A stretch of DNA of 64,000 bases from contig OX638340.1 of the NCBI GenBank assembly GCA_951812955.1, positions 1,728,001-1,792,000 of the forward strand. The letters are read 5' to 3'. Numbering within the stretch: position 1 is the first letter of the stretch; every line of letters begins with the position of its first letter. This document shows positions 1 through 64,000 of the stretch, in pieces. Under the pieces are notes generated by a model, which made no database searches, had not been told where the DNA came from, and was given only the letters and a program-made list of their open reading frames with translations. The DNA is from an uncultured Gemmatimonadota bacterium (GTDB lineage: Bacteria > JAAXHH01). The translations under genes and the position numbers were made by a program.

Positions 1-2
1 TA

Positions 3-599
3 ACTGCTTGGCTTAGACTCACCGAGATAGATGCACAGGATCAGGACTGCGACAGCTACGACGTTGCCAAGTTCAAACAGGTGCTGGCTCAAGTACGCCA
101 CCTCACCCGGACACCGGTCCGTGAGGCTTTAAAAAACGCCAGAACACTTTTAAATGAGGCCGGGGTTGCCTTGTCGTTGGTCAAGCCATTGCCAAAAACA
201 AGGGTGAGTGGCGCTGCATGGTGGGTTTCCCCTAACCGACCCGTTGTTGCGCTGAGCGGGCGTCACAAAACAGATGATCATCTATGGTTCAGCTTGTTTC
301 ACGAAGCAGCACATATCATCCTGCATGGCAAGAAAAACGTGTTTGTCGATAGGGCGAACGGAGGGGCCGATAAAACCGAAAATGAAGCTAACCAGTGGGC
401 GATCAATTTCCTGATTCCGAGTACAGCCTGGAGTGGTTTTGTAGCAAAGAGTAGTTTTCGTAGAAGAGATGTGTGTGATTTTGCTGACGAACACCAAATC
501 TCGCCAGGTATAGTGGTGGGGAGACTCCAGCACACGAAACAGAGAAACTGGAACCACCTTAATACCCTCAAAACACGGTTGCAATGGTCGGACGAGTGA
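3..599 (+). CDS. ImmA/IrrE-family metallopeptidase domain protein (HigA/XRE-like antitoxin C-terminal part). It is 5'-partial: the reading frame is open to the window edge.
   Basis: HEXXH zinc-peptidase motif in FSLFHEAAHIILHG. The same frame stays open from base 3 upstream of the GTG at 81, so the gene starts outside the window. Typical COG2856/ImmA architecture. Confidence 0.6.
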   Translation, partial: TAWLRLTEIDAQDQDCDSYDVAKFKQVLAQVRHLTRTPVREALKNARTLLNEAGVALSLVKPLPKTRVSGAAWWVSPNRPVVALSGRHKTDDHLWFSLFHEAAHIILHGKKNVFVDRANGGADKTENEANQWAINFLIPSTAWSGFVAKSSFRRRDVCDFADEHQISPGIVVGRLQHTKQRNWNHLNTLKTRLQWSDE

Positions 600-718
600 G
601 AGACAGGGGAAACCGCATCCAGATTGTGGTGTTTCAACCGATTGGCTTTCATTCTCAAACCAATGGTCCTCAATGATTAGTCGTAGTCCTGGAATGTGTA
701 AATCAACAAGGAACCAAG

Positions 719-1177
719 GTGATTAATCCTACTGTTCAGACGCAGATGGTCGTCCGTCGGCCGGTCGACGAAGTGTTCAACGCGTTCGTCGACCCCGCCA
801 TCACCACCCGCTTCTGGTTCACCAGGAGCAGCGGTAAGCTGGAGCCGGGTGCGAAGGTCACCTGGGAGTGGGAGATGTACGGAGTTTCTGCGGTTGTCCA
901 AGTAAAGGAAATCGAGCAGCCCTCCAGAATCCTCATCGAATGGGACGAGCCCGCGACGACCGTCGAGTGGCGCTTCACTTCTCTCGGAGCGGAATCGACC
1001 CTCGTACAGATCGCCAACACCGGGTTCCAGGGAACCACAGAGGAGATCGTCGGCATGGCGCTCGATTCCATGGGCGGTTTCTCTCTCGTCCTCGCCGGGC
1101 TCAAGGCATGGCTGGAGCACGGTATTGCCCTGGATCTGGTGGCTGACCGCGATCCGGAACACCACGTTCCTGATTAG
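719..1177 (+). CDS. SRPBCC (Aha1/AHSA1-like) family protein
   Basis: 152-aa protein with the hydrophobic ligand-binding fold signature of SRPBCC/activator-of-Hsp90-ATPase-homolog-like proteins (RFWFTRSSGK...EWRF). Compact ORF in a coding-dense region. Confidence 0.65.
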   Translation: MINPTVQTQMVVRRPVDEVFNAFVDPAITTRFWFTRSSGKLEPGAKVTWEWEMYGVSAVVQVKEIEQPSRILIEWDEPATTVEWRFTSLGAESTLVQIANTGFQGTTEEIVGMALDSMGGFSLVLAGLKAWLEHGIALDLVADRDPEHHVPD

Positions 1178-1490
1178 CCCTACTGTATCGGCGACTACCC
1201 AAACCGAATCTTTACCCCAAAGCCTGATGCCTTGACGGCGGTCGCCGGAACTTCTATACTCCACCGGATGCGAAGACAAGTGCCTCCATGCCCATCCTGC
1301 GGAGGACCGTTGCACCACGTCCGGGGCGTCCGGTATTTCTGCGCGTCCTGCCGGGAAGATTACGGACTATTTCGAAAGCGCGCTCCGTACACGGGTACGC
1401 ATTGCGTCCGGCTTCAGTCACCGGCCCAGGTCAGACAGGCCGAGGAGGAACCGTAGCGGGAACCGTGCCTGACCGTTTCCCACGCTCAAG

Positions 1491-2513
1491 ATGAACTGGT
1501 TAAAGAAGACCTGGGGATGGCTTCGGTGGCTGGCCGCGCTGGGCATCCTCGCCTACCTGTTCTATCTCTACCGGGACCAGTACGCCGATTTCATCCGCCG
1601 CGAAATCGACTTTACCTTTTTGATCATCGGCGTCGTGCTGGCTACGACGGCGACCGTGCTGGCCTTTTTTCGGTGGTATCTCCTGGCCCGGGGCCAAAAG
1701 CTGGTGCTGGGATTCCGCGAGGCCGTCCGCCTGGGCTTTGTCAGCAACCTGTTCAACTACCTGGCGCCCGGGACCGCGGGCGGAGATATCGTCCGCGCCG
1801 TGGGCATCGCGCGGCGTCAAAAGTCGAGGCGGACCGTCGCCGCGGCTACCGTGCTGCTCGACCGGTTGATCGGCATGCTAGCGCTGCTCATCGTCGGATC
1901 GGCGGCTTCCCTGCTAAGCCAGGACCTCTGGCATCACCGGGAGATCATGATCGCCGTCCTGATCTTCTGGGGCGGCGCCTTAGCCGGAATGATCTGCCTG
2001 GTGGTTTCGCTGCAGTCGCGGTTTCTGGAATGGACCCTCTATCAACGGCTTACCCGTCTCCGGTACGCCGGTCCGTTTTTCGCCGAACTGGCCAACAGCC
2101 TGGCGCTATACCAGACGCGGCGCAGCGCGCTGACCGAGGCCCTGCTCATCGGTCTGGCCGGACAGGTCTTCATGTTGTCGGCTTTCTATTGCTGCGCGAT
2201 GGCACTCCTGCCCGGACCGGCCGCGCCGGATTACTGGGTCCATCTGATGCTGATCCCCGCGGCCGAGATCATCGGTACTTTCGCGCCGGTGCCGGGGGGC
2301 GTCGGCGCCCTCGAAGGCGCGGTAATCTATATCTATCACCTCGTCAGCACGACCTCGGATGGATCGGTCACGGGAACGGTCGCACAGGCCACGGGCCTGG
2401 CGGCCGCACTCACGTACCGGATCGTGCGCGTATCCGTCGCAGCCCTGGGCGCCGGGTACTACATGGTATCGGATAGAAGCTGGAGGGAGAGGCTGAACCT
2501 GGAAGGAACCTGA
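1491..2513 (+). CDS. Flippase-like / lysylphosphatidylglycerol-synthase TM-region family (UPF0104) integral membrane protein
   Basis: 340 aa with multiple predicted TM helices. The motif NYLAPGTAGGDIVRA is typical of the LPG_synthase_TM/UPF0104 family. Confidence 0.6.
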   Translation: MNWLKKTWGWLRWLAALGILAYLFYLYRDQYADFIRREIDFTFLIIGVVLATTATVLAFFRWYLLARGQKLVLGFREAVRLGFVSNLFNYLAPGTAGGDIVRAVGIARRQKSRRTVAAATVLLDRLIGMLALLIVGSAASLLSQDLWHHREIMIAVLIFWGGALAGMICLVVSLQSRFLEWTLYQRLTRLRYAGPFFAELANSLALYQTRRSALTEALLIGLAGQVFMLSAFYCCAMALLPGPAAPDYWVHLMLIPAAEIIGTFAPVPGGVGALEGAVIYIYHLVSTTSDGSVTGTVAQATGLAAALTYRIVRVSVAALGAGYYMVSDRSWRERLNLEGT

Positions 2514-2624
2514 CCGTACGGGCACGAAGAAAGTGCCTGGCTTGCCAGGCGCATCCCCGCACCCGGTCAGGGCCGAACTCCGGGTACTTTATTCCCCGGT
2601 GTCCGGCGGTTCATTGCTGTTACT

Positions 2625-5408
2625 TCACGAACAACCGCTCGTCGATCCACATTCCCTGCACACGTAGCAGGAACCGTTGCGGGTCATCAGGCTGCCGCAG
2701 TCCGAACAGGACGGGGCATCGGCCTGGGCGACATAGACCTCGTGTTCCTGGTTCTCCTGCGCGGTCATCGTCTGGTCCATGGCGTTCGAATGCATGGTGG
2801 AATCCATGTCCGTGTCCGCCACGATATCGGAATGACTGTCCTCGGGCAGGAACTTAAACGCGAGCCATCTGAAGATATAATCGGTGATGGACTTTGCGAT
2901 GGGCACGTCCTTGTTTCCGGTCATGCCGGCCGGTTCGAACCGCATGTGGCTGAACTTGCGGATCAGGCTCTCCAGCGGCACGCCGTACTGAAGCGAAACG
3001 GATATGGCCGTGGCGAAAGCATCCATCATGCCGGATACCGTGCTGCCTTCCTTGGACATCCGCAGGAAGATCTCGCCGGGCTGGCGGTCTTCGAAGAGAC
3101 CCACCGTCAGGTAGCCCTCGTGGCCGGCGATGCTGAACTTGTGGGTCACGGCCTCGCGCTCGTCCGGCAGCCGCCGGCGAACGGGCTGGACCTCGGCCGT
3201 CTCTTCGTCCTCCGAGGCCTTGGTGCTGAGCGGCTGGGTGCGCTTCGAGCCGTCGCGGTAGATGGCCAGGGCCTTGAGTCCCAGTTCTCCGCCTTTCATG
3301 TACACGTTCATGACGTCTTCGACCGTCGCCTCGTTAGGGAGGTTGACCGTCTTGGAAATGGCACCGGAAATGAAGGGCTGCGCGGCGGCCATCATCTTCA
3401 CGTGCCCCATGTGGTGGATGGAACGGCTGCCGTTCTCGGCACGAAAGGCGCAGTCGAATACAGGAAGGTGTTCCTGGAGCAGGTGTGGGGCCCCCTCGAT
3501 GGTCCCATTCGCGTCGATGTAGCCGATAATCCGCTCGATCTGCTTCTTCGAGTAGCCCAGCTTCTCCAGGGCCGAAAGTACGGTACGGTTCACGATCTTC
3601 ATCGTGCCACCGCCCACAAGGCGCTTGTACTTCACGAGGGCGATGTCGGGCTCGATGCCCGTCGTGTCGCAGTCCATCATGAAGGCGATGGTACCCGTAG
3701 GCGCCAGTACCGTGGCCTGGCTGTTCTTGTAGCCGTTCTTCCTGCCAAGGGCAAGGGCGTTGTCCCACGCGGTCCGCGCGGCGTCCAGCAGGTTCTTGTC
3801 GACCATCTCCGGCTGAATGTCCTCCACGGCGTCCCGATGTTTCTGCATGACCCGGAGCATGGGGTCGCTGTTCTCCTCGTAACCCGCGAAGGTGCCCAGG
3901 TTTTCGGCGAGTTCGGAGGACCGGAAGTACCCCTGGCCGGTCATCAGCGCCGTGATGGCCCCGGCGTATGCCCTCCCGCCATCGCTGTCGTAGGGCAGCC
4001 CCATGGCCATGAGCAGCGCGCCGAGGTTGGCGTACCCCAGGCCGAGCTGCCGGAAGGCGCTGGCGTTCTCCCCGATCTTTTCGGTAGGGTAGCTCGCGTT
4101 GTCGACGATGATGTCCTGCGCCATGATCATGATATTGACGGTGTGGATGAATCCCACCACGTCAAAGGTGCCGTCATTGGTCAAATACTTGAGCAGGTTG
4201 ATCGAGGCCAGGTTGCACGCGCTGTTGTCGAGGTGCATGTACTCGGAACAGGGGTTGCTGGCGTTGATACGGTCCGTGTTGGCGCAGGTGTGCCAGTCGT
4301 TGATGGTCGTATCGTACTGCATGCCGGGGTCGCCGCACTGCCACGCCGCCTCCGCGATCCACTCCATGATCTCCTTCGCCCGGAGGCTTTCCACCGGTTT
4401 TTTCGTCGTGATCGACTGAAGCGCCCACTCGCCGTCCTCTTCCACGGCGTCAAGGAATGAATCGGTCACCCGGACGGAGTTATTGGCGTTCTGAAACTGG
4501 ATGGAGCTCCATGCGTCGCCGTTCAGCGTCATGTCCCACCCGGCGTCGCCGAGGGCGTAGGCCTTGCGCTCCTCGTTGGCCTTGCACCAGATAAACTCCA
4601 CCACGTCGGGGTGATCGATGTCCAGGACGACCATCTTGGCGGCCCGCCGCGTCTTGCCCCCAGACTTGATGGAACCGGCCACCGAATCGGCCGCTCGCAT
4701 GAAGGAGACCGGTCCGGAGGCCTGCCCGCCGGCTGAAAGTATCTCCTTCGAGGACCGGATGCGCGACAGGTTGACGCCCGCGCCGGAACCACCCTTGAAG
4801 ATCATGCCTTCCACCTTGCACCATTCCAGGATCGACTCCATCGAATCTTCCACCGAGAGGATAAAACACGCTGAACACTGGGGCGTGTCCTCGACGCCCA
4901 CGTTGAACCAGACCGGACTGTTGAATGTGGCGCGCTGGTGGAGGATGATGGATTTAAGCTCGTTGTGAAAGGCGTCTGCGTCCTCTTCCGACGCGAAGTA
5001 ACCCTGCGCCCGTCCCCAACTGGCGATCGTATCCGCCACGCGGTCGATCATGTGCTTCACGCTGTTCTCGCGCTGCGGGGTACCCAGGGGTCCGCGGAAG
5101 TACTTTGACGCAACGACGTTGGTGGCCAACTGCGACCAGGCCGCGGGAAACTCCATGTCCTTCTGTTCGAAGACGACTTCGCCGCCGTCCCCCGAGATGG
5201 TGGCCGTGCGCTTTTCCCACTCCACGCCGTCGTAGGGGTCCACGCCCGGATTGCTGAACAAACGCTCGACAGCCAGTCCTCCTTCGACAAGCGGCGCGTT
5301 GGCGGTGGACGCGTCATCGACGGACACGTCGGCGGTGGATTCCTCCGTCTCCTCCATCAAGAGATCGGGATTATCCTTTGATTTCAGTCCAATATTCTCT
5401 GTAGCCAT
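2625..5408 (-). CDS. nrdJ: Class II (adenosylcobalamin-dependent) ribonucleoside-diphosphate reductase NrdJ
   Basis: 927 aa. Active-site region NPCSEYMHLDNSACNLASINL and the overall class II RNR architecture. C-terminal Cys4 zinc ribbon (CSDCGS...CYVCRECG). The repressor gene nrdR lies immediately upstream. Confidence 0.95.
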   Translation of the reverse strand: MATENIGLKSKDNPDLLMEETEESTADVSVDDASTANAPLVEGGLAVERLFSNPGVDPYDGVEWEKRTATISGDGGEVVFEQKDMEFPAAWSQLATNVVASKYFRGPLGTPQRENSVKHMIDRVADTIASWGRAQGYFASEEDADAFHNELKSIILHQRATFNSPVWFNVGVEDTPQCSACFILSVEDSMESILEWCKVEGMIFKGGSGAGVNLSRIRSSKEILSAGGQASGPVSFMRAADSVAGSIKSGGKTRRAAKMVVLDIDHPDVVEFIWCKANEERKAYALGDAGWDMTLNGDAWSSIQFQNANNSVRVTDSFLDAVEEDGEWALQSITTKKPVESLRAKEIMEWIAEAAWQCGDPGMQYDTTINDWHTCANTDRINASNPCSEYMHLDNSACNLASINLLKYLTNDGTFDVVGFIHTVNIMIMAQDIIVDNASYPTEKIGENASAFRQLGLGYANLGALLMAMGLPYDSDGGRAYAGAITALMTGQGYFRSSELAENLGTFAGYEENSDPMLRVMQKHRDAVEDIQPEMVDKNLLDAARTAWDNALALGRKNGYKNSQATVLAPTGTIAFMMDCDTTGIEPDIALVKYKRLVGGGTMKIVNRTVLSALEKLGYSKKQIERIIGYIDANGTIEGAPHLLQEHLPVFDCAFRAENGSRSIHHMGHVKMMAAAQPFISGAISKTVNLPNEATVEDVMNVYMKGGELGLKALAIYRDGSKRTQPLSTKASEDEETAEVQPVRRRLPDEREAVTHKFSIAGHEGYLTVGLFEDRQPGEIFLRMSKEGSTVSGMMDAFATAISVSLQYGVPLESLIRKFSHMRFEPAGMTGNKDVPIAKSITDYIFRWLAFKFLPEDSHSDIVADTDMDSTMHSNAMDQTMTAQENQEHEVYVAQADAPSCSDCGSLMTRNGSCYVCRECGSTSGCS

Positions 5409-5450
5409 ACGTGCCCCCTGGAATCGTCTTTCACCATCTGCGACTGGTAT

Positions 5451-5497
5451 CTGATACGGTCAAACTCTGATACGGTCAAACTCTGATACGGTCGAAC
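5451..5497. repeat. Tandem direct repeat, 16-bp unit CTGATACGGTCAAACT x about 2.9, in the nrdJ leader
   Basis: Copies at 5451-5466 and 5467-5482, and a degenerate copy at 5483-5497, read directly from the sequence. Confidence 0.8.
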
Positions 5498-5514
5498 GAT
5501 GTGTTAATCAAATT

Positions 5515-5554
5515 ACAAAAAACCGATGCCTGGTCCATATGATTGAACCAGGCA
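5515..5554 (-). terminator. Rho-independent terminator of nrdR
   Basis: Inverted repeat TGCCTGGT(12-nt loop)ACCAGGCA at 5527-5554. On the minus strand it is followed by TCGGTTTTTTG (the complement of CAAAAAACCGA at 5515-5526). It sits 15 nt past the nrdR stop. Confidence 0.7.
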
Positions 5555-5568
5555 CAAGTAAACGCTAA

Positions 5569-6060
5569 CTAGTTCTGATCGGGTTGGTCCTTGACGACCG
5601 AGGCCAGCTCCTGCTTTTCCAGCTGTTCGAGCTCTTCCTGAAACTCGCTCCGGTCCTTGAAATCCCGGTAGACCGAGGCGAAACGCACGTAGGCCACTTC
5701 ATCGATCTTGCGCAGTTCGCGAATGATGAATTCGCCGATCTTGTCGGAAGAGACCTCGCGGTCGCTCAGGTTGCTGACGTAGTATACCACCCGGTCCACG
5801 AGTTCGTGCAACTGATCGGCGGAAATCATGCGTTTCGTGCAGGCCAGCTTCAGTCCGTGCATGATCTTTGCGCGGTCGAAGACCTCCCGGCGGCCATCGG
5901 ACTTCACCACCATCAGTTCCTCTTCCTCGATGGCTTCATAGGTCGTAAACCGCTTGGTGCAGGAAAGGCACTCGCGCCGCCTGCGGATGGTTCTTCCACT
6001 TTGAATTGTGCGTGAGTCAACAACGTGGCTGTTCAACGTGCCACACGCCGGACATCGCAT
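5569..6060 (-). CDS. nrdR: Transcriptional repressor NrdR
   Basis: N-terminal zinc ribbon MRCPACG...C..C followed by an ATP-cone domain, a canonical NrdR sequence, located directly upstream of nrdJ. Confidence 0.95.
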   Translation of the reverse strand: MRCPACGTLNSHVVDSRTIQSGRTIRRRRECLSCTKRFTTYEAIEEEELMVVKSDGRREVFDRAKIMHGLKLACTKRMISADQLHELVDRVVYYVSNLSDREVSSDKIGEFIIRELRKIDEVAYVRFASVYRDFKDRSEFQEELEQLEKQELASVVKDQPDQN

Positions 6061-6250
6061 CGCGGCGGCCCTCCACCTTACCTAATTTGTTGAGATTTAT
6101 TGATTAAGAATCACTACTTGTTGTGGTGTTCAAACACGTAACAAACAAGATATTGTATAGATTGCGAAGTCGCAAGTATCTTTTGAAACTTTTTTGATTT
6201 ACCGGTGGGTAACCTTCATAGCTACATAATATGTGACCATCATGACCAAT

Positions 6251-6287
6251 AAAAACGCCCCTCGGCAGGTGATGCGGAGGGGCGTGT
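6251..6287 (-). terminator. Rho-independent terminator of the outer-membrane beta-barrel gene
   Basis: Stem ACGCCCCTC/GAGGGGCGT at 6255-6286. On the minus strand it is followed by a T-run (complement of AAAAA at 6251-6255). It sits 58 nt past the gene stop. Confidence 0.7.
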
Positions 6288-6344
6288 ACAAGCAGTGTTC
6301 CTGAATCTAAAAACGTAATCGCGTAATGTCAACTCACCACGATG

Positions 6345-6905
6345 CTAGGGACTGAACACGATAGATACGGTGATCGGAATCCACTTTGTGGCCTCGATTT
6401 CCGTCGCCGCGTGATTGTATCGCGCATCAATGGCCACGCCGATTGACGGATTGATGGGAATTAGAACCCCTCCACCTACTGTAAAGCTTAAAACAGTCTC
6501 GGTGTTACTGACAGATAGGGACCCGCTAGAAACATTACCTTTGTTTCGCGTAATCCCTATACCTCCCTGCCCATACACACCAACGGGGGAAGAAGAACGC
6601 AGCATTATTCCAAGGTTCGCACCGGTGAGTGTTACATCTGCGTCTACTCCCAAGGATGTTAGCTCTTCTGCCGCACCATATTTGCTGTAGTGGCCATCCA
6701 ATACCGCATGCAAGTTTTGATAAACCGGCAAAGACACTCCGCCGCGAATCGCCAGTCCGTTGTTAACATCTTCGGCGTCAATGGGTATACCCAGTCCGCC
6801 TCCTACCGTAAACGACGGCGACATTTCCTGGGCATGTACAGTTTCAAGTGTGGATATCGACACGAGAACAACCGCTGCCAACAATGAGAGTGCTGCCTTT
6901 CGCAT
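6345..6905 (-). CDS. Outer-membrane beta-barrel (OmpW/OmpA-like porin-family) protein with signal peptide
   Basis: The likely true start is the ATG at 6905, preceded by GGAG, giving the signal peptide MRKAALSLLAAVVLVSISTLETVHAQE. Alternating hydrophobic beta-strand pattern with Gly-rich turns. The 53-codon N-terminal extension in the ORF track lacks an RBS. Confidence 0.55.
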   Translation of the reverse strand: MRKAALSLLAAVVLVSISTLETVHAQEMSPSFTVGGGLGIPIDAEDVNNGLAIRGGVSLPVYQNLHAVLDGHYSKYGAAEELTSLGVDADVTLTGANLGIMLRSSSPVGVYGQGGIGITRNKGNVSSGSLSVSNTETVLSFTVGGGVLIPINPSIGVAIDARYNHAATEIEATKWIPITVSIVFSP

Positions 6906-7364
6906 GAGACTGCTCCTTGATGAAGAAATACAGAGTTGAAAGAGAAACTTAAGGAACCTCTGATAATTACCAAATTGTTTGATCATGAGGAATGTTATGA
7001 GTCCTGTGGAACTTACATACAATAACCTACAACGCAAGTACTTTCTACTCCTACATGTGATCATAATGAGAGGTAAATCACAAATATGTGACTATTATGT
7101 GAACTTTCCATATGGGTCTTTTATCAACCCGTTTGTCCGATCGTGAGGTATGATCTGCGTCTGTTTGGAGGGCGATCATGATTGAGTGGTTTCATTTTGG
7201 TTGCTTGTGATGGAGTCTTCGGCCCCATGAGAGCGAACAACACGTCCCGGAGCAATACTACATTACAGACGTAGGAGCAACAACAGATGAAGGATCAACG
7301 GTCCATTAAAACAACTGCGAACTGGCTCTGTTATGTGACATCCGGAATAACTGTAATCTTGACA

Positions 7365-9800
7365 CTACTCCGTCCGCAACGACTCGACCGGGTTCGCGGT
7401 AGCGGCCCGCACGGCCTGGAAGCCCACGGTGAGTAGGGCGATCGCCATGGCCAGGAAGCCGGCGAGGATAAAGGTCGTCCAGCCCAGCTCGACGCGGTAG
7501 GCGAAGCCATCAAGCCAGTTGTTCATTGCGGCGTATGCGACGGGCCAGGCCAGCACATTGGCCACGATTACGAGCCGGAGGAATTCGCTGGACAACATCC
7601 CGAAGACGTTGGGGATGGATGCCCCGAGGACCTTGCGGACCCCGATTTCCTTCCTGCGCCGTTCAGCGGTGAAGGAAGAAAGGCCGACGAGACCCAGGCA
7701 GGCGATGATGACTGCAAGGGCGGCGAAGCTGACGAATATCCTGCCGAACCGCTGTTCGGCGGCGAATAGGCGCGCGAAGGTGTCTTCCACGAAGAAATAC
7801 TCAAAAGCGAAATCTGGATTGACTTCCTTCCACGCCTCTTCGACAAAAGCTATGCCTTCCATCAGGTTTTCCGAGTCGATTTTGATGAGCGCGTGACCAC
7901 CCTCGTTATCCGGGAAGAGTACCAGGGGTTCGATGGGCTCATGTAATGACCTGAAATGGAAATCCCGCATCACGCCGACGACCTCGCGCGGAACCTGGTC
8001 ATCCTTCTCGTATCCGTGCCGGCGTTCATGAAGCCAGAGGATCGTCTTGCCCACCGCATATTCCGCCGAGTCGAAACCCAGTCTTGCAGCGGCTGCCTCG
8101 TTCATGACCACCGCGCCGGTTCGCGTCCAGTCGCCGGGGAACGCGCGATCGAAATATCTGCCCGCGATCAAATCGATTTCGAAGATGTCGATGTAATCCT
8201 CGTCCGTCCAGGCCGCGTGCATTTCGTATTTTGACGCGGAGCTGTCTTCCGGCCTGCTTACCGCGAGCGGGATTACCGCGTTCTTGTGACCGGGCAGGAT
8301 ATAGGCCAGGGTGGCTTTCACCACGTGCGGGCTTTCCATGATGCGCGCCTTGAATACAGGTGACGTTTCCATAACCGGGATAAAGGTCAACGGAATCGCG
8401 ACAACCTGGTCCGTATTGAGTCCCATGTTCTTCGCGCGGATGTATTCGACCTGGTTGAAGACGACACCGGTAGAAATGATCAGGGCGATCGATATGGCGA
8501 ACTGGCCCACGACCAGGATCCTGCGCATGTCCGCGTTGCCGGCTCCGGTTATCAGCGAGCCCTTCAGGGTTTGAATCGGCGCAAGTCCCGAAAGGTAGAG
8601 CGCGGGATAGCTTCCCGAAGCAAAGCCGACCGCGATTCCGATCACCACCACGGCACCCAGGGTGAACCATATCGTGTCCCCATCCAGCGCCATGGATTTG
8701 CCCGTCAACAGGTTGAACCACCGCAGGCTCACCACGGCGAACACGAGGGCAAGACAGACCGCCAACCCGCTCATGATCATGGACTCGCTGATGAATTGCC
8801 GCATTACCTGTCCCCGGCCGGCGCCGAAGACCTTTCTCAGGCCGATTTCCCTGGCACGGCCGGCGGATCTGGCCGTGGCCAGGTTCATGAAGTTGATACA
8901 CGCGATGACGATGATGAATACGGCGATGGCGGTGAAAAGCCAGATGTACGCGATATCGCTGTTCGGGGTAATCTCCCTTTCGAGATGGGAATGGAGATGG
9001 ATATCTGTGAGCGGCTGCAACTTGAGCGTCAGGGATTCTTCCTCGTTGCGGTACCGGTCGCCCAGGTACTTCTCCACAAAAGCGGGTAGCTTGGCCTCCA
9101 ACTCGGTCGGGTCGCTGCCCTCTCGCAACAGGAGATAGCTGTAGGACGCGCGCCAGCCGAACTCGTCGATGGGTAATTCCAGATAGGCCTCCTGGATCCG
9201 GAATGACGCGAGGATGTCGAATCCCAGGTGCGAATTCGCGGGCAGATCCTCCATCACTCCGGTCACCTCCAGATGAAACGACCCTTCGGCATCCAGAATC
9301 TTCCCCATGGGATTCTCGTCGCCGAAGTACTTTCGCGCGACGGATTCGGACAGCACCACCTTGTCGTTGCCATCCAGCGCCGTCCGGGGATTGCCCGTCA
9401 AAAGGGGCACATTGAAGACGTTGAAGACCGAACTGTCGGCCAGATAGAACGCTCGCTCGTAGAACCCCTTGTCGCCGTACTTGACCATCCAGGCGTTACC
9501 CGGAGGCACGAAACGGACCATGTCTTCCACTTCGGGAAAGTCTGCCCGGATGAACTTGGCTATCGGGATCAGTACATCGGCGTTTTGCGAGACCTGGTTC
9601 CCCTGCCGATGCTCCGCGGTCACGCGGTATATACGGTCCGCCTTGTCATGGAACCGGTCGTAGCTCAACTCGTCGCGGATGTACAGCAGGATGAGGAGAC
9701 AGCAAGCGATCCCGAGCGCCAGGCTCATGACGTTGATGAACGAATAGCCCTTCTGGCGGTTCAGGTGGCGGAGAGCCACCGTGAAGTAGTTGCGGAACAT
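7365..9800 (-). CDS. ABC transporter permease, FtsX/MacB-like with duplicated FtsX (DUF214) domains
   Basis: 811 aa. The N-terminal MacB-like periplasmic domain and two 4-TM FtsX-type modules are the typical architecture of lipoprotein-release/antimicrobial-peptide-type ABC permeases. Confidence 0.9.
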   Translation of the reverse strand: MFRNYFTVALRHLNRQKGYSFINVMSLALGIACCLLILLYIRDELSYDRFHDKADRIYRVTAEHRQGNQVSQNADVLIPIAKFIRADFPEVEDMVRFVPPGNAWMVKYGDKGFYERAFYLADSSVFNVFNVPLLTGNPRTALDGNDKVVLSESVARKYFGDENPMGKILDAEGSFHLEVTGVMEDLPANSHLGFDILASFRIQEAYLELPIDEFGWRASYSYLLLREGSDPTELEAKLPAFVEKYLGDRYRNEEESLTLKLQPLTDIHLHSHLEREITPNSDIAYIWLFTAIAVFIIVIACINFMNLATARSAGRAREIGLRKVFGAGRGQVMRQFISESMIMSGLAVCLALVFAVVSLRWFNLLTGKSMALDGDTIWFTLGAVVVIGIAVGFASGSYPALYLSGLAPIQTLKGSLITGAGNADMRRILVVGQFAISIALIISTGVVFNQVEYIRAKNMGLNTDQVVAIPLTFIPVMETSPVFKARIMESPHVVKATLAYILPGHKNAVIPLAVSRPEDSSASKYEMHAAWTDEDYIDIFEIDLIAGRYFDRAFPGDWTRTGAVVMNEAAAARLGFDSAEYAVGKTILWLHERRHGYEKDDQVPREVVGVMRDFHFRSLHEPIEPLVLFPDNEGGHALIKIDSENLMEGIAFVEEAWKEVNPDFAFEYFFVEDTFARLFAAEQRFGRIFVSFAALAVIIACLGLVGLSSFTAERRRKEIGVRKVLGASIPNVFGMLSSEFLRLVIVANVLAWPVAYAAMNNWLDGFAYRVELGWTTFILAGFLAMAIALLTVGFQAVRAATANPVESLRTE

Positions 9801-10067
9801 GGAAACCTCTGCACCGAGTTATGGGCTAACTAAGCCGGCCTGCAAATCGAAAAGTCTGCGTTTCGGAGTCTGCTTCAAGGACCCGTTATACCCCCGTAAG
9901 GGATGCACCGGGCCCTGATTCATCGTCCTTCGGGCCGCACTTCCCTATTATACTCCCTTTACGGATTCAACACCCGTATATTCTAGTATCCATGCCCCTT
10001 GTTTCAATGGCCCGAAATCTATGTTCATTTCCAATAATTTGATCGCGATGCCATCGGACGCCTATCC

Positions 10068-11402
10068 ATGACCGACCTCTTCTCCGAACAGGCTGAAAAG
10101 CAACTCCAGCGTGAAGGGCCGCTGGCGGCGCGCATGCGGCCGGATTCTCTGGAAGGCTTCCTGGGCCAGCAGGGGCTGGTCGGCCAGGGTCGCCTCCTGA
10201 ATGAATCCATCGAGCGGGACACACCCTTTTCCATGATCCTGTGGGGGCCGCCGGGTTCGGGCAAGACTACCCTCGCCTTCATCATCGCCCGATCTACGGA
10301 CTCCCATTTCGTGCCGCTGAGCGCCGTGAACGCTGGCGTGAAGGACCTGCACCGGGCGGCTTCCGAGGCCCGGGACCGGCTGGGCATGCACCGCAAGCGG
10401 ACCATTCTCTTCATAGACGAGATCCATCGATTCAACAAGCTGCAACAGGACGCCGTGCTGCCGACCGTGGAGAACGGGACGCTGACCCTCATCGGGGCGA
10501 CGACGGAGAACCCGTCCTTCGAAGTCAACGGCGCCCTGCTGTCTCGCTGCCGTGTGCTGCGCCTGGAACCCCTGGCTGAGGACGACCTGGCAAGGATCGT
10601 ACGTGGTGCGCTGGAAGACGGCGAACACGGTCTCGGCGGGCGGAATATAGAAATGGACGAGGAAGCGGTCGAGCACCTCGCTTCCGTGGCCGGCGGCGAC
10701 GCGCGGGTCGCACTGAATACCCTCGAGGTGGCGGCCATGACCACGCCGCGAGATGACGACGCCCGGATACGACTGACCACGAAGGAGATCGACGAAGCCC
10801 TGCAGCACCGGGCGCCGCAGTACGACAAGGGTGGAGACTGGCACTTCGATGCGATATCGGCCCTGCACAAAAGCGTGCGGGACTCCGATCCGGACGGAGC
10901 GCTGTACTGGCTGGCCCGGATGCTCATCGCCGGGGACGATCCCCTGTACATTGCCCGCCGGATCATCCGCATGTCGGTGGAGGACATCGGACTGGCCGAC
11001 CCCTTCGCCCTGACCCTGACCACCTCGGCCCAGCAGGCCGTCCATTTCGTGGGCCAGCCCGAAGGCGACCTGATGCTCGCCCACGCGGTGGTGTACCTCG
11101 CCACGGCGCCGAAGAGCAACGCGGTCTACTCGGCCTTTTCAAAGGCGCGGCGGGACGCGGAGCAGACGAGCGACGAGCCCGTGCCCATGCACCTGCGCAA
11201 CGCCCCGACCAGCCTGATGAAGGAAATGGGCCACGGCAAGGGATACAAGTACGCCCATGACCACGACGGGGCGGCCGTGGACCAGGAGCATCTGCCCGAA
11301 TCCATTCAAGGGCATCGCTACTACGAACCCACCAACCGGGGACGGGAAGAAAAGATCCGTTCGTGGATGGAGAAGATGCGGAAGATCAGGGAGAGGGGTT
11401 GA
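10068..11402 (+). CDS. rarA: Replication-associated recombination protein A (AAA+ ATPase RarA/MgsA)
   Basis: Walker A GPPGSGKTTLA, Walker B LFIDEIHRFNK, and the MgsA C-terminal helical domains. 444 aa. Confidence 0.95.
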   Translation: MTDLFSEQAEKQLQREGPLAARMRPDSLEGFLGQQGLVGQGRLLNESIERDTPFSMILWGPPGSGKTTLAFIIARSTDSHFVPLSAVNAGVKDLHRAASEARDRLGMHRKRTILFIDEIHRFNKLQQDAVLPTVENGTLTLIGATTENPSFEVNGALLSRCRVLRLEPLAEDDLARIVRGALEDGEHGLGGRNIEMDEEAVEHLASVAGGDARVALNTLEVAAMTTPRDDDARIRLTTKEIDEALQHRAPQYDKGGDWHFDAISALHKSVRDSDPDGALYWLARMLIAGDDPLYIARRIIRMSVEDIGLADPFALTLTTSAQQAVHFVGQPEGDLMLAHAVVYLATAPKSNAVYSAFSKARRDAEQTSDEPVPMHLRNAPTSLMKEMGHGKGYKYAHDHDGAAVDQEHLPESIQGHRYYEPTNRGREEKIRSWMEKMRKIRERG

Positions 11403-11430
11403 CCGATCCGCGCCGCCCAGGGGCTTTACT

Positions 11431-11486
11431 CGGATTACGCGACGAGGCCGCCGATCGCGCGACATCACGCCGGATTACGCGACGAG
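11431..11486. repeat. Direct repeat CGGATTACGCGACGAG x2 in the convergent intergenic spacer
   Basis: Copies at 11431-11446 and 11471-11486, between the rarA stop and the stop of the minus-strand gene at 11516. Confidence 0.7.
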
Positions 11487-11515
11487 CGCTACGGATCGCG
11501 CGTCAACCCGCCGGA

Positions 11516-12091
11516 CTAAGCGATCGCCTTGCTGTAGCAGTAGTCGAAGAGCAGTTCCCACTCGCGCTGCTGAATGCTCCGGCAGAGATCGCCGGCCGGG
11601 ACGCCGCCCACGTTGGCGCCTTCGCATAGATCGATGAAGGCGTAGGGGTCCCATGAAGACTGGGACATGAGGTAAACGGCCTGGTCGGGAAGGTTGTCCG
11701 TACCGGATGCGATCGTCGCCGACTCGTCCCTCAACTCGGGGTAGATGTCGTGTTCGCCGACGCGGCCGAACCAGTGCTTGCCATTGGGATAATCCGGTTC
11801 GCGGCGGTGCATGATGCCGTGCCAGTAGCTTCCCGTGGGCGTGGTAATCTGCTGGCTGAGCGTGTGGGATGTGACCAGGAAATCGTGGTACAGCCACAGG
11901 CCGGATACACACCCTTCGGCCATCTCACGGTCGGCAATGCCGTTCGGGCCGAAGGCCTCGTCCAGGTCCAGGGCTTCCAGGTCGGCCTTCGCCGGAGTGT
12001 TTTCTTCTCCCGGTCCCAGCGGCATGATCCGGGGTGTTTTAAGCAGGTCAGCGAAAACGGATCCGTATGCGGCAGGTTCAAAGGCAGACAT
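11516..12091 (-). CDS. Hypothetical protein, probably co-transcribed with the upstream LarE-like gene
   Basis: 191-aa ORF with high-G+C codon usage, 18 nt downstream of the 12110..12952 gene on the same strand. No recognisable motif. Confidence 0.5.
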   Translation of the reverse strand: MSAFEPAAYGSVFADLLKTPRIMPLGPGEENTPAKADLEALDLDEAFGPNGIADREMAEGCVSGLWLYHDFLVTSHTLSQQITTPTGSYWHGIMHRREPDYPNGKHWFGRVGEHDIYPELRDESATIASGTDNLPDQAVYLMSQSSWDPYAFIDLCEGANVGGVPAGDLCRSIQQREWELLFDYCYSKAIA

Positions 12092-12109
12092 GGTCGATCC
12101 TTTCGTGAT

Positions 12110-12952
12110 TCAAACGGCGGTCGTGGCCTTTCGCTTCTTCAGCACCTCGTTCATGCTGCCGGTGCGATATCCCTCCAGGTCGAGCGTGACGTAATCGTAA
12201 CCTATTTCCTTCAGGTAAGCAGCGATCTCGTCGTGGTGTTCGACGACTTTCGCAAGATCGCAAGGCTCTGTTTCAATACGGGCCATGTTCCGGTGGTGGC
12301 GCACACGGAATTGCCGGAGCCCCAGTCCCCGGATGAAGGCTTCTGCCCGGCCAACCTGTTCTAGCGCTTCGATGGTGATGGGGTCGCCGTACGGAAAGCG
12401 CGACGACAGGCAGGCCAGGGACGGCTTGTCCGCCGTGGGCAGGCCAATTCGTTCGGACAGCGCACGGACGTCGGCCTTGGTGAACCCGGCGTCCTTAAGC
12501 GGGCTGCGAACGCCGTGTTCGCGTATCGCCAGCATGCCCGGGCGGAAGTCGCTGATGTCGTCCACGATGCTTCCTTCGCAGATAAAGGCCGCGCCTTCTT
12601 CCCCTGCAATCTCCTCCAGGCGCGTATACAACTCATCTCGACAGAAATAGCACCGGCGCGGGTTGTTCTGCATGTATTCCGCGTTGTGGATTTCCTCCGT
12701 GTCCGCGTAGCGGTGGCGCGCGCCCATCCATTCGGCCAGTTCGGCGGCGGCGTTTTTCTCTTCCTCAGGCAGTGATTCGGACACACCGGTAACCCCGAGC
12801 GCACGGTCACCCAGCACGTCGGTGGCCACCTTGAGCAGCAGCGCACTGTCCACGCCCGCGGAGAAAGCCACCAGGACGCCGCCCATGGCCTGCAGGTCCA
12901 GCTGAAGCGCCTGGTACTTTTCATCCAGTGTGGATGCGTTGTTCCTTTTCAT
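12110..12952 (-). CDS. PP-loop ATP pyrophosphatase, LarE-like (TIGR00268) sulfur-transferase family
   Basis: PP-loop SAGVDS (AFSAGVDSALLL) and conserved Cys residues. The start at 12952 has a GGAGAG RBS; the longer ORF to 13006 lacks one. Confidence 0.75.
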   Translation of the reverse strand: MKRNNASTLDEKYQALQLDLQAMGGVLVAFSAGVDSALLLKVATDVLGDRALGVTGVSESLPEEEKNAAAELAEWMGARHRYADTEEIHNAEYMQNNPRRCYFCRDELYTRLEEIAGEEGAAFICEGSIVDDISDFRPGMLAIREHGVRSPLKDAGFTKADVRALSERIGLPTADKPSLACLSSRFPYGDPITIEALEQVGRAEAFIRGLGLRQFRVRHHRNMARIETEPCDLAKVVEHHDEIAAYLKEIGYDYVTLDLEGYRTGSMNEVLKKRKATTAV

Positions 12953-13214
12953 GTCCTGCTCTCCGATTAAAACCCGGCTCGCTGGAGGTCGAGAGACCTT
13001 GATCAATCTCGGCGAATGCGCCTACGCGGCGTCCGTCTTACATGGTACTCGCCCCATGATTTCGCTTGACAGAAGGGGGATTCCGACACTATTTAACACG
13101 TCTGTTTCGGGTCAAATAAAGATACGGCTGACAAGGTATCATGACAACTTTTTTTTGTATGAAGGTGACGTCGTAAGTTGAACCCTCGAGGTCCATGAAG
13201 GAGCATGATCGGGC

Positions 13215-14288
13215 ATGAGCGGGGACGAACGGAAAGAGACAAAATCCACGCCGGACGACGGGACTGCGGCTTGTCCCCCGGCGGATAGTGACAAGGAAAA
13301 CACTTCGGGCGAACCGACCCGGTTGTACAGCGGCATCCAGCCGACCGGCGACATACATATAGGGAATTACCTCGGCGCCGTTGCCAACTGGGCCAGGCAG
13401 ATCCCGCGGTACGACTGCATCTACTGCGTCGTGGATTACCACGCCATCACCATCGAGTACGACCCGGATACCATGCGGGAGGCCGTGCTGGACACCGCCA
13501 CGATGGGCATCGCTTGCGGTCTCGACCCGGCCCGCTGTACGCTCTTCGTGCAGTCCCACGTGACCGAAACGATGGAACTCGCCTGGATCTTCAGCACCTG
13601 CACCGCCATCGGGGCCCTGGAACGGATGACGCAGTTCAAGGACAAGGCCGCCCAGCATAAGCAGAACATCAACGCGGGCCTGTTTACCTATCCCGTGCTT
13701 CAGGCCGCGGACATCCTGGGTGTCAAGGCCGACGGCGTTCCCGTGGGCGACGACCAGTCCCAGCACCTGGAGTTGACGCGCGAAATCGCCAGGCGGTTCA
13801 ATCACCTGTACGGACCGGTATTCCCCGAAGCCAGGACACTGTACAGCCCCGCGCCGCGCATCATGGGCCTGGACGGCCAGTCCAAGATGAGCAAGAGCCA
13901 GGGGAACTACATCGCGATGAAGGACCGAGCAGACACGGTCAGGAAGAAGCTCGGCTCCGCCTATACCGATCCGAACCGGCTGCGCAGATCCGACCCCGGA
14001 AATCCGGATATCTGCAACATCTTCACGCTCCACAAGTCTTTCTCGAGTCCGGACGAGGTGGCGGCCATCGACGCCGATTGCAGGAGCGCGGACATCGGGT
14101 GCGTCGATTGCAAGAAGAAGCTGGGTTACAACATGGAATCCGCCATGTCGCCGATCCAGGACAAGTACGAGGACCTTACCCGCCGGCCCGACGACGTGCG
14201 GGACGCTCTCGCCACGGGCGCCGACCGGGTACGGAAGCTCACGTCGGAAACCATGACGGAGGTCCGTCACGGCCTGGGGCTGAGGTAG
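13215..14288 (+). CDS. trpS: Tryptophan--tRNA ligase
   Basis: Class I aaRS motifs: HIGN (HIGH-like) in IQPTGDIHIGNYLG, and KMSKS. About 35-aa N-terminal extension relative to typical TrpS, so the start is uncertain. Confidence 0.93.
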   Translation: MSGDERKETKSTPDDGTAACPPADSDKENTSGEPTRLYSGIQPTGDIHIGNYLGAVANWARQIPRYDCIYCVVDYHAITIEYDPDTMREAVLDTATMGIACGLDPARCTLFVQSHVTETMELAWIFSTCTAIGALERMTQFKDKAAQHKQNINAGLFTYPVLQAADILGVKADGVPVGDDQSQHLELTREIARRFNHLYGPVFPEARTLYSPAPRIMGLDGQSKMSKSQGNYIAMKDRADTVRKKLGSAYTDPNRLRRSDPGNPDICNIFTLHKSFSSPDEVAAIDADCRSADIGCVDCKKKLGYNMESAMSPIQDKYEDLTRRPDDVRDALATGADRVRKLTSETMTEVRHGLGLR

Positions 14289-14466
14289 GATGGAACTCCG
14301 GGGCATTCTCCGCGTTTATATCAACGTGATTGAATCTCCTTGTAGGAAACGTCCGGAACATCCTGCAGAAACGCTGAACCGCCACCGGAACTCCCTGCCG
14401 TTTCTTCCCGCACGACCGACCGCGGACTGAAACGGCCGCCCGTAATCCTATCCTTAAGAACCATGC

Positions 14467-15606
14467 ATGGATATATACTCGAAAGAATACGACCATCAAT
14501 CCAGGCCCCTGGGACGGACCGTATCCTTTCGCCGATTAACGGCCAAATACCTCCTCGTCGCCTTCGCCGTCGCTGGTCTGCTCCATGGCTTCATCCTGCT
14601 GGCCCTCCTTTCCACCGGCTTGCTCGAAGACAAGAACATGATCGAACTCACCCTCGCTCCCTACGAGCGTCTGGAACAGCTCGAACAGGCCTACATGGAA
14701 ATGCAGAACCCTCCCACCCTGGTCGACGTGCCTGAAGAAGCCCGCGTGGACGAGCCGCCGGACGAACCGGAGCCCGACGTGGCGGATAAAAACGCCATCG
14801 CGAGGGACCTGCTGGAGGATACGGATTTGCCTGAAGGTCCGGCTTTCTCCGAGGGCGAACTGGAGATCAGGACGATGGAAGACCCGAACGAAGAGGACGA
14901 GCAGCAACACGAGCCATTCACGGGCACCGTCCCGCTCGCTCCGCGAGAGGGCGGCATCGAGGATTTCAAAGAGGTGAAAGACCCGCCCATGTGGACATCG
15001 GACCTGATCATCAGGCGCGAATTCCGGGGCAAGGGCGGACGCGAGGGACTTGGAGAAGGCGCGATGGCAGGAGATGGGGTCGCTTCCGCGCCACGGCCCA
15101 CCGGTCCGGAAGAGCCGGTTTTCATCCCCCAGGACGATCTGAACGAACTGGCACAGATTTCCCGCGAACCCGCCTACGAGCGGCACCGCCGGTTCGGTTT
15201 CGGTTTAGGAAACTCCGGTCCGCGGGTACCCAGGACGAACAACCGCCACACCTCGGTCAAGGATTACGGCGACTTCTCGCTCAGCACCTATGCCTGGGAT
15301 TACGCGCCGTACCTGTACATCCTGCGCGAGCGGATCCGGAGGCGCTGGTTCGCACCCGAGGCCTTCCGGCTCGGCCTGGTGAGCGGACGGGTCATCATCC
15401 GGTTCAAGATCATGCCCGACGGTGCTCTGCGCGACCTCGAGGTTCTTTCCTACAGGGACAATGATATCCCCTATCAATCTCTCGTGGCGTCAAGCCGCAA
15501 CGCCATCGAGACTTCCCACCCCTTTCCGCCGCTCCCCGACGATTTCCTCCATCCGTATCTGGAAATCACCGGCACCTTCTACTACCAGATCCTGCGTGCG
15601 AGGTAG
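14467..15606 (+). CDS. TonB-family energy-transducer-like protein
   Basis: N-terminal TM anchor, acidic/Pro-rich linker, and a C-terminal TonB-CTD-like segment (SGRVIIRFKIMPDGALRDLEVL...). Confidence 0.6.
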   Translation: MDIYSKEYDHQSRPLGRTVSFRRLTAKYLLVAFAVAGLLHGFILLALLSTGLLEDKNMIELTLAPYERLEQLEQAYMEMQNPPTLVDVPEEARVDEPPDEPEPDVADKNAIARDLLEDTDLPEGPAFSEGELEIRTMEDPNEEDEQQHEPFTGTVPLAPREGGIEDFKEVKDPPMWTSDLIIRREFRGKGGREGLGEGAMAGDGVASAPRPTGPEEPVFIPQDDLNELAQISREPAYERHRRFGFGLGNSGPRVPRTNNRHTSVKDYGDFSLSTYAWDYAPYLYILRERIRRRWFAPEAFRLGLVSGRVIIRFKIMPDGALRDLEVLSYRDNDIPYQSLVASSRNAIETSHPFPPLPDDFLHPYLEITGTFYYQILRAR

Positions 15607-15615
15607 CCGTGGGAA

Positions 15616-16560
15616 ATGTCGAATGTGCTTTCTTTTCCGGAGCGTAGGCCTGTGAAAAACCAGATTGGAAGACTGGTTGATTCGAACGCATTCCAGCACA
15701 CCGTCCTCGGAGTAATCTCGGCCGCCGCCGTACTGGTTGGCTTGGAAACCTCCCGGGATCTCGTGGCCCGGTACGGTGCGTGGCTGCATCGGCTCGACCA
15801 GCTGGTCCTGCTGTTCTTCATCCTGGAAGCAGCACTGAAGATGGCGCGGCACGGCCGCCACTGGTATCGCTATTTCGGCGACCGGTGGAATGTTTTCGAC
15901 TTCCTCATCGTGGTGGCGTGCCTGCTGCCGACGGGTGGGCAGTACGCCGCGGTACTTCGCCTAGCCCGGGTGCTCCGGGCGCTGCGGCTGGTGACCGCGG
16001 TGCCGAAACTGCAACTGCTTGTCAATTCACTGCTCAAGTCGATCACGTCGCTGGGATATGTCGGCCTGCTACTGGCCGTGCTGTTCTACATCTACGCGGT
16101 ACTCGGCGTCTATCTCTTCCGCGGCAACGATCCCGTCCACTTCCAGGACCTGTCTACGGCGCTGCTTACGCTCTTCCGCGTGGTAACCCTGGAGGACTGG
16201 ACCGACGTGATGTATATCCAGATGTACGGCAGCGACGCCTACCCCAACTACGCGGATTTCGCCCAGGCCCATCTGCGCGAAGCCTCGCGGGCCATGCCCG
16301 TATTCGGTGCAATCTTCTTCGTAAGTTTCGTGATGCTGGGCACCATGATCATGCTGAACCTCTTCATCGGGGTCATCATCAATTCCATGTCCGAGGCCCA
16401 GGCCGACCGGGAATCGGAGGAACGGCGCCGGCACCTGGAAAGGGATGGACGCATCAGCGTGGGGGATGAAATCGTCCTGGTAGAGGAAGAGATTCAGAAA
16501 CTTTCGAGGCGGCTCAAATCCCTTCGCAAGCGGGCGGATGAGAACGGGGATGGCGGCTGA
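15616..16560 (+). CDS. Voltage-gated ion channel, NaChBac/BacNav family
   Basis: Six-TM architecture. S4 with Arg every third residue (RLARVLRALRLV). Pore filter FRVVTLEDWTDVMY. C-terminal coiled-coil. Confidence 0.85.
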   Translation: MSNVLSFPERRPVKNQIGRLVDSNAFQHTVLGVISAAAVLVGLETSRDLVARYGAWLHRLDQLVLLFFILEAALKMARHGRHWYRYFGDRWNVFDFLIVVACLLPTGGQYAAVLRLARVLRALRLVTAVPKLQLLVNSLLKSITSLGYVGLLLAVLFYIYAVLGVYLFRGNDPVHFQDLSTALLTLFRVVTLEDWTDVMYIQMYGSDAYPNYADFAQAHLREASRAMPVFGAIFFVSFVMLGTMIMLNLFIGVIINSMSEAQADRESEERRRHLERDGRISVGDEIVLVEEEIQKLSRRLKSLRKRADENGDGG

Positions 16561-16579
16561 TTTGCGTTGGAACGGAGCG

Positions 16580-16730
16580 GCGGGAACGGTGACGACGGGT
16601 AGTGGGTGATGAGACCGGTCGGTGGGAACGGTGGCGACGGGTAGTGGGTGATGAGGCCGGTCGATGGGAACGGTGGCGACGGGTAGTGTGTGATGAGGCC
16701 GGTCGGCGGGAACGGTGGCGACGGGTGAAC
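16580..16730. repeat. Tandem repeat, 42-bp unit x about 3.6, immediately downstream of the channel gene
   Basis: Copies at 16580-16621, 16622-16663 and 16664-16705, and a partial copy at 16706-16730, differing by single substitutions. Confidence 0.85.
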
Positions 16731-16881
16731 CGTGTGAAATTGGACCGATTGATCTGAGGCGGCGCACGGGCTGAAACAGCGCGAGTAACCTTTAGGCCAT
16801 GCTCGACTTGCCTGGAATCGTAAATCAGACCTGTTCGCCACCGGCACGTAATTTCGCTGGCGGGACGACACACGCGGGCGT

Positions 16882-17223
16882 TCAGACCTGCTCGCCGCCG
16901 TCCGGTCCGTAGAAGATGACCCACGTCTTCATCGATTCGCCGAAATCCACGAATCGATGTGCGACCCCGGCGGGCACGAATAAGAAGTCACCGGCCTCGA
17001 ACGGCACGACCTCGCCGCCCATTTCGAATTCTCCCTTCCCCTCGACAATCACGTAGCACTCGTCACGGCGGTGAGGCTTCTGATCGTCCACTTCCCGGGG
17101 CATGTACAACTCGATCTGCAACTCGCCGCGCTCCAGCGCAACGAAGAACCGATCTCCGTTCGGAGCGGGGATCTTCGCGGCGATCTCCGAGGGGGTGATT
17201 CGCTTGCAGGTGTGTCTTTGCAT
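16882..17223 (-). CDS. Cupin-domain protein
   Basis: 113 aa with the conserved cupin beta-barrel motifs (G..H.H...E......G and PAGVAHRF). Confidence 0.7.
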   Translation of the reverse strand: MQRHTCKRITPSEIAAKIPAPNGDRFFVALERGELQIELYMPREVDDQKPHRRDECYVIVEGKGEFEMGGEVVPFEAGDFLFVPAGVAHRFVDFGESMKTWVIFYGPDGGEQV

Positions 17224-17609
17224 GGTTCCTATCCAAAGGGTCAGGTTAAATCACAAGCTTGAACCAGTATACACGAAGAGATCCAGATACAAGAGGCAAC
17301 GAAAGACTATATTCCAAGATAGCGACCTGATCTGGCAATTGCCACGGAATAGAGCCGTGCGATCGGCAAAGCCATGCGATCGGCAATTCGAGTCGCCGTT
17401 GACACCTAACGAGCACCCTGTTTATATTAACTTGATCGAGATAAAGCGCCTGTTTAATGGTTCTTGTTAATAGCATTCGGCATCTCTTGCGTGATTCTAC
17501 GTCGTCTGCGCACTGAATCGTGCGTAACCTGCTTATATGTGCGCTATGGTTAGTCTCCTTGTCCTCTCTGTCGCCTCACTAAGACCGAAATCTCACTAAC
17601 CCAATATCC

Positions 17610-18587
17610 ATGCCCTCCCATCCAACGCTGACTGACATCGCCAGGGCACGACGTTTCCTCAACGATCACCTGACTCCGACGCCGATGTACCGTTCCGCCG
17701 GGTTCAGCGAGACGCTGGGCCTTGATCTCCACGTCAAGTACGAGAATTTCCAGCCCATACGCTCGTTCAAGGTAAGGGGCGGACTGTATGCCATGTCCCT
17801 GCTCGACGAGTCCCAGCGCGAACGGGGGGTCACCACGGCGTCCACCGGCAACCACGGCCAGGGCATTGCCTACGGCGGCGGCGTACTGGGCGTACCCGTC
17901 ACGGTGGTCGTGCCCCACGGTACTCCGAAGGTCAAGAGCGACGCCATCCGCCGGCTCGGCGCCGATCTGGTCGTGCACGGGACAACGATCGCCGACGGAT
18001 TCAAGCGGGCGCGAGAGATTGCGGAAGATACCGGAAAAGTATACATCGAGGACGGCGAGGATTTTGGCCTTATGGCGGGCGCGGGCACCATCGGCCTGGA
18101 GATCGTGGAGGACCTGCCGGACGTGGATGCGGTGGTGCTGCCCGTGGGCGGCGGCAACCTGATCGCGGGGGTAGGCACGGCCATCAAGGCCACCAATCCG
18201 GAAGTGCGCCTCATCGGCGTCCAGGCCTCCAACGCGCCATCGGTTTACCGATCATGGCAGGAAGGCCGGACGGTGATCACGGCGACGTGCGACACCTTTG
18301 CCGGGGGGCTTGCGACGACCTATCCGGGCGGCCTGGCTTTCGACGTCCTGAAAGACCTGGTCGACGAGATGCACCTCGTCACCGAGGAAGAGATGAAGCG
18401 GGCGATCCCCGTCGTCCTCGAACACACCGGGTTCATCGCGGAAGGCGCGGCCGCGGCGGTATTCGCCCTGTGCATGCGCGAGGCGGCGGCGTTGCGTGGA
18501 CAGCGCGTGGCTATCCTGTTCAGTGGCGGCAACCTGGGTATGGACGGGGTCAGGGAAATGGTCCGGTACCTCCCCGATGAGGCATAG
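17610..18587 (+). CDS. PLP-dependent threonine/serine dehydratase (tryptophan synthase beta superfamily)
   Basis: PLP-lysine motif SFKVRG, glycine-rich STGNHGQG loop, about 325 aa without an ACT domain. Confidence 0.85.
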   Translation: MPSHPTLTDIARARRFLNDHLTPTPMYRSAGFSETLGLDLHVKYENFQPIRSFKVRGGLYAMSLLDESQRERGVTTASTGNHGQGIAYGGGVLGVPVTVVVPHGTPKVKSDAIRRLGADLVVHGTTIADGFKRAREIAEDTGKVYIEDGEDFGLMAGAGTIGLEIVEDLPDVDAVVLPVGGGNLIAGVGTAIKATNPEVRLIGVQASNAPSVYRSWQEGRTVITATCDTFAGGLATTYPGGLAFDVLKDLVDEMHLVTEEEMKRAIPVVLEHTGFIAEGAAAAVFALCMREAAALRGQRVAILFSGGNLGMDGVREMVRYLPDEA

Positions 18588-18711
18588 CACGCACGTCGCT
18601 GACATTGGAATGGCCTGTCGTATACACATCGTATACACGCCCAGTAATATACACACCCTATCGTATACACTATCCTTGCCGTAATGTGGTCTAGTCCTAC
18701 GAGGAGCCGAC

Positions 18712-20346
18712 ATGAACGTCGCACAGGCGGTTGCCCACGTATTGAAGAAGGAAGGGGTCGAGTACCTCTTTGCGTACCCAGTCAACCCACTGATCGAAAG
18801 CGCCGCGGAGCTGGACATCCGCACGGTGATCGTACGTCAGGAACGGATCGGCCTCCACATGGCGGACGCGGTCAGCCGGTTGTCTTCCGGCCGCAAGATC
18901 GGCGTGTTCTGCATGCAGAGCGGACCCGGTACCGAGAACGCCTATGGCGGTGTTGCGCAGGCCTTCGGCGAATCGGTACCCATCGTGGTCCTCCCGATGG
19001 GCTACCGGAGGAAGGTCGCCCAGTTACCGCCGAATTTCCATGCCTATCTCAACTTCCAACACATCACCAAGTCCTGTGAATACCTTGTGCTTCCCGAGAC
19101 CGTATCGGAGGTGATGCGCCGGGCGTTCACCCGGGTCAAAAACGGACGGCCGGGTCCGGCACTGGTGGAGTTCCCGACCGATCTCCTGGGCGAGGAGGTG
19201 CCCGAGCCATTTGATTACAGGGCTACTCCTTCCGTCCGCGTCGGACCCGATCCGGACGCGGTGCGTGACGTCGCCGAGGTACTGGTCGCGGCGGAAAGGC
19301 CGGTCATCTACGCCGGCCAGGGGGTGCACTACGCCCGCGCCTGGCCCGAACTCAAGCAACTGGCCGAGTTACTGGAAGCGCCGGTAACCACCAGCCTTGA
19401 CGGCAAGAGCGCCTTCCCGGAAGACCATCCCCTGTCCCTGGGCAACGGAGGACGGTCGATGCCGGAGCCTGTTCATGTTTTCGTGCAAAATGCCGACGTG
19501 ATCTTCGGGATCGGGTGCAGCTTCACTCGGACGAATTTCGGCCTGACCATGCCAGAGGGAAAGACGTATATCCACGCCACGCTGGATCCGGACGACATAA
19601 ACAAGGACGTGGAATCCGCCTATCCCATCGTAGGCGATGCCGCGCTGACGCTCAGGGCCCTAATCGAGGAGGTATCGGACAGGTTGAAGAGAAAGCCGCG
19701 CGGCAGGCGCGACGGGATCGCGGCAGAAATCCGGACGATCCGGCGGCGCTGGATGAACGCCTGGATGCCGAAACTCCGGGACGCATCCACGCCGTTCTCC
19801 CCTTACCGGGTCATCAACGACATGATCGAAACCGTCGACATCGAGCGAACGATCATCACGCACGACGCGGGCAGCCCACGTGACCAACTTACCCCCTTCT
19901 GGCCGTCAACCACGCCCCTGAGCTACATCGGCTGGGGCAAGACCACGCAGCTAGGCTACGGCCTCGGCCTGGCCATGGGCGCAAAGCTGGCCCACCCCGA
20001 CAGGCTCTGCATAAACGTGTGGGGCGACGCGGCCATCGGGTTCACGGGCATGGACTTCGAAACGGCCGTGCGCGAGCGCATCCCCATCCTCTCCGTCCTT
20101 TTCAACAACCACTCCATGGCCATAGAGATTCCCGTCATGCCCACATCGCAGGCAAAGTACGGCGCGACCGACATTTCGGGAAACTACGCCATGATGGCTG
20201 AGGCCTTCGGCGGCTACGGGGAGCGGGTCGAGTCTCCCGAAGAGATCATCCCGGCGCTGAAGCGGGGTATAAGGAAAACGGAAGAAGGAGTGCCGGCGCT
20301 GCTGGAGTTCATGACGAGCAAGGAAATCGACTTCTCATTCTTTTGA
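18712..20346 (+). CDS. Thiamine-pyrophosphate-dependent enzyme (acetolactate synthase large-subunit-like)
   Basis: Three-domain TPP enzyme layout. GDG-type TPP-binding segment (GDAAIGFTGMDFETA...NN) near the C-terminus. Confidence 0.85.
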   Translation: MNVAQAVAHVLKKEGVEYLFAYPVNPLIESAAELDIRTVIVRQERIGLHMADAVSRLSSGRKIGVFCMQSGPGTENAYGGVAQAFGESVPIVVLPMGYRRKVAQLPPNFHAYLNFQHITKSCEYLVLPETVSEVMRRAFTRVKNGRPGPALVEFPTDLLGEEVPEPFDYRATPSVRVGPDPDAVRDVAEVLVAAERPVIYAGQGVHYARAWPELKQLAELLEAPVTTSLDGKSAFPEDHPLSLGNGGRSMPEPVHVFVQNADVIFGIGCSFTRTNFGLTMPEGKTYIHATLDPDDINKDVESAYPIVGDAALTLRALIEEVSDRLKRKPRGRRDGIAAEIRTIRRRWMNAWMPKLRDASTPFSPYRVINDMIETVDIERTIITHDAGSPRDQLTPFWPSTTPLSYIGWGKTTQLGYGLGLAMGAKLAHPDRLCINVWGDAAIGFTGMDFETAVRERIPILSVLFNNHSMAIEIPVMPTSQAKYGATDISGNYAMMAEAFGGYGERVESPEEIIPALKRGIRKTEEGVPALLEFMTSKEIDFSFF

Positions 20347-20412
20347 TTCGGGCGTTCTGCTGATTAGCGCTGCGCGGTCGCGTCCTCGCCTGCCCCGATC
20401 GGGCGCGCTGCT

Positions 20413-21597
20413 TTACTGCTTCGGGCGCGCTGCTGAATCCTGACGCGCCGCCGTGTCCAGGCGTGTTTTCGAATCCTCCTGCGCCGCATTCCCTTTAAAT
20501 CGATCTACCAGGAACGGGCCCATGGCCTCCGGCACCTCGCCGGTTGCGATGAGATCCGCGACCAGCCGGCCGGTTAATGGCGCCAGCAGAATGCCGTTGC
20601 GGTAATGGCCGGTGGCGAGAACGAGATGCTCCAGACTCGAGGGACCGAGTATGGGCTTGCCGTCCTTCGACATGGGCCGCAATCCCGCCCAGGTCTCCAC
20701 CACGGGTGCGCCTGCCAGTCCGGGCGCCATGCGGAGTCCATGCTCCATCACAGCAGACAGGCCGCCGGCCGTAACGCTGGTGTCGAAACCTGTCTTCTCC
20801 ACCGTGGCGCCAAATAGCACGCGTCCGTCACGGCGGGGAACAAGGTATTGCCCCAGTCCATTGATGACCCTTGTAACTGTGGGGAAACCGCTTCCGTCGA
20901 CGCAAACTATCTGGCCGCGTACAGGTTCGACGGGCAGTGGCAGTCCGGGAATCCAGTTCTGCAGACCGGACCACGCGCCTGCCGCAATGACAACCCGGTC
21001 CGCGCCAATCCGCCCGTCTGGCAAGATGACCCCGGTCACCCGGTTATTCCGTACAATCAGGTCGATGACTGGGTCTCCGACAAGGAATTCCCCGCCACGG
21101 CCCTTGACCGCTGCAACCAGCGCCCGGACGAGCCGCCTGTTCTCCACCTGGTGCATGCCTTCAAAGAACAGTCCGCACCTGGTTTCAGGCGAGAGCATTG
21201 GTTCAAGTGTGCGGACCTCTTCGCTGTTGAGTCGATCGACCGGTAACCCCAGTTCCTGCTGGTGGTGGTACCGCTGCGCCAGTTCTTCCGATTCCTCCTC
21301 GTCGAAGGCGACCTGGAGCCCCCCTTCCGTTCGGTATTCGATGTCGATGCCTGACTCCGCCAGCAACGCGGCGGACCAGTCCGCGAACATGTCGCGGCTT
21401 GCCATGCACAGATCGAGGTAGGGGCGATGAAACGGACGCGCGCCCTGCGGGGCCAGGACGCCGGCGGAAGCCCAGGAAGCCCCCATACCGGGTTGGCGCG
21501 GATCCACGAGGATTGCGCTCATCCCGCGGCACAGCAATTCACGGGCGACGGACAGACCGATTACGCCCGCGCCAACGATAATCACATCCGTTCTCAT
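20413..21597 (-). CDS. FAD-dependent oxidoreductase (glycine oxidase / D-amino-acid-oxidase-like)
   Basis: N-terminal GxGxxG Rossmann fold VIIVGAGVIGLSVA and DAO-family C-terminal motifs. Confidence 0.85.
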   Translation of the reverse strand: MRTDVIIVGAGVIGLSVARELLCRGMSAILVDPRQPGMGASWASAGVLAPQGARPFHRPYLDLCMASRDMFADWSAALLAESGIDIEYRTEGGLQVAFDEEESEELAQRYHHQQELGLPVDRLNSEEVRTLEPMLSPETRCGLFFEGMHQVENRRLVRALVAAVKGRGGEFLVGDPVIDLIVRNNRVTGVILPDGRIGADRVVIAAGAWSGLQNWIPGLPLPVEPVRGQIVCVDGSGFPTVTRVINGLGQYLVPRRDGRVLFGATVEKTGFDTSVTAGGLSAVMEHGLRMAPGLAGAPVVETWAGLRPMSKDGKPILGPSSLEHLVLATGHYRNGILLAPLTGRLVADLIATGEVPEAMGPFLVDRFKGNAAQEDSKTRLDTAARQDSAARPKQ

Positions 21598-21802
21598 GAT
21601 GAAGAACCCGGTATATATCTCAATTCAAATTTATATGTTGATTCTTATTTCGATCAACATTGACAATCTATATTTTGCCATTTTAGATAACATCGCGAAG
21701 GCAAAATCGCGGACCCAGTCGATCTACCCAGTCGATCTACTTATTCGATCTATCTACAGAATCTGCCTACGGGATCTGCCTAACCGATCGATCTAACCGA
21801 TC
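21598..21802. promoter_or_regulatory. AT-rich intergenic region with clustered CGATCTA / GATC direct repeats upstream of the FAD-oxidoreductase gene
   Basis: AT-rich tract at 21598-21700, then CCCAGTCGATCTAC x2 (21714-21740) and seven GATC tetramers between 21721 and 21802, counted by eye. Confidence 0.5.
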
Positions 21803-22866
21803 TCCCCAGGCGCGACGGCACGGTGTTCCGCCATGGACAGGTAGGCAGCGTTGACAAGTTGAAGGGTCTTGAGGTTATCTCTCCCATTGGTCTCGGGTAG
21901 CCGATCCTGTTCGATGGATGCCATCAGTTCACCCATCGGACCGATGAAGGAATCGGGGATCCAACGTTCCTCGAATCGATGGTTTATGGTCTTGTTGGCA
22001 TCGATCTTTCGGCTGGAATAGCTCAGCGTGTCCGGCCGGCCGTGGGGATAGTCGTAAAGCAGGCCAAAAGTCCCCGCGGTGTACCCCTCCGTTCCGTCGA
22101 TGCGCAGCGTCGCGAAGCACTCCTCCGTCCAGTTGTTGTGATTGACGGACACCAGGGCGCGGAAGGTGTCCGAATACTCGAACACGGTAATTGTGCGCGT
22201 TTCCCCGGTTGCCGCGTGCCCCGGATAGGATGCCCCGGACGACCACACGCGCTCAGGTTGACCGAAGAGGGAACGCATGCTGTCAAAATAATGTATACTG
22301 TGAAACATCAGGTCGAGACCCTCGGCCTCAAGGACCCAGGGCCAGGCCCGCCATTCGGTAAGGATGCTCACGTCGATCACGGCCGAAGCGGGATCGCCCA
22401 GCAGTCCACGGTTCAGCAGGTTCCTGGAGGCCCTTACGGCCTGGTCCCACCGCATCTGCTGGTTCACGGCCAGGTTCACGCCGCTCGCCTCCGCCATCTC
22501 AACGATCTCAACGGCTTCGGCGTATACATTGGAGAGCGGTTTCTGGCAAAGCAGATGCTTGCCGGCCATGGTCGCTTTCCGCACGAGTTCCTTCTGGTGC
22601 CAGGGGGGGACGGCGATGTCCACGATTTCTACTTTGGGGTCGTCGAGCAACGATTCTACGGAAGGATACACCCTGGGCACCTCAAACTCCCGGGCGGTCC
22701 GGTTCGCCTTGTCGACGTCCTTGTCCGTCAAGCCGACCACGTTGAATCCCGCCTTGCGATAGGCGGGGAGGTGCGCAGCATTTACGATCCCGCCCGCCCC
22801 GACTATGCCAATACCATAGTCCAGCTTTTTGCCCAGTTCGGGACGGTAATCCAGATCCAGGTTCAT
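21793..22866 (-). CDS. Gfo/Idh/MocA-family NAD(P)-dependent oxidoreductase
   Basis: N-terminal Rossmann GIVGAGGIVNAAHLPA and a C-terminal alpha/beta dimerisation domain. Confidence 0.9.
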   Translation of the reverse strand: MNLDLDYRPELGKKLDYGIGIVGAGGIVNAAHLPAYRKAGFNVVGLTDKDVDKANRTAREFEVPRVYPSVESLLDDPKVEIVDIAVPPWHQKELVRKATMAGKHLLCQKPLSNVYAEAVEIVEMAEASGVNLAVNQQMRWDQAVRASRNLLNRGLLGDPASAVIDVSILTEWRAWPWVLEAEGLDLMFHSIHYFDSMRSLFGQPERVWSSGASYPGHAATGETRTITVFEYSDTFRALVSVNHNNWTEECFATLRIDGTEGYTAGTFGLLYDYPHGRPDTLSYSSRKIDANKTINHRFEERWIPDSFIGPMGELMASIEQDRLPETNGRDNLKTLQLVNAAYLSMAEHRAVAPGEIG

Positions 22867-23041
22867 CTAACATACCTCCTTGATTCGGGTTCATCGGAAA
22901 CGCAGTAATTATACGGCGGCGCGGCCGGACCGGACAGAAAAAACACTTCGATTCATCTGGCCCTGGAGAGCCGGCCGTTATATCATCCACAACCACGGAT
23001 CCGGTTACAACTCGAAGCCTTTCACCGATCAAGGCCCTTTC

Positions 23042-25441
23042 ATGAACCTGGATAGGCACTCCATAACAAGCATCCTGCGCGGGAAGCCGTACCTGTCCGC
23101 TACCGCGATCCTGACGGCAGCCGCGGCGGGGATGACGCAGATGCCCCTCGTGGATGACCTCGGATTCGAGTTCGCCTTCCTGACTGCCTTCATCGCCACC
23201 TTCGTCGCGGGCCTGATGACCCTCCATCTCGTGAACGGCTGGCGATCGAGCCGCGTTCAGAACACCTGTCTTTCGGTGCTACTTTGCTTGCTCTTCTGCC
23301 TTTCCCTGTCGACGCTCTTGCTGCCGCTGGCCGTGATGTACGTCAAAAGCTGGATCAGCGGTTTCTGCAACGTGCCCGAGGGTCTCGCGTTCTATTTGCT
23401 GCTTCCCGGCATAAGCGTCCTGTGGTCCACCGCCGTCGCTTTGATCTGTGCGCTCGCAACCAATCGTAAACTACACGCCACGCTTCTCTTTCTCGGCGCC
23501 ATGTTCGTTTCGATCGGTATCAGCGTCTTTCGTCTGGCCACCCAACCACCCGTTTTCGCGTACAACCCGATCATCGGATATTTCCCCGGGCCGATTTACG
23601 ATGAAGTGGTGGTCATTACCTCGACGCTGCTTGCGGCGCGGGCCATCGTCCTTGTCAGTGTCCTTGCGATGGTCGCCGGCCTGTGCGTCTGTTTCGACTC
23701 ATCGGCTCGGAAGATCCGTCCCTCGCTGCTCATGAAGTTCCGCGGCGGCGGGCCGGACGGCAGCCAAGCTGGCGGGCCGGACGGCGGACCGGACGGCAGC
23801 CAGGTTGGTGGGAACGCCGCACCTGCCATGGCCATGCGGGTTATTTTCCTGGCTTTGCTGGCCGTGCTGGCTGCAGCCTACGCCTACCGTGCGCCGCTGG
23901 GCATCGTGATCGATCGAGCGTACATCCAGCAGACCCTGGGGGGCCACAGGCAGACGGCCCACTTCAACATCTACTATGACCATAATACCATTTCGAACTG
24001 GAACATCGATCTCATCGCACGGGATCACGAGTATCAGCTCGACCGGATCATGAGCTACCTGGACGTGCCGCCCCCGTCGACGCGCATCGCGTCGTACATC
24101 TATGCCAACGCAGACCAGAAGAAAAAGCTGATGGGCGCCCGCCATACGTCCATCGAACGACCGGGGTCGGATGAAATGCATCTCAACAACGCGGCGTTTC
24201 CACATCCCGTACTGAAACATGAACTGGTGCATGTGCTGTCCGCTTCATTCGGGAATTCCCTCTACGGAGGCAGCTACTGGATAGGATTCCACGAAGGGCT
24301 GGCCGAGGCGGTGGATTGGCAGGACGCCCCCATGAACCCGCACGAGTGGAGCCGTGCCATGCGTGAGCTCGGCCTCGCCCCGCCCCTGGAGAACCTGCTG
24401 AGCATGACGGGATTCTGGACGGCCTCGTCCTCGCGCAGTTACACGCTGTGCGGTTCTTTCGTGCGTTTCCTGATCGAACGCTATGGCTTGCCCGCGTTCA
24501 AGAAGGCCTTCCCCACCGGCGCCGTCGAGGAGTCCTACGGCCGGAAGCCAGCGGAATTGATCGCCGAATGGGAGACATTCGTGGATGGTATTCAATTGCG
24601 GGAAGACCAACTCCGGATCGCCCGTCAGCGGTTCATTCGTCCCGCCATCTTCAGGCGGCGCTGTCCCCACGAGGTGGCCGCGCTGATCGACCGGGCCTGG
24701 CAGGCGTATAGCGCACGGCGGTATTCGGATGCCGTGCGAGACTTTGACCGCGTGCTCGAACTGGAGCCCGAGAACCCTTCGGCCCTGCGAGGCTTGCTGT
24801 ACGGAACCTACCGGTTGGAGGACTACGAACGGAGCGAGTCGGCCGCCCTGCTGATCGAACGTCCGGACCAGACCGTCGGGCTGCTGGCGGACGCCCACCT
24901 GGTCCGTGGCGACACGGCCTGGAAGACGGGAAGGCTGGACGATGCCCGACGCAGTTACGAAGCGGTCGCGGACCTGCACGCGTCGGAAGACATGTCGCGC
25001 GCTGCGTCCATCCGGATGGAGGTGCTCGACCGGGAACCAATCCGTGATACAATCATGGCCTACTTGACTGCCGTGAGCGGCCACTGGCGCCTGATCCTGT
25101 CCGTCCGGGACGCGGGCGATCTCGCGCCTGACTATGGAGCGGCCTACTACCTCTTAGGCCGCTGGCTGTTCCGCTCCGGATCCTACGTAGAAGCTTTGAA
25201 GTACCTGGCGAAAGCGGATGCGCTCGGACTCCCGGGCGAACTCGTGCAACAGGAAAGCCTTCGTCTGGCGGCAATGGCACACTTCTACCTGGAGGATTAC
25301 GAGAATTCGGCCGAATACTTCGAACGCCTGGCGGCGCTGGCCGGGGCGAGCGGCTCGAGCGGCGTGGCCAAAACCTGGGAAGCCTGGATAGACCGTTGCC
25401 GTTGGTACCAGGAGACCGGATCGGAAGATCTCGACAGCTAG
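23042..25441 (+). CDS. Polytopic membrane protein with HExxH motif and C-terminal TPR repeats (putative membrane-anchored metallopeptidase)
   Basis: N-terminal about 9 TM helices, HELVHVL...GFHEGLAE, and a C-terminal array of TPR-like helices. The likely start is MNLDRHS at 23042; the track ORF begins at 22880, which would overlap the divergent neighbour's start region. Confidence 0.65.
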   Translation: MNLDRHSITSILRGKPYLSATAILTAAAAGMTQMPLVDDLGFEFAFLTAFIATFVAGLMTLHLVNGWRSSRVQNTCLSVLLCLLFCLSLSTLLLPLAVMYVKSWISGFCNVPEGLAFYLLLPGISVLWSTAVALICALATNRKLHATLLFLGAMFVSIGISVFRLATQPPVFAYNPIIGYFPGPIYDEVVVITSTLLAARAIVLVSVLAMVAGLCVCFDSSARKIRPSLLMKFRGGGPDGSQAGGPDGGPDGSQVGGNAAPAMAMRVIFLALLAVLAAAYAYRAPLGIVIDRAYIQQTLGGHRQTAHFNIYYDHNTISNWNIDLIARDHEYQLDRIMSYLDVPPPSTRIASYIYANADQKKKLMGARHTSIERPGSDEMHLNNAAFPHPVLKHELVHVLSASFGNSLYGGSYWIGFHEGLAEAVDWQDAPMNPHEWSRAMRELGLAPPLENLLSMTGFWTASSSRSYTLCGSFVRFLIERYGLPAFKKAFPTGAVEESYGRKPAELIAEWETFVDGIQLREDQLRIARQRFIRPAIFRRRCPHEVAALIDRAWQAYSARRYSDAVRDFDRVLELEPENPSALRGLLYGTYRLEDYERSESAALLIERPDQTVGLLADAHLVRGDTAWKTGRLDDARRSYEAVADLHASEDMSRAASIRMEVLDREPIRDTIMAYLTAVSGHWRLILSVRDAGDLAPDYGAAYYLLGRWLFRSGSYVEALKYLAKADALGLPGELVQQESLRLAAMAHFYLEDYENSAEYFERLAALAGASGSSGVAKTWEAWIDRCRWYQETGSEDLDS

Positions 25442-25493
25442 GCGCGGTACTTGCCGCGCTCTGAAGTCCTTGATGAAACGCTTGTGGCGAGAT

Positions 25494-25725
25494 GGCGCGG
25501 GGAGCGGCACGACTGGCCGGCGAGGTACGGGGAGTGGGAGGTATGGAACGCGGGAGCGGCACGACTGGCCGGCGAGATTGCGCGGGGAGCGGCACGACTG
25601 GCCGGCGAGGTACGGCGAGCGAAAAGCGGCACAGCTGGCGGGCGTGTTGCGCGGGGAGAGGCACGACTGGCCGGCGGGTACGGCGAGCGAAAAGTGGCAC
25701 AGCTGGCGGGCGTGTTGCGTGAATG
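25494..25725. repeat. Complex tandem/interspersed repeat array in the convergent intergenic spacer
   Basis: Core GGGAGCGGCACGACTGGCCGGCGAG at 25500, 25552, 25585 and (variant) 25644, plus a second unit GTACGGCGAGCGAAAAG(C/T)GGCACAGCTGGCGGGCGTGTTGCG x2. Confidence 0.8.
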
Positions 25726-25735
25726 CGTCCGGCGA

Positions 25736-26260
25736 CTACCACCCCGATATGGACTGGTTCAGGATCTCCTCTGCCATCTTTTCGATAGCGGTTTCGATCG
25801 CTGGCTCGCGGTCGGTTTCGGTGCCGGTGTCGATCGCGTAGTCGCCGTAGGTGCGCAGCTGCCTTTCCTCCCAGACCACTTCCTTCTTGTCCACTGTTTC
25901 AAAACGTACGTCCACGACGATCCAGAGGCGGACCTCCCGGGCCAGTGTTCCCTCAGAGAACGCCACGGACTCTTCCTGCAAATCGGTGATCACCCCGATG
26001 ATCGCCGCGTCCGCCTGCCGCAAGTCCACGATGCGGAATTCACCGTTGGTGAGAAACCGCTCGATAACTTCATCCGTCAACGTCTCCTGGATGCCGGTCT
26101 CCACGGTGGTGTTATCGAAAAGTGGAATGACGATGTTTCGAATGTCTCCGGCCCGCGATCCCTGCGAAGTGGAGTAATAGCACGACGTAACCACCATGCA
26201 GGCGCAAAGAAAAGAGATAAGGAAGGCGACTGGGTTTCGCTGTGGTTTCAGTTTCATCAT
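25736..26260 (-). CDS. Lipoprotein (LptE/LpoB-like, function uncertain)
   Basis: Start at ATGATG 26260 with a GGAG RBS. Lipobox-like signal MMKLKPQRNPVAFLISFLCAC. Confidence 0.5.
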   Translation of the reverse strand: MMKLKPQRNPVAFLISFLCACMVVTSCYYSTSQGSRAGDIRNIVIPLFDNTTVETGIQETLTDEVIERFLTNGEFRIVDLRQADAAIIGVITDLQEESVAFSEGTLAREVRLWIVVDVRFETVDKKEVVWEERQLRTYGDYAIDTGTETDREPAIETAIEKMAEEILNQSISGW

Positions 26261-26339
26261 GCCATGCTCCGCTCGTTGATCATCATGCCATTCTATACAT
26301 GTACAATTGTACGTCACGTTCCACGCGTACTTCTTCGTA

Positions 26340-26435
26340 ACGCCACGCTCCATGCGTTCAACGCCGCGTCACTTTCCGCTCGTTCAACGCCACGCTCCGC
26401 TCGTTCAACGTCACGCCACTTTCCGCTCGTTTAGT
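26340..26435. repeat. Short tandem repeats (CCGCTCGTTCAACGCCACG-like units and CACTTTCCGCTCGTT x2)
   Basis: Read directly between the lipoprotein start and the 3' end of the SpoIID gene. Confidence 0.7.
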
Positions 26436-27837
26436 TGTACGCGCGTTTCAGGTCGACACCACGATAGTAGTGTTTCAGAATCTGGTCGTACTTGTACCCC
26501 TGTCCTGCCATTCCTATTGCGCCCATCTGGCACATGCCGATGCCATGGCCATACCCACCGCCTTCCGCCACGATGGTGTCTCTCCTGTACGTCAGATCGA
26601 ACTTCGTGCTGCGGAGCATCGGCTGGCCCTGGACAGGACGCCGTAACGCGGAACGTATCCTGTCGCCGCGCAGTGTCGCCGTGCCGTGATTCGATTTGAT
26701 CTCCAGCAATTGAACGCGCCCGCTCGAAGATCGTTGCTTTATATCGATGCCACGAAGAGAAAACTCACCCGCCTTGCGCTGGTCCATGCCGGGCAACCTG
26801 GCGGCCAGGATGTTCTCCAGCGTCTCCTTCTTCCACTCCACGCGCCATTCATAGACCGGCGAATGCCTGCAGAATTCATCGCTTCTGCCGTCCCTGTCCC
26901 GCACGGAGCGCAGGTACGGAACGGGACTGGAACCCCAGGCGTCCTCGATGGATTCGGTCGCGCCTCCGCAGGTCGAAGAGTAAAACGCGGAGATCGGCTT
27001 GCCCTTGTACATAGCGATCATTCCGCGTGTTTCCGAAATCGCCCTGTCGGCGATGGGCCATTCCGCACTGTAGCCCCGGTATATCTGGTCGGAGACGGTG
27101 CTGTAAAGATCGAATCCCAGACTTTTGCGTCTACCCAGGTTCGACACGGTGTAGGTCCGGGCCGCTACCGCCTGGGCCTTCATGGCCTCGATACGGTCCT
27201 CCTTCAACTTGCCGATTTCGGGGGGTACGACCCCGCGCAGGTAATTCTCCAGGTCGAGGATATTCACCACCGTCAACTTGCCCTTGCTGTTGGAAACCAC
27301 CTCCATCGTTCCGCGGTATTCCCTTTCAGATACCTTGAGGCGCCCTTCCCGAGTTAGAGGGCTTACCTGGATCGGGCCGGTATACAAACCCTGGGCATTG
27401 CCGTCCGGAGAGGACACGTCAATCCACGCGCCTTTCGCCTGCATTTTCCATATGTGACCAGGTGACGACGTACCGATCACCTCGCCGCTGGATTGGTCCA
27501 CGACCTTGAAGCCGCCTGTTCCGGTCATGCTTGCCGAGTCCCTGTTCACGAGCAGACCGATCCTGATCATCGGAAGCTGGCCGGGTTTAAAAGCCACTGA
27601 AGGCGTGGACGGCGCGGAAGGAGCCGGCGGCGTGGCGCGAACAGATGGGAGCGGTCGCCCTGCACATCCGAAGATTACCAGGAACAATACACTAACTGCC
27701 CACCACGCGGGCCGTCCGTGGACCGGTTGGTGGGCCGGCATGTGGACTGGTACGAGGGCCGGCACATGGTCAGGCACGTGGTTGCCGCGGATTCGTCTTG
27801 CGGTGTTCCCGAACTTCGTAACGTTGAAGCGCATCAA
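26431..27837 (-). CDS. SpoIID/LytB-domain protein (amidase-enhancer / lytic-transglycosylase-like)
   Basis: SpoIID-domain motifs AQAVAARTY...YSSTCGG. The N-terminus in the track ORF is probably over-extended. Confidence 0.85.
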   Translation of the reverse strand: MMRFNVTKFGNTARRIRGNHVPDHVPALVPVHMPAHQPVHGRPAWWAVSVLFLVIFGCAGRPLPSVRATPPAPSAPSTPSVAFKPGQLPMIRIGLLVNRDSASMTGTGGFKVVDQSSGEVIGTSSPGHIWKMQAKGAWIDVSSPDGNAQGLYTGPIQVSPLTREGRLKVSEREYRGTMEVVSNSKGKLTVVNILDLENYLRGVVPPEIGKLKEDRIEAMKAQAVAARTYTVSNLGRRKSLGFDLYSTVSDQIYRGYSAEWPIADRAISETRGMIAMYKGKPISAFYSSTCGGATESIEDAWGSSPVPYLRSVRDRDGRSDEFCRHSPVYEWRVEWKKETLENILAARLPGMDQRKAGEFSLRGIDIKQRSSSGRVQLLEIKSNHGTATLRGDRIRSALRRPVQGQPMLRSTKFDLTYRRDTIVAEGGGYGHGIGMCQMGAIGMAGQGYKYDQILKHYYRGVDLKRAYN

Positions 27838-27872
27838 GGACTATCCTCCACTCTACTCATCATCCGGGCAGG

Positions 27873-29060
27873 TCAACCAGACAGGCAAATTTTCCCAAGC
27901 ACAGCCGGCCGATCCGCTCCCGTCGCACCCGGAAGACTGCCAGGCAGGCCCCGGACCGTCTGGTCGGCGAGCACCGCAAAGGCCACGGCTTCCTTGGCGT
28001 CCGACGAGAGGCCATGGTCATCCGAAGTCGCCACCTCCACAGGAGACAGCGCCCCGGCGAGCCGTTCGAGCATGAACTTGTTCCTGGCGCCGCCGCCGCT
28101 TACGATCATTTCGTCCAGTTGCGTGACGACGGGCTCGACGAACCGGTGGCAGGCGTCCTTTATGGAACGTACGGTGATCTCCGTCGCGGTCGCAAGCAGA
28201 TCGTCGCCTTTGAGACCAGCCTCCCGCCCCGCGCGAACCAGGACTTCCGCACAGCGGTCTCCAAAAAGTTCCCTGCCCGTGGACTTTGGAGGAGGCCGCT
28301 CGAAATAAGGCATGGACAGCACCTCCGCTATCAGGTTCTCGGCAGGCTTGCCCTGCCGCGCGCCCGCGCCGTCCTCATCCATAACGCGTCCAAGTTCCAT
28401 CCGGGCAACCGCGTCGATCAGCATACTGGCCGGCCCCGTATCGAAAGCCATCACATCTTCGGGTTTCGGGTCTGCGGGCAGCACGGTGAGGTTAGCTATG
28501 CCGCCCAGGTTCAGGAGCCCCCGGGATCTGCCGGTATGCCTGAAGAGCAGGTAGTCCACATAGGGCACGAGCGGGGCGCCCTGGCCGCCCCGGGCCACGT
28601 CCGCGGCGCGGAAATCGCCAACCGTCACCACGCCAGTCCGCTGTGCGATCACCGATGGATCGCCGATCTGCAGCGTCGCCCCGGTTTCCACGCCGAATCT
28701 TGCTATCCTTCCGGGGAGATGGTGGACCGTCTGGCCATGGGATCCGATCAGATCGATCTCCGACATGGACAATCCGGCGGCTCCCGCCGCGTTGATCGCC
28801 GCCCCGGCGAAGAGTTCCCCCAGTTCGAAATGAAGGCGGCAGATTTCGTCGATTCTTCCCGTTTCCGAATCGGAGACTTCCATCAACCGATCGCGCAGAC
28901 CGGATGGAAAAGGCACCGTATCGAAGCCCAGCACTTCCAGGGAAAGCTCATCGTCCTTTCCGCTCATGTTAATTACCGCGGCGTCGATCCCATCGGCGGA
29001 CGTTCCCGACATCAGTCCGATGATCCGGCGGTCCTGAGCTGTCTGGAATCCAGATAACAC
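27873..29060 (-). CDS. anmK: Anhydro-N-acetylmuramic acid kinase
   Basis: N-terminal GLMSGTSADGIDAAV and ASKHA-fold motifs. 395 aa. Confidence 0.9.
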   Translation of the reverse strand: MLSGFQTAQDRRIIGLMSGTSADGIDAAVINMSGKDDELSLEVLGFDTVPFPSGLRDRLMEVSDSETGRIDEICRLHFELGELFAGAAINAAGAAGLSMSEIDLIGSHGQTVHHLPGRIARFGVETGATLQIGDPSVIAQRTGVVTVGDFRAADVARGGQGAPLVPYVDYLLFRHTGRSRGLLNLGGIANLTVLPADPKPEDVMAFDTGPASMLIDAVARMELGRVMDEDGAGARQGKPAENLIAEVLSMPYFERPPPKSTGRELFGDRCAEVLVRAGREAGLKGDDLLATATEITVRSIKDACHRFVEPVVTQLDEMIVSGGGARNKFMLERLAGALSPVEVATSDDHGLSSDAKEAVAFAVLADQTVRGLPGSLPGATGADRPAVLGKICLSG

Positions 29061-29364
29061 GGGGGATTTACCTTTTCTAGCGGCTACGAAGGTAGAGAAC
29101 GCCCGGCATCATCAGTCTATTGCCGTCCTACCGCATGCCAGACTGCTCGATTTGCTGCTGAATATGCTCTGCAACCCGCCAGATGTCAAGACGGTTGGCT
29201 GGCTAGAAACGGCCTTCGGGCAACCCGCCGGCAGGTGAAAAACCCGTTGCAAAATCGCGCCTGTATCGTATTATAGCCGTTAAACGACAAATCCAATATG
29301 CAACTGTTCTACTCGAGGTAGGAGTCTAAGCCAGGCTCTGCCACCAAGCAAAGCGAGGACACCC

Positions 29365-30405
29365 ATGACACCTTTGACCCGGTACCGGTGGATCGTTTAT
29401 ATGGTCGCCGCCGCTCTGATCACACAGTTTCAAGGGCTTTCCATGGCCCAGAACCACGCGCCGAACCCGTACACTACCGTCGAGGGCATATGGGGCAAAC
29501 TCGGTGGAGACCGGACATGGGGCGCCACGAGCGCGGTCTTTCCCGCCCAGGACGGCAGCGGCAACATCTGGGTGGCGGAAAGATGCGGGCAGAACCTCTG
29601 CGCCGGACGCGAAGACGTGGATCCGATCCTGCTTTTCGACAGCGACGGCAACCTGCTGAAGAGCTTCGGAGCGGGCATGTTCGTCTGGCCCCACGGCATC
29701 TTCGTGGACCCGGAAAACAACGTCTGGGTGACGGACGCCCGGGGCGGTGAAGGCATCGGGCACCAGATCCACAAGTTCAGCGAAGACGGCGAACTGCTCA
29801 TGAGCCTTGGGGTAGCCGGAGTCGGAGGCGATGGGGAGACCATCTTCAACGCGCCTTCCGACGTCCTCGTAGCGCCCGACGGCAGCATCTTCGTGGCGGA
29901 CGGTCACGGATCCGGCGGCAACAACCGCATCGTCAAGCTGGCGGCGGACGGCTCGTTCATCAAGGCCTGGGGCGAGACGGGTCAGGCTGCCGGCGAGTTC
30001 CGCGATCCCCACGCGCTGGCCATGGACTCCCAGGGCCGGCTGTACGTGGGCGACCGGGGCAATGCACGGATCCAGATTTTCGACCAGGAGGGCGAGTACA
30101 TCGCCACCTGGACCCAGTTCGGCCGCCCGAGCGGCCTCTTCATCACCGCCGACGACATGCTCTACAGCGCGGACTCCGAGTCGAACGCGACCTGGGGAGC
30201 CAACCCGGGCTGGCGGAGGGGAATCCGCATCGGCAGCATCAAGGACGGCGGCTTCGTGTCGGCCTTCATTCCGGATACCGTAGTGGATGCCGATGACGCA
30301 GGTACGACCGGCGCGGAAGGCGTTGCCGTGGATGACATGGGCAACGTGTACGGCGCGGAGGTCGGGCCCCGCATGTTGAGGAAATACCTCATATCCGGGG
30401 AATAG
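29365..30405 (+). CDS. Secreted NHL-repeat six-bladed beta-propeller protein (PAL-like)
   Basis: Signal peptide. Repeated G-x-hydrophobic-D/tight-turn blades (HGIFVDPENNVWVTD, GSIFVADG, GRLYVGD, MLYSAD). Confidence 0.65.
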   Translation: MTPLTRYRWIVYMVAAALITQFQGLSMAQNHAPNPYTTVEGIWGKLGGDRTWGATSAVFPAQDGSGNIWVAERCGQNLCAGREDVDPILLFDSDGNLLKSFGAGMFVWPHGIFVDPENNVWVTDARGGEGIGHQIHKFSEDGELLMSLGVAGVGGDGETIFNAPSDVLVAPDGSIFVADGHGSGGNNRIVKLAADGSFIKAWGETGQAAGEFRDPHALAMDSQGRLYVGDRGNARIQIFDQEGEYIATWTQFGRPSGLFITADDMLYSADSESNATWGANPGWRRGIRIGSIKDGGFVSAFIPDTVVDADDAGTTGAEGVAVDDMGNVYGAEVGPRMLRKYLISGE

Positions 30406-30428
30406 GACGAACCCGATTCCGATGGTTT

Positions 30429-30532
30429 TCGACGGTCTGTCTGACTGGATCGACGGCCTGACCGATTGGACCGACGGTCTGTCCGATTGGACCGACGGTC
30501 TGTCCGACTGGACCGACGGTCTATCAGGCCAG
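30429..30532. repeat. Tandem repeat, 21-bp unit GACCGACGGTCTGTCCGATTG x about 5
   Basis: Immediately after the stop of the NHL gene, with copies differing by 1-3 substitutions. Confidence 0.85.
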
Positions 30533-30546
30533 ACCCGGTGCTAAAT

Positions 30547-30598
30547 TAAAAAAGGCGTGGTACGTGGACCAATACAGATCCCACGGACCGCGCCTTTT
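30547..30598. terminator. Candidate bidirectional rho-independent terminator between convergent genes
   Basis: Imperfect palindrome AAAAGGCGTGGTACGTGGACC ... GGACCGCGCCTTTT, flanked by an A-run on one side and a T-run on the other. Confidence 0.55.
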
Positions 30599-30709
30599 GC
30601 TATTCAACTGAACAGAAACCGCCTGGCCGGGCGGCCAGGCAGTTCGCTTACGAGCGATTGTCGACACCTGACAACACATCTTTAGATGGCAGATGCGCGC
30701 TCGAACAGG

Positions 30710-32479
30710 TCATTCTTCCTCGTACAGCGCTTCGCCGCGGCTCAGACGCAGCGCGATCTGCGCAGTCTGATTGAGTGCTCGCTGGGTCGGGGCATGGGCG
30801 GCGAGATACCGGGCCGTAGCGATCAGCACGTGGTCGGCCTCGGCACTTCCCCGCAACTCCTCATATTGCCGAATGCCCGCCTCCAGCATCTGGAAGCTGT
30901 GGAACTCGGCATCCTCCCGCAATAGCGAGATCGCCAGCGTACGGAACAGCCGGTCCACCGGGTGCCCATCGGCCAGGTAACGATAGACCAGCCTGGCGGC
31001 CGGCTCCACCTGCTGCTGCGTGTCCAGTTCGGTCAGAAACGCGTCGAGGATCTCATCGGTCTTGCCGGCCAGATCGGCCGTGGCCCTGTCACCGGGCAAA
31101 CGCGCGGGCGGCACGTTGAGAAAGCGGTCCAGGTACACGGCCATGGCGCCGTGGAAGACGCCGCGGATCAACTCCGGTGAACCCGTCCGCTTCAGGGCCT
31201 GGTGCAGGGCGTTCGCGTAGGTAAAGGTGTGCAGCACCGTGATCCAGTCGCCGAACTCGTTCTGCGTGTGGAACCGGGCGATGCGCAGCGCGGCGGCGTA
31301 GGTGACCGCCTGGCTGAGCTGCAGGGGCGTCATGCCCTCGCGAAGGCGGGCCAGCATGGTGTCCACCGTGGCCTGGGGATCGTCCCCGAGAATCACTTCT
31401 GCCAGTTCGACGGGACCTTCCCAGACGTGCCCGTTGGACGTCGAAGCCAGCGCGCCGGGCAACGCGGCGTTGGCTTTGCGAATAATGGCGGCCAGGTCGA
31501 CGGGATGGCGCCAGGCGTTTCGCTCCTCGCTGCGCGCCGCGGCGCATAATTGACCGACCAGGCTGGGCAGCACTTCACCGGCGTGTTCCCAGCCGATGTG
31601 GTCCAGCAGTTCCGTGGATTTGTTGATGAAGTCCGCGACGTGGCCGCCGTCCAGGAACACGTGATCCGTGGCGGCGCTCATCATCATGTCGACCAGCTGC
31701 GCGGGTTCGCAGTCCATGGACACGGCGGTGAGGAGACACCGCGTGGCGCCTTCCGTGTCGCGCACCTCCACGAAGCGGCGGAACCAGCGCTTCAACTGTT
31801 CAAAGGACAGATTCTCCGTATCCAGTGGTTGCAGGTCGAACCTCGGCGGCTGTCCGTTGCTGTCCCGGGCGACGTGCGTCAGTCCCTGGTATAGCGGGAG
31901 GATCTGCTCGTCTTTCGGCAGATAACCGCACAGGTTGGTCATCGCGGTTAGAATGGTCAGTCCGGGACCCCATCCAGATGACCGGTACCGCACGCCGTAC
32001 CGACCGCCGGTCTCGGCGATATCCTTGTAGGACACTCCCGATTTCAGCAGGGCAATAACCGCCTTGGCATTGACCAGCGAGATGTTCTGTTCAAGGCCTT
32101 CCCTGAGGCGGTTTCGCCAGTATTCCGCGTCGCCCGATTGATCCCGGGAACCCGATACCCAGACATCGCCGTTACGGGTCTCGACGGCGTACACCGGCAC
32201 GTCGTCCGCGAAGAGATCAAAGGTACAGCCGCTCTCAAGGTCGAAGTCCGCATGGTGCCAGTGGCAGGTCAGAATGCCGTCCTTGATCGTGCCGCGATGC
32301 AGCGGAAAACCCATGTGGGGACAGCGGTTGTCCACGGCGTGCACCTGCCCGTCGTCATGATGGAACACGGCGATCGGTCCGTCGTTGCCGCTGACGACGA
32401 TGCTCCCCTTCTCCTTCAGTTCATCCACCGATGCGACCCGGATCGGGTCACGCAAGGCCGTCTTCGAGGTGCCGTTCAT
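30710..32479 (-). CDS. Rieske [2Fe-2S] domain protein fused to a large uncharacterised C-terminal domain
   Basis: N-terminal Rieske motif CPHMG...H and CHWHH (CxH...CxxH). 589 aa total with about 450 aa of unrecognised C-terminal sequence. Confidence 0.75.
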   Translation of the reverse strand: MNGTSKTALRDPIRVASVDELKEKGSIVVSGNDGPIAVFHHDDGQVHAVDNRCPHMGFPLHRGTIKDGILTCHWHHADFDLESGCTFDLFADDVPVYAVETRNGDVWVSGSRDQSGDAEYWRNRLREGLEQNISLVNAKAVIALLKSGVSYKDIAETGGRYGVRYRSSGWGPGLTILTAMTNLCGYLPKDEQILPLYQGLTHVARDSNGQPPRFDLQPLDTENLSFEQLKRWFRRFVEVRDTEGATRCLLTAVSMDCEPAQLVDMMMSAATDHVFLDGGHVADFINKSTELLDHIGWEHAGEVLPSLVGQLCAAARSEERNAWRHPVDLAAIIRKANAALPGALASTSNGHVWEGPVELAEVILGDDPQATVDTMLARLREGMTPLQLSQAVTYAAALRIARFHTQNEFGDWITVLHTFTYANALHQALKRTGSPELIRGVFHGAMAVYLDRFLNVPPARLPGDRATADLAGKTDEILDAFLTELDTQQQVEPAARLVYRYLADGHPVDRLFRTLAISLLREDAEFHSFQMLEAGIRQYEELRGSAEADHVLIATARYLAAHAPTQRALNQTAQIALRLSRGEALYEEE

Positions 32480-32649
32480 GATGATTCTCCTCAGGCTGCG
32501 ATTCGATGATTGTACGTTGTATCATAACAAAATATAGGTGCTGCTATTCAATTTATGTATACAAACCAATAAGTCAATAATATTATTTATAAAATATATT
32601 TAATTATTATTGTTCCCATTTTTAAATTACACTTTATAATACGAGGAGA
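32480..32649. promoter_or_regulatory. Strongly AT-rich divergent promoter/operator region between the Rieske gene and its neighbouring regulator
   Basis: About 170 bp, almost devoid of G/C (runs such as TAATATTATTTATAAAATATATTTAATTATTATTG), in an otherwise G+C-rich genome. Confidence 0.6.
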
Positions 32650-33321
32650 TTGCACCAACGTACGGGACAGTCGCTTAATTCGCGGAGCATGACCATGCCA
32701 CAACGGGAAGGCGCCACCCGCCGCCAGATTCTGGAGTTGCTCAAACGACGGGGCGACATGACGGCCGGGCAACTCGCCGAAGAAATTGGGATCACTTCCA
32801 TGGGCGTTCGCCAACACCTGAGCGGCCTTGAGCGCGACGACCTGGTCGAGACGCGGGTCGTGCGGCAGGACCGCGGCCGGCCGGCGCACTACTTCGGCCT
32901 GACGAATGAGGCGGAGCACCTTTTCCCGGCTCGATACGGCCAACTCGCGGTGGAACTGCTCGAACAGATTGCCGAAATCGACGGACCGGAGAAGGCAGAC
33001 AACCTCTTCGCGCTTCGTACGGAGCGTCTCGAGCAGGCCTACAAAGAAGAGATGGCCGGGCAACCCCTGGCGGATCGGGTGCGCGTCCTCGGCGAAATCC
33101 GGGACCGGGAGGGATACATGGCCGAATCCCATCCGGAAGGTGATGAGTACGTCCTGGTGGAACACCACTGCCCGATCTACGAAATTGCCCGCCGTTTCCC
33201 CCGGGTCTGCCAGCTCGAACAGGAGTTGTTCGAACGAACGCTGGATGCCGGAGTCCGCAGGGACGAACACAAGATACTCGGCGACAACCGGTGCCGTTAC
33301 CTGGTCCGAAAGCGCGATTGA
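32650..33321 (+). CDS. Winged-helix (ArsR/MarR-like) transcriptional regulator with a C-terminal Cys-containing domain
   Basis: wHTH segment ILELLKRRGDMTAGQLAEEIGITSMGVRQHLSGLE. C-terminal HHCP...C motif. TTG start with a GAGGAG RBS at 32650; alternative ATG at 32689. Confidence 0.6.
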   Translation: MHQRTGQSLNSRSMTMPQREGATRRQILELLKRRGDMTAGQLAEEIGITSMGVRQHLSGLERDDLVETRVVRQDRGRPAHYFGLTNEAEHLFPARYGQLAVELLEQIAEIDGPEKADNLFALRTERLEQAYKEEMAGQPLADRVRVLGEIRDREGYMAESHPEGDEYVLVEHHCPIYEIARRFPRVCQLEQELFERTLDAGVRRDEHKILGDNRCRYLVRKRD

Positions 33322-33405
33322 CGGCGAGCGAACGGCACCTGGTAAAAAATGAGATCGGCGGCCGGCTACCGGCTTGCCTGTATGGTCCGAAAGCGCGATT
33401 GACGG
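33302..33405. repeat. Direct repeat GGTCCGAAAGCGCGATTGACGGC x2, with GGCCGGCTACCG x2
   Basis: Copies at 33302-33324 and 33383-33405, spanning the regulator stop and the spacer upstream of the dehydrogenase gene. Confidence 0.75.
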
Positions 33406-33441
33406 CCGGCTACCGACCTGGCTGGATGCAGGGCGTTTCCC

Positions 33442-34467
33442 ATGAGCAAACCACGAATCTGGTACCTGCCGACGCCGTCTCACACTGCCGGCGTCTTCAA
33501 GGATGAAACCTACCGGCGATTGCTGGCGAGTTTCGACGTGGTAGTGAACGAAACCGACCGCGCGATGACCGCCGGCGAGGTGGAAGAAGGGATAGCCGGC
33601 TTTGACGGACTCGTCACCGGATGGGGCGTCATGCCGATCAGCGGGACAGCCCTGGAGCGGGCCGATCGATTGAAGTTCGTCGTGCACTCCGCCGGATCGG
33701 TCAAATACCTATTCACCTCCGAGATGGTCGCCGGCCACTTGGCGCCCAGGGGAATCCGTGTCGTCAGCGCGCGGGGTGCCATCGCCCTGAATGTGGCGGA
33801 ACACGCGGTCGGCGCACTGATCATGATGAGCCGCCGGTGGGTCCACGATGCACTCAACATTCGGAATCGGGGCATGTGGCGGGATCCGGACAAGAACTGG
33901 TCTAACCAGTTTTTACGGGGCTCCGTGGTGGGTATCGTGAGCGCCAGCATGGTGGGTCGGGAGGTGATCCGGCTTCTCCAGCCCTTCAACGTCCGCATCC
34001 TCGTTTTCGATCCTTACCTGAGCGATTGGGACGCCGGCCGCATGAACGTGGAACGAGTGGACATGGACACGCTGTTCGAGACATCGGACATGGTTACCAT
34101 CCACGCGCCGTCAATCCCGGAGACGGAACGCATGATCGGCGCGGAACAGCTTCGGCTCCTGCGCGACGACGCCGTCCTGGTCAATACCTCGCGGGGATCC
34201 GTCCTGGACCACGACGCGCTGTACGAAGAAGCCAGGACCGGCAGAATCCAGGTCCAGCTGGACGTGACCACCCCTGAACCCCTGCCGCCCGATCACAGAT
34301 TGCGCGGCCTCCCCAACGTGGTCATCACGCCCCACAGCTCGGGAACCGGCGCTTACGGCCACCTCGAGATCGGCGAGATAACGCTGAGCGCGCTGGAGCA
34401 CATTTTCTCGGGACGGGAACCGGTGCCGGGCGAGGTGGACCTGGCGTGCTGGGCGCAGATTGCGTAG
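33442..34467 (+). CDS. D-isomer-specific 2-hydroxyacid dehydrogenase family NAD-binding protein
   Basis: Rossmann GxGxxG (GIVSASMVGREV), catalytic Arg/Glu/His region (TSRGSVLD, HSSG). 341 aa. Confidence 0.9.
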   Translation: MSKPRIWYLPTPSHTAGVFKDETYRRLLASFDVVVNETDRAMTAGEVEEGIAGFDGLVTGWGVMPISGTALERADRLKFVVHSAGSVKYLFTSEMVAGHLAPRGIRVVSARGAIALNVAEHAVGALIMMSRRWVHDALNIRNRGMWRDPDKNWSNQFLRGSVVGIVSASMVGREVIRLLQPFNVRILVFDPYLSDWDAGRMNVERVDMDTLFETSDMVTIHAPSIPETERMIGAEQLRLLRDDAVLVNTSRGSVLDHDALYEEARTGRIQVQLDVTTPEPLPPDHRLRGLPNVVITPHSSGTGAYGHLEIGEITLSALEHIFSGREPVPGEVDLACWAQIA

Positions 34468-34551
34468 GGTGGGCTAGAGGTGGTCAGACAAAGTCACTAT
34501 AATGAATCTGTACGGCTCTATAAATAAACCGTCAATTCACGCTATTGTACT

Positions 34552-34968
34552 TTACTTGGAATTGAGCGCGAAGCGTGACAGCATCTCACAAATCTTTTTA
34601 GGCGGCCTGGGCCATGAATATGTGCCTCGTTCCCAAGAAAGTGTTTCAAAAGTTTCTGGCGATGCCTCTTCCACAATACGCATTAATTCATCATGCAGAA
34701 TCAGGTGCCAGATATCGCCTATCCTGAAACACATGTGCAGGTTCTTTCCAATGTACTTCCTGTCAACTAACATGCGTCCCTTGAGTTGAACTTTCAGGGT
34801 TTGATCACCATCTTTGTGATATGCCAAAAAATCAGCACCTTGCCAGTCGTCTGACAACTTGATACAGTTGAAGCCGTAATCAGCAAGTTTACTTGCTACT
34901 TTGTGGAAGTTGTATATCTCCTTCTGCTTGCTATTCAGTTCATCATAGTTAATTCTATCCAGTTTCAT
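34552..34968 (-). CDS. Low-G+C orphan protein, possibly PD-(D/E)xK-like, translationally coupled to folD
   Basis: ATG at 34968 overlaps the folD stop in an ATGA arrangement. AT-rich codon usage unlike its neighbours. Segment GADFLAY...LKVQLKG could be a D...QxK nuclease-like core; this is a weak inference. Confidence 0.5.
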   Translation of the reverse strand: MKLDRINYDELNSKQKEIYNFHKVASKLADYGFNCIKLSDDWQGADFLAYHKDGDQTLKVQLKGRMLVDRKYIGKNLHMCFRIGDIWHLILHDELMRIVEEASPETFETLSWERGTYSWPRPPKKICEMLSRFALNSK

Positions 34969-35867
34969 GCATCGTTTCTCCATAGTTGCACCCGCCGCCG
35001 CGCCGCACCCACCGTATTCTCCATCAACATGGCCACGGTCATGGGACCGACTCCCCCGATGCGGGGCGTGATCCAGCCGGCGACTTCCGCCACATCGTCA
35101 TCCACGTCGCTCAGGAGCTTCTTGCCCCTCCGGGTGATGCCCGCGGCTACTACGGCCGCGCCGGGTTTCACCATGTCTTTCTTGATCAGTCCGGGCGAAC
35201 CCGCGGCGGCTACGATGATATCGGCTTCGCGCAGGTGGGCGGCCATGTCGGGCACGGCCGAATGCAGTACCGTAACCGCCGCGTTGCAGTTGGGCCTTTT
35301 TAACGACAGCAGCAGGGCCAACGGGCGGCCGATGGTCAGTCCACGGCCGACGATTGCCACGTTTTTCCCTTCAATGGGTACACCGTAATGGACCAGTAAG
35401 GCGAGGATGCCGTTGGGCGTACAGGGCAGGGGACCCGGCTTGCCGATCACCAGCCGGCCCAGGTTGATGGGATTGAGTCCGTCCGCGTCCTTGTCCGGCG
35501 CCACGGAGAGCAGCGCTTCGTCCTCGTCGAGCCAATCCGGCAGCGGGATCTGCACGAGGATGGCGTCGACCTCCGGATCTTCGTTCAAGCGGCCGATATT
35601 CTGTAGCAGTTCCTCTTGCGAAGTGGATGCGGGCAGGTGGGTATGGATACTCCAAATGCCGATCTCCTCACACGCCCGGTGCTTCATGGAGATATAGGTC
35701 GCGCTGGGCCCGTCGTCTCCGACCAGGATCGTCGCCAGACCCGGCGTGATCCCCTGCTCGCGCATTTCGGCCGTTTCTTTCGCGAGCCTGGCCTGTATTT
35801 CGTCGGCCAGCTTGCGGCCGCTCATGATGACCGGGCCTTTGCCGGAACTCATTGGCTTACCTTTCAT
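34965..35867 (-). CDS. folD: Bifunctional 5,10-methylene-THF dehydrogenase / methenyl-THF cyclohydrolase
   Basis: Conserved FolD motifs (YISMKHRACEEIG, ILVQIPLP, GRGLTIGRPLALLL). The start may be the internal MSSGKG, 5 codons downstream. Confidence 0.95.
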   Translation of the reverse strand: MKGKPMSSGKGPVIMSGRKLADEIQARLAKETAEMREQGITPGLATILVGDDGPSATYISMKHRACEEIGIWSIHTHLPASTSQEELLQNIGRLNEDPEVDAILVQIPLPDWLDEDEALLSVAPDKDADGLNPINLGRLVIGKPGPLPCTPNGILALLVHYGVPIEGKNVAIVGRGLTIGRPLALLLSLKRPNCNAAVTVLHSAVPDMAAHLREADIIVAAAGSPGLIKKDMVKPGAAVVAAGITRRGKKLLSDVDDDVAEVAGWITPRIGGVGPMTVAMLMENTVGAARRRVQLWRNDA

Positions 35868-35924
35868 ACAATCAATCGTATCGCGCCACCAAATTTCGGT
35901 GCGCTGATCGCATCACCCCGGTAG

Positions 35925-37364
35925 TCACTCGATCCCCGCGGCTTTCTTCGCGATATCCATGCACCGCAGCAGGTCGTAACCCCGGAAGATCGTGATCTTC
36001 TGCGCCTCGAGCGAACCCTCGGCATGGATGGCCAACAGTTCATGGTACCCGCCGAAATCCGAAGCCGTCAGATCGCGGATGAGATTGATGGCCTTCATCC
36101 GGTCCATGGTCGGCACGCCCTTGCGGCCGCCCAGGTAGCGCTCCAGGTCGTCCTTCGTCTCGTCGTTGTGCCAGTCCGCTTCAGACGGACCCGTGACCAG
36201 CAGGGCACCGGCGATGTCCTGCACGTCCCGCACGGCCTCGTGATAGTTGTTGGCGAAATGATACTTGGCGATGTTGGTCGTGAGCGTGTCCGGCACCGCG
36301 ATGCCGTCCACCACCTTGCAGTCCATGGCGGCCGCCCGGGTCAGGGCGCGGACCGTCTCGGTGTAGGTAATGAGCCGCGTGGCCTTGTCGCGGATGTGGC
36401 TCGCCTTCTCCACCCCGTTGTACACGGCAATCAGCGCGGCGGCGCCGATGAAGAGGTCGAGGAGTGGCGGCTTGTAGGACACGGCCGTGAAACGGTGAAA
36501 CTCCACGAAGGCGTTCGCCAGCACCCCGGCGAAATCCCACTCGCCGGCCAGGAATACGCGCTCGTTCGGGACGAACACGTCGTCGAACACGGTCAGGGTC
36601 TCGACCAGGTGGTGTTTCGAACTGACCGGGTGATGATAGGTACTCTCTCCCGAGAACCCGAAGGGACTGGCGATGAGCCGGACGCCCGGCGTGTTGACGG
36701 GTACGGAAAACGCCACGGCATAGTCCTGGTCTTCCTCTGAAATCGCCCGGGTTGGCAGCACGATCACGTCGTCCACGTAGGCGGTGCCCGTTGTATGGGC
36801 CTTGGCGCCCCGGACCACGATACCATCGGGCCGGCGCTCCACGATGCGCACGTAGTAGTCGGGATGGGTCTGCTGGGAGGGCAGGCGGCTGCGGTCTCCT
36901 TTGGCGTCCGTCTGCGCCACGGCCAGGCTCAGGTCGCGGTCGCGGCATGCGGCATGGTAGTTCTTCACGCGTTCCAGATAGTTGGTGCCATGCTTCTCGT
37001 CGATCTGCCGCGCGACGAGCCGCAGGGAAAACAGGGCGTCCGTGCCGATCTCCTTGATGAGCAGCACCACGCCGCTGCCCTCGCGGGTGCTCGTCTCGAT
37101 CATTTCCCGTCGCTTCAACAGGTCTTCCGTATTGGCCGGCGGGATGAAGTAACGGCTGACGCGTTCGCCCGTCTCGGGACAAATCACCGTGAACAGGTCC
37201 CTGTGGGCCTCGTCTTCGGCGAGTTGGTAGTCAAGGGCCGTGTGCTCAGCGCCTGCGCGCAATTCCGGGTGCTCCATGAGATCCGGCACCCGCTCGCCGC
37301 GAAAGTAGATCGTCCTGCCGTCCCGCAAACCTTCCAGATATTCTGAAGCCGTTCTCAGACCCAT
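35925..37364 (-). CDS. 4-hydroxyphenylacetate 3-monooxygenase oxygenase-component (HpaB) family / 4-hydroxybutyryl-CoA dehydratase-like flavoprotein
   Basis: HpaB-family length and motifs. Start placed at the ATG at 37364, which has a GGAGAG RBS; the 72-codon N-terminal extension in the track is Arg/Trp-rich junk overlapping the SDR gene. Confidence 0.8.
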   Translation of the reverse strand: MGLRTASEYLEGLRDGRTIYFRGERVPDLMEHPELRAGAEHTALDYQLAEDEAHRDLFTVICPETGERVSRYFIPPANTEDLLKRREMIETSTREGSGVVLLIKEIGTDALFSLRLVARQIDEKHGTNYLERVKNYHAACRDRDLSLAVAQTDAKGDRSRLPSQQTHPDYYVRIVERRPDGIVVRGAKAHTTGTAYVDDVIVLPTRAISEEDQDYAVAFSVPVNTPGVRLIASPFGFSGESTYHHPVSSKHHLVETLTVFDDVFVPNERVFLAGEWDFAGVLANAFVEFHRFTAVSYKPPLLDLFIGAAALIAVYNGVEKASHIRDKATRLITYTETVRALTRAAAMDCKVVDGIAVPDTLTTNIAKYHFANNYHEAVRDVQDIAGALLVTGPSEADWHNDETKDDLERYLGGRKGVPTMDRMKAINLIRDLTASDFGGYHELLAIHAEGSLEAQKITIFRGYDLLRCMDIAKKAAGIE

Positions 37365-37528
37365 ATCACTCTCCGAATGCTGGTTTACAACAATGACTTT
37401 TTGTCCGCGGCGCCAGGTCCCTGTCGACACTTCGGCGCGTATCCAGCGGCGATTCCACCGCCAGGCCGCCGTCCATCCTCCATCGATCGTCAGCTCTTCT
37501 AAGTGTTTCCATCGGCGATTTCGAATCG

Positions 37529-38278
37529 CTACGTCGCCGTCCAACCTCCGTCGGCCGATAAAACGGCACCCGTTGTCCATGCGGCCTCGTCCGAAGCCAG
37601 ATGCAAAATCGCGCGGGCAATCTCGTCAGGCGTGCCGAATCGGCCCATGGGATGGCGTTTCTTCAACCGGTCGTACAGGGTGGTATGATCCCGCACAGAT
37701 CTGTTCATAGGCGTGTGTACCCAGCCTGGGGCCACGGAATTGACCCGTATGCCGCGGTCGGCGTATTCGACGGCCAGGACGCGCGTCAGCTGGTCGAGGC
37801 CCGCCTTGGAAGCGCCATAGGCCGCCGCTCCCTTCATGCCCGTTTGCCCAAGGACGGAGCTGACATTGACAATACTCCCGGAGCCCTGGGCAATCATGCC
37901 TGGCAGTACCGCCCGGATGAGACGGAACGCACCGGAAAGATTGGTCCCGATGGTCTCGTCCCAGAGTTCGTCACTGATCTCATCGGCCCTCGTCAACGTC
38001 GACGTGCCCGCATTGTTCACCAGCACGTCGATACGGCCGAAAGCGGCCGTCGTTTCTTTGGCCATGCGCCGGCAATCTTCCGTTTTGGCCACATCCCCGG
38101 ACACGGCCACTACGCGTCCGCCGGCGGCCTTTATTGCGGCAACAACTTCATCGAGCGGCGCCTTCCGACGGCCCGTGACGCAGACCGCGGCGCCTTCCTC
38201 GGCGAAGAGGCGGGCCGTGGCGGCCCCGATCCCCGTACCGCCACCGGTAATAAGCGCGACACGATCTTTCATCCTCAC
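37529..38278 (-). CDS. SDR-family oxidoreductase
   Basis: TGGGTGIG cofactor motif, catalytic YxxxK (YGASK). 249 aa. Confidence 0.9.
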   Translation of the reverse strand: MRMKDRVALITGGGTGIGAATARLFAEEGAAVCVTGRRKAPLDEVVAAIKAAGGRVVAVSGDVAKTEDCRRMAKETTAAFGRIDVLVNNAGTSTLTRADEISDELWDETIGTNLSGAFRLIRAVLPGMIAQGSGSIVNVSSVLGQTGMKGAAAYGASKAGLDQLTRVLAVEYADRGIRVNSVAPGWVHTPMNRSVRDHTTLYDRLKKRHPMGRFGTPDEIARAILHLASDEAAWTTGAVLSADGGWTAT

Positions 38279-39138
38279 GGCCGGCTCTCCTCGAGAAACT
38301 TCTCGACCGGCGCGCCGTCGGTACGCGCACCTTCGATCAGTTCACTACCGGTTAACGCACCCTCTCCAAATATGACAGGAAATGTCTCTCCGGTTTTAAC
38401 CGCATGCGTAGCGGCATCCATGTAAGCAATACTGAAGGCCCGCCGCGGCTTGCCTGTCGGGTTCCGCGCCGAGCGGTGCAGGAGCAGGTTGTTCAGGAGG
38501 ATGGCCTCGCCCGCCTCGGCTTCCATGTGGATGCAATCTTCGTCCCTTGCGTACCTGGCCTGATCGGCTTCGGAAGGGAAGTGCATTTCATTGATGACCC
38601 CGTGTTTATGGCTGCCAGGCACCACCTGCATGCAGCCGTTTTCGACCGTCGCCGCATCGAGGGCGGTCCAGATCGTCACCTCCGGGTTCGAATCCAGCCC
38701 CCAACCGATGCCGACGTCCTGGTGCCAGGGTAGATGGGTGCCATGCTCGGCCGGTTTGTTCATGAACATGGCGCGGAAAATGGAGACGTTGGGACCGATG
38801 AGGGCCTCCGTAATCTCTCGAAATACCGGGTGCTGCATATACCCCAGGAATAGCGGATCCAGTTGCAGGTCGTCGATGCGCCGATATGCGAGTGTCCCTT
38901 CGCTTTCCTCGAAGGTCCTGGTCGGCAGTTTGCCGTATTCGCCCGTGGTCGTATCGCGCTGCATGGGCATGCCTTCGTACCGGACATTCCCCAGCATAAT
39001 TTCATCAATGCGGTCGCACATCGCCTGTAAATGGCCGCTTGAAGCTACCTGACCAAGGCGCAGGTAGCCGTCTTCGGCAAACCGTGCCACCTCCCTCATG
39101 CCGAACTGATGAATGGACATTGGCTCCTCCTTCTGCAT
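38275..39138 (-). CDS. Phytanoyl-CoA dioxygenase (PhyH) family Fe(II)/2-oxoglutarate oxygenase
   Basis: HxD...H facial triad context (LPWHQD..., VPGSHKHG). The 4-bp overlap with the downstream SDR gene start suggests an operon. Confidence 0.8.
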   Translation of the reverse strand: MQKEEPMSIHQFGMREVARFAEDGYLRLGQVASSGHLQAMCDRIDEIMLGNVRYEGMPMQRDTTTGEYGKLPTRTFEESEGTLAYRRIDDLQLDPLFLGYMQHPVFREITEALIGPNVSIFRAMFMNKPAEHGTHLPWHQDVGIGWGLDSNPEVTIWTALDAATVENGCMQVVPGSHKHGVINEMHFPSEADQARYARDEDCIHMEAEAGEAILLNNLLLHRSARNPTGKPRRAFSIAYMDAATHAVKTGETFPVIFGEGALTGSELIEGARTDGAPVEKFLEESRP

Positions 39139-39153
39139 CGCATCGATGGATCG

Positions 39154-39954
39154 CTACAGCACCCCGGCGAAACGAAAGAAGTTTTCCAGGATCTTCCGGC
39201 CGTGGGGATAGACATCCACATAGTATTCCGGATGGAACTGCGTGCCGTACAAAGGCCGCTCCCTGTGCTTTATCGCCTGGATCCGGCAGTTTTCGTTCGA
39301 CGCGATGAGGTCGAAATCCGGCGGCACCGTCTTCATCTCCGCATAGTGCGACTGCCGCACGATCACCGGATCGGGCAACTCATCGAACAGCGGATCCGGT
39401 TGCATCACGGTCACCGGGTGGAATCCCTCTTCGCAGAAATAGCCCAGGGCATCGGGATTGGGATCGAGAACGTCCGGTTCGCCCGGCAGCAGCGGCCGCA
39501 TCATCTCGTCCTCGAGCTGCGTCAGGTTTCGAAAGCCATTGTTGAACATGAACCCCATAAGTTGGTGGCTAGCGCACAGTCCCATGGTGGGCACGTCCGC
39601 CATCGCATTCATCGTATCTTCGAAGCCATAGAATGCATCGGGCTTGAAATGCTGGAAAAAGGTACCGCAACCGCTGAGCAAAATGGCCCGGGGATTCAAC
39701 GGCTTCACGATATCGGGCGTCATCTGCTCCTGGTGCAGCATCAGGCAGGGCTGCCCGGAAACGTCTTCGAGCCGCCGTTTCAACCAGAAATCCCGACCGT
39801 CTTTATTATAGGATTCCGGCGTCCCTATGCGAATCCAGATGATCAATTGACCCTCACGCGGTCCTCGCGCTTCAAGCCCTGCGGCCTTGTCAAAACGTGG
39901 TTTGAGGCTTACCGGATTGGTAATGCAGGATAAATAAACGAGGGGAAATTGCAA
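39154..39954 (-). CDS. Class I glutamine amidotransferase-like protein
   Basis: Catalytic triad context GLCASHQL (Cys) and TQFHPE (His-Glu). The start is uncertain. Confidence 0.7.
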   Translation of the reverse strand: MQFPLVYLSCITNPVSLKPRFDKAAGLEARGPREGQLIIWIRIGTPESYNKDGRDFWLKRRLEDVSGQPCLMLHQEQMTPDIVKPLNPRAILLSGCGTFFQHFKPDAFYGFEDTMNAMADVPTMGLCASHQLMGFMFNNGFRNLTQLEDEMMRPLLPGEPDVLDPNPDALGYFCEEGFHPVTVMQPDPLFDELPDPVIVRQSHYAEMKTVPPDFDLIASNENCRIQAIKHRERPLYGTQFHPEYYVDVYPHGRKILENFFRFAGVL

Positions 39955-40121
39955 GGCATTTCACCGTTCCCGTACATCGTCGGCGCAACCCTCCTGAACG
40001 TATTCCCGCGACCCGACACATTCCTCCGACCCCGGGAATATACCCTTGCTTTTCGCACCTTCCTATTTACTATGCATGGGATATCGTCCTACCAAACCAC
40101 TATACAAGCAAGGATTATGCG

Positions 40122-41054
40122 ATGATTGTCATGGCTACGAACAATGGCGACGTGGGCATCCGGCAGGCGGTGGCCGCGCTCAAGGAAGGAAAGACCGCGG
40201 TGGACGCCATCGAAATCGGCATTCGGGAGGTGGAGGTGCACCGGCCGGACCGAAGCGTGGGGCTCCACGGCTATCCCAATATCCTCGGCTATCCCCAGCT
40301 GGACGCGCTCATCATGGATGGACGCACCCGCGACGTGGGAGCCGTAGGCGCGGTGACGGGCTACGATCATCCGATCTCGATCGCCCGCTGCGTAATGGAA
40401 AAGCTGATCCACGTGTTTCTCGTTGCCGACGGCGCGGAGCGGTTCGCCAGCGAAATGGGCTTTGATAAAAGCACCTACGTGGATCCCGAAATGCCCGAGA
40501 TTTACGCGAAGCACGTGCGCGAGCAACTGGGGATCGACGATCCCGATGAAATTCAGCACACAAAGGAGCTTTGGAAGCTCAGCCACCTGGCCGTCGATCC
40601 GCAGAAGGCCGGGGGCACGACCAACTTCATCGCGCAGGACGGCAAGGGCGACATCTGCGTGGGCGTGAGCACGAGCGGCTGGGGGTGGAAGTACCCAGGC
40701 CGCCTTGGGGATTCCCCGGTCATCAGCGCGGGCGGTTTCGCGGACAATCGCTACGGCGCCGCAGCGTGCACGGGCACCGGCGAACTGGCTATCCGGACCG
40801 GCGCTGCGAGGAATGTGGTGACTTACATGAAGATGGGCATGTCCCTGGAGGAGGCCACGGCCGAGGGGCTGCGCGACATGAACGAGCTCGATTCCCAGCG
40901 CGTGGGCGGCGTACAGATCATCTCCCTGGACGCCAGCGGCGCCCATATGGCAGGCACCACCTCAGACCGGAAGGGCAGCCACGTTTTCATGACGGCCGAC
41001 ATGGACGAGCCGGAATTCGTCGACGGCATCTCGGTGCCGTACGAGGGCTCGTAG
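40122..41054 (+). CDS. Ntn-hydrolase isoaspartyl peptidase / L-asparaginase family protein
   Basis: Autoproteolytic site GTTNF (Thr nucleophile) and GAAACTGTGE glycine-rich loop. Confidence 0.85.
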   Translation: MIVMATNNGDVGIRQAVAALKEGKTAVDAIEIGIREVEVHRPDRSVGLHGYPNILGYPQLDALIMDGRTRDVGAVGAVTGYDHPISIARCVMEKLIHVFLVADGAERFASEMGFDKSTYVDPEMPEIYAKHVREQLGIDDPDEIQHTKELWKLSHLAVDPQKAGGTTNFIAQDGKGDICVGVSTSGWGWKYPGRLGDSPVISAGGFADNRYGAAACTGTGELAIRTGAARNVVTYMKMGMSLEEATAEGLRDMNELDSQRVGGVQIISLDASGAHMAGTTSDRKGSHVFMTADMDEPEFVDGISVPYEGS

Positions 41055-41234
41055 AAGGCATCTCTGTACCGCGTCAAATCGTAGAGCGTTCAGAAAAGGC
41101 ATCTCGGTACTATTCGAAAGCTCGTAAATAGAATCGGACGCGGTTGAACGGCGCGGTCAATCGGACGCCAAATTGGACGAAGACGATCGGAGTGTCGGCC
41201 GCGGAATCAAACGCGGCCAAACGGAGCAGCCCAG

Positions 41235-41966
41235 ATGAATCTTGAGAATGCCATAGCCCATCTCGACGAACACGGTTACGTCGTGCTCAGGAAGGCGTTG
41301 ACCCCGGAAAAGGCTGATGACTTGCGTAATCGCTCGGCTGAGTGTGTTGCGTCGGAAAAGGCCGATGGGGAACACGTCTACTTCGACGGACAGGCGCAGC
41401 GGGTGTGGAATCTGGTCAACAAGGGCCGTATTTTCGAGGAGATGATCCAGCTGCCCCAGGTACTTGCGCTCCACGAACACCTGCTCGGTGACGATTGCAT
41501 TCTGAGTAGTTTTACCGTCAATCTCATCGGCCCGGGCGCCCCTGCAGGCGGCCTGCACGTAGACTTTCCGCTGGGACGATTTCCGCAGCCCGCGCCGCCC
41601 TTCGCCTTCTGCTCCAACACGATATTCGTGCTCGACGACTTCACGTCCGAGAACGGAGCCACGCAGATCGTCCCGGGCAGCTACAAGCGCGGCACCCCGC
41701 CCGAACCGGAAAAGGAGTACGACGACGTCATCCAGCTGGACGCCCGCAAGGGCGACATCGTCATCATCCACGGCGCGACATGGCACAGCAGCGGCGCCAA
41801 TCGCACCGAGCAGGAACGGATGATCCTGCTGGGGTTTTTCTGCCGCTCGTTCATGAAGCCGCAACAGGATCAGTTCAGGCTGGCGAGCCCCGAGGTCGTC
41901 GAACGGGCGACACCAACCCTGAAACGATTGCTGGGATTCGAATCGCAGTCGGGATTGCGGAATTGA
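41235..41966 (+). CDS. Phytanoyl-CoA dioxygenase (PhyH) family protein
   Basis: HVDFP ... HGATWHSSGANRT motif arrangement of PhyH-family oxygenases. Confidence 0.75.
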   Translation: MNLENAIAHLDEHGYVVLRKALTPEKADDLRNRSAECVASEKADGEHVYFDGQAQRVWNLVNKGRIFEEMIQLPQVLALHEHLLGDDCILSSFTVNLIGPGAPAGGLHVDFPLGRFPQPAPPFAFCSNTIFVLDDFTSENGATQIVPGSYKRGTPPEPEKEYDDVIQLDARKGDIVIIHGATWHSSGANRTEQERMILLGFFCRSFMKPQQDQFRLASPEVVERATPTLKRLLGFESQSGLRN

Positions 41967-42071
41967 GCGTAAGAGCGGAACCGAGCGGAAGAGCGTAATT
42001 GATTCTGCTATCTGCTTGTCGAATGGTTCGAAACTCAAACTTCCCCTTCATATCAGAGAGAAAGAGACCAT

Positions 42072-42830
42072 ATGGCTGACACCCCTTCCCCGGACATCGT
42101 CCCCAAGACCTACACCTGTTACCGGGCCTGCGGCCCCATCGCGATCGACGGAAAGTTGAGCGATCCGTCCTGGATCCGCGCGCCGCGCACCGACCTCTTC
42201 GTCGACATAGAGGGGGACCTCAAGCCCATTCCGCGGTTCGGCACGCGCGCCATGATGCTGTGGGACGACGAGTACTTCTACGTAGCGGCGGACATGGAGG
42301 AGCCGGACGTGTGGGGCACGCTGACCAAGCGCGATTCGGTCATCTGCAACGACAACGACTTCGAGGTCTTCATCGATCCCGACTCCGACACCAACCACTA
42401 CATGGAATTCGAGATCAACCCCCTGAATGCCGCCTGGGACCTCTACCTGCCGAAGCCCTACAGCAAGGGCGGCCAGGCGGATCACGACTGGGATTTCGTG
42501 GGTGTGCAACACGCCGTCCACATCGACGGCACCGTCAACTGTTCCCACGACGTGGACCGCGGCTGGTCCACCGAGATTGCCTTCCCCTGGACCAGCATGG
42601 CCGAATACGCCGGTGTCGACTGCCCACCGAAAACCGGGGATTCCTGGCGAGTCAACTTCTCGCGTGTCGAATGGGAATACGAACGGTATAAGGACGGCTA
42701 TCTGCGCAAAGAGGGCGTTCCGTGCGACAACTGGGTCTGGTCACCGCAAGGCGTGATCAACATGCACGTCCCCGAGATGTGGGGGCACGTCGTTTTCTCG
42801 GATACGGTGGTGGGTACGAAGGAGATGTAG
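42072..42830 (+). CDS. Carbohydrate-binding-module family 9-like protein
   Basis: The aromatic-rich beta-sandwich pattern (WDDEYFYVAADMEE, WRVNFSRVEWEY) resembles CBM9-like sugar-binding domains. Confidence 0.5.
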   Translation: MADTPSPDIVPKTYTCYRACGPIAIDGKLSDPSWIRAPRTDLFVDIEGDLKPIPRFGTRAMMLWDDEYFYVAADMEEPDVWGTLTKRDSVICNDNDFEVFIDPDSDTNHYMEFEINPLNAAWDLYLPKPYSKGGQADHDWDFVGVQHAVHIDGTVNCSHDVDRGWSTEIAFPWTSMAEYAGVDCPPKTGDSWRVNFSRVEWEYERYKDGYLRKEGVPCDNWVWSPQGVINMHVPEMWGHVVFSDTVVGTKEM

Positions 42831-42836
42831 CCAGGC

Positions 42837-43283
42837 GTGAATACTTATAGCCACACCCAGTTCGGAACAGTCAACGTCGTCATCGTTATCGCCATCCTGC
42901 CGTTGGTCTTACTGCCTGCATGGCTGGCCGGAGCAGCCCCCATAGCCGGGCTGATCCTGATCCTCCTCCTGGGGATCCTAGTGCTGTTCTACAACCTGAC
43001 CGTCACAATCGATGACGCGCATCTTCGCATCCGCTTCGGGATCGGCATAATCCGCAAGAGGTTCCCCCTCGACCAGATCGACACTTGCCGACCGGTCAGA
43101 AATTCCTGGCTTTATGGGTGGGGAATCCGGCTAACGCATCGAGGCTGGCTTTACAACGTATCGGGACTGGAGGCAGTGGAACTGAAGATGAAGAGCGGTA
43201 AGACCTGTCGCATCGGGACGGACGAGCCCGCGGCACTGGCTGCCGCCATCAAGGAGAGGTTGGACAACCTGAGACCTGCGTAG
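42837..43283 (+). CDS. Small membrane protein (DUF3093/PH-domain-like)
   Basis: Two N-terminal TM helices followed by a small soluble domain. Last G+C-rich gene before the AT-rich island. Confidence 0.45.
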   Translation: MNTYSHTQFGTVNVVIVIAILPLVLLPAWLAGAAPIAGLILILLLGILVLFYNLTVTIDDAHLRIRFGIGIIRKRFPLDQIDTCRPVRNSWLYGWGIRLTHRGWLYNVSGLEAVELKMKSGKTCRIGTDEPAALAAAIKERLDNLRPA

Positions 43284-43947
43284 AAATAAGATCCTGACCA
43301 GGCGGATCCAGGGATCATCGGACTTATATCTTCGGTCTTATATCTTCGGTCTTAAATTTCTCGTCGATTTAAGAGTAAACCCGATATGCCCAGACCTACT
43401 GCTTTTCTCGCAACATAGCCTTGATTTCAGACACCTCGGATTCGATGTTTTTCAAGCTGCCTTTGATTTCAGTTACAAGGGCGTTTGTTTCGGCCCACAG
43501 ATCTGGAATCTTGCCGAATACATTTGCTTGCTGACCAACCTTTTTTGATAACCAGTTCATCGGCATCCTCTTTCATTTTCGAAATGTCTTAACGGGTGGC
43601 CGTGTTATTGAGTCCTTCCCATCTATCCGTCCTAACACTGCTATTTCGATACTATTGCGTTTTACAGGCCGAAGTAAAGAAGATCCTGAACTCATCTGAT
43701 GAATCAGCGGATTTCTGCCTTTGTCATTTCTGATTCTCCAGGTGTTCTTCCGTTTTCTGGTTCACTCGTTTGATCACGTAACCTTGAAATCGGTGGCGCA
43801 AATTCCGTGAATGTATAACCTCACTAGAATACAGTGGACTAGAAGCGAGATTTCTCGTGTTTTTATCAGAATTGTGAGTAAATGTTAACATTGAAAAACT
43901 AGGTTCCTTTATCTTTCTCCTCCCTTTATAACACAACTGAACGTTCG

Positions 43948-43985
43948 AGAATTACCCATACACAGGTGAATTACCCATACACAGG
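43948..43985. repeat. Perfect 19-bp direct repeat GAATTACCCATACACAGGT x2, 30 bp upstream of hsdR
   Basis: Copies at 43948-43966 and 43967-43985. Confidence 0.85.
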
Positions 43986-44015
43986 TATAGATCAAAAGCA
44001 AAACGGATATACAGC

Positions 44016-46781
44016 ATGCAGAGCGCCAACCAAACACCTGAACAGAAGGCACGAGACATCATCGACGTCAGGCTGGAACGCGCTGGCTGGAACTTACAGT
44101 CGAAGAACGAGATCGACTTCAGCGCTGGTCGCGGTATTGCCGTTCGCGAGTATCCGACAGACATAGGCCCCGCGGATTACGTCCTTTTTGTCGACAAGAA
44201 ACCAACCGGCGTGGTTGAGGCCAAACCTGCCACGCAGGGTCAAAATATCACGACTGTCGAGGAGCAGTCATCTGGTTATGCCAATGCCAACCTCAAGTGG
44301 GTAGACAACAAAGAGCCACTCCCCTTTGTCTACGAATCTACCGGCGAGCTCACGAGGTTCACCGACAGTCGCGACCCGAATCCTCGCTCACGAGAAGTGT
44401 TCAGCTTCCATCGGCCAGAGACCATGGCGAACTGGCTCAGCCAGTCCAATCCACTGCGTGAGCGGCTCCAGGGGCTGCCGGAATTGGATGTCAAAGGACT
44501 CAGGGCGTGCCAGATAAACGCCATCGAGAACCTTGAAACATCCTTCAAAAAGGACCACCCTCGCGCCCTCATTCAGATGGCTACCGGCTCCGGTAAAACC
44601 TACACAGCCATTACCTCGATCTACCGACTGCTCAAGCACGCTGACGCCAGGCGAGTCCTCTTCCTTGTAGACACCAGAAACCTCGGCGAACAGGCCGAAC
44701 AGGAATTCATGGCCTACGTGCCCGGTGACGACAACCGCAAGTTCACCGAGCTGTACAACGTCCAGCGCCTCAAATCGTCCTACGTCGCCAACGACAGCCA
44801 GGTCTGCATCAGCACGATCCAGCGTATGTATTCGATTCTGAGGGACGAGGAACTGGATGACGCTACAGAGCAAATCAACCCGGCGGAAATGGTGCAGCCC
44901 AAAAAACCAGTGCCGGTTGCCTATAACGAGAAGATCCCACCGGAGTTCTTCGACTTCATCATCATCGACGAATGCCACCGCTCGATTTACAACCTGTGGC
45001 GGCAAGTCCTCGAGTATTTTGATGCCTATCTCATCGGCCTGACTGCTACGCCGGACAACCGAACCTATGGATTCTTCCGAAAGAACGTGGTCAGTGAATA
45101 CCCACATGAGGAAGCCGTCGCCGACGGCGTAAACGTCGGCAACGAAGTCTATGTCATCGACACGGAAAGGACAAAGCACGGCGGAAGACTCAAGGCGGAG
45201 CAGCAAGTTGAAAAACGCGAGCGCCTGACGCGGCTCAAACGCTGGGAGATTCAGGACGAGGACGTCACCTACACCGCCAAGGAACTCGACCGGTCCGTCG
45301 TCAACCCCGACCAGATCCGCACCGTCATCCGCACTTTCCGTGACAAACTGCCTGAGATATTCCCGGGCCGCGCCGAAGTCCCGAAGACGCTCGTTTTTGC
45401 AAAGACCGACAGCCATGCCGACGACGTCATCCAGACCGTGCGCGAAGAATTCGGCGAAAGTAACGAGTTCTGCAAGAAGGTCACTTACAAAACCGAAGAA
45501 GACCCGAAATCCGTCCTCGCCCAGTTCCGCAACGACTACTATCCGCGCATCGCGGTAACCGTGGATATGATCGCCACGGGTACCGACGTAAAGCCGCTCG
45601 AATGCCTGCTCTTCATGCGTGACGTGAGGAGCCGTAACTATTTCGAGCAGATGAAAGGTCGTGGCACCCGCACCCTCGACCATGACGATCTCAGACAGGT
45701 CTCGCCCTCCGCCGCCAGCGGAAAGACCCACTACGTGATCGTGGACACCGTAGGGGTCACGAAATCGCTCAAGACCGCCAGCCAGCCGCTCGTCACCAAG
45801 CCCTCCGTGCCACTCAGGGACCTCCTCATGGGGGTGATGATGGGCGCATGCGATGAAGACACGGTGAGTTCGCTCGCCGGGCGCCTCGCGCGGCTTGATC
45901 AACAACTCGATTCCGCCGATAAAGAGCGGATCAAGAAGCAAGCCGGCGGTATCGAACTCACTCAAATCGTTGGCGATCTACTTGCCGCCATCGACCCTGA
46001 TCGCATTCAGGAAAAGGCGCATGGAATCGAACCCGTGCCCGACGGTGTTGAACCACCACCTGCCGTTTGCGAGAAGGCCCGGGAGCAGCTGGTCCATGAC
46101 GCAGCCGACGTGTTCAACGGCGAACTGGTCGAATTGATCGACTCGATACGTCGCGACAAGGATCAGACGATCGACCATGACAGCTTGGACAAGGTAACCC
46201 GCGCCGAATGGGAAGGCGACACGCGCGAGAACGCCGAAGCCATAGCGCAGGACTTCCGGCAGTATCTCGAAGCGAATCGCGATGAGATCGAAGCGCTGAC
46301 CATCTTCTTCGCCCAACCGCACCGTCGCCGGGAGTTGACGTACGCCATGATTCGTGAAGTCTTCGATAGACTGAAGAGCGACCAGCCTCGACTGGTCCCA
46401 TTACGGGTCTGGCAGGCCTATGTTCTGCTCGACGAATACAAAGGCGGTCAGCCAATCAGCGAACTGACTGCGCTTGTAGCGTTGATTCGCCGTGCCTGTG
46501 GCATCGATGGAAAGCTTTCGCCCTATTCGGAAACCGTGCGCCGGAATTTCCGGGACTGGATCATGAAGCGACACAGCGGTAGCGGAGAGAAGTTCAACGA
46601 CGAGCAGATGGACTGGCTGCGAATGATCCGCGAACACATCATCACTTCGTTTCATCTTGAACGCGATGATCTGGATTTAGCACCATTCGATAGCAGGGGT
46701 GGAATGGGGCAGATGTACAAGCTCTTCGGTGACCAGATGGATGAATTGATTGGCGAGTTGAATGAGATACTGGCGGCGTAA
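44016..46781 (+). CDS. hsdR: Type I restriction enzyme R (endonuclease/translocase) subunit
   Basis: N-terminal PD-(D/E)xK nuclease core (D...VVEAKP). SF2 helicase motif I QMATGSGKTYTAI and motif II DECHRS. 921 aa. Confidence 0.93.
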   Translation: MQSANQTPEQKARDIIDVRLERAGWNLQSKNEIDFSAGRGIAVREYPTDIGPADYVLFVDKKPTGVVEAKPATQGQNITTVEEQSSGYANANLKWVDNKEPLPFVYESTGELTRFTDSRDPNPRSREVFSFHRPETMANWLSQSNPLRERLQGLPELDVKGLRACQINAIENLETSFKKDHPRALIQMATGSGKTYTAITSIYRLLKHADARRVLFLVDTRNLGEQAEQEFMAYVPGDDNRKFTELYNVQRLKSSYVANDSQVCISTIQRMYSILRDEELDDATEQINPAEMVQPKKPVPVAYNEKIPPEFFDFIIIDECHRSIYNLWRQVLEYFDAYLIGLTATPDNRTYGFFRKNVVSEYPHEEAVADGVNVGNEVYVIDTERTKHGGRLKAEQQVEKRERLTRLKRWEIQDEDVTYTAKELDRSVVNPDQIRTVIRTFRDKLPEIFPGRAEVPKTLVFAKTDSHADDVIQTVREEFGESNEFCKKVTYKTEEDPKSVLAQFRNDYYPRIAVTVDMIATGTDVKPLECLLFMRDVRSRNYFEQMKGRGTRTLDHDDLRQVSPSAASGKTHYVIVDTVGVTKSLKTASQPLVTKPSVPLRDLLMGVMMGACDEDTVSSLAGRLARLDQQLDSADKERIKKQAGGIELTQIVGDLLAAIDPDRIQEKAHGIEPVPDGVEPPPAVCEKAREQLVHDAADVFNGELVELIDSIRRDKDQTIDHDSLDKVTRAEWEGDTRENAEAIAQDFRQYLEANRDEIEALTIFFAQPHRRRELTYAMIREVFDRLKSDQPRLVPLRVWQAYVLLDEYKGGQPISELTALVALIRRACGIDGKLSPYSETVRRNFRDWIMKRHSGSGEKFNDEQMDWLRMIREHIITSFHLERDDLDLAPFDSRGGMGQMYKLFGDQMDELIGELNEILAA

Positions 46782-46928
46782 GTCGGTCTTTTGCCAGGCT
46801 TCTTACTGCTGCTCCCTTCTGCCGCACTACTTTACATATTGACCATTATCTTTACATCATGTAGTTTTTCTTGGTATATTATAGCAAGTAAAGAAATTCA
46901 ATAATACTCCAACAATTGATCTGCATCA

Positions 46929-47177
46929 TTGGAGCGTATCGTGCCCAAAGTCAGCGCCAAGCGACAGATAACGCTTCCGGCTGATCAGTGCCGTCTGGTC
47001 GGTATCGAGCCAGGCGACGAGTGCCAGAGTTTCGTGGCCGATGGCCGCATTACCATAGTCCGCCAGGAGCCCGGCAGCGCCTGGGGATGTCTGTCGCATC
47101 TCGAAGGGGATCAGACGGTTTCAGACGAGGAGTCGCGCCAGAACGCCATGGAGAGAAAGCGGGACCAAACGCCTTGA
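46929..47177 (+). CDS. vapB: AbrB/SpoVT/MazE-fold antitoxin (VapB-like)
   Basis: Swapped-hairpin segment SAKRQITLPADQCRLVGIEPGDE. The stop overlaps the start of a PIN-domain gene. Confidence 0.7.
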   Translation: MERIVPKVSAKRQITLPADQCRLVGIEPGDECQSFVADGRITIVRQEPGSAWGCLSHLEGDQTVSDEESRQNAMERKRDQTP

Positions 47178-47575
47178 TCGCAATCGACACCAATGTCCTG
47201 CTGCGCTATCTCCTGAAAGATGATGAGGCGCAGGCTGAACGGGCGCGTAGCGTTATCGAGTGCGGCGAGCGCGTGCTCATTACGGACGTGGTACTGGCGG
47301 AAACGGTATGGACGTTAGCCGGCCGCAGATATCGCGCGAGCCGGACCGATCTGATCGATCTGGTCAACAAACTGCTGCAAGATGCCAACCTGTGCTTTGA
47401 GGATGACGAAGTGGTCTGGAGCGCCCTGCAGGCCTTTCGCAGGACGGAGGCGGACTTCGCCGACGCCCTGATCGTGTGCAAGGCCAGAAAGACGGTCCCC
47501 GCCGGCGACGAGTTGAGCGCGGTTTACACCTTCGATGATACCGCCTTGCAGTTGCCCGGTACCGCAGAGCCGTAG
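47174..47575 (+). CDS. vapC: PIN-domain ribonuclease toxin (VapC-like)
   Basis: TTG at 47174 overlaps the vapB TGA (TTGA). PIN acidic residues IAIDTNVLL ... ITDVVLAE ... DFADALI. The track ORF is over-extended upstream. Confidence 0.72.
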   Translation: MIAIDTNVLLRYLLKDDEAQAERARSVIECGERVLITDVVLAETVWTLAGRRYRASRTDLIDLVNKLLQDANLCFEDDEVVWSALQAFRRTEADFADALIVCKARKTVPAGDELSAVYTFDDTALQLPGTAEP

Positions 47576-47689
47576 CGCGTGTCTGGTGTATCGGCGCACG
47601 GGAAGTATGCCGGTATCTTTGTGAGTAGATGGATGAAGTTACTGATGAGTTGAATGAGGCGTTGGTGGCGTCTTTGACGGACTGATTTT

Positions 47690-49231
47690 GTGAATACTAT
47701 GATTCCAAATGGATGGGCCCATACATCGCTTGAAGCGGTGTGTCAGGTTCTCGATTCTAAGCGTATACCGTTAAATAACAGCGAACGTTCTCGACGTATC
47801 GCTGGTAAGTCCGCTGATGATCTTTACCCCTACTACGGCGCTACAGGTCAAGTCGGTGTAATTGACGATTTTATCTTTGATGGAGAACATGTTTTATTGG
47901 GCGAAGACGGTGCCCCATTTAATGATCCTTTCAAGGTAAAATCTTATCTGGTAGATGGGAAATTCTGGGTCAACAATCATGCTCATATTCTCAAATCAGC
48001 TATCCCAAACAGATATCTATGCCACTATCTCAATCAGATTGACTATTCTGGCTATGTAACAGGAACGACAAGACTGAAGCTTACTCAGACCGCATTAAAG
48101 CGAATTCCTGTTCTTGTTGCTCCCAAAGCCGAACAACACCGCATCGTCGCCAAAATCGAGGAACTGTTTTCCAAACTGGACAAGGGCATTGAGAGCCTGA
48201 AGGCGGCGAGGGCAAAGCTCGATGTCTATCGTCAGGCCGTGCTCAAGCACGCCTTCGAAGGCAAGCTCACGGCCCAGTGGCGCGAAGAGAACAAGGACAA
48301 GCTTGAGACACCCGAGCAATTACTCTCACGCATCAAAAAAGAGCGGGAAGCACGTTATAATAGGCAACTGCAGGAGTGGAAGGACGCCGTCAAGAAATGG
48401 GTGGAAGGCGGTAAGTCAGGAAAGAAGCCGACGAAACCTCCGAAGTTGGAGGAAATACCACACTTATCGATAACCGAAACAGTAACTCTTCCACCCCTCC
48501 CCGCTAATTGGGCTTATTTACACTTGGGGCTTGTGATCGACGAGCCCAAGTACGGTAGTTCGAAGAAATGTAACTACGACTACAAAGGCACAGGGGTTTT
48601 GAGAATACCTAATATCGTCCGAGGTGCAGTCGACACGTCCGATCTCAAAGGGACTCACTTCGAAGAGGACGAGAAACGCGCCTACGGTTTGAGGAGTGGT
48701 GAAATTCTCGTGATCCGATCAAACGGAAGTATCTCCGTAGTAGGTAGGTGCGCTCTAATCTCAAAAGCAGAAGAGCAGTATCTGTACGCTGGTTACCTTA
48801 TCCGCCTACGTAGTAACTTGACCGCGTTGCATCCCGAGTACCTTGTAGCTCTACTGTCAAGCCATCTGTTACGAACTCAAATCGAGCACAAAGCAAAATC
48901 GACTAGCGGTGTCAACAACATAAATTCGGGTGAAATCCAATCGCTCATCGTCCCTTTGTGCAGTCTCAGTGAGCAGGAAATAGTAGTCGAACGACTGTCT
49001 GCAAGTCTATCCTCGATTGACGCTATCAAGGGTGAGATCGACAATCAGCTACTACAAACCGAAGCCCTGCACCAATCCATCCTCAAGAAAGCATTCTCGG
49101 GCCAGCTCGTCCCGCAAGACCCGAATGACGAGCCCGCGTCAATTCTGCTTGAGCGCATCAATGGCGTAAAAGCTGCACTATCTCAAAACAACACACAGAG
49201 AAGACGTAGACACGAGAAGGCAACGGCATGA
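47690..49231 (+). CDS. hsdS: Type I restriction-modification specificity subunit
   Basis: Two target-recognition domains separated and followed by conserved coiled-coil spacer repeats (AKIEELFSKLDKGIESL ...). 513 aa. Confidence 0.9.
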   Translation: MNTMIPNGWAHTSLEAVCQVLDSKRIPLNNSERSRRIAGKSADDLYPYYGATGQVGVIDDFIFDGEHVLLGEDGAPFNDPFKVKSYLVDGKFWVNNHAHILKSAIPNRYLCHYLNQIDYSGYVTGTTRLKLTQTALKRIPVLVAPKAEQHRIVAKIEELFSKLDKGIESLKAARAKLDVYRQAVLKHAFEGKLTAQWREENKDKLETPEQLLSRIKKEREARYNRQLQEWKDAVKKWVEGGKSGKKPTKPPKLEEIPHLSITETVTLPPLPANWAYLHLGLVIDEPKYGSSKKCNYDYKGTGVLRIPNIVRGAVDTSDLKGTHFEEDEKRAYGLRSGEILVIRSNGSISVVGRCALISKAEEQYLYAGYLIRLRSNLTALHPEYLVALLSSHLLRTQIEHKAKSTSGVNNINSGEIQSLIVPLCSLSEQEIVVERLSASLSSIDAIKGEIDNQLLQTEALHQSILKKAFSGQLVPQDPNDEPASILLERINGVKAALSQNNTQRRRRHEKATA

Positions 49232-49983
49232 CCGGCAAACTTGCCATCAACATCGATAACCTGCTGCGCCAGCGTGCCATCGAAGAGGCGCTGGTGAACG
49301 CCATCGACCATCGCTCATACGAGGAGCGGGAGCCGGTTGAAGTTCGGATCACCCGCGATGAGTTGCTGGTCCTGAGTTATCCCGGGGCGGACCGCTCCAT
49401 CCGTATGGACGACTTCAAGCAGGGGCAGGCCGTGAGCAGGCGCTACCGGAACCGGCGAATTGGTGAGTTTCTGAAGGAACTCGACCTCGCCGAGGCCTGC
49501 TCAACCGGGGTGCCGAAGATTTTCACGGCCATGCAGCAGAACGGCTCACCGGAACCCATCTTCGAAAGCGACGAGAACCGGACCTGGTTTCGCGTGCGCC
49601 TGCCGGTGCATGAACGGGCATTACTTGCCACGACCGACCAGGATACCATACATGATACCCAACATGATAACTCATTGATAAATAAAAGGAAAAGTCACGG
49701 TACCCAACACGGTACCCAACATGATACCCAACATGATATCGACCAAGTCGAGCAACTGGTGGCTGTGCTCACTGGAGAGATGAGCCGAGCTAGTATCCAG
49801 GCAGGATTGGAACTCAAAGATCGGCCCCATTTCATCGAATCGTATCTAAAGCCTGCCCTGGAGGCCAAGTTGATTGAAATGACCCTCCCGGACAAACCCA
49901 CCAGTCGCCACCAGCGCTATCGCCTAACTGCCGCTGGAAAGGCTTTAGCTGAGCAAATCAAACGAGAGAACACCGCCAAATGA
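49228..49983 (+). CDS. HATPase_c_4 (RecG-C-terminal-like) plus wHTH small protein embedded in the hsdS-hsdM operon
   Basis: Segment NAIDHRSYEEREPVEVRITRDELLVLSYPG ... WFRVRLPVH matches the C-terminal module of Schlafen/AlbA_2-type putative regulators common in R-M loci. ATGA overlaps at both ends (49228/49231 and 49980/49983). Internal HGTQHGTQHDTQHD repeat. Confidence 0.5.
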   Translation: MTGKLAINIDNLLRQRAIEEALVNAIDHRSYEEREPVEVRITRDELLVLSYPGADRSIRMDDFKQGQAVSRRYRNRRIGEFLKELDLAEACSTGVPKIFTAMQQNGSPEPIFESDENRTWFRVRLPVHERALLATTDQDTIHDTQHDNSLINKRKSHGTQHGTQHDTQHDIDQVEQLVAVLTGEMSRASIQAGLELKDRPHFIESYLKPALEAKLIEMTLPDKPTSRHQRYRLTAAGKALAEQIKRENTAK

Positions 49984-51467
49984 ACACCGCTCCCATCGTA
50001 TCCAAAGTCTGGAGTTTCTGCAACACCCTGCGCGACGACGGGGTGAGCTATGGCGATTACCTGGAACAACTCACCTATCTGATATTTCTGAAGATGGCAG
50101 ACGAGTACGCCAAACCGCCGTACAGTCGGGACGTCGGCATCCCGGTCGAATTCAACTGGCAGAGCCTGAGATCGAAGAACGGCGCGGAACTCGAAGGCCA
50201 CTACGTCGCGCTGCTTCGAGCCTTCGGCACCAGGACGGGCATGCTGGGCCAAGTCTTTACCAGGGCCCAGAACAAGATCCAGGATCCGGCAAAGCTGTTC
50301 CGCCTCATCGCCATGGTGGACGACACCGAATGGGTCACCATGGGCGCCGACATAAAAGGGGATATCTACGAAGGGCTCCTGGAGAAGAACGCCGAAGATA
50401 CCAAGACCGGCGCGGGCCAGTATTTCACGCCGCGTGCTCTCATCCGGGCCATGGTCGAGTGCGTACGGCCCGAACCGGGAATGCTCATCGCTGACCCGGC
50501 CTGCGGTACGGGCGGTTTCTTTCTCGCTGCATACGACTTCATCACCAACCAGGACAATTTCAGGTTAGACAAGGATCAAAAAGCGTTCCTGAAACACGAG
50601 GCGTTTCACGGCAATGAAATCGTCCCCAATACACGCCGTCTTTGCCTGATGAACATGTTCCTGCACAATATCGGTGAAATCGACGGCGGCGTCCCGATAT
50701 CGCCCAACGACGCGCTGGTGGCCGATGCCGGCAAGCGTTACGACTATGTGCTGGCGAATCCGCCCTTCGGCAAGAAAAGTTCCATGAGTTTCACGAACGA
50801 GGAAGGCGAACAGGAAACCGACGACCTGACCTACAACCGGCAGGATTTCTGGGCGACGACCTCGAACAAACAGCTGAATTTCGTGCAGCACATCCGCACG
50901 ATGCTCAAGACCACCGGCCGCGCTGCTGTCGTCGTTCCCGACAATGTACTGTTCGAAGGCGGGGCCGGTGAGACGATCCGCAAAAAGCTGCTGGACAACA
51001 CGGACTTGCACACCATCCTGCGCCTGCCGACGGGCGTGTTCTACGCGCAGGGCGTCAAGGCCAATGTGATCTTCTTCGACAATCACGAAGCCAGCCCGAA
51101 TCCCTGGACGAAGCAGGTCTGGTACTACGACTACCGCACCAATATCCACCATACGCTGAAGAAGAAACCACTGCGCTTCGAGGACCTGTCGGATTTCATC
51201 AACTGCTACAACCCGCAGAATCGCCACCAGCGCAAGGCGACCTGGGACGAAAACGATGCACCGGAAGGCCGTTGGAGGAGTTACAGCTACGAGGAGATAA
51301 TCGCGCGCGACAAGACCAGTCTCGACATCTTCTGGCTCAAGGACAAAAGCCTGACGGACCTGGACAACCTGCCCGAACCTGATGACCTTGCCGAAGAGAT
51401 CATAGAGAACCTGGAGGCAGGTCTCAACAGCTTTCGCGAGGTGCTGGCTGGATTGGGGAGGCAGTAG
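49980..51467 (+). CDS. hsdM: Type I restriction-modification N6-adenine DNA methyltransferase subunit
   Basis: HsdM N-terminal domain, motif I DPACGTGGF, motif IV NPPFG. 495 aa. Confidence 0.95.
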   Translation: MNTAPIVSKVWSFCNTLRDDGVSYGDYLEQLTYLIFLKMADEYAKPPYSRDVGIPVEFNWQSLRSKNGAELEGHYVALLRAFGTRTGMLGQVFTRAQNKIQDPAKLFRLIAMVDDTEWVTMGADIKGDIYEGLLEKNAEDTKTGAGQYFTPRALIRAMVECVRPEPGMLIADPACGTGGFFLAAYDFITNQDNFRLDKDQKAFLKHEAFHGNEIVPNTRRLCLMNMFLHNIGEIDGGVPISPNDALVADAGKRYDYVLANPPFGKKSSMSFTNEEGEQETDDLTYNRQDFWATTSNKQLNFVQHIRTMLKTTGRAAVVVPDNVLFEGGAGETIRKKLLDNTDLHTILRLPTGVFYAQGVKANVIFFDNHEASPNPWTKQVWYYDYRTNIHHTLKKKPLRFEDLSDFINCYNPQNRHQRKATWDENDAPEGRWRSYSYEEIIARDKTSLDIFWLKDKSLTDLDNLPEPDDLAEEIIENLEAGLNSFREVLAGLGRQ

Positions 51468-51608
51468 GCGGTAGATGAACTTGTTAGGGACTCACTTACC
51501 GCGTATTACGATTATGTTCCGTTTATTTTCACTGTATTGAAGTTACTCCGAAAAACCAGTTAGGTTCGATTCATTTTCCATCGCAAGTATGTAAATCACT
51601 GAATTACT

Positions 51609-53777
51609 ATGAATAGTAACTGCAAAACTGAAGTTCGATCCGAATCTGAAATAGTCACCGATTTAGAGAGTTTGAGCCAGGAAAAAGGGTACATCTATTC
51701 CTTCTGTCGAATGGTTGATGAATACCTGTGGTTGAAACCCAGCGAACCCGAAATCCCTGATTGGCACAGTCAATTAAACATACGTGAGTTAACTTTCTTA
51801 TTAGGGTTAATGGTCAAGTATCAATTGACCATATCTGATTCTCCGACTGAACGGGAGTCTGACCTACATATCGATAAGACCAATGAGTTGTTTCATGAAC
51901 TTCATCAAACTCATGCTTTTCCGAAAACAAAGGAAGTAAACGCCGCCCAAGTGAACTTAGAAGATTGGGAATCGGGGTTGAAAAACACCTATACCGACTG
52001 GATCAAAAGCGGTAAAGGTATCGTCGAGCCGGTTTTTTATGGTGAAGAAGGTGCATACGATTTCCAGTTCCTCAAAATGGCAGCATGGAGGTACAAACTT
52101 GATAATCAGTGGATAAAGTCGAACATAGGTATGGATGTTGATACTTTAACTGATATCGCAGGTAAGATTAAACGACTTACCGAATATCGCGCCAATGATG
52201 TAACCAGGACGTCAGACTTCAGAGATTCATGCTTTCGGTTGATATCAGTCTTCTTAATTAAGCCAGATGGCGTTCCTGGCGCTAATAGAGAAGAAATCGA
52301 AGTCTTTCTTGAAACCTTTTCTGTTGAACCACGGGACGGAGTTAATCAGAACCTTAACACGATTGGTGAATACAACACGGCAGACTCGCACCCCATTATT
52401 AAGATTAACAATGAACTTTATTTCATTCCCATCTACTACAACCTAGCAAAATCCATCTACGAGAACCCCTTCTACTGGATTCTCAAAGACAGTGATTACA
52501 GACAAACAGGACTTCAGAACAGGGGTGATGTTACAGAAGAAATAGTATTCGAACTGTTACGACGAGTTTTTGGTATAGACAACGTTTTTCGCAGGGTAAA
52601 AATAAAACGTGGAAACAGAGACATAACGGATATCGACGTTCTTGCAGTATGTGGGAGTAAAGCTGTCATTGTACAGGTGAAATCTAAGAGACTTACGGTG
52701 CTGTCGAAAGGTGGTGATGGCAAGAGCATAGAGAAGGATTTCAAACAAGCTGTTCAGGATGCTTACACCCAAGCGTTATTGTCGAGAAACTTCCTGCTAG
52801 AGACAGATGAAACACTGACGGTTAATGAAGAAAGGCTAATGCAGGTCAAAGGGAACATCGATGATGCCTATATAATCTGCGCTACTGGTGATCATTATCC
52901 TGCAATTACTATTCAGACAAAGTCATACCTCAAAAAGAAGGCAACCGACCCTTACCCAGTTGTACTAAGCGTTTTTGACCTTGATACTATATCGTTTTAC
53001 CTCAGAGAACCGTATGATTTCATATACTACGTTCGTCAACGCACTATACATGCGGGTCACTTCGAGGCTGATTCAGAAATGGCCTTTCTTGGTTTTCATC
53101 TAAACAAAAAACTATTTCCCACAGATGGATATGATATCACGATTATCCCACAATATTATGCATATCTCATCGATATTAGTTTTCCAGTCCTAAAGGGTGA
53201 GCATCCTATTTCGGATGCAGCATACAAGGTATTCCACAAGTGGAAAAACAACGATTTTGATGAGCTAGTTAATGAAATCAAAGTTAGAAATACCGGTCAT
53301 CCACAACTGACAGATTTGATTTTCTTTTTGTTCGATTTAGCAGGATCAGTAGCCGACAAGATTTTCGAAATCTTCGGCGAAATCAAACGAACCACTCGTG
53401 GTGACCTAAAGCCTCACGATGCTACAATTCCAATAGACCAAGCCGGGAAAGGTATAACACTGTTCTGCTACCCTTCGACGTTAGAACTTAGTGAGACAAT
53501 AATCCAAGATCAGTTTCGAGGCTTTGCAGCTGCTCGGAAATACAAAAGCAAAGCTAATGAATGGTTAGCGCTCGCATCATCCGCACAAAGTTCAAATCTG
53601 TTTGACTGTCTCTGGTATAGTAAAGAAGTATGGTGTTATGATGAGAGTTTCGAGCGTCTATCAAAACACATGATTAAACAAGGACATCCCATTCGTACTG
53701 ACGGACGGAAAATAGGTAGAAATTCACCCTGCCCTTGTGGAAGTGGATTGAAGTTTAAAAAGTGCCACGGAAAATAA
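51609..53777 (+). CDS. Large uncharacterised protein with a NERD-like (PD-(D/E)xK-type) core and a C-terminal SEC-C zinc-binding motif
   Basis: 722 aa, AT-rich. Segment RGNRDITDIDVLAVCGSKAVIVQVKSKR matches the NERD/PD-(D/E)xK D...(E/Q)xK core. The C-terminus GRNSPCPCGSGLKFKKCHGK is a SEC-C (SecA C-terminal-type) metal-binding motif. Confidence 0.6.
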   Translation: MNSNCKTEVRSESEIVTDLESLSQEKGYIYSFCRMVDEYLWLKPSEPEIPDWHSQLNIRELTFLLGLMVKYQLTISDSPTERESDLHIDKTNELFHELHQTHAFPKTKEVNAAQVNLEDWESGLKNTYTDWIKSGKGIVEPVFYGEEGAYDFQFLKMAAWRYKLDNQWIKSNIGMDVDTLTDIAGKIKRLTEYRANDVTRTSDFRDSCFRLISVFLIKPDGVPGANREEIEVFLETFSVEPRDGVNQNLNTIGEYNTADSHPIIKINNELYFIPIYYNLAKSIYENPFYWILKDSDYRQTGLQNRGDVTEEIVFELLRRVFGIDNVFRRVKIKRGNRDITDIDVLAVCGSKAVIVQVKSKRLTVLSKGGDGKSIEKDFKQAVQDAYTQALLSRNFLLETDETLTVNEERLMQVKGNIDDAYIICATGDHYPAITIQTKSYLKKKATDPYPVVLSVFDLDTISFYLREPYDFIYYVRQRTIHAGHFEADSEMAFLGFHLNKKLFPTDGYDITIIPQYYAYLIDISFPVLKGEHPISDAAYKVFHKWKNNDFDELVNEIKVRNTGHPQLTDLIFFLFDLAGSVADKIFEIFGEIKRTTRGDLKPHDATIPIDQAGKGITLFCYPSTLELSETIIQDQFRGFAAARKYKSKANEWLALASSAQSSNLFDCLWYSKEVWCYDESFERLSKHMIKQGHPIRTDGRKIGRNSPCPCGSGLKFKKCHGK

Positions 53778-53847
53778 CATCCGATCCTGAAACTTGATCT
53801 TGCAAGGGTCTGTCACGGAAAGGTTCGGTCATAGAGTATTAAGCTTA

Positions 53848-54918
53848 TTATTCTTCTTGTTCTTCGGGATATGGGAGGACTGGGGCTGTTGTCCAGCCTT
53901 CACGTTCAGGTGAATTATGTCCTGTACATATAGTTCTGCCCTCTGTCGAAACTACTTTCGCCCCACGGTGTATACAAGCCCGAATAACTGCTTTTCTAGG
54001 GTGATCCTCGTCTTCTTTAGACGCACTTATAATTGCGTTAAAATGTTCGTTTCCCTCTTCTTGCTTCTCTGGCAGTCGCTTACCCAGCAATCTGTCAAGT
54101 ATCTCCGTTGATAAATTGCGTCGTGATCCGTGGTGCGGGACCTGAAAATGGTCAATTCCTGGAAGTGTCAGTCCTACTGATGGCGCATAATCCAGTGCCT
54201 CGGTAAGTGCACCTCGTCCTGCATCCGCAGTCAGTAATACCTTTTTCTCGCAAAGATTAGCATACTGGATCACACTCATCTCATTTTCAAAGCTAGTTTC
54301 TTCCGGTGAAAACGTTTCTTCACCCCATGCAGATCTTATAAACGAAACAACACTTTTTACGAAAGCACGTCCATGTCCTAACAATGATTGAGCTGTCCCT
54401 TCCGGAGTTCTATCGGATTCAACAATGAGATTCAGATACCTTTCTTTTGATGGTGCAAGGACCGTGAACTCTCCGATTTGTTCTCCTTGAAATGGTGCCA
54501 ATATCGGTATCTCTCGTGCCTTAGCAATCTCTTCAAGTTCGGCAATGTTTGGGTATATTTCCTTTAGCCTACGAACCAGATTCTCCACATTTGTAAAACG
54601 AGCAAACCGGTCAATTAACTCATCTGCATATAGCCATGGTCGTAACATCCACAACTCTGAGACGCTAAATGCTTCGAGGACTTTTCGTAGCCCGCCTGTA
54701 TGGTCGCCATCGGAATGACTGGCTATAACGGCATCAATCGTGCTAGGGTCATCATAATACTTTTTGATATGCTCAATTACAATGTCTCCAGAATCCTGAA
54801 ATCCTCCATCAGTTACGTGAACTCTCTTGACACCAGCTATGGAATACCGAAGTGGTATTGCATCCCCGCTCTTGCTTGACTTTACGTCAAGGAAATCAAT
54901 TTCAAAAAAGTATGACAT
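53848..54918 (-). CDS. Metallo-beta-lactamase-fold hydrolase, ComEC-C-terminal-like (putative nuclease)
   Basis: MBL motifs HVTDGG (D), ASHSDGDHTGG (variant HxHxDH), LLTADAG, and a terminal VPHHGS motif reminiscent of ComEC/Rec2-type MBL domains. 356 aa, AT-rich. Confidence 0.65.
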   Translation of the reverse strand: MSYFFEIDFLDVKSSKSGDAIPLRYSIAGVKRVHVTDGGFQDSGDIVIEHIKKYYDDPSTIDAVIASHSDGDHTGGLRKVLEAFSVSELWMLRPWLYADELIDRFARFTNVENLVRRLKEIYPNIAELEEIAKAREIPILAPFQGEQIGEFTVLAPSKERYLNLIVESDRTPEGTAQSLLGHGRAFVKSVVSFIRSAWGEETFSPEETSFENEMSVIQYANLCEKKVLLTADAGRGALTEALDYAPSVGLTLPGIDHFQVPHHGSRRNLSTEILDRLLGKRLPEKQEEGNEHFNAIISASKEDEDHPRKAVIRACIHRGAKVVSTEGRTICTGHNSPEREGWTTAPVLPYPEEQEE

Positions 54919-54921
54919 ATG

Positions 54922-55422
54922 CTACTCTTGCTCCTTGATTTTAGCGTTTCTTACGCGCTTAGCTACATATTGAGTCTGTTTTCTATAAGAGAATAAAAAT
55001 ATCAACAATAACCCCGCCAAAATTATTAAAACTATTTCATCATCACTTATAGACCACAAATGCTTCAACTCGTCAAAGATTTTGAGGAAAACTAACACAA
55101 TCACTAGCGAACTCAGCGTACGATACATGTTGTTCTGTTCTGACAAGACCTCGATCTTTGAATCCACTTCTACTGCTTCCAGATAATCCTTGTAGTCTGC
55201 GAACCGAACAAATTTGATCTTTTTGAGTAGGGGTTCCAATATCAACGATCCAATCCTGCTAATGACCAACCCTGCCATGTAGTATATAAACACTCCTATG
55301 ATCCAGTCCTTATGGACTAATGAAAATGAGGTGATTTGTTCTCCCAGACCAGCAAATAGAACTCCAGGAAGTAGATAGTTAAAAATGTTATATGACGACA
55401 GCTTTTCAATTACAGTTTTCAT
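54922..55422 (-). CDS. Small polytopic membrane protein, first gene of a two-gene operon with the MBL-fold hydrolase
   Basis: 166 aa with about 4 hydrophobic helices (LLPGVLFAGL, IIGVFIYYMAGLVI, LSSLVIVLVFL, IVLIILAGLLLIFLF). Its stop lies 3 nt before the MBL gene start. Confidence 0.6.
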   Translation of the reverse strand: MKTVIEKLSSYNIFNYLLPGVLFAGLGEQITSFSLVHKDWIIGVFIYYMAGLVISRIGSLILEPLLKKIKFVRFADYKDYLEAVEVDSKIEVLSEQNNMYRTLSSLVIVLVFLKIFDELKHLWSISDDEIVLIILAGLLLIFLFSYRKQTQYVAKRVRNAKIKEQE

Positions 55423-56413
55423 CAGGTTTGCCTTTTTGTTTTATTGCCTAAAACATCCTCCATAACAACAAAATCTAATGTACACAACTAATCGTCGTAC
55501 TAGCTAGTAAGTGAAACTTCCACTCCTATCCTGCTTTAAAATGGTATGTCAACACCAGAAGTGATTTTTGTACAGCACCTAATTGGGTAGTGATATGTTT
55601 TTAAATCTCGTTGAATGTAACCCTAATGTATCGACAAATCCCGATTATTTACAAGTAATTAACCCGTAGATTGCCTCTTTAAACAGATTGACATGGGAGG
55701 TTCTACATGGTAACCTGAACACGTCAACGATTCCAATTCGGCTCGAGCCGGGTATTCTGCTGAATATAGAACCCACAAAGGTAGATTTGCAAAACCTCCC
55801 GCAATCTTTAGGTGGAGCGTTGACACTGCCCGTCACCAACAAACAGATTGGTGCTAAAGCTGGGGTTCGCCATGAGGGTTTTCGGTACCATAGTACTGTG
55901 GGTGTTAGCACTGTAGGAACTTAGATGTTCATAGTTGCCATGTTTTATTCCAATTCGGTTTCCTAGGAGCTAGAGCAGGACAATCTCGATTTAGTAGCAA
56001 AGGAACATCAGGTCTCTGTTTTGGAGAATACCCTTGAGAAGTTGAGGGCTCAAACCAACTTGGTGGATGAACTGACGGCCGTTCAGATAGAAAACATCAA
56101 ACTGATGGATAAGTTGATCAAAGCGAACAACGACTAGATTAATATGGTAAACAAGCATTTCATAAAGCATAGGTACCGTCCCATTGACCGGGGAGGGTTA
56201 GATTGCAACTAAGTCTTAGGATTGGTCGCCAGAGACTGAACGGTTCGGTGCCCTGATTGCGTGGTTGAATGGTCAAGTTCGAGGAAATTGACAAGCAGTT
56301 CGACCGGGTGGATGTACCACTGGACGTGCTGGTGCTGAACATGCGTGAACTCAGAACCGATGTGACAGATGGTCTTAGAAAACACGCAATAGAAAGATAG
56401 GAGGGAGTGAAGA

Positions 56414-57151
56414 ATGGAAAATGACGGACAACTGGAACAGATTATCGAACTGTTGATGGACTTAAATTCCCACATGGCAGACCTTAAAGAACTCATCAAG
56501 GTTTCAAACAATCAACTGGATATCATCAAAAGTTACTTGGACAGCATAGATCGTAATTCAGCATAGGAGTCAATATGTCGTTGGGAGGATATACGTATAT
56601 AGCGGACACTGAGACATTGAAATCAAACTACGAGTTATTGCAGAAAAGCCTTATTCAACTTATCAACGAGACGAATAGTGCTGAAATAATGCTCAAGGCG
56701 ATTTCGTTAATGATCGAACTAGATTCCACCTATACCAAGGGAAATAGGTGAAGGGGTCTTTATGCCCACAGGACCGAAGGGCGAGAAGCGGCCTCGTGAC
56801 TTCGTCGGATCGGTCATTACAGTCGGCAAGATCACCACTGGTTTAATAGAAGAGACCAGAGTAAGCCCTGCCAAGTAAAATGCCGGAACTAGGCCAGGTC
56901 GATACGACTGACCGCGTCATGCCGGACCGAGATCGGCTGGTATGCCGGCGAATGTGCGGTGGGGAGGTCAAAGTACCAGATAGCGGAGGATTGACATGAA
57001 GCAACTGGAGCAGAAGGATATTAAGATCGCATTGGATAGGCTCAATGCCGAAATAGAACAAAAGCAACGCACGGTGGACCATTATCAAGGTGAATTGGAT
57101 AGCCTTAAAAACGTTGCGGAGCTTTTGGAGTCTCTTCTGGGATCACAGTAA
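56414..57151 (+). CDS. Cluster of four tiny AT-rich ORFs (50, 58, 38 and 51 aa), coiled-coil-like, each with an RBS
   Basis: ORFs at 56414-56566 (AGGAGGGAG RBS), 56575-56751, 56762-56878 and 56996-57151 (GGAGGA RBS). All are below the 60-aa track cutoff and were translated by hand. Confidence 0.3.
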
Positions 57152-57453
57152 ACTGATACTGGTGGAAGTCAGTATGGATTTTGGAAGAATTTAAGATCGT
57201 ACTCGAAATCGTAAGGACATTGCTTGGCCCATGATTGAAAGGAGGTCATGATGGACAGGTACAAAGGAATGTATCCGATTCCAATAAATAGAGAAATCAT
57301 TGAGACCAAGAGGAAGCATTGGGAAGTCCTTCTATAAGCAGACCGAGTTCTCGAACAGGCTTCCAAGCAAATTGGTCTCGACACGTCCGAAGAAACATAT
57401 TAAAAATAAGAGAAATGCTTAACACAACGGGTTGGTTTCGTTATACTTAGTAT

Positions 57454-58191
57454 ATGAAAAGGATCATCCGAGACAAGCTACTGTTAATGCTGAACATGCT
57501 GTTAGAAGTGTCTTCGATAAGTTCTATCGCTAGGATCGTCGGGGTCAACTACATCACCGTTCAGAAACTCATGCTGGATTCCGTTCAGGTGTGCAAAATC
57601 TTCCACCATAAAACCGTAATGGATGAAGACGCCAAGCAAATACAATGCGACAAATATGGAACTTCGTTTAGAACAAGGTCCAATGCGGTCTGGACGTAGA
57701 CGGCCATCCGGCAAGACACCAAGTTTATTCTGGCTTTCAAGGACGGAGACAGAACCAACGAAACCGCCAAGACGCTATTCGACGATCTGATGACGCGGCT
57801 GCGAAACAAGATGTGGATCCGGACGGACAGGCTTCCTTCCTACTCAGGGGCGATATGGGACTCGTTTTTCGTGTCTGCCACACATCAATTAGCGGGCGCC
57901 GCCGCAGTCTAATACTCCAACATAGAGCGCCAGAATCTCAACATGCACATGGGAGTGTGAAGGTACACCCGAGCGACCGATGCGTTCTCTAAGAAGATCG
58001 ACTATCTATACAACCTGCTCTCATTGTACTTCGTCTTCTACAACTTTATCCGAAAGCATCTGCTACTTGGCATGACTCTCGCTCAGGGAATCGGCCTTTC
58101 TGGTGAAACCCGCGACCTGGGTAAGATACTTGATGTGGTGGACGAAGCAGCCCCACTTCCGAACAGGCCGAAGACGTACAGAAAGTGCTAG
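57454..58191 (+). mobile_element. Degenerate IS1-family insertion sequence (InsA-like ORF intact, InsB region disrupted by stops/frameshifts)
   Basis: InsA-like HTH LLEVSSISSIARIVGVNYITVQKL. InsB-like segments in other frames: MWIRTDRLPSY (cf. IS1 TDGWPxY) and IERQNLNMH...AFSKKIDYLYN (cf. IS1 IERHNLNLRQHLARL..SLSFSKS), interrupted by stop codons. Confidence 0.6.
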
Positions 58192-58550
58192 GAACATCAT
58201 TCATTCTTTTGTCACAAGGAGTATTCACTGTGGATATGCGTAAACTTACGGTTAAAATATCTGATCCCAATGAGGAAGATTCATCGGGGTTTTTAGTTGA
58301 GGCTGTACCGATTGGGGCAAGCCTCGTCTTGACATCAGTAGGATACATCAGATTGAGGGCAGTGAGTGAAAGAACGGATGTATACGGTCTCGCTATTTTG
58401 GAGTTAATTCCTTCTGCAAAGTTGAATGGCTTGTATTACAGGATCAATATCTCTGACGGTAGCGCGAGTTACTCACGCTTTATCATAATGCCGAACGAAG
58501 ACGTCAATCTGCATGATTTAATGTTGTATGAAGAGATGCCGGAAGGCTGA
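58185..58550 (+). CDS. Hypothetical protein, AT-rich, last ORF of the island
   Basis: 121-aa ORF abutting the IS1 remnant, with no recognisable motifs. A more likely start is MRKLTVK at 58236. Confidence 0.3.
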   Translation: MLGTSFILLSQGVFTVDMRKLTVKISDPNEEDSSGFLVEAVPIGASLVLTSVGYIRLRAVSERTDVYGLAILELIPSAKLNGLYYRINISDGSASYSRFIIMPNEDVNLHDLMLYEEMPEG

Positions 58551-58756
58551 AGGCTAAATTACCGATAACATACAATCCTTAGTACTACCTTAATTGAATG
58601 ATAGCGGTACCTAGAGTTGCTTGTAATCGGGCTCTCACAATCTCGTTTAAAAATTGGTCAACAATCAATGTGCTCTTAACACAGTGCAATTATACACCGC
58701 ACGTTCATCGAGAAACCACATTACTTGATACAACCTCGACTACACGATAAGGCTTT

Positions 58757-59539
58757 TTACTCACACCCCACCCCCACCTCGATCCCGATCGGGCAGTGAT
58801 CCGAACCCATGACGTCCGGCATGATCCACGCGTTGGAGACGGAAGGCATCAGGTCTTCGGTCACGTAGAAGTAATCGATCCGCCAGCCCACATTCCGCTT
58901 TCTCGCTCCGGACATGAGGTGCCACCAGGTATAGTTATCCGGTCCCTCGTCGTATTGCCTGAAGGTATCTACGTACCCCTGTTCGACGATCTTGTCGATC
59001 CAAGCGCGCTCCTTGGGGAGGAACCCGGATATTTTCACGTTGTCCTTGGGGCGGGCGAGGTCGATTTCCCTGTGGGCGGTGTTCACGTCGCCGCAGATGA
59101 CGAGCTTCTTGCCGTCCGCACGCAGCGATTCCCAATGGGCCAGGATGGCCGCGTAGAAATCCATCTTGTACTTCAGCCTTGTCGCATTCTGCTTGCCGTT
59201 CGGAAAATAGACGTTGAACAGCGTGAAATCGGGGTATTCCAGAACCAGTGTCCGGCCTTCGGAATCGAAACGCTCCTCGCCGAATCCCTTGTGCACGCTG
59301 ATGGGCTCGTGGCGTGAGTAGACACCGACTCCGCTGTATCCCTTCTTCTCCGCTTCAGACCAGTAACTTGTGTATCCGTCGACGTCCGTAATCTTGGCAT
59401 CCAGTTGCGATTCCTGGGACTTGGTCTCCTGGATACACAGGATATCGGGTGCCTCGCCCTGCAACCATTCTATGAATCCCTTTTTCGCCACCGCCCTGAC
59501 CCCGTTCACGTTCCAGCTCAACAGTTTCCATGAAGACAT
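58757..59539 (-). CDS. xth: Exodeoxyribonuclease III
   Basis: EEP-fold motifs WNVNG, CIQETK, and the C-terminal SDHCP. 260 aa. Confidence 0.95.
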   Translation of the reverse strand: MSSWKLLSWNVNGVRAVAKKGFIEWLQGEAPDILCIQETKSQESQLDAKITDVDGYTSYWSEAEKKGYSGVGVYSRHEPISVHKGFGEERFDSEGRTLVLEYPDFTLFNVYFPNGKQNATRLKYKMDFYAAILAHWESLRADGKKLVICGDVNTAHREIDLARPKDNVKISGFLPKERAWIDKIVEQGYVDTFRQYDEGPDNYTWWHLMSGARKRNVGWRIDYFYVTEDLMPSVSNAWIMPDVMGSDHCPIGIEVGVGCE

Positions 59540-59590
59540 GAATTACACCTTTCCTGGTTAAATCGTAAGTTGGTATGATCCAGTGCTCGG

Positions 59591-61849
59591 TCACAACTGG
59601 CCGGTTTCATCGTCCTTCTGGTCTTCGTTCTCTTGACCATTCAACACCTGCCCATCCGCATCCCGTCCGCTGGTTTCCCGAACCTTCCGGATCACAAACT
59701 CGACGTCCGAGATGCCGGTCTGCTCGATCCGGTCGCCTCTCGCACGGTGGCTGCGTATGGAGAATTCCTCCGCCTTGCGGTAATCCCGGGTCTCGCGCTG
59801 GGACTCGCTTTCCCTGATGATCAACACGATCTCCGGATCGGCTTCCGCCGTGAAAGCCAGCAACTCCGAATCACCCGGCACGAGTTCGTAGAGCTGGTTG
59901 ATCCGGCAGCGATCCATGGCGCAGCGCTTGATGCAGGCGAATCCTTCGAGATCGTGATAGGCGACCGTGAAAACGCGGCCCGGTTCCTCCATGGCGCAGT
60001 ACAGGATATCGAGGTCGACGTACATTTTGTCAAGGGTATTGTGGACGCCCGCGACGCCCCCGGAGCGTACGATCACGACCCGGTCGTAGAGGGAGACATT
60101 GAAGAGTGGCTGGCCGCTCTCGATGGTATAGCCCATGTACCCGGTTTCGGTGTCGTAACGGAGCACCAGGTCCCGGACCGCGGCATCGCGCTCGTCGATG
60201 GGCGTGAAGGGTTTGACCTCCGATCGGCGGGGATGTTCGTCGCGATAGCCGCGTATGAGTTGTTCCAGGAAATCGATCGCGAAGTCCGTCAGGTGATGCA
60301 AGTTGTGGAGCACGGTCTGGAGTTGGCCTTCGATCTCCCGCATCTCTGCCTCCGCCCGGTCGATGCCGTAACGGGTGATGCGATAAATCGGAATGTCCAG
60401 CAGCCGGTCCAGGTCCTCTTTCGTCAGGTTGTCGGCCGTAATCATGTCTTCCACGGCGGCCATGCGCCGCGTCGCGGTCATTTCGTGCCGTATCGCCGAC
60501 ATCAGCGACCTCACCAGGCGTCGATACTCCTCGGGACCATGGCCGATCGCGTCCAGGTTCCGGGCGATCATCTCGCGGCTCGGGCCGTAGTGTTCGAAGG
60601 CCAGGCTGCGGTACACGGTCGTCAGCAGGCTGCGGGCCGCATCGCGGATCTCGGGCGGTGCATCGGATAATTCGTTCATGCCCCGGTCCACCGCGCGAGC
60701 CGTGGTCGAAACCGGGCTGTACTTCGCGATGGCCTCGCGCACGGCGGTGTATACGCCCTCGATGTCCTCGACGTTCTCGATATCCTTGTACACCCGGTTT
60801 TCGATGAATACCTGTTCGAGCCTCCGGGCCCGGAGCCTTGCGCGCAGGTCTCTTTCCTCGATCTTCAGTTCCGCTTCCAGGATCTCCAGCAGCCGGTCCG
60901 TGCTGTGCCGGATCATGTCAGACACGGTCATCACGCGGGGATGGCCGTTGCTGATAACAAGCAGATTAGCGGCGATGGATACCTCGCAGGACGTGAAGGC
61001 GTACAGGCCCCGCAGGATGTCTCCGGTTTCCGCGCCAGGGTCGGTCCGGATCTCGATCTCCACGTCGCCGGTGGTGTAGTCGGTCAATCCCTTTACCGCG
61101 ATGCGCTTCGAACGAGCCGCCTCCTCGATAGATTTCATCAGGCTTTCTGTCGTTTCGCCGAAGGGCAGCGCACGGACCATGACCACGCCATCGTCCCGGG
61201 GCTCCAGCCGCGCGCGGGTATACACGCGCCCGTTTCCGTCTTCATATTCGCCCACATCCATGAGCCCACCGGTGGGGAAGTCTGGGTAGAGATGGAAGGG
61301 CTCCCCCTTGAGGCAGGACACCTGGGCTTCCATGACCTCGATGGGGTTGTGGGGCAGGATGCGGGTGGACATGCCCACGGCGATGCCTTCGGCGCCGAGG
61401 ATGAGCGCCACCGGGATCTTGGCCGGGAAGACCACCGGTTCGCGGGCGCGGCCGTCGTAGGAATCCACGTACTCCGTGATCTCCGGGCTGAGCAGCACCT
61501 CCCGGGCGAGTGGCGTCAACCGGCATTCGATGTAACGCGCCGCCGAGGCCTGCCCGCCCGTGAGCACCGACCCGAAATTGCCCTGCTTGTCGATGAAGAG
61601 GTCCTTGTTGGCCAGCGACACCAGCGCGCCGAATATGGATTGGTCGCCGTGAGGATGGAACTGCATCGTCTGGCCGACGACGTTGGCCACCTTGTGGTAC
61701 TTGCCGTCGTCGATCTCGAATAGGGTGTGGAGGATGCGGCGCTGAACGGGCTTCAGGCCGTCGTCGATTTCCGGAATCGCCCGGTTCTTGACGACGTAGG
61801 TGGCGTATTCGAGGAAATAGCGGTCGTATAGGGTTTCTACATCAGCCAA
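59591..61849 (-). CDS. Type IIA topoisomerase A subunit (ParC-like / GyrA-like), Bacteroidota-type
   Basis: Conserved N-terminal KPVQRRILHTL, catalytic Tyr region QASAARYIECRL. 752 aa with no long GyrA-box C-terminal pinwheel, which favours ParC. Confidence 0.85.
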   Translation of the reverse strand: MADVETLYDRYFLEYATYVVKNRAIPEIDDGLKPVQRRILHTLFEIDDGKYHKVANVVGQTMQFHPHGDQSIFGALVSLANKDLFIDKQGNFGSVLTGGQASAARYIECRLTPLAREVLLSPEITEYVDSYDGRAREPVVFPAKIPVALILGAEGIAVGMSTRILPHNPIEVMEAQVSCLKGEPFHLYPDFPTGGLMDVGEYEDGNGRVYTRARLEPRDDGVVMVRALPFGETTESLMKSIEEAARSKRIAVKGLTDYTTGDVEIEIRTDPGAETGDILRGLYAFTSCEVSIAANLLVISNGHPRVMTVSDMIRHSTDRLLEILEAELKIEERDLRARLRARRLEQVFIENRVYKDIENVEDIEGVYTAVREAIAKYSPVSTTARAVDRGMNELSDAPPEIRDAARSLLTTVYRSLAFEHYGPSREMIARNLDAIGHGPEEYRRLVRSLMSAIRHEMTATRRMAAVEDMITADNLTKEDLDRLLDIPIYRITRYGIDRAEAEMREIEGQLQTVLHNLHHLTDFAIDFLEQLIRGYRDEHPRRSEVKPFTPIDERDAAVRDLVLRYDTETGYMGYTIESGQPLFNVSLYDRVVIVRSGGVAGVHNTLDKMYVDLDILYCAMEEPGRVFTVAYHDLEGFACIKRCAMDRCRINQLYELVPGDSELLAFTAEADPEIVLIIRESESQRETRDYRKAEEFSIRSHRARGDRIEQTGISDVEFVIRKVRETSGRDADGQVLNGQENEDQKDDETGQL

Positions 61850-62179
61850 GATCAGGCCCCTGTAGAGGTACGGACGCGTATCGAATTCCGATCGAATGCG
61901 AGCCGGAATCTGTACAGGCGCCAGCTGGAAACCGTACAGGCGCGGACCAGATTCCGGTGGAATAAAACAATCGCTGTATTGAACTTATACGTTTAAGTGC
62001 CGAAATACAATACATTTGTAGTGTGTCGCTCTTACACTTCAAGCTCGTTTTCACATTGCCCGGCGGTTCCATTCACATGCATAATGGACGAGGATATACG
62101 TGGGATATACCCCACCTGACCGACAAACCTGTCAATCCAGCCAACCACCGGCCGCGGCGAACCAAGGAGCGAAATTCCC

Positions 62180-64000
62180 ATGCCTTCACCCTGGGAACGA
62201 ATCGAAGAGAAGATTTACCGATTTCAGGATAGCTGCATCGTTTACGCCGTCGAGGGCACGGAAGGCGTCGTGCTCGTAAACGCCGGTACGGGCCTGGCCG
62301 CGGACCATCTCGACGAAATCGCACGGGGCAGGCCGGTAACGGTACTCCTCACCCATCATTTCCGGGACCACACGGACGGCGCCATTCGGCTCCATGGAAA
62401 GGGAGCGCGGATACTCGGTCCGTACTGGGACCAGGAGTACCTCGTCGATCCCGAACAGCACTTCAGGGAACGCCAGCAATGGAACTCGTACGACAACCGG
62501 TGGGACCGCTTCTCGCCCGTCCGGCCCGTGCCCGTCGACGCCTGGATGATGGATTGTGAAACGCGCGATATCGCGGGGCGGTTGTGGGAGGTCGTACCCA
62601 CGCCGGGTATGACCAACGGCGCGAGCAGCTACATGGTCACAGTCGATGGCAGGCGAATTGGATTTGTCGGCGAGGTGATCTGCGGGACCGGGAAGACGAC
62701 CCGGCTGGCACCGCTGCAGTACAACTACAACGACTACACGGGGGCATGGAATCTGTACCACGCGGCCAATCGGCTGCTCGAGACGGGGGCGGACCGGCTG
62801 CTCCCGAGCCTGGGAGATCCGGTGGATGATCCGGCCACCGCCATCGCGGCCTTCAAGGCCAACCTCCGGCGCCTCGAAGAGATTTCTCCCGGGGTGGCAG
62901 GACCACTGGAAGATCCGGACGAGGACGATATCGAAGAAGTGCTGCCCCACCTGTACCGGTCGAAATACGCCGGCGCGGAGACCCATTTCGTGCTGAGCGA
63001 CACGGGCAAGATCATGTCCATCGACTACGGCTACAACCTGAAGACCGGTTTCCAGCCAGGTAAATCCCACGTATCCAATCGCCGCCCGATCCTGCACGGT
63101 ATCAGCGGGCTCAGGAAGCGCTTCGGGATCGACCGAATCGACGCGACACTCGTCTCCCATTTCCACGACGACCACGTCAACGGGATCCCTATGCTCCAGC
63201 GTCTCTACGGGACGGAAGTCCTGGCGGGCGAACAGTTCAGCGACCTGCTCGTAAACCCGGTCAAGTACGACCGGCCCTGCCTCTGGCACGAGCCCATCAA
63301 CGTGTCGCGGCACATCCCCAACGAAACGACGGTCCACTGGGAGAACATCCCCATCACGCTGTATCCCATGTCCGGCCATACCCGCTTCGCCACGATGATC
63401 TGCATGGAGATCGACGGTACGCGCGTGGTCCACACCGGCGACCAGGCCTTCTTCGACGCGGAGGGTGGGGTGGGCTACCAGCCCGGCGCGCGCATGTTCA
63501 CCAACCACGTGTACAAGAATGGTCTCGACCTCGGATGCTACAAAAGTTTCCTGGAGGACCTCAAACGGTTCGAGCCGGAACTGGTCATCACGGGTCACAC
63601 CCGGCCGTACCGCACGTCCCCCGAATGGTACGCGGAGATCAACCGTGCCGCGGAAGCCTTTGACGATGTGCACCGCACGCTCATGCTGCTGGAAGACGAC
63701 GAGGCTCATTTCGGCGCCGAGTCCCAGGGCGGCAAGCTGGTTCCCTACCGCGTCCACGCGCCGGAGGGCGGCCCCATCGAATTTAGCGGTTGGGTACTCA
63801 ATCCGTTCCCGACGGAACAACCGGCGCGCATACGACTCGTGGGTCCTGAAGGCTGGCAGAGCGAGACGGTCACACTGTCCCTGGGTCCGCGGGAACAGAA
63901 GGATATACACCTCGTGCTGCACGTTCCTGAAGGTACCCGGTGCCGGCGGCAACCCGTGGCGCTGAACCTGACCGTAGGGGGCCGGCCCTTCGGGCAGGTG
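62180..64000 (+). CDS. MBL-fold metallo-hydrolase with tandem MBL-like halves. It is 3'-partial, runs off the window end, and is absent from the ORF track.
   Basis: Hand translation from the ATG at 62180 (AGGAG RBS) is open to base 64000 (607 codons). Motifs THHFRDHTDG, VSHFHDDHVNG (HxHxDH), LYPMSGHT and VVHTGD. The minus-strand ORF 62186..63952 in the track is its antisense shadow. Confidence 0.7.
   Translation, partial: MPSPWERIEEKIYRFQDSCIVYAVEGTEGVVLVNAGTGLAADHLDEIARGRPVTVLLTHHFRDHTDGAIRLHGKGARILGPYWDQEYLVDPEQHFRERQQWNSYDNRWDRFSPVRPVPVDAWMMDCETRDIAGRLWEVVPTPGMTNGASSYMVTVDGRRIGFVGEVICGTGKTTRLAPLQYNYNDYTGAWNLYHAANRLLETGADRLLPSLGDPVDDPATAIAAFKANLRRLEEISPGVAGPLEDPDEDDIEEVLPHLYRSKYAGAETHFVLSDTGKIMSIDYGYNLKTGFQPGKSHVSNRRPILHGISGLRKRFGIDRIDATLVSHFHDDHVNGIPMLQRLYGTEVLAGEQFSDLLVNPVKYDRPCLWHEPINVSRHIPNETTVHWENIPITLYPMSGHTRFATMICMEIDGTRVVHTGDQAFFDAEGGVGYQPGARMFTNHVYKNGLDLGCYKSFLEDLKRFEPELVITGHTRPYRTSPEWYAEINRAAEAFDDVHRTLMLLEDDEAHFGAESQGGKLVPYRVHAPEGGPIEFSGWVLNPFPTEQPARIRLVGPEGWQSETVTLSLGPREQKDIHLVLHVPEGTRCRRQPVALNLTVGGRPFGQV

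What the first reader, a model, noticed from the sequence alone, without database searches (positions are those of the whole stretch)
34552..34968. Foreign-composition orphan gene translationally coupled to folD
A 138-aa, AT-rich ORF starts with an ATGA overlap on the folD stop and lies between convergent housekeeping genes. Its sequence (GADFLAY ... LKVQLKG ... IGDIWHLILHDE) could be a small PD-(D/E)xK-like nuclease or HEPN-like domain. A single horizontally acquired gene hitch-hiking on an essential gene's transcript may be a selfish or defence-related singleton.
Basis: partly seen in the sequence, partly recalled or inferred. Interest (0 to 1): 0.5.

Follow-up and report, generated by a model that had tools for sequence, protein, structure and literature searches.

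The report
Mobile stand-alone PD-(D/E)xK mini-nuclease gene
A small gene acquired by horizontal transfer sits just behind folD and encodes a restriction-enzyme-like nuclease; its family is widespread, uncharacterised, and moves between unrelated bacteria as little more than a bare reading frame.

Summary
A 138-aa ORF lies on the minus strand at 34552-34968. Its GC is 42% against about 60% locally, and its ATG overlaps the folD stop (ATGA). It sits between the convergent folD and a 2-hydroxyacid dehydrogenase gene.

It is not an orphan. More than 2,300 homologue clusters exist across many phyla, nearly all stand-alone proteins of about 135-145 aa with no conserved neighbour. Almost all are lower in GC than their hosts.

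Six related genomes with the same synteny have an empty site (a 26-85 nt spacer). Two closer relatives carry the gene, which is under strong purifying selection (dN/dS 0.05-0.11).

The ATGA overlap is a local accident. folD lost its ancestral stop (TAA to CAA); relatives have a 17 or 54 nt gap.

Copies in unrelated contexts share only the ORF and a few tens of bases.

Best reading: a mobile, oligomeric DNA endonuclease, probably defence- or conflict-related. Its substrate and mode of transfer are unknown.

The parts
34552..34968 (-). 138-aa stand-alone PD-(D/E)xK (PD-QxK type) nuclease gene. Proposed catalytic residues are E17, D46 and Q61-x-K63, with D40, D41 and H51 also conserved.
34977..34981 (-). 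GGAGA Shine-Dalgarno, 8 nt upstream of the ATG. It now lies inside the extended folD reading frame.
   Evidence: Read directly from the sequence. It is conserved as GGAGA in L002 and AGGAG in L003.
34468..34985 (-). Inserted segment of about 518 bp: 17 nt of 5' flank, the ORF, and 84 nt of 3' flank. It fills the folD / 2-hydroxyacid dehydrogenase spacer, which is only 26-85 nt in related genomes.
   Evidence: Filled sites (window, L002, L003) were aligned with two of the empty sites (L163, L164). Further empty sites are L177-L180. The tract has 42% GC. There are no target-site duplications, terminal inverted repeats or attC core sites.
34965..34988 (-). Lineage-specific C-terminal extension of folD (QLWRNDA, then the stop). 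The ancestral stop codon position is 34986-34988 and now reads CAA. The new stop is the TGA within the nuclease gene's ATGA.
   Evidence: In the alignment the relatives have TAA, TAG or TGA at this position. Gene calls in L002 confirm it.
34965..35867 (-). folD (methylenetetrahydrofolate dehydrogenase/cyclohydrolase). It is the upstream co-oriented host gene whose transcript most likely carries the nuclease gene.
   Evidence: Pfam PF00763 and PF02882. No promoter-like site lies between folD and the nuclease gene on the minus strand.
33442..34467 (+). Convergent D-isomer-specific 2-hydroxyacid dehydrogenase gene, the other border of the insertion site.
   Evidence: Pfam PF02826. Synteny with L002, L003 and L163-L180.

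Best explanation
The gene encodes a minimal, stand-alone, metal-dependent endonuclease of the PD-(D/E)xK superfamily.

**What is shown**
- The active site is of the PD-QxK type: E17 on helix 1, D46 at the start of strand 2, and Q61-x-K63 on strand 3.
- Its closest structural relatives are I-Ssp6803I, Hjc, and the DREN and Mrr/BisI-type nucleases.
- About 518 bp (the ORF plus minimal flanks) was inserted into the short spacer between the convergent folD and 2-hydroxyacid dehydrogenase genes. This happened in the recent ancestor of this lineage.
- The gene has since been inherited vertically under strong purifying selection.
- It belongs to a family spread by horizontal transfer through many phyla as a single-gene, ORF-only unit.

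**What is inferred**
- It works as a homo-oligomer (dimer or I-Ssp6803I-like tetramer) that cuts DNA.
- It has no promoter of its own here and is expressed by read-through of the folD transcript, using its own GGAGA ribosome-binding site.
- Its role is most likely restriction-like defence or genetic conflict. It would recognise something that host DNA lacks, such as a base modification or a DNA structure, and so need no partner methyltransferase. This is how the small PD-QxK BisI-family enzymes work.
For: **Fold and active site**
- The AF2 model has pLDDT 93.3 and pTM 0.85, with the order helix, three strands, then further strands and helices.
- Foldseek gives the same set plus SPARDA DREN chains at probability 0.99.
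- D46 and K63 are invariant, and E17 and Q61 at least 90% conserved, in 49 diverse members.
- In eight fused two-domain relatives, one half keeps E17/D40/D41/D46/H51/Q61/K63. The other half has lost several of them but largely keeps W87/H92/D93/S111/W112. This marks the first set as functional and points to an active-plus-structural oligomer.
- That arrangement is the one described for I-Ssp6803I and DREN tetramers.
- PD-QxK is the site of Mrr, MspJI, BisI and Type ISP nucleases. In DUF4365/DREN the tested active-site residues are Q62 and K64.
- 10 of 49 members give sub-threshold DUF4365 hits.

**Insertion and selection**
- Empty sites are found in L163, L164/L165 and L177-L180. Filled sites are the window, L002 and L003.
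- dN/dS is 0.05-0.11.

**Mobility**
- Gene GC is below flank GC in all but 3 of 88 copies, with means of 0.49 and 0.61.
- The GC dip is confined to the gene.
- There is no conserved neighbour.
- Copies in different contexts and phyla share only the ORF plus 0-60 nt upstream and 0-90 nt downstream.

**Conflict link**
- In Paracoccus plasmids the gene occupies a variable slot inside an operon of an MmeI-like type IIG enzyme, a helicase and a T5orf172 protein.
- Rare fusions join it to Mrr_N, Nmad3, Swt1-HEPN and ankyrin domains.

**Expression**
- No promoter-like site lies upstream on the minus strand.
Against: - No biochemical or genetic data exist for any member.
- No curated model matches it in Pfam, NCBIfam, PADLOC or PHROGs.
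- Profile comparison with the EcoKMrr catalytic domain found nothing.
- Most copies sit among housekeeping genes rather than in defence islands: 116 Pfam families were found among 147 neighbours.
- In this window the gene lies about 9 kb from the type I R-M island, not inside it.
- The family is unusually conserved for a restriction enzyme, at 54-91% identity to the window protein across phyla. That fits one fixed substrate but does not say which.
- The 138-aa protein has no room for a separate modification-reading domain.
- A constitutively active non-specific nuclease would be toxic, so some form of specificity or control must be assumed.
- The Mrr_N "fusion" (P0279) may simply be the ORF inserted into an mrr gene.
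Confidence: 0.5

Rival explanations
1. It is a selfish free-standing homing-type endonuclease gene. The nuclease would cut a site in genomes that lack it, and repair would copy the ORF in. It would persist by drive rather than by benefit to the host.
For: - The best structural match is the homing endonuclease I-Ssp6803I.
- The unit is a single ORF with minimal flanks, inserted precisely between genes, with presence/absence polymorphism at the site.
- Two copies occur in one Nitrospirales genome (L031/L063).
- A copy with a premature stop lies at another site in a sister genome (L181). This fits the invade-then-decay cycle of such genes.
- Fused asymmetric pseudo-dimers recall the evolution of homing endonucleases towards asymmetric targets.
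Against: - Insertion sites share no sequence or context. Homing needs homologous flanks, whereas copies in different contexts share only the ORF.
- There is no intron or intein context.
- None was found in 50,697 phage records.
- Strong purifying selection persists over dS of about 0.6-0.8 of vertical descent. High cross-phylum conservation also argues for a function that is continuously selected.
Confidence: 0.17
2. It is an accessory DNA repair or recombination nuclease: a structure-specific enzyme, such as an Hjc-like junction or flap resolvase, that benefits the host directly.
For: - Very high sequence conservation across phyla suggests a universal, structure-type substrate.
- The gene sits among housekeeping genes and is under purifying selection.
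Against: - The distribution is patchy. Only 341 loci were found in a collection of 185,579 species genomes, which is a lower bound because the scan was limited to a few patterns.
- Closely related genomes lack it.
- GC is foreign in almost every host.
- Hjc uses ExK, not QxK, and no HMM-level similarity to Hjc or RecU was found.
Confidence: 0.12
3. It is a latent effector or toxin nuclease, DREN-like. It would be non-specific and become active only when an unlinked sensor or an infection cue drives its oligomerisation (abortive infection), or it would be held in check by an unlinked immunity factor.
For: - The closest Pfam family by sequence is DUF4365/DREN: 10 of 49 members hit it, best E 0.0074.
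- The QxK position is nearly the same, Q61/K63 against Q62/K64 in TmuRE.
- Foldseek matches SPARDA DREN chains. DREN is activated by tetramer assembly.
- The family is embedded in a plasmid defence operon in Paracoccus.
Against: - No APAZ, Argonaute, antitoxin or any other recurrent partner is nearby.
- The DUF4365 hits are below threshold, and the window protein itself gives none.
- The protein has no regulatory domain.
Confidence: 0.1
4. It is a catalytically inactive DNA- or RNA-binding protein, or the fold assignment is misleading and it is not a nuclease.
For: Q replaces the second acidic residue of the classic motif. No sequence-level link to any characterised nuclease was found.
Against: - QxK is a proven active variant in Mrr-like, BisI and DREN nucleases.
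- D46 and K63 are invariant, and E17 and Q61 nearly so.
- They are lost selectively in the second half of fused forms, as expected of catalytic residues.
- The model is high-confidence and the fold matches are consistent.
Confidence: 0.05

Closest known systems
I-Ssp6803I (PD-(D/E)xK homing endonuclease, PDB 2OST)
   Different: No sequence-level similarity was detected. I-Ssp6803I is encoded inside a mobile intron, homes to a 23-bp site, and its close homologues are mostly cyanobacterial. This family is free-standing and intergenic, sits in unrelated sites, and spans many phyla.
DREN / DUF4365 nuclease domain of SPARDA (short Argonaute-associated effector)
   Same: It is the only Pfam family touched by sequence: 10 of 49 members, best E 0.0074. 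Foldseek matches SPARDA chains at probability 0.99. Both are N-terminal PD-QxK domains with Q/K at nearly the same positions, 61/63 against 62/64. The DREN tetramer resembles I-Ssp6803I.
   Different: All hits are below the Pfam threshold, and the window protein has none. There is no APAZ fusion and no Argonaute neighbour. DREN is a non-specific collateral nuclease switched on by filament assembly. Nothing shows that this family is regulated that way.
Mrr-like PD-QxK modification-dependent restriction endonucleases, especially the small BisI family (NhoI, Eco15I)
   Different: There is no HMM or profile similarity to Mrr_cat. BisI-family dimer contacts come mainly from an extra N-terminal helix, alpha0, and this was not examined here. 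Modification dependence is untested.
Hjc archaeal Holliday-junction resolvase
   Different: Hjc has ExK rather than QxK. This family is a patchy, horizontally moving bacterial accessory gene, and no Hjc HMM hit was found.

Membership tests
PD-(D/E)xK phosphodiesterase superfamily (fold level) | [quoted passage not shown] | tested here: met
PD-(D/E)xK phosphodiesterase superfamily (fold level) | Catalytic D at the start of strand 2 and (D/E/Q)xK on strand 3, plus an acidic residue on helix 1 | tested here: met
   D46 is invariant and lies at the start of strand E45-51. Q61-L62-K63 lies at the end of strand E57-62. E17 lies on helix H13-29. These residues are lost selectively in the degenerate half of fused relatives. 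The residue-to-element mapping is by position in the model, not by superposition.
PD-(D/E)xK phosphodiesterase superfamily (fold level) | Metal-dependent phosphodiester cleavage | not testable with these tools
   This needs enzyme assays.
Mrr-like type IV restriction endonucleases (Pfam Mrr_cat PF04471) | PD-QxK catalytic motif | tested here: met
   D46 ... Q61-x-K63.
Mrr-like type IV restriction endonucleases (Pfam Mrr_cat PF04471) | Sequence or profile match to the Mrr catalytic domain | tested here: not met
   No PF04471 hit at E up to 1 for the window protein or for any of 49 relatives. hhalign of the family profile against EcoKMrr and against a 22-sequence Mrr alignment gave probability below 1%.
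Mrr-like type IV restriction endonucleases (Pfam Mrr_cat PF04471) | N-terminal modification-sensing domain (winged helix, SRA or similar) and modification-dependent cleavage | tested here: not met
   The window protein is a single 138-aa domain. One relative (P0279) carries Mrr_N, but that may be an insertion into an mrr gene. Modification dependence itself cannot be tested here.
DUF4365 / DREN (SPARDA effector nuclease) | Pfam PF14280 match above the gathering threshold | tested here: not met
   The window protein gives no hit. 10 of 49 relatives give sub-threshold hits only, best E 0.0074.
DUF4365 / DREN (SPARDA effector nuclease) | Fusion to APAZ and an adjacent short Argonaute gene | tested here: not met
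   No such neighbour is present in the window, and none appeared among the conserved neighbour clusters or the most frequent Pfam and PADLOC families of the genes flanking the family copies in about 75-80 loci.
I-Ssp6803I-type homing endonucleases | Encoded within a self-splicing intron or intein, or recurring at one homing site | tested here: not met
   The gene is intergenic between folD and a dehydrogenase gene. Family copies lie in unrelated contexts.
I-Ssp6803I-type homing endonucleases | Sequence homology to I-Ssp6803I | tested here: not met
   phmmer and a profile search against all PDB sequences found no nuclease. The similarity is structural only.
I-Ssp6803I-type homing endonucleases | Cleavage of the empty (gene-less) allele | not testable with these tools
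   Empty-site sequences are available for a test (L163, L164, L177-L180).
   The model is a mixed alpha/beta fold with seven strands. Fold matches are PD-(D/E)xK nucleases and related endonuclease-fold proteins, none HEPN. A HEPN domain occurs only as a separate fusion partner in one relative.
Type II toxin-antitoxin module | Adjacent small partner gene in the same operon | tested here: not met
   The insert contains only this ORF. No recurrent partner was found among the genes flanking the family copies in about 75 loci.
Integron gene cassette | attC recombination site (RYYYAAC ... GTTRRRY inverted cores) 3' of the ORF | tested here: not met
   Neither core motif is in the 3' flank. No significant hairpin is present (z -1.4). 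No flanking repeats were found. Only a simple motif test was run; no dedicated attC model was available.

The most novel reading that the evidence does not exclude
The family is a previously unrecognised kind of single-gene mobile element or single-gene immune system. It would be a minimal I-Ssp6803I/DREN-like nuclease whose bare ORF, with no recombinase, repeats or attC, is copied into short gene-gene spacers of bacterial chromosomes and plasmids across phyla. In this reading the nuclease itself promotes the insertion, as a homing-like or break-induced, microhomology-mediated event, or protects the host as the smallest known stand-alone restriction-like defence.
Probability: 0.2. Interest if true: 0.7.

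Novelty: new variant of a known kind. Interest (0 to 1): 0.45.

Why it matters
If the reading holds, this is an abundant and highly conserved family of the smallest stand-alone PD-QxK nucleases. It has about 1,000 clusters at 50% identity and is missing from Pfam, NCBIfam, PADLOC and PHROGs.

- **Possible new specificity.** One conserved 138-aa domain that needs no methyltransferase or partner could be a new compact modification- or structure-specific endonuclease. Such enzymes are useful as reagents, as the BisI and MspJI families are.
- **Mobility.** The family spreads ORF-only across phyla, and filled and empty sites are both available here. That gives a clean system for asking how single genes enter operon ends without recombinase signatures.
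- **For this genome.** The gene is an ordinary accessory gene. The folD overlap is a by-product of a lost stop codon, not a regulatory device.

Tried and rejected
- **Curated libraries.** Pfam, NCBIfam, PADLOC and PHROGs gave no hit on the window protein.
- **PDB by sequence.** Single sequence and profile both returned only chance hits.
- **Link to Mrr.** hhalign against EcoKMrr and against a 22-member Mrr alignment gave no signal. The Mrr alignment was not diverse (at least 70% identity), so this is a weak negative.
- **Conserved partner.** All-against-all clustering of ORFs within 5 kb in about 80 loci, Pfam and PADLOC scans of 147 immediate neighbours, and a scan of ten tightly abutting downstream genes found none.
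- **Conserved flanking motifs.** Inspection of 83 pairs of flanks found nothing. Repeats at the insert borders, attC cores and 3' hairpin folding were all negative.
- **Metagenome scan with folD.** The 67-76% identical folD loci have no synteny, so they could not serve as empty sites. Empty sites came instead from homologues of the dehydrogenase gene.
- **Phage records.** No match.
- **AlphaFold database fold search.** The library was unavailable.
- **Exact contig of the window protein.** Not on record, so the organism is known only through relatives. The nearest named genome, L003, is labelled Gemmatimonadota.
- **Rejected readings.** HEPN (wrong fold). Toxin-antitoxin (no partner). Integron cassette (no attC). 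Designed translational coupling (the overlap is not conserved). The 143-aa start (not conserved).

Full report
**The observation**

The window carries a 138-aa ORF on the minus strand at 34552..34968. Its ATG (34968-34966) overlaps the TGA (34967-34965) of a minus-strand gene, 34965..35867. That gene matches both folD domains at E 1e-37 and 6e-55. Downstream lies a convergent D-2-hydroxyacid dehydrogenase gene, 33442..34467 (+).

The ORF has 42.4% GC and GC3 of 0.49, against GC3 of 0.77 in folD. Outside the large low-GC island at 43-59.6 kb, only 0.5% of 417-bp windows are as AT-rich (z = -3.8).

The longer 143-aa reading from the ATG at 34983 is not conserved. The relative L002 has ACG there, and the family N-terminus is MKL.

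**It is a real gene, and not an orphan**

A search of 5.8 billion proteins returned 2,311 clusters at E of 0.01 or better. Most of the best 120 are 134-159 aa long, with no Pfam domain and no informative name. A word-index-free profile search of 50%-identity representatives found 1,064 relatives, 222 of them below 1e-30.

A pattern-limited scan of one genome per species found 341 loci. By record title these lie in:
- Gemmatimonadota, Latescibacterota and Chloroflexota/Dehalococcoidia;
- Vicinamibacterales, Nitrospirota, Nitrospinota and Binatia;
- Thermodesulfobacteriota, Verrucomicrobiota and Elusimicrobia;
- Melioribacteraceae;
- Alpha-, Beta- and Gammaproteobacteria.

An alignment of 49 members is 54-91% identical to the window protein. 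D40, D46, H51, K63, W87, H92, S111 and W112 are invariant. E17, D41, Q61 and others are at least 90% conserved.

Against two syntenic relatives (L002 at 92% and L003 at 86% protein identity), dN/dS is 0.054 and 0.112. That is as low as for folD (0.10, 0.13) and for the dehydrogenase gene (0.10, 0.11).

**It was inserted as a single gene**

L002 and L003 keep the order PhyH, SDR, HpaB, folD, [gene], dehydrogenase. Six further genomes have a dehydrogenase 80-85% identical to the window's and keep the same synteny. In these, only 26-85 nt separate the folD and dehydrogenase stops. They are L163, L164/L165, L177, L178, L179 and L180.

An alignment places the insert at about 34468-34985. It consists of the ORF, 17 nt of 5' flank holding a GGAGA Shine-Dalgarno (34977-34981), and 84 nt of 3' flank. 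No target-site duplication, terminal inverted repeat or attC core motif flanks it. The 3' hairpin is not better than shuffled sequence (z -1.4).

None of the 80 more distant folD loci from metagenomes carries the gene.

One sister genome has an empty folD site at 3.08 Mb (L177). The same contig has a 75%-identical copy at 2.10 Mb, among IS fragments. That copy has a premature stop at codon 120 (L181).

**The ATGA overlap is an accident of this lineage**

At the position of window 34986-34988 the relatives have a folD stop: TAA in L002, TAG in L003, and TGA in L163 and L164. The window has CAA. folD therefore reads on through QLWRNDA to the first in-frame stop, which is the TGA of the nuclease gene's ATGA.

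L002 has a 17-nt gap and L003 a 54-nt gap between folD and the gene. No promoter-like site lies upstream of the gene on the minus strand, and none lies between it and folD. Expression by read-through from folD is therefore a reasonable inference. Designed translational coupling is not.

**What the protein is**

No curated library recognises it, and nothing in the PDB matches by sequence. An AlphaFold2 model built on the 49-sequence alignment is confident (pLDDT 93.3, pTM 0.85). It shows a helix (13-29), three strands (33-42, 45-51, 57-62), then further strands and helices.

- then a fusellovirus nuclease, HhaI, Eco15I, tRNA-splicing endonuclease subunits, PvuII and VRR-NUC.

Foldseek gives the same set plus the DREN nuclease chains of SPARDA at probability 0.99. 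A search of viral models gives small phage PD-(D/E)xK nucleases and resolvases.

By position in the model, invariant D46 opens strand 2, Q61-L-K63 closes strand 3, and E17 lies on helix 1. That is the canonical placement, with Q in place of the second acid.

The literature describes PD-QxK as the "Mrr-like" catalytic site. It is found in EcoKMrr, MspJI, the BisI family and the Type ISP enzymes (PMC11347163, PMC12707154, PMC3874165).

In the DUF4365/DREN domain of a SPARDA effector, Q62 and K64 were identified as the potential active-site residues and mutated to give an inactive control (PMC10810196). DUF4365 is also the only Pfam family that relatives touch: 10 of 49 members, best E 0.0074, all below threshold. 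Profile comparison with the EcoKMrr catalytic domain found nothing.

**A natural experiment on the active site and the oligomer**

About ten of the best 150 representatives are tandem fusions of two family domains. I aligned eight of them to the family profile.

One half always keeps E17, D40, D41, D46, H51, Q61 and K63. The other half has lost several of these, for example D46 to R/S/N, Q61 to R/E/K, and K63 to P/R/C. It largely keeps W87, H92, D93, S111 and W112.

This marks the first set as functional residues and the second set as structural. It also shows that the working unit contains at least two domains, one of which can be purely structural. That is the arrangement described for the I-Ssp6803I tetramer and for the DREN tetramer of SPARDA, each with two active and two supporting subunits (PMC3384342; bioRxiv 10.1101/2025.04.08.647717). 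The tetramer itself is an inference.

**How the family behaves in genomes**

- **GC.** In 88 copies from 82 loci, gene GC is below flank GC in all but three. The means are 0.49 and 0.61, and the two correlate with r = 0.68. The dip is confined to the gene, the 100 nt upstream, and a shallower few hundred bases downstream.
- **Neighbours.** Clustering of all ORFs within 5 kb found no partner shared by more than 9 loci. The 147 immediate neighbours hit 116 different Pfam families, mostly metabolic or housekeeping. A minority are Fic, integrase, transposase or defence hits. Ten tightly abutting downstream genes share no family.
- **Orientation.** The upstream neighbour is co-oriented in 55 of 76 loci. 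That is no more than usual for bacterial genes.
- **Size of the shared unit**.
  - Two copies in one Nitrospirales genome share 554 bp at 94%.
  - A Nitrospirales copy and a Vicinamibacterales copy share 513 bp at 87%.
  - L039 and L042 share 413 bp at 92.7%, which is the ORF plus 5 nt.
  - The window gene shares only the ORF with L001 and L181.
- **Vectors.** No copy occurs in 50,697 phage records. Nine occur in 72,556 plasmids.

I could not explain how an ORF-only unit is inserted.

**Link to conflict systems**

In two Paracoccus plasmids, a 50-53% identical member sits between a complete MmeI-like type IIG enzyme and an SF2 helicase, with 1-nt and 4-nt overlaps. A T5orf172 GIY-YIG protein follows.

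The same three-gene system in a Nitrobacter plasmid has the enzyme and helicase genes directly coupled, without the nuclease gene. A Pseudosulfitobacter plasmid carries three other genes in that slot. The helicase is found in 263 plasmids, against 9 for the nuclease. So the gene is optional cargo in a variable slot of a defence operon.

Rare fusions join the domain to Mrr_N, Nmad3, Swt1-type HEPN and ankyrin repeats. The Mrr_N case has the family's normal Met-Lys start at the junction, so it may be an insertion into an mrr gene. Other plasmid contexts are accessory regions with recombinases, transposases and nucleotidyltransferases.

**Weighing the readings**

These points are well supported:
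- the PD-(D/E)xK fold with an intact PD-QxK site;
- oligomeric function;
- horizontal acquisition as a single gene;
- vertical retention under purifying selection.

The biological role is inferred. I favour a restriction-like, partner-free DNA endonuclease that acts on something host DNA lacks. My reasons are:
- the catalytic site is of the kind used by modification-dependent enzymes;
- no methyltransferase partner is present;
- small single-domain precedents exist in the BisI family;
- the gene occupies a slot in a defence operon;
- it behaves like mobile accessory genes.

High conservation across phyla suggests one fixed substrate, either a modification or a DNA structure.

Against this reading:
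- most copies lie outside defence islands;
- there is no profile-level link to Mrr;
- no experimental data exist.

The homing-endonuclease rival fits the ORF-only unit, the best fold match and the decayed copy in L181. It does not fit the unrelated insertion sites, the absence from phages, or the sustained purifying selection. The resolvase and latent-effector rivals remain possible.

**Verdict**

The gene is a member of a large uncharacterised family rather than an orphan, and the folD overlap is incidental. It is a new stand-alone variant within a known superfamily. Interest is moderate. It rests on the family's abundance, its conservation and its unexplained ORF-only mobility.

Noticed in passing
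window 43000-59600: A low-GC island (40-55% GC against about 60%). It holds a type I R-M system (HsdR 44016-46781 +, HsdM 49980-51467 +), a NERD + SEC-C protein (51609-53777 +), an MBL-fold protein (53848-54918 -) and an EEP-family nuclease (58757-59539 -). The nuclease gene under study lies about 9 kb outside it.
   Followed up: partly
window 34965-34988: folD has lost its ancestral stop codon. The window has CAA where relatives have TAA, TAG or TGA, and folD gains 7 residues (QLWRNDA) encoded by the inserted DNA.
   Followed up: yes
window 32650-33321 (+): An ArsR/HTH_20-type regulator gene lies between the Rieske-protein gene and the dehydrogenase gene. It is present in the window, L002 and L179 but absent in L163, L177, L178 and L180. 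This is a second presence/absence difference in the same neighbourhood, independent of the nuclease insertion, because L179 has the HTH gene but an empty folD site.
   Followed up: partly
L031 and L063 (same Nitrospirales chromosome OZ242026.1); L039 and L075 (same MAG): Some genomes hold two copies of the family at distant sites. In L031/L063 the two share only about 554 bp, which is the ORF plus 29 nt upstream and 90 nt downstream. Several Vicinamibacterales and Nitrospirales copies carry a TATAAT/GATAAT-like element 9-22 nt before the start codon, which may be a minimal promoter of their own.
   Followed up: partly
L014 3160-4023, L016 8001-8855, L017 8001-8864, L034 8001-8909; proteins P0241, P0242, P0291, P0298: These are tandem-fused two-domain family members. 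Only one half keeps the catalytic residues, and the degenerate half can be N- or C-terminal.
   Followed up: yes
L167 2260-8645 (Paracoccus plasmid NZ_CP034814.1); L172 1724-7783 (Nitrobacter hamburgensis plasmid 2); L170: A three-gene plasmid system is widespread: its helicase is found in 263 plasmids. It consists of an MmeI-like type IIG enzyme, an SF2 helicase with a pseudomurein-binding repeat, and a T5orf172/MUG113 GIY-YIG protein. The junction between the enzyme and helicase genes accepts different cargo genes. I did not identify it as a named defence system.
   Followed up: partly
L181 5001-5414 (contig ctg125316, 2.10 Mb): In a sister genome whose folD site is empty, a 75%-identical copy of the gene carries a premature stop at codon 120. 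It lies in a 45%-GC patch with rve-integrase fragments.
   Followed up: yes
L033 8425-9207, L077 2164-2937, L080, L082: In one gammaproteobacterial subgroup the shared unit is about 1.2-1.3 kb. It includes a second gene of about 260 aa that starts 4 nt after the nuclease stop and has no Pfam match.
   Followed up: partly

What the first reader, a model, noticed from the sequence alone, without database searches (positions are those of the whole stretch)
43284..58756. AT-rich genomic island of about 15 kb carrying R-M, TA, novel genes and an IS remnant
G+C composition drops visibly after the DUF3093-like gene (ends 43283) and returns to genome level at xth (58757). Inside lie hsdR-vapBC-hsdS-X-hsdM, the three novel genes, a cluster of tiny ORFs and a decayed IS1-family element. 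Coding density also falls between 55.4 and 58.7 kb, where no ORF of convincing length occurs. I could not find a tRNA or obvious flanking direct repeats. The insertion mechanism is therefore unclear.
Basis: seen in the sequence. Interest (0 to 1): 0.55.

Follow-up and report, generated by a model that had tools for sequence, protein, structure and literature searches.

The report
Variable anti-phage gene island beside xth
The AT-rich 15-kb stretch is real: it fills a chromosomal slot next to the xth gene that holds different anti-phage genes in every related Gemmatimonadota genome examined, which is a well-known kind of genome feature.

Summary
The GC drop is real. The flanks are 0.60 and the island is 0.487, far below every flank window of the same size.

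Comparison with nine related Gemmatimonadota assemblies puts the inserted segment at 43874-58764. One relative has an empty site, one has only small genes, and seven carry other cargo, much of it recognisable defence genes. All eight relatives in which the xth end was seen diverge exactly at the xth stop codon.

The island is a mosaic:
- An intact-looking type I R-M operon with host-like GC3. It has two guest cassettes: vapBC, flanked by a duplicated hsdR tail, and an internally deleted AlbA_2/HATPase gene.
- A 41%-GC block with a NERD/PD-(D/E)xK + SEC-C nuclease.
- The PADLOC candidate pair PDC-M48.
- 3.3 kb of mostly non-coding DNA with an IS1 transposase pseudogene.

There is no tRNA, integrase or flanking direct repeat. 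Modules shared with relatives diverge about as much as the core flanks. I infer turnover by homologous recombination at a defence hotspot; this step is not shown.

One feature is unexplained: a perfect 10-nt inverted repeat, TGTGAGTAAA, lies exactly on both borders.

This is a new member of a known kind and of moderate interest.

The parts
43284..43873 (-). Ancestral AT-rich spacer, not part of the island. It holds a conserved 56-aa coiled-coil gene (43396-43566, minus strand) and a decayed copy of a small coiled-coil/TM gene with its promoter region (43595-43873, minus strand).
   Evidence: Homologous to L001, L003, L083 and L087. GC is 0.427. The L003 alignment shows an in-frame TGA.
43873..43882 (+). 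Left copy of the perfect 10-nt inverted repeat TGTGAGTAAA, flush with the left border of the island. It is followed by the 12-nt palindrome AATGTTAACATT (43881-43892).
   Evidence: Also present at the same junction in L087.
43874..58764 (.). The inserted island: the cargo of the slot between the small-gene cluster and xth.
   Evidence: Homology breakpoints against L001, L003, L081, L083, L084, L087 and L089. GC is 0.487.
43949..43986 (+). Exact 19-nt tandem duplication (GAATTACCCATACACAGGT x2) in the hsdR leader.
   Evidence: L087 has a single copy.
44016..46781 (+). hsdR, the type I restriction subunit (921 aa; EcoAI/EcoEI-like).
   Evidence: Pfam HSDR_N, ResIII, Helicase_C and EcoEI_R_C. PADLOC REase_I 1.2e-53. 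NCBIfam hits. All 8000 scored candidates passed E 1e-100, and the 120 listed are 80-100% identical.
46729..46779 (+). The hsdR 3' tail. This is the first copy of the 51-nt direct repeat that brackets vapBC.
   Evidence: repeat D2, 76% identity.
46941..47177 (+). vapB-like antitoxin (78 aa, GTG start, AbrB-type).
   Evidence: NCBIfam AbrB domain, 22.4 bits, below the cut-off of 28.3. 89% aa identity to the L081 gene. Start codon read.
47174..47575 (+). vapC PIN-domain toxin (133 aa, TTG start overlapping the vapB stop codon).
   Evidence: Pfam PIN 43.4 bits. 83% aa identity to L081. Sequence read.
47621..47671 (+). Relic second copy of the hsdR 3' tail, with an internal stop codon, just upstream of hsdS.
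   Evidence: The same relic lies before hsdS in L088 and after vapC in L081 and L087.
47690..49231 (+). hsdS specificity subunit (513 aa, two target-recognition domains). GC3 is 0.51.
   Evidence: Pfam Methylase_S. PADLOC Specificity_I 1.2e-86. The target-recognition domains differ from those of L087, while the conserved regions match.
49228..49983 (+). Gene X (251 aa). It is an in-frame internal deletion derivative of a 535-aa AlbA_2 + HATPase_c_4 + Fic-like_C protein and lacks the AlbA_2 domain.
   Evidence: Pfam. Aligns to residues 1-19 and 305-532 of the L087 protein. Contains 12-nt tandem repeats.
49980..51467 (+). hsdM, the type I methyltransferase (495 aa).
   Evidence: Pfam N6_Mtase 242 bits and HsdM_N. 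PADLOC MTase_I 6.7e-196.
51609..53777 (+). Stand-alone NERD / PD-(D/E)xK nuclease with a C-terminal SEC-C zinc motif (722 aa). It is the cargo gene seen most often in this slot.
53848..54918 (-). PDC-M48B, an MBL-fold metallo-hydrolase (356 aa).
   Evidence: PADLOC PDLC04676, 2.6e-166, full length. Pfam Lactamase_B. 87% aa identity to L083.
54922..55422 (-). PDC-M48A, a small membrane protein (166 aa).
   Evidence: PADLOC PDLC04670, 9e-63, full length. 86% aa identity to L083.
55450..57450 (.). Window-specific low-GC DNA with no supported gene. It contains only short, frame-shifted, coiled-coil-like fragments on the plus strand (55967-57148).
   Evidence: No Pfam, PHROGs or protein-database hit. 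No Rfam hit. No similarity to plasmids or to fetched loci. Fragments listed.
57454..58191 (+). IS1-family transposase pseudogene: one reading frame with three in-frame stops. No IS ends were found.
   Evidence: NF033558, 7.4e-16, 58.7 bits, below the cut-off of 100. (DDE_Tnp_IS1, 30 bits, above the cut-off of 24.1). (no IS ends).
58230..58550 (+). A 106-aa beta-sandwich protein from a rare small family with the motif MP(D/N)xDVNLHDL.
   Evidence: 8 hits among 1.84 billion representatives. Alignment. Structure model pLDDT 90.7. Weak fold matches to phage neck and tail-fibre proteins.
58756..58765 (-). Right copy of the 10-nt inverted repeat TGTGAGTAAA. It supplies the last two codons and the TAA stop of xth.
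58757..59539 (-). xth (exodeoxyribonuclease III family), the conserved right flank. Its stop codon is the common breakpoint in all relatives where this junction was seen.
   Evidence: Pfam Exo_endo_phos..

Best explanation
The segment 43874-58764 is the current cargo of a chromosomal defence-island hotspot in a clade of uncultured Gemmatimonadota. The slot lies between the stop codon of xth and a cluster of small coiled-coil genes next to a DUF3093-like gene.

The cargo is a mosaic of at least four modules:
1. A type I R-M operon, hsdR-hsdS-hsdM, which restricts unmethylated incoming DNA. Two guest cassettes sit at its gene junctions: an AbrB/PIN vapBC toxin-antitoxin pair, and an internally deleted, probably defective AlbA_2/HATPase gene.
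2. A single-gene PD-(D/E)xK (NERD) nuclease with a SEC-C zinc motif, predicted to be a DNA-cutting effector.
3. The two-gene candidate system PDC-M48: a small membrane protein plus an MBL-fold hydrolase.
4. A 3.3-kb stretch with almost no coding capacity that holds a dead IS1 transposase gene.

What is shown: the slot is variable, the junctions are fixed, and modules are shared with relatives in different combinations. What is inferred: modules are gained, swapped and lost by homologous recombination. The recombination would be anchored in the conserved flanks or in modules shared between relatives, after DNA uptake from clade members. It would not involve a dedicated integrase.
For: **Slot variability.** The gene lists are; the DNA comparisons are.

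| Relative | Content of the slot |
|---|---|
| L001 | empty |
| L003 | small genes only |
| L002 | Hma system plus a PD-T4-4-like ATPase |
| L081 | vapBC, RHH-PIN, a 357-aa gene, the NERD gene, XhoI R-M, Hachiman |
| L084 | MTase and ResIII genes, an hsdM-tail relic, the NERD gene, XhoI R-M, Hachiman |
| L083 | AbiU2-HEPN, the NERD gene, PDC-M48, a 471-aa gene |
| L087 | the same R-M operon and vapBC, then other genes |
| L089 | a C5-methylase module, although its xth is 96% identical in DNA |

**Fixed junction.** All eight relatives in which this junction was seen lose homology at the xth stop codon.

**Shared modules diverge about as much as the flanks.**
- L081: flanks 81-90%, vapBC 81.5%, NERD gene 87.2%.
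- L083: xth 86.6%, NERD + PDC-M48 block 89.1%.
- L087: flanks about 91%, hsdM 89.1%.

**Relics of cassette replacement.**
- The hsdR tail is duplicated around vapBC.
- L081 keeps the hsdR tail end next to vapBC but has no hsdR.
- L084 keeps an hsdM tail but has no R-M operon.

**No site-specific machinery was found.** There is no tRNA, no direct repeat and no integrase domain in the ORFs scanned.

**Composition** is atypical.

**Precedent.** Integrase-less core defence hotspots, with recombination or transduction through conserved flanks proposed as the mechanism, are described for P. aeruginosa (PMC10250203).
Against: - Recombination itself was not observed or tested statistically.
- The ancestral state of the slot (empty or filled) is unknown.
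- A perfect 10-nt inverted repeat sits exactly on both borders. Plain homologous recombination does not predict this. It hints at a transposition-type or inversion-type event for at least one step.
- The R-M module has host-like GC3, so composition alone does not mark it as foreign.
- The defence function of the NERD/SEC-C gene and of PDC-M48 is untested.
- L087's right junction could not be fetched.
Confidence: 0.75

Rival explanations
1. The 14.9-kb segment is, or descends from, a discrete transposon-like element with 5'-TG...CA-3' terminal inverted repeats (TGTGAGTAAA ... TTTACTCACA). It would have inserted site-specifically at the end of xth, as Tn7-like elements do next to conserved genes, and later lost its transposition genes.
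For: - The 10-nt inverted repeat is perfect.
- Its two copies are the only exact copies in 64 kb.
- Both copies are flush with borders that were defined independently from homology breakpoints.
- My estimate of the chance of this placement is roughly 1e-4 to 1e-5.
- The left copy is conserved in L087 within a 29-nt stretch that is 100% identical.
- TG/CA termini, and targeting of the 3' side of a conserved gene, are typical of Tn7-like elements that carry defence cargo (own knowledge).
Against: - There is no target-site duplication, and the repeat does not extend beyond 10 nt.
- No repeated transposase-binding motif is visible in the ends.
- The only transposase is a dead IS1 gene located 565 nt inside the right end.
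- Relatives with cargo in the same slot have other ends and no analogous inverted repeat.
- Internal modules are shared with relatives piecemeal rather than as a unit.
- The left-end sequence was not found in JGI metagenomes.
Confidence: 0.1
2. The island was acquired recently and as a single block from a distant low-GC donor, in a classical one-step horizontal transfer. The differences among relatives would then reflect later deletions.
For: - The whole region has low GC, and 51.5-58.8 kb has very low GC3.
- The island is absent from L001 and L003.
- An IS remnant is present.
Against: - The R-M genes have host-like GC3.
- Shared modules are about as divergent from relatives as the core flanks are, so they predate the split of these lineages or circulate within the clade.
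- Relatives carry unrelated cargo rather than subsets of this one. Examples are Hma, Hachiman, XhoI R-M and a C5 methylase.
- The modules occur in different combinations across relatives.
Confidence: 0.08
3. The island is an assembly or binning artefact: a chimeric join in a metagenome-assembled genome.
For: The source appears to be a metagenome-derived genome. Exact copies of two island proteins sit on a 3.81-Mb contig. Low-GC inserts are a common signature of misassembly.
Against: - Independent assemblies reproduce both junction contexts.
- L087 aligns continuously from the core flank across the left border into hsdR-vapBC.
- L083 has the NERD + PDC-M48 block a few kb from xth.
- L081 and L084 place the NERD gene in the same slot.
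Confidence: 0.02

Closest known systems
Core defence hotspots of Pseudomonas aeruginosa (cDHS1/cDHS2; Johnson et al. 2023, PMC10250203)
   Same: - A fixed chromosomal slot lies between conserved core genes.
- Its content differs from genome to genome and is rich in defence systems.
- There are no obvious mobile-element scars.
- Transfer through the conserved flanks by homologous recombination is proposed.
   Different: - A different phylum (uncultured Gemmatimonadota) and different flanking genes (xth and small coiled-coil genes).
- No flanking non-coding RNA. cDHS2 is flanked by ssrA; none was found here.
- Only ten genomes were compared here, not hundreds.
E. coli defence-island hotspots (Hochhauser, Millman and Sorek 2023, PMC10121019)
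   Same: Dedicated integration hotspots with diverse, co-localised defence cargo (abstract read).
   Different: In E. coli the cargo is mostly carried by recognisable mobile elements: prophages, ICEs and transposons. Here the only mobile-element trace is a dead IS1 gene, and no integrase was found.
Type I R-M operons with embedded guest genes, such as EcoprrI with prrC (own knowledge)
   Same: Accessory toxin or abortive-infection-type genes are inserted between hsd genes and inherited with the operon. In this R-M family the guests are vapBC, an AlbA_2/HATPase gene, and RHH-PIN in L088.
   Different: - The guests here are a PIN toxin-antitoxin pair and a Schlafen/AlbA_2-type protein, not an anticodon nuclease.
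- Each guest is bracketed by a duplicated 50-70-nt piece of the neighbouring hsd gene.
- No functional coupling is shown.
Tn7-like transposons carrying defence cargo (own knowledge)
   Same: Insertion immediately beyond the 3' end of a conserved gene, 5'-TG...CA-3' termini, and variable defence cargo.
   Different: No tnsABC/tniQ genes, no 5-bp target duplication, no multiple TnsB-binding repeats, and only 10 nt of terminal inverted repeat.
PADLOC candidate system PDC-M48
   Same: Both proteins match the PDC-M48A and PDC-M48B models over their full length, and the two genes are adjacent and co-oriented.
   Different: This is a bioinformatic candidate only. No paper in the searched library mentions it, and its function is unproven.

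Membership tests
Genomic island (horizontally acquired accessory segment) | Base composition or codon usage deviates from the host genome | tested here: met
   Island GC is 0.487 against 0.60 for the flanks. The lowest 14.9-kb flank window is 0.588. The deviation is strong for 51.5-58.8 kb and for hsdS, and weak for the other R-M genes.
Genomic island (horizontally acquired accessory segment) | Present or absent among close relatives, with conserved flanks | tested here: met
   L001 has an empty site and L003 has only small genes. The other relatives carry different cargo between the same flanks.
Genomic island (horizontally acquired accessory segment) | Insertion at a tRNA or tmRNA gene with flanking direct repeats | tested here: not met
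   ARAGORN found no tRNA or tmRNA in the 64 kb. No direct repeat links the two borders.
Genomic island (horizontally acquired accessory segment) | Integrase or other functional mobility gene | tested here: not met
   No recombinase domain was found in the ORFs scanned. The only mobility gene is an IS1 transposase pseudogene.
Defence-island hotspot (core defence hotspot type) | The same pair of conserved flanking genes encloses different content in different genomes | tested here: met
   Ten genomes, counting the window, show ten different contents, and eight relatives have a junction at the xth stop codon.
Defence-island hotspot (core defence hotspot type) | Cargo dominated by recognised defence systems | tested here: met
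   - Window: type I R-M and PDC-M48.
- Relatives: Hachiman and Hma, XhoI R-M, a C5 methylase, AbiU2-HEPN.
Defence-island hotspot (core defence hotspot type) | Cargo exchanged by homologous recombination through the flanks | not testable with these tools
   The evidence is indirect only: shared modules with flank-like divergence, and relic gene tails. A population-scale recombination analysis is needed.
Type I restriction-modification system | HsdR, HsdM and HsdS are all present with their characteristic domains and intact reading frames | tested here: met
   The proteins are 921, 495 and 513 aa, and the closest homologs have the same lengths.
Type I restriction-modification system | Methylation and restriction activity | not testable with these tools
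   Needs a methylome analysis or a restriction assay.
VapBC type II toxin-antitoxin | A PIN-domain toxin preceded by a small DNA-binding antitoxin gene that overlaps it | tested here: met
   PIN scores 43.4 bits against a cut-off of 23.6. The start and stop codons overlap as TTGA. The antitoxin's AbrB match is below the curated cut-off: 22.4 against 28.3 bits.
PDC-M48 (PADLOC candidate defence system) | Both component proteins match the models, and the genes are adjacent | tested here: met
   PDC-M48B matches at 2.6e-166 over residues 1-356 of 357. PDC-M48A matches at 9e-63 over residues 1-162 of 164. The genes are 3 nt apart on the same strand.
PDC-M48 (PADLOC candidate defence system) | Demonstrated protection against phage | not testable with these tools
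   No publication was found.
IS1-family insertion sequence | Transposase homologous to IS1 InsAB' | tested here: met
   Pfam DDE_Tnp_IS1 scores 30 bits, above its cut-off of 24.1. NCBIfam transpos_IS1 gives 7.4e-16 but 58.7 bits, below its cut-off of 100.
IS1-family insertion sequence | Intact transposase ORF and terminal inverted repeats | tested here: not met
   There are three in-frame stop codons, and no inverted repeats bracket the remnant.
Tn7-like / DDE transposon | Terminal inverted repeats with TG...CA ends | tested here: met
   TGTGAGTAAA at 43873-43882 and its reverse complement at 58756-58765. Only 10 nt are repeated.
Tn7-like / DDE transposon | Target-site duplication and element-encoded transposition proteins | tested here: not met
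   The flanks (..CAGAAT and CCCCACC..) are unrelated to each other. No tns-like or other intact transposase gene was found.

The most novel reading that the evidence does not exclude
The perfect 10-nt inverted repeat with TG...CA ends, flush with both borders, marks the island of the window/L087 lineage as the product of an unrecognised mobilisation mechanism. This would be either a transposon-like element targeted to the xth stop codon and moved in trans, or a transposition-mediated inversion that left an inverted target duplication. In that case some 'integrase-less' defence hotspots would be serviced by a cryptic site-specific system rather than by homologous recombination alone. A second, independent reading is that the NERD/SEC-C nuclease, the cargo gene seen most often in this slot, is a new single-gene anti-phage system.
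Probability: 0.12. Interest if true: 0.7.

Novelty: new member of a known kind. Interest (0 to 1): 0.35.

Why it matters
- It documents a hypervariable defence hotspot with no detectable integrase, beside xth, in uncultured Gemmatimonadota. As far as my literature searches went, I found no description of defence-island architecture in this phylum.
- The ten different cargo sets seen so far make the slot a natural catalogue for finding new defence genes. Candidates are the NERD/SEC-C nuclease, PDC-M48, and several genes with no domain match (357 aa in L081; 471 aa in L083; 186 and 213 aa in L087).
- Two details bear on the open question of how integrase-less hotspots are filled: the hsd-gene tail duplications around guest cassettes, and the border inverted repeat.
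- Otherwise the finding is ordinary. Defence islands and hotspots are well established.

Tried and rejected
- **Exact-protein look-ups failed.** Look-ups of xth, the DUF3093-like gene, the NERD gene, hsdM and P0001 found no record. The source genome could not be retrieved.
- **tRNA and RNA families.** Nothing was found.
- **Direct repeats or att-like cores at the borders.** None.
- **Extension of the 10-nt inverted repeat, or repeated binding motifs in the ends.** None.
- **Analogous inverted repeats in L081 and L083.** None.
- **IS1 ends around the remnant.** None.
- **IS1-mediated replicative inversion as the source of the inverted 9-10-nt duplication.** I considered this. From my own knowledge, IS1 makes 9-bp target duplications. 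I rejected it as unsupported because no IS copy abuts either repeat.
- **Xer/dif-like site at the left end.** I considered and dropped this. The right end has no counterpart of the palindrome.
- **The 55.45-57.3 kb region.** There was no Pfam, PHROGs or protein-database homolog for ORFs or for a stitched pseudo-protein. There was no plasmid match and no similarity to fetched loci or to the rest of the window. The promoter and terminator scan was at chance level.
- **The 471-aa gene of L083 as the ancestor of the decayed region.** There was no tblastn signal.
- **JGI metagenome scan for the left-end 28-mer.** No hit.
- **Literature search for PDC-M48.** No paper.

Full report
**1. Observation**

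A sliding-window profile and direct counts confirm the GC drop.

| Segment | GC |
|---|---|
| Left flank, 1-43283 | 0.600 |
| Right flank, 58765-64000 | 0.606 |
| Island, 43874-58764 | 0.487 |
| R-M part, 43874-51560 | 0.544 |
| Low-GC part, 51561-58764 | 0.428 |

- Flank windows of 14.9 kb average 0.604 (sd 0.007, minimum 0.588), so the island is far outside the flank range.
- The R-M part has GC3 values inside the host range of 0.73 +/- 0.09 (35 flank ORFs): hsdR 0.71, hsdM 0.78, vapC 0.67, X 0.65. Only hsdS is low, at 0.51.
- The three genes of the low-GC part have GC3 of 0.40, 0.34 and 0.45.
- No tRNA or tmRNA and no Rfam family is present.

**2. Gene content**

Pfam, PADLOC and NCBIfam scans give the following.

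- **hsdR** (44016-46781). It has HSDR_N, ResIII, Helicase_C and EcoEI_R_C domains and is EcoAI/EcoEI-like.
- **vapBC.** An AbrB-type vapB (46941-47177) overlaps a PIN vapC (47174-47575). Start codons were read.
- **hsdS** (47690-49231).
- **Gene X** (49228-49983), with HATPase_c_4 and Fic-like_C domains.
- **hsdM** (49980-51467).

The three 'novel genes' resolve as follows.

- **51609-53777** is a 722-aa protein with a NERD domain and a C-terminal SEC-C motif.
  - It has more than 440 homologs, none informatively named.
  - Residues D341, D343, Q356 and K358 and the terminal cysteines are invariant.
  - A distant homolog sits in another defence cluster in L085. Another sits alone among housekeeping genes in L086. 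It is therefore a self-contained single-gene module.
- **53848-54918 and 54922-55422** (minus strand) match the PADLOC candidate system PDC-M48 over their full length. PDC-M48B scores 2.6e-166 and PDC-M48A 9e-63. No paper mentions this candidate.

The rest of the island, 55450-58764, is almost gene-free.

- ORFs there, and a pseudo-protein stitched from plus-strand fragments, have no family or database match.
- 57454-58191 is a single reading frame with three in-frame stops that matches IS1 transposase: Pfam 30 bits, above cut-off, and NCBIfam 7.4e-16, below cut-off. It has no recognisable ends.
- 58230-58550 encodes a 106-aa beta-sandwich protein of a rare family. It has weak fold similarity to phage neck and tail-fibre proteins.

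**3. Relatives and borders**

A scan of one genome per species with xth found three close Gemmatimonadota relatives, L001-L003. Look-ups of NERD and HsdR homologs gave L081-L084 and L087. A metagenome scan gave L089, whose xth is 96% identical in DNA.

The empty-site evidence comes from two relatives.

- In L001, the xth stop is followed after 217 bp by the homolog of the window's 56-aa gene (43396-43566) and then by the DUF3093-like gene. This is an empty site.
- In L003, the sequence that follows xth, after a 10-nt spacer, is homologous to window 43873 downwards.

Two conclusions follow for the window.

- The stretch 43284-43873 is ancestral: a small gene plus a decayed paralog.
- The island starts at 43874.

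On the other side, all eight relatives in which the xth end was seen lose homology at the xth stop codon, after the G-rich GAGGTGGGGGTGGGG. In the window the island supplies the last two codons and the stop.

**4. The slot is hypervariable**

| Genome | Cargo between the small-gene flank and xth |
|---|---|
| L001 | nothing |
| L003 | small coiled-coil/TM genes |
| L002 | HmaA, a PD-T4-4-like ATPase, HmaB |
| L081 | vapBC, RHH-PIN, a 357-aa gene, NERD/SEC-C, XhoI R-M, Hachiman |
| L084 | large MTase and ResIII genes, an hsdM 3' relic, a 356-aa gene, NERD/SEC-C, XhoI R-M, Hachiman |
| L083 | AbiU2-HEPN genes, NERD/SEC-C, PDC-M48, a 471-aa gene |
| L087 | the same hsdR-vapBC-hsdS-X-hsdM, then unrelated low-GC genes |
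| L089 | C5 methylase plus a HATPase_c_3 gene |

Modules shared with the window are about as diverged as the core flanks.

- L081: flanks 81-90%, vapBC 81.5%, NERD gene 87.2%.
- L083: xth 86.6%, the 3.9-kb NERD + PDC-M48 block 89.1%.
- L087: flanks about 91%, hsdM 89.1%.

So the modules are old residents of the clade that have been re-assorted. They are not a single recent import. Independent assemblies reproduce both junction contexts, which excludes a chimeric assembly.

**5. Traces of cassette exchange**

- vapBC is bracketed by a 51-nt direct repeat of the hsdR 3' tail: 46729-46779 and 47621-47671, 76% identical, with a stop codon in the second copy.
- The same relic tail precedes hsdS in L088, an unrelated 5.0-Mb genome that carries this R-M family at another locus. 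There an RHH-PIN pair between hsdS and hsdM is bracketed by a duplicated hsdM 5' piece.
- L081 keeps vapBC with the hsdR tail ends but has no hsdR.
- L084 keeps an hsdM tail without the R-M operon.
- Gene X in the window is an in-frame deletion derivative of the 535-aa AlbA_2-HATPase_c_4-Fic-like_C gene of L087. It keeps residues 1-19 and 305-532.
- The hsdS target-recognition domains differ between the window and L087.

These patterns fit Campbell-type or double-crossover homologous recombination with short homologies. That is an inference.

**6. Mechanism**

No integrase, tRNA or direct repeat was found. The best-supported account is a defence hotspot whose cargo turns over by homologous recombination, anchored in xth, in the small-gene flank, or in shared modules. 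The same mechanism was proposed for the P. aeruginosa core defence hotspots (PMC10250203). It contrasts with the mostly mobile-element-borne E. coli hotspots (PMC10121019).

The predicted functions of the cargo are these.

- The type I R-M system methylates host DNA and restricts unmethylated incoming DNA.
- VapC is a PIN RNase held in check by VapB.
- The NERD/SEC-C protein is a DNA nuclease effector.
- For PDC-M48, I suggest that the membrane protein partners with an MBL-fold hydrolase acting as a nuclease or phosphodiesterase.

All of these functions are inferred from homology.

**7. Unexplained feature**

TGTGAGTAAA occurs exactly twice in the window: at 43873-43882 on the plus strand and at 58756-58765 on the minus strand. 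These positions are flush with the two borders that were defined independently.

- Chance placement is about 1e-4 to 1e-5 by my estimate.
- The repeat does not extend and there is no target duplication.
- Relatives with other cargo lack it.
- L087 shares the left copy. Its right junction could not be fetched.
- This leaves a minor rival: a terminal-repeat-bounded, Tn7-like or inversion-derived unit.

**8. Verdict**

- The borders are corrected.
- The cargo genes are identified.
- The island is a mosaic rather than a single insertion.
- The slot is a hotspot.

It is a new member of a known kind, the defence-island hotspot, and of moderate interest.

Noticed in passing
window 43873-43882 and 58756-58765: A perfect 10-nt inverted repeat, TGTGAGTAAA, lies exactly on both island borders. 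These are the only two exact copies in 64 kb. There is no target duplication and the repeat does not extend. The left copy is conserved in L087.
   Followed up: partly
window 46729-46779 and 47621-47671; L088 13053-13120 and 14686-14752: Guest cassettes inside this type I R-M family are bracketed by 50-70-nt duplicated pieces of the neighbouring hsd gene. The cassettes are vapBC here and RHH-PIN in L088. The pattern suggests integration by recombination at short homologies.
   Followed up: partly
window 49228-49983: Gene X is an in-frame internal deletion of a 535-aa AlbA_2/HATPase_c_4/Fic-like_C protein that is intact in L087, and it has lost the AlbA_2 domain. It also carries 12-nt tandem repeats (49642-49738) that encode (D/G)TQH repeats.
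   Followed up: partly
window 43949-43986: An exact 19-nt tandem duplication lies in the hsdR leader. L087 has a single copy, so the duplication is recent.
   Followed up: partly
window 43881-43892: A 12-nt perfect palindrome, AATGTTAACATT, lies immediately inside the left border and upstream of hsdR. It could be an operator site.
   Followed up: no
window 43314-43354: A 14-nt tandem repeat (ATCTTCGGTCTTAT, 2.9 copies) lies just after the DUF3093-like gene.
   Followed up: no
window 43396-43566 and 43595-43873; L003 10887-11582 and 14408-15483; L083 98-598: A family of small coiled-coil proteins, some with a C-terminal TM helix, is expanded next to xth in relatives and partly decayed in the window. 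Pfam similarity to CCDC90-like and XhlA is weak. Function is unknown.
   Followed up: partly
window 58230-58550: A 106-aa beta-sandwich protein belongs to a rare family with only 8 hits among 1.84 billion representatives and a conserved MP(D/N)xDVNLHDL motif. Its fold weakly resembles phage neck and tail-fibre proteins, so it may be a phage remnant.
   Followed up: partly
window 47690-49231 compared with L087 13655-15184: The hsdS target-recognition domains differ between the two closest relatives while the conserved spacer regions match. This implies a change of recognition specificity.
   Followed up: yes
L088 about 9860-9950 and 16990-17060: In an unrelated 5.0-Mb genome the same R-M family sits between housekeeping genes. 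There it is flanked by inverted copies, about 45 nt long, of a GC-rich REP-like palindromic element.
   Followed up: no
window 58766-58790 (xth 3' end): The G-rich tract GAGGTGGGGGTGGGG, which encodes EVGVG, lies immediately before the common breakpoint in all relatives. I did not test whether it promotes recombination.
   Followed up: no
window 6000-7100: A second low-GC patch (0.47) lies far from the island. It contains a 239-aa ORF (6345-7064, minus strand) that I did not run through any family search.
   Followed up: no

What the first reader, a model, noticed from the sequence alone, without database searches (positions are those of the whole stretch)
49228..49983. Truncated Schlafen/AlbA_2-type HATPase_c_4 gene translationally coupled between hsdS and hsdM
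The 251-aa ORF overlaps the hsdS stop and the hsdM start by ATGA at both ends, so it is an obligate member of the S-M transcript. It matches only the C-terminal HATPase_c_4 plus wHTH part of the much larger ATP-binding regulators often found in R-M loci. It also contains a His/Gln/Thr-rich HGTQHGTQHDTQHD repeat. It may be a remnant or a dedicated controller of methylase/restriction expression.
Basis: partly seen in the sequence, partly recalled or inferred. Interest (0 to 1): 0.5.

Follow-up and report, generated by a model that had tools for sequence, protein, structure and literature searches.

The report
Nuclease-deleted Schlafen gene in restriction operon
The small gene wedged between the hsdS and hsdM genes of this type I restriction system is a bacterial Schlafen-type defence gene that lost its RNA-cutting domain through a clean in-frame deletion, so it is most likely a disarmed leftover and not a new regulator.

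Summary
ORF 49228-49983 (251 aa) overlaps the hsdS stop and the hsdM start by ATGA. It matches HATPase_c_4 (E=7e-10) and the Fic-like_C winged helix (E=3e-26), joined by a disordered 12-nt-repeat linker.

It is not 5'-truncated. It keeps the first 16-19 codons of a ~540-aa Schlafen(AlbA_2)-GHKL-wHTH gene ("Schlatpase"-HTH). That gene occupies this same slot, with both ATGA overlaps, in about 20 hsdR-hsdS-X-hsdM operons across phyla; the closest is L004.

An 864-bp (288-codon) in-frame deletion between two copies of GCCATCGAAG removed the Schlafen nuclease domain (second Glu and Lys of Ex4ExK) and the middle region. The GHKL N-box was kept. The same junction occurs in three other loci, at least one of them an independent event.

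One relative (L005) retains only a 25-codon mini-ORF, still ATGA-coupled at both ends.

Best reading: a disarmed remnant that is still translated and still passes ribosomes from hsdS to hsdM. No decay is detectable (omega about 0.2, one substitution at an invariant site), so a retained function of the GHKL-wHTH half is not excluded. Nothing here supports (nor tests) a dedicated transcriptional controller role.

Moderate interest: a variant of a recently described family.

The parts
44016..46781 (+). hsdR (921 aa), first gene of the operon
   Evidence: Pfam ResIII E=2.4e-42, EcoEI_R_C E=8e-37, HSDR_N. 85% aa identity to HsdR of L004.
46929..47177 (+). Small AbrB/MazE-like antitoxin candidate (82 aa), inserted between hsdR and hsdS
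   Evidence: Weak MazE_antitoxin hit, E=0.016. Its stop overlaps the TTG start of the PIN gene as TTGA. The same toxin-antitoxin insertion is present in L087, and a PIN gene is present in L005.
47174..47575 (+). PIN-domain toxin (VapC-like)
   Evidence: Pfam PIN E=2e-11. 90% aa identity to the PIN of L087 and 69% to that of L005.
47690..49231 (+). hsdS (513 aa); its stop TGA overlaps the start of the ORF under study
   Evidence: Methylase_S E=2.7e-18, two stretches. ATGA at 49228-49231.
49228..49983 (+). The finding: an in-frame deletion allele (251 aa) of a Schlafen-GHKL-wHTH ('Schlatpase'-HTH) gene
   Evidence: ORF nt 1-58 match L004 X nt 1-58 (91%). ORF nt 49-756 match L004 X nt 913-1623 (90.6%).
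49228..49275 (+). Retained ancestral N-terminus (MTGKLAINIDNLLRQR), upstream of the deletion junction
   Evidence: Same N-terminus as the full-length homologues P0002, P0003 and L004.
49276..49285 (+). Deletion junction: the single surviving copy of the 10-nt direct repeat GCCATCGAAG (codons A-I-E)
   Evidence: In L004 the repeat occurs at X nt 49-58 and at nt 913-922, as a 12-nt identical run. The two sites are 864 nt apart in nearly all full-length orthologues.
49276..49617 (+). GHKL-type ATP-binding domain (aa 17-130), with the N-box E20-x3-N24 retained
   Evidence: PF13749 E=7.4e-10. PADLOC hit to the GHKL region of a pAgo model, E=3e-8. AF2 pLDDT 70-83 with an alpha/beta fold. Foldseek hits to 3LMM and, weakly, to histidine kinases. 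The N-box role of the Glu and Asn comes from RzAgo E314/N318.
49618..49731 (+). Disordered His/Gln/Thr/Asp-rich linker encoded by 12-nt tandem repeats (49642-49669 and 49696-49738)
   Evidence: TRF. pLDDT 30-45. dN/dS about 1 against L004 and 0.59 against L087. Length varies across homologues. The same kind of linker precedes the wHTH in the Fic protein 4RGL.
49732..49980 (+). C-terminal winged helix-turn-helix (Fic-like_C)
   Evidence: PF21247 E=2.7e-26. pLDDT above 90. 4RGL C-terminus: E=3.5e-10 by sequence, 44% identity by fold.
49980..51467 (+). hsdM (495 aa); its ATG overlaps the stop of the ORF (ATGA)
   Evidence: N6_Mtase E=9e-72, HsdM_N. 94% aa identity to HsdM of L004. The only Shine-Dalgarno-like element upstream (GAGAG) lies about 11-12 nt from the ATG.

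Best explanation
The ORF is a deletion allele of a fourth gene (X) that belongs to a widely transferred type I restriction-modification operon, hsdR-hsdS-X-hsdM.

What X is. Full-length X (~540 aa) has an N-terminal Schlafen/AlbA_2 nuclease domain carrying the catalytic Ex4ExK motif, then a middle region, a GHKL-type ATPase domain (PF13749), a variable repeat linker and a Fic-like_C winged helix.

What happened here. Recombination or replication slippage between two in-phase copies of a 10-nt direct repeat (GCCATCGAAG, encoding A-I-E) removed 864 bp (288 codons). That block held the whole Schlafen fold except its first Glu, plus the middle region. The ancestral start, the GHKL domain with its N-box, the linker, the wHTH and the ancestral stop were kept. 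This much is shown.

What follows (inferred).
1. The product can no longer do what defines this family, which is ATP-driven assembly of a Schlafen nuclease that cleaves tRNA. It is a disarmed remnant.
2. Because the deletion is in frame, ribosomes that finish hsdS still restart at the AUGA, read through X-delta and terminate on the hsdM AUGA. The ORF therefore still delivers ribosomes to hsdM, which has no well-placed Shine-Dalgarno sequence of its own.
3. Any residual activity would be that of an ATP-binding, possibly dimerising, winged-helix protein with no effector.
For: Deletion mapped at DNA level against the closest full-length locus L004. ORF nt 1-58 and nt 49-756 match L004 X nt 1-58 and nt 913-1623, overlapping on the 10-nt repeat.

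L004 X has PF04326 at aa 19-148, PF13749 at aa 325-412 and PF21247 at aa 461-523, and carries E19-GERI-E24-Y-K26. This matches the Ex4(E/D)xK catalytic motif described for prokaryotic Schlafens (PMC13056530).

Full-length X sits between hsdS and hsdM in about 20 loci from different phyla, with ATGA at both ends.

The same junction is found in L087, L084 and L088. The GHKL part of L084 is 96% identical to non-deleted copies (L009, L005 copy 2) and at most 91% identical to the other deleted alleles. The deletion has therefore happened at least twice.

Close relatives carry 9-12-nt identical runs at the two sites, which lie exactly 864 nt apart.

Dispensability and frame conservation. L005 operon 1 has R-PIN-S-M with only a 25-codon fusion of the X N-terminus and C-terminus in this slot. 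It is still ATGA-coupled on both sides.

Family mechanism. In the SLFN-GHKL 'Schlatpase' of RzAgo, ATP binding by the PF13749 domain drives tetramerisation, which builds the active Schlafen tRNase.

No second Schlatpase copy is present in the window.
Against: The retained part shows no measurable decay.
- dN/dS against L004 is 0.145 in the GHKL domain and 0.15 in the wHTH. Branch estimates give about 0.27 on both lineages, derived.
- Only one substitution falls at a site invariant in 63 full-length orthologues (R91C). Eleven of the 63 full-length genes score the same in a leave-one-out test.
- If the window and L087 inherited the deletion from a common ancestor, the divergence accumulated since (dS about 0.22, omega 0.18) would mean the shortened protein is under purifying selection, which a mere ribosome bridge would not need. 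The shared toxin-antitoxin insertion and the hsdM tree (84% bootstrap) point that way.

The dependence of hsdM translation on coupling is inferred from sequence only.

In this sample, frameshifted X alleles are not significantly rarer in operons with intact hsdS and hsdM than in orphan copies. This is my tally; the numbers are small.
Confidence: 0.6

Rival explanations
1. The nuclease-less GHKL-wHTH protein is a maintained, functional product. It could be a sensor or adaptor half that still binds ATP, dimerises and docks on DNA or on the HsdM2S complex. It could also be a dominant-negative partner that restrains full-length Schlatpases acquired elsewhere in the genome.
For: - Omega is 0.18 over GHKL + wHTH between the window and L087, two alleles with the same junction and the same toxin-antitoxin insertion. 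The observed Nd:Sd is 17.5:26.5, against about 34:10 expected if neutral.
- The hsdM tree places the window and L087 as sisters (84% bootstrap).
- The N-box E20/N24 is intact, and both domains fold with moderate to high confidence.
- Many independent in-frame alleles that keep the N-terminus and lose the Schlafen domain exist in public data: P0116, P0095, P0120, P0021, P0223, P0238, P0239.
- GHKL domains of this family mediate oligomerisation.
Against: - The deletion recurs at the same repeat (L084 is independent). The window and L087 may therefore each have lost the block recently, which would make omega uninformative.
- The X tree and the hsdR 3' tree do not support window + L087 as sisters (26% and 16% bootstrap).
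- The other same-junction alleles carry single-base indels or sit in decaying loci: L084, L087, L088.
- The window allele has Y27D next to the N-box and R91C at an invariant site.
- No second Schlatpase is seen in the 64-kb window.
- L005 dispenses with the protein altogether.
Confidence: 0.25
2. It is a dedicated transcriptional controller (C-protein-like) of the methylase and restriction genes, acting through its winged helix.
For: It has a confidently predicted winged HTH that resembles MarR/PadR-type DNA binders by fold. It is co-transcribed with the genes it would regulate (no terminator or promoter signal above chance inside the S-X-M block).
Against: - The wHTH is the ordinary C-terminal module of the full-length nuclease proteins and of Fic proteins such as 4RGL. 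It is not a feature acquired by this allele.
- There is no Xre-type HTH of known C proteins.
- Operon relatives work with full-length X (L004 and others) or with a 25-codon stub (L005), so no regulator is needed in this slot.
- Type I systems are not known to use C proteins (my own knowledge).
Confidence: 0.07
3. The short ORF is an assembly artefact, or a chance ORF.
For: The related contigs L084 and L087 come from 2-3x coverage assemblies and carry homopolymer indels.
Against: Profile matches of E=1e-10 and E=1e-26. The junction lies on a 10-nt repeat, too short to collapse in assembly. The identical junction is present in four separate assemblies. The flanking hsdS and hsdM are intact and in register.
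Confidence: 0.02

Closest known systems
'Schlatpase' proteins (Schlafen AlbA_2 + GHKL ATPase PF13749, often with a C-terminal HTH). This is the pSlfn-HisKinase-HTH architecture of bacterial Schlafens (PMC13056530; bioRxiv 10.64898/2026.05.29.728809).
   Same: Orthologous by sequence (74-88% aa identity to full-length members over the retained part) and by synteny. It has the same GHKL domain with the ExxxN N-box, the same linker and the same HTH. The preprint already notes a Schlatpase that stands alone or is fused to HsdS in type I R-M operons of Poribacteria.
   Different: It lacks the Schlafen nuclease domain and the middle region that define the supradomain. It cannot be an effector of the kind shown for RzAgo, EcoSlfn7 or Cash. 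Seven systems spanning four architectures, HisKinase fusions among them, were tested in E. coli; the two that protected were the DUF262 and Ig-like fusions. Even the full-length function is therefore inferred.
PrrC anticodon nuclease embedded in the EcoprrI type IC operon (also the RloC and Rlo genes)
   Same: An accessory gene embedded inside a type I R-M operon. For full-length X the predicted activity (a tRNA-cleaving nuclease held in check until infection) parallels PrrC, which is kept latent by the R-M complex and is unleashed by a phage anti-restriction peptide (PMC3874165).
   Different: There is no sequence or fold relationship: PrrC is an ABC-ATPase-like protein with its own nuclease domain. 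Any physical link between X and the HsdMS complex is untested. The window allele has no nuclease at all.
Fic-family protein Dde_2494 (PDB 4RGL) and Pfam Fic-like_C
   Same: It shares the C-terminal winged helix (E=3.5e-10, 44% identity) and even the preceding T/D/Q/H/V-rich repeat linker. NCBI names one homologue 'Fic family protein' for this reason.
   Different: No Fic domain is present. The similarity is confined to the last ~80 residues.
DIP2311 of Corynebacterium diphtheriae (PDB 3LMM)
   Same: It is the only solved structure that matches across both domains of the model (Foldseek E=1.5e-4; sequence E=1e-3 over aa 15-113).
   Different: It is 583 aa with additional N-terminal sequence, has only 18-19% identity, and no function has been assigned.

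Membership tests
Schlatpase / pSlfn-HisKinase-HTH | Schlafen AlbA_2 domain (PF04326) with the catalytic Ex4(E/D)xK motif | tested here: not met
   No PF04326 hit in the 251-aa ORF. Only the first Glu (E19) survives. The second Glu, the Lys and the whole fold lie in the deleted block. The orthologue L004 has PF04326 at E=2.3e-12 and EGERIEYK.
Schlatpase / pSlfn-HisKinase-HTH | GHKL-type ATPase domain PF13749 with the N-box Glu and Asn | tested here: met
   PF13749 E=7.4e-10, above the gathering score. E20-ALV-N24 is present and corresponds to E314/N318 of RzAgo. The fold is supported. ATP binding itself was not tested.
Schlatpase / pSlfn-HisKinase-HTH | Descent from family members (orthology) | tested here: met
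   90.6% nt identity to L004 X on both sides of the junction. Same operon slot and same start and stop overlaps.
Type I R-M operon (hsdR/hsdS/hsdM) accessory gene | Located inside an operon whose R, S and M genes are intact | tested here: met
   All three genes are full length with the expected Pfam domains and are collinear with about 20 related operons.
R-M controller (C) proteins | Small Xre-type HTH protein that binds an operator (C-box) upstream of its own gene and the R gene | tested here: not met
   Pfam finds no Xre or HTH_3 domain. The HTH is a winged helix of the Fic-like_C type. The gene lies between S and M, not upstream of R. A C-box was not searched for.
Fic/Doc AMPylators | Fic domain with the HxFx(D/E)GNGRxxR motif | tested here: not met
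   No Fic domain hit. Only the C-terminal accessory domain PF21247 is shared.
PrrC/RloC anticodon nucleases | ABC-ATPase-like N-domain plus a C-terminal anticodon nuclease domain | tested here: not met
   Pfam, NCBIfam and PADLOC scans gave no such hits. The resemblance is positional and functional by analogy only.
Translationally coupled gene pair | Downstream start overlapping the upstream stop, with downstream expression dependent on upstream translation | tested here: inconclusive
   ATGA overlaps at both ends are shown and are conserved across the operon family, even in the L005 mini-ORF. Dependence of hsdM expression on coupling cannot be tested with these tools.

The most novel reading that the evidence does not exclude
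The Schlafen-less GHKL-wHTH protein is not a relic but a selected derivative. Repeated excision of the nuclease at a built-in 9-12-nt direct repeat converts an abortive-infection effector embedded in a type I R-M operon into a harmless ATP-binding winged-helix protein. That protein is then kept under purifying selection, for example as an adaptor or regulator of the R-M complex or as an inhibitor of related Schlatpases. The repeat would then act as a one-way 'disarm switch'.
Probability: 0.2. Interest if true: 0.6.

Novelty: new variant of a known kind. Interest (0 to 1): 0.4.

Why it matters
Bacterial Schlafen-GHKL ('Schlatpase') proteins were shown to be defence nucleases only in 2025-2026. 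The commonest architecture, with a C-terminal HTH, has no demonstrated function.

This locus and its relatives show three things.
1. That architecture is a conserved fourth gene of a horizontally mobile hsdR-hsdS-X-hsdM operon, locked to its neighbours by start/stop overlaps. This makes a PrrC-like 'second line behind restriction' role directly testable.
2. The nuclease half is lost repeatedly by the same repeat-mediated in-frame deletion.
3. Even near-total loss keeps the reading frame that links hsdS to hsdM.

For annotation, the point is practical. Short 'ATP-binding protein', 'Fic family' or 'RecG-like' ORFs inside type I operons can be internally deleted Schlafen genes and should not be called regulators.

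Tried and rejected
- N-terminal truncation or an internal start was rejected. The ORF begins with the family's own N-terminus.
- Closest protein hits P0002 and P0003 were examined as possible full-length references. They are themselves internally deleted (about 103 aa of the middle region are missing) and are not in R-M loci. I built a composite from P0108 and P0007 and then used L004.
- An exact look-up of the window protein in the contig index found nothing. The cluster look-up gave no name or organism.
- Decay tests were negative. I counted deviations at conserved columns, ran a leave-one-out test at invariant sites, and compared dN/dS against L004 and outgroups. None separates the window allele from full-length genes.
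- The attempt to decide whether the window and L087 share the deletion by descent gave conflicting trees: hsdM says yes (84%), hsdR 3' says no, and X is unresolved.
- Two scans of JGI metagenome contigs with junction-specific patterns found nothing.
- The search with the wHTH alone returned only short PF21247-only fragments (49-153 aa). It gave no information on Fic proteins in R-M loci.
- Promoter and terminator scans inside the operon gave nothing above shuffled expectation. Rfam gave no hit in the window.
- I tallied frameshifted X alleles in operons with and without intact hsdM. The numbers are too small to support selection for an open frame, so that argument rests on the ATGA conservation and on the L005 mini-ORF only.
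Full report
**Observation**

The window carries an operon-like block on the + strand:
- hsdR, 44016-46781
- a small AbrB/MazE-like ORF, 46929-47177
- a PIN gene, 47174-47575, with a TTGA overlap to the preceding ORF
- hsdS, 47690-49231
- the ORF in question, 49228-49983
- hsdM, 49980-51467

The ATG of the ORF overlaps the hsdS stop (gcATGAcc, 49228-49231). Its stop overlaps the hsdM ATG (aaATGAac, 49980-49983).

Pfam gives HATPase_c_4 (PF13749, aa 36-123, E=7.4e-10) and Fic-like_C (PF21247, aa 172-234, E=2.7e-26). Both are above their gathering scores. NCBIfam has nothing significant. PADLOC matches the GHKL region of a long pAgo model (E=3e-8). This fits the later finding that PF13749 is the ATPase of Schlafen-Argonaute fusions.

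The HGTQHGTQHDTQHD stretch is encoded by 12-nt tandem repeats.

**What it is**

A search of 5.8 billion proteins found 2207 relatives. The best ones that carry a Schlafen AlbA_2 domain (P0002, P0003) begin MTGKLPINIDHLLRQRTIEGERIEYK. That is the same N-terminus as the window ORF, MTGKLAINIDNLLRQRAIEEALVNA. The ORF is therefore not 5'-truncated. It keeps both ends of the ancestral gene and lacks the interior.

A scan of one genome per species returned 80 loci. A tblastn survey used the window's HsdR/S/M and a 535-aa composite of the family. It showed two things:
- The intact gene (here X) is about 515-560 aa.
- In about 20 loci from very different lineages X lies exactly between hsdS and hsdM of operons homologous to the window's. 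The record titles name Rhodothermales, Latescibacterota, Binatia, Nitrospirales, Arenicellales, Spirochaetia, Pseudomonadales, Nitrosomonas and others.

The closest locus, L004, has HsdR 85%, HsdM 94% and X 88% aa identity to the window. Its HsdS is only about 45% identical, as expected for swapped specificity domains. In these operons both ATGA overlaps are conserved.

L004 X has PF04326 at aa 19-148, PF13749 at aa 325-412 and PF21247 at aa 461-523.

**The deletion**

At the DNA level, ORF nt 1-58 align to L004 X nt 1-58 (91%). ORF nt 49-756 align to L004 X nt 913-1623 (90.6%). The two alignments overlap on GCCATCGAAG (window 49276-49285). In L004 this sequence is present twice, as a 12-nt identical run, 864 nt apart and in the same codon phase (A-I-E).

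The event is thus an 864-bp, 288-codon deletion between short direct repeats.

What it removes:
- E24 and K26 of the E19-x4-E24-x-K26 motif. This is the Ex4(E/D)xK catalytic signature of prokaryotic and human Schlafen RNases.
- The rest of the Schlafen fold.
- The ~150-aa middle region.

What it leaves:
- E20-x3-N24, the GHKL N-box. It is equivalent to E314/N318, which bind Mg-ATP in the Schlafen-Argonaute RzAgo.

An AlphaFold2 model built with 99 sequences has an alpha/beta domain (aa 9-130, pLDDT 70-83), a disordered linker (aa 130-166, pLDDT 30-45) and a winged helix (aa 165-250, pLDDT above 90).

Foldseek and sequence searches of the PDB gave these hits:
- the C-terminal domain of the Fic protein 4RGL (44% identity, and it includes a similar repeat linker)
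- the uncharacterised DIP2311 (3LMM), matched across both domains
- histidine-kinase and PDK ATP-binding domains, weakly

**Recurrence**

The identical junction occurs in three further assemblies:
- L087: R-antitoxin-PIN-...-S-X-delta-M-SIR2; 92.6% nt identity to the window in GHKL + wHTH.
- L088: a decaying locus in which the hsdS C-terminus is fused to X-delta.
- L084: R-S-X-delta followed by an hsdM 5' fragment, a PhdYefM-PIN pair and hsdM.

In the GHKL region L084 is 96.2% identical to the non-deleted copies in L009 and L005. It is at most 90.7% identical to the other deleted alleles. The same deletion has therefore occurred at least twice.

In nearly all full-length orthologues the two sites are exactly 864 nt apart. 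In the window's closest relatives they share 9-12 identical bases. This explains the hot spot.

Other in-frame internal deletions with different junctions, all keeping the N-terminus, are common among database proteins: P0116, P0095, P0120, P0021, P0074/78/79, P0108, P0223, P0238, P0239, and the middle-region deletion of P0002/3/5/18. There is an ascertainment bias here. Only in-frame events keep the N-terminus in a called ORF, and most other database hits start at internal methionines.

**A deletion series**

L005 contains an R-PIN-S-M operon as close to the window's as L004's is (HsdM 93%). In it the 74-nt 'spacer' between hsdS and hsdM is a 25-codon ORF, MTGKLPINIDHLLREMKIKRKNAPT*. It consists of the first 14 codons of X fused in frame to about the last 10. 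ATGA overlaps are kept on both sides.

The same slot thus holds 540, 251 or 25 codons in closely related operons. In each case the frame that links the hsdS stop to the hsdM start is open.

In the window, the sequence upstream of hsdM has only a GAGAG element about 11-12 nt from the ATG. No promoter-like or terminator-like signal above shuffled expectation lies within S-X-M.

I infer that hsdM translation relies on termination-reinitiation. The ORF, whatever else it does, serves as the ribosome bridge. This is inference, not measurement.

**Is the remnant decaying?**

It is not detectably decaying.
- NG86 dN/dS between the window and L004 is 0.145 in the GHKL domain, 0.15 in the wHTH and about 1 in the linker.
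- Using L007 as outgroup, the window branch and the L004 branch both give omega of about 0.27 (computed).
- At the 44 columns invariant in 63 full-length orthologues the window has one change (R91C). In a leave-one-out test, 11 of 63 full-length genes also have one.
- Y27D, next to the N-box, is a second unusual change.

Between the window and L087, omega is 0.18 over GHKL + wHTH (Nd 17.5, Sd 26.5).

If those two alleles inherited the deletion, this is purifying selection on the shortened protein. If each lost the block separately and recently, it says nothing. The evidence is split:
- For shared descent: both share the toxin-antitoxin insertion between hsdR and hsdS, and hsdM groups them (84% bootstrap).
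- Against: the hsdR 3' end groups L087 with L004 (76%), and X itself is unresolved.

I therefore keep 'functional derivative' as a live rival at about 0.25.

**How the full-length gene probably works**

This is inferred from the literature.
- The Schlafen + PF13749 pair has been named the Schlatpase supradomain. [quoted passage not shown] The nuclease then cleaves tRNA and aborts infection.
- Most Schlatpases are small proteins with or without a C-terminal HTH. A stand-alone or HsdS-fused Schlatpase was noted in type I R-M operons of Poribacteria.
- In the survey of bacterial Schlafens, HisKinase-HTH fusions make up 19% of the family. Seven systems spanning four architectures, HisKinase fusions among them, were tested in E. 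coli; the two that protected were the DUF262 and Ig-like fusions.
- An accessory nuclease embedded in a type I operon recalls PrrC. PrrC is held latent by EcoprrI and is released when a phage peptide blocks restriction.

By analogy, full-length X would be a second-line tRNase. The window allele has lost the part that would do the damage.

**Comparison and novelty**

The family and its link to R-M loci are known, very recently. The following are not described in the papers I could read:
- the conserved R-S-X-M arrangement with double ATGA coupling across phyla
- the repeat-mediated, recurrent, in-frame excision of the nuclease
- the series down to a 25-codon stub

The window ORF fails the defining test of the family (no Schlafen domain), although it is an orthologue by descent. 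I file it as a deletion variant of a known kind.

It is not a Fic protein, not a C protein and not a PrrC homologue.

**Verdict**

- Observation: confirmed.
- 'Truncated Schlafen-type gene, translationally coupled': right, with the correction that the loss is internal.
- 'Remnant': best supported.
- 'Dedicated controller': unsupported.
- Interest: moderate (0.4).

Noticed in passing
window 46929-47575: A VapBC-like pair is inserted between hsdR and hsdS. It consists of a small AbrB/MazE-like ORF and a PIN toxin whose TTG start overlaps the antitoxin stop as TTGA. An AT-rich stretch with a promoter-like TTTACA-18-TATATT site precedes it. L087 has the same insertion (PIN 90% aa) and L005 has a PIN there (69% aa). 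L004 has none. L084 instead has a PhdYefM-PIN pair between X-delta and hsdM.
   Followed up: partly
L005 4275-4352: A 25-codon mini-ORF (MTGKLPINIDHLLREMKIKRKNAPT*) fills the gap between hsdS and hsdM. It is a near-total in-frame deletion of the Schlafen gene that still keeps both ATGA overlaps. The same contig holds a second, decayed copy of the locus at about 8900-11075 (hsdS fragment, frameshifted X, hsdM fragment).
   Followed up: yes
L019 10711-11301; L021 10711-11284; L024 10789-12217; L033/L034 after X: Between full-length X and the intact hsdM there are tandem leftovers. These are an hsdM 5' fragment (29-77 codons) followed by a second partial X (wHTH only, or GHKL + wHTH). L033, L034, P0011, P0014 and P0036 carry two wHTH copies in one ORF. 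This suggests repeated recombination at the X-3'/hsdM-5' boundary.
   Followed up: no
L004 about 10010-10025 (X codons about 309-313): The closest full-length orthologue has a one-codon insertion inside the GHKL N-box (EALVKNAIY instead of EALVNAIY). Its ATPase may therefore be impaired although the gene is intact.
   Followed up: no
window 51609-53777: Immediately downstream of hsdM lies a 722-aa protein with a NERD nuclease-related domain (E=4e-5) and a C-terminal SEC-C zinc motif (E=2.5e-9). In L087 this position is occupied by a 1060-aa SIR2_2 protein. Both look like variable defence cargo next to the R-M operon.
   Followed up: partly
window 53848-55422 (- strand): A metallo-beta-lactamase-fold protein (355 aa) is followed by a 166-aa predicted membrane protein with a weak 8xMP hit. 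They lie in a low-GC stretch (0.40-0.43) of the same island. The island (about 43-59 kb) has GC of 0.40-0.58, against 0.59-0.62 in the flanks.
   Followed up: no
L026 5912-10666; L052, L069, L080 (between hsdS and X); L061: Several related operons have kilobase-sized insertions inside X (L026 about 3.2 kb, L061 about 1.3 kb) or between hsdS and X (about 4-5 kb). These break the S-X coupling while the X-hsdM overlap is kept. The inserted DNA was not examined.
   Followed up: no
(database-wide): High-identity copies (60-88% aa) of this gene and its operon occur in MAGs of many phyla. The record titles suggest marine or host-associated communities, implying recent horizontal spread. Most of the 120 best protein-database hits are N-terminally shortened ORFs and none exceeds 440 aa. 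By contrast, most copies in species-representative genomes are full length. The reason for this contrast (pseudogenes, gene calling or low-coverage assemblies) is unexplained.
   Followed up: partly
L001-L003 (8001-9308): The nearest protein-database relatives (P0002, P0003) are orphan copies not linked to an R-M system. They sit next to a divergently oriented AAA_11/AAA_12 helicase-DUF559 gene and a HicA toxin. They carry a different in-frame deletion (about 103 aa of the middle region) that keeps both the Schlafen and GHKL domains.
   Followed up: partly
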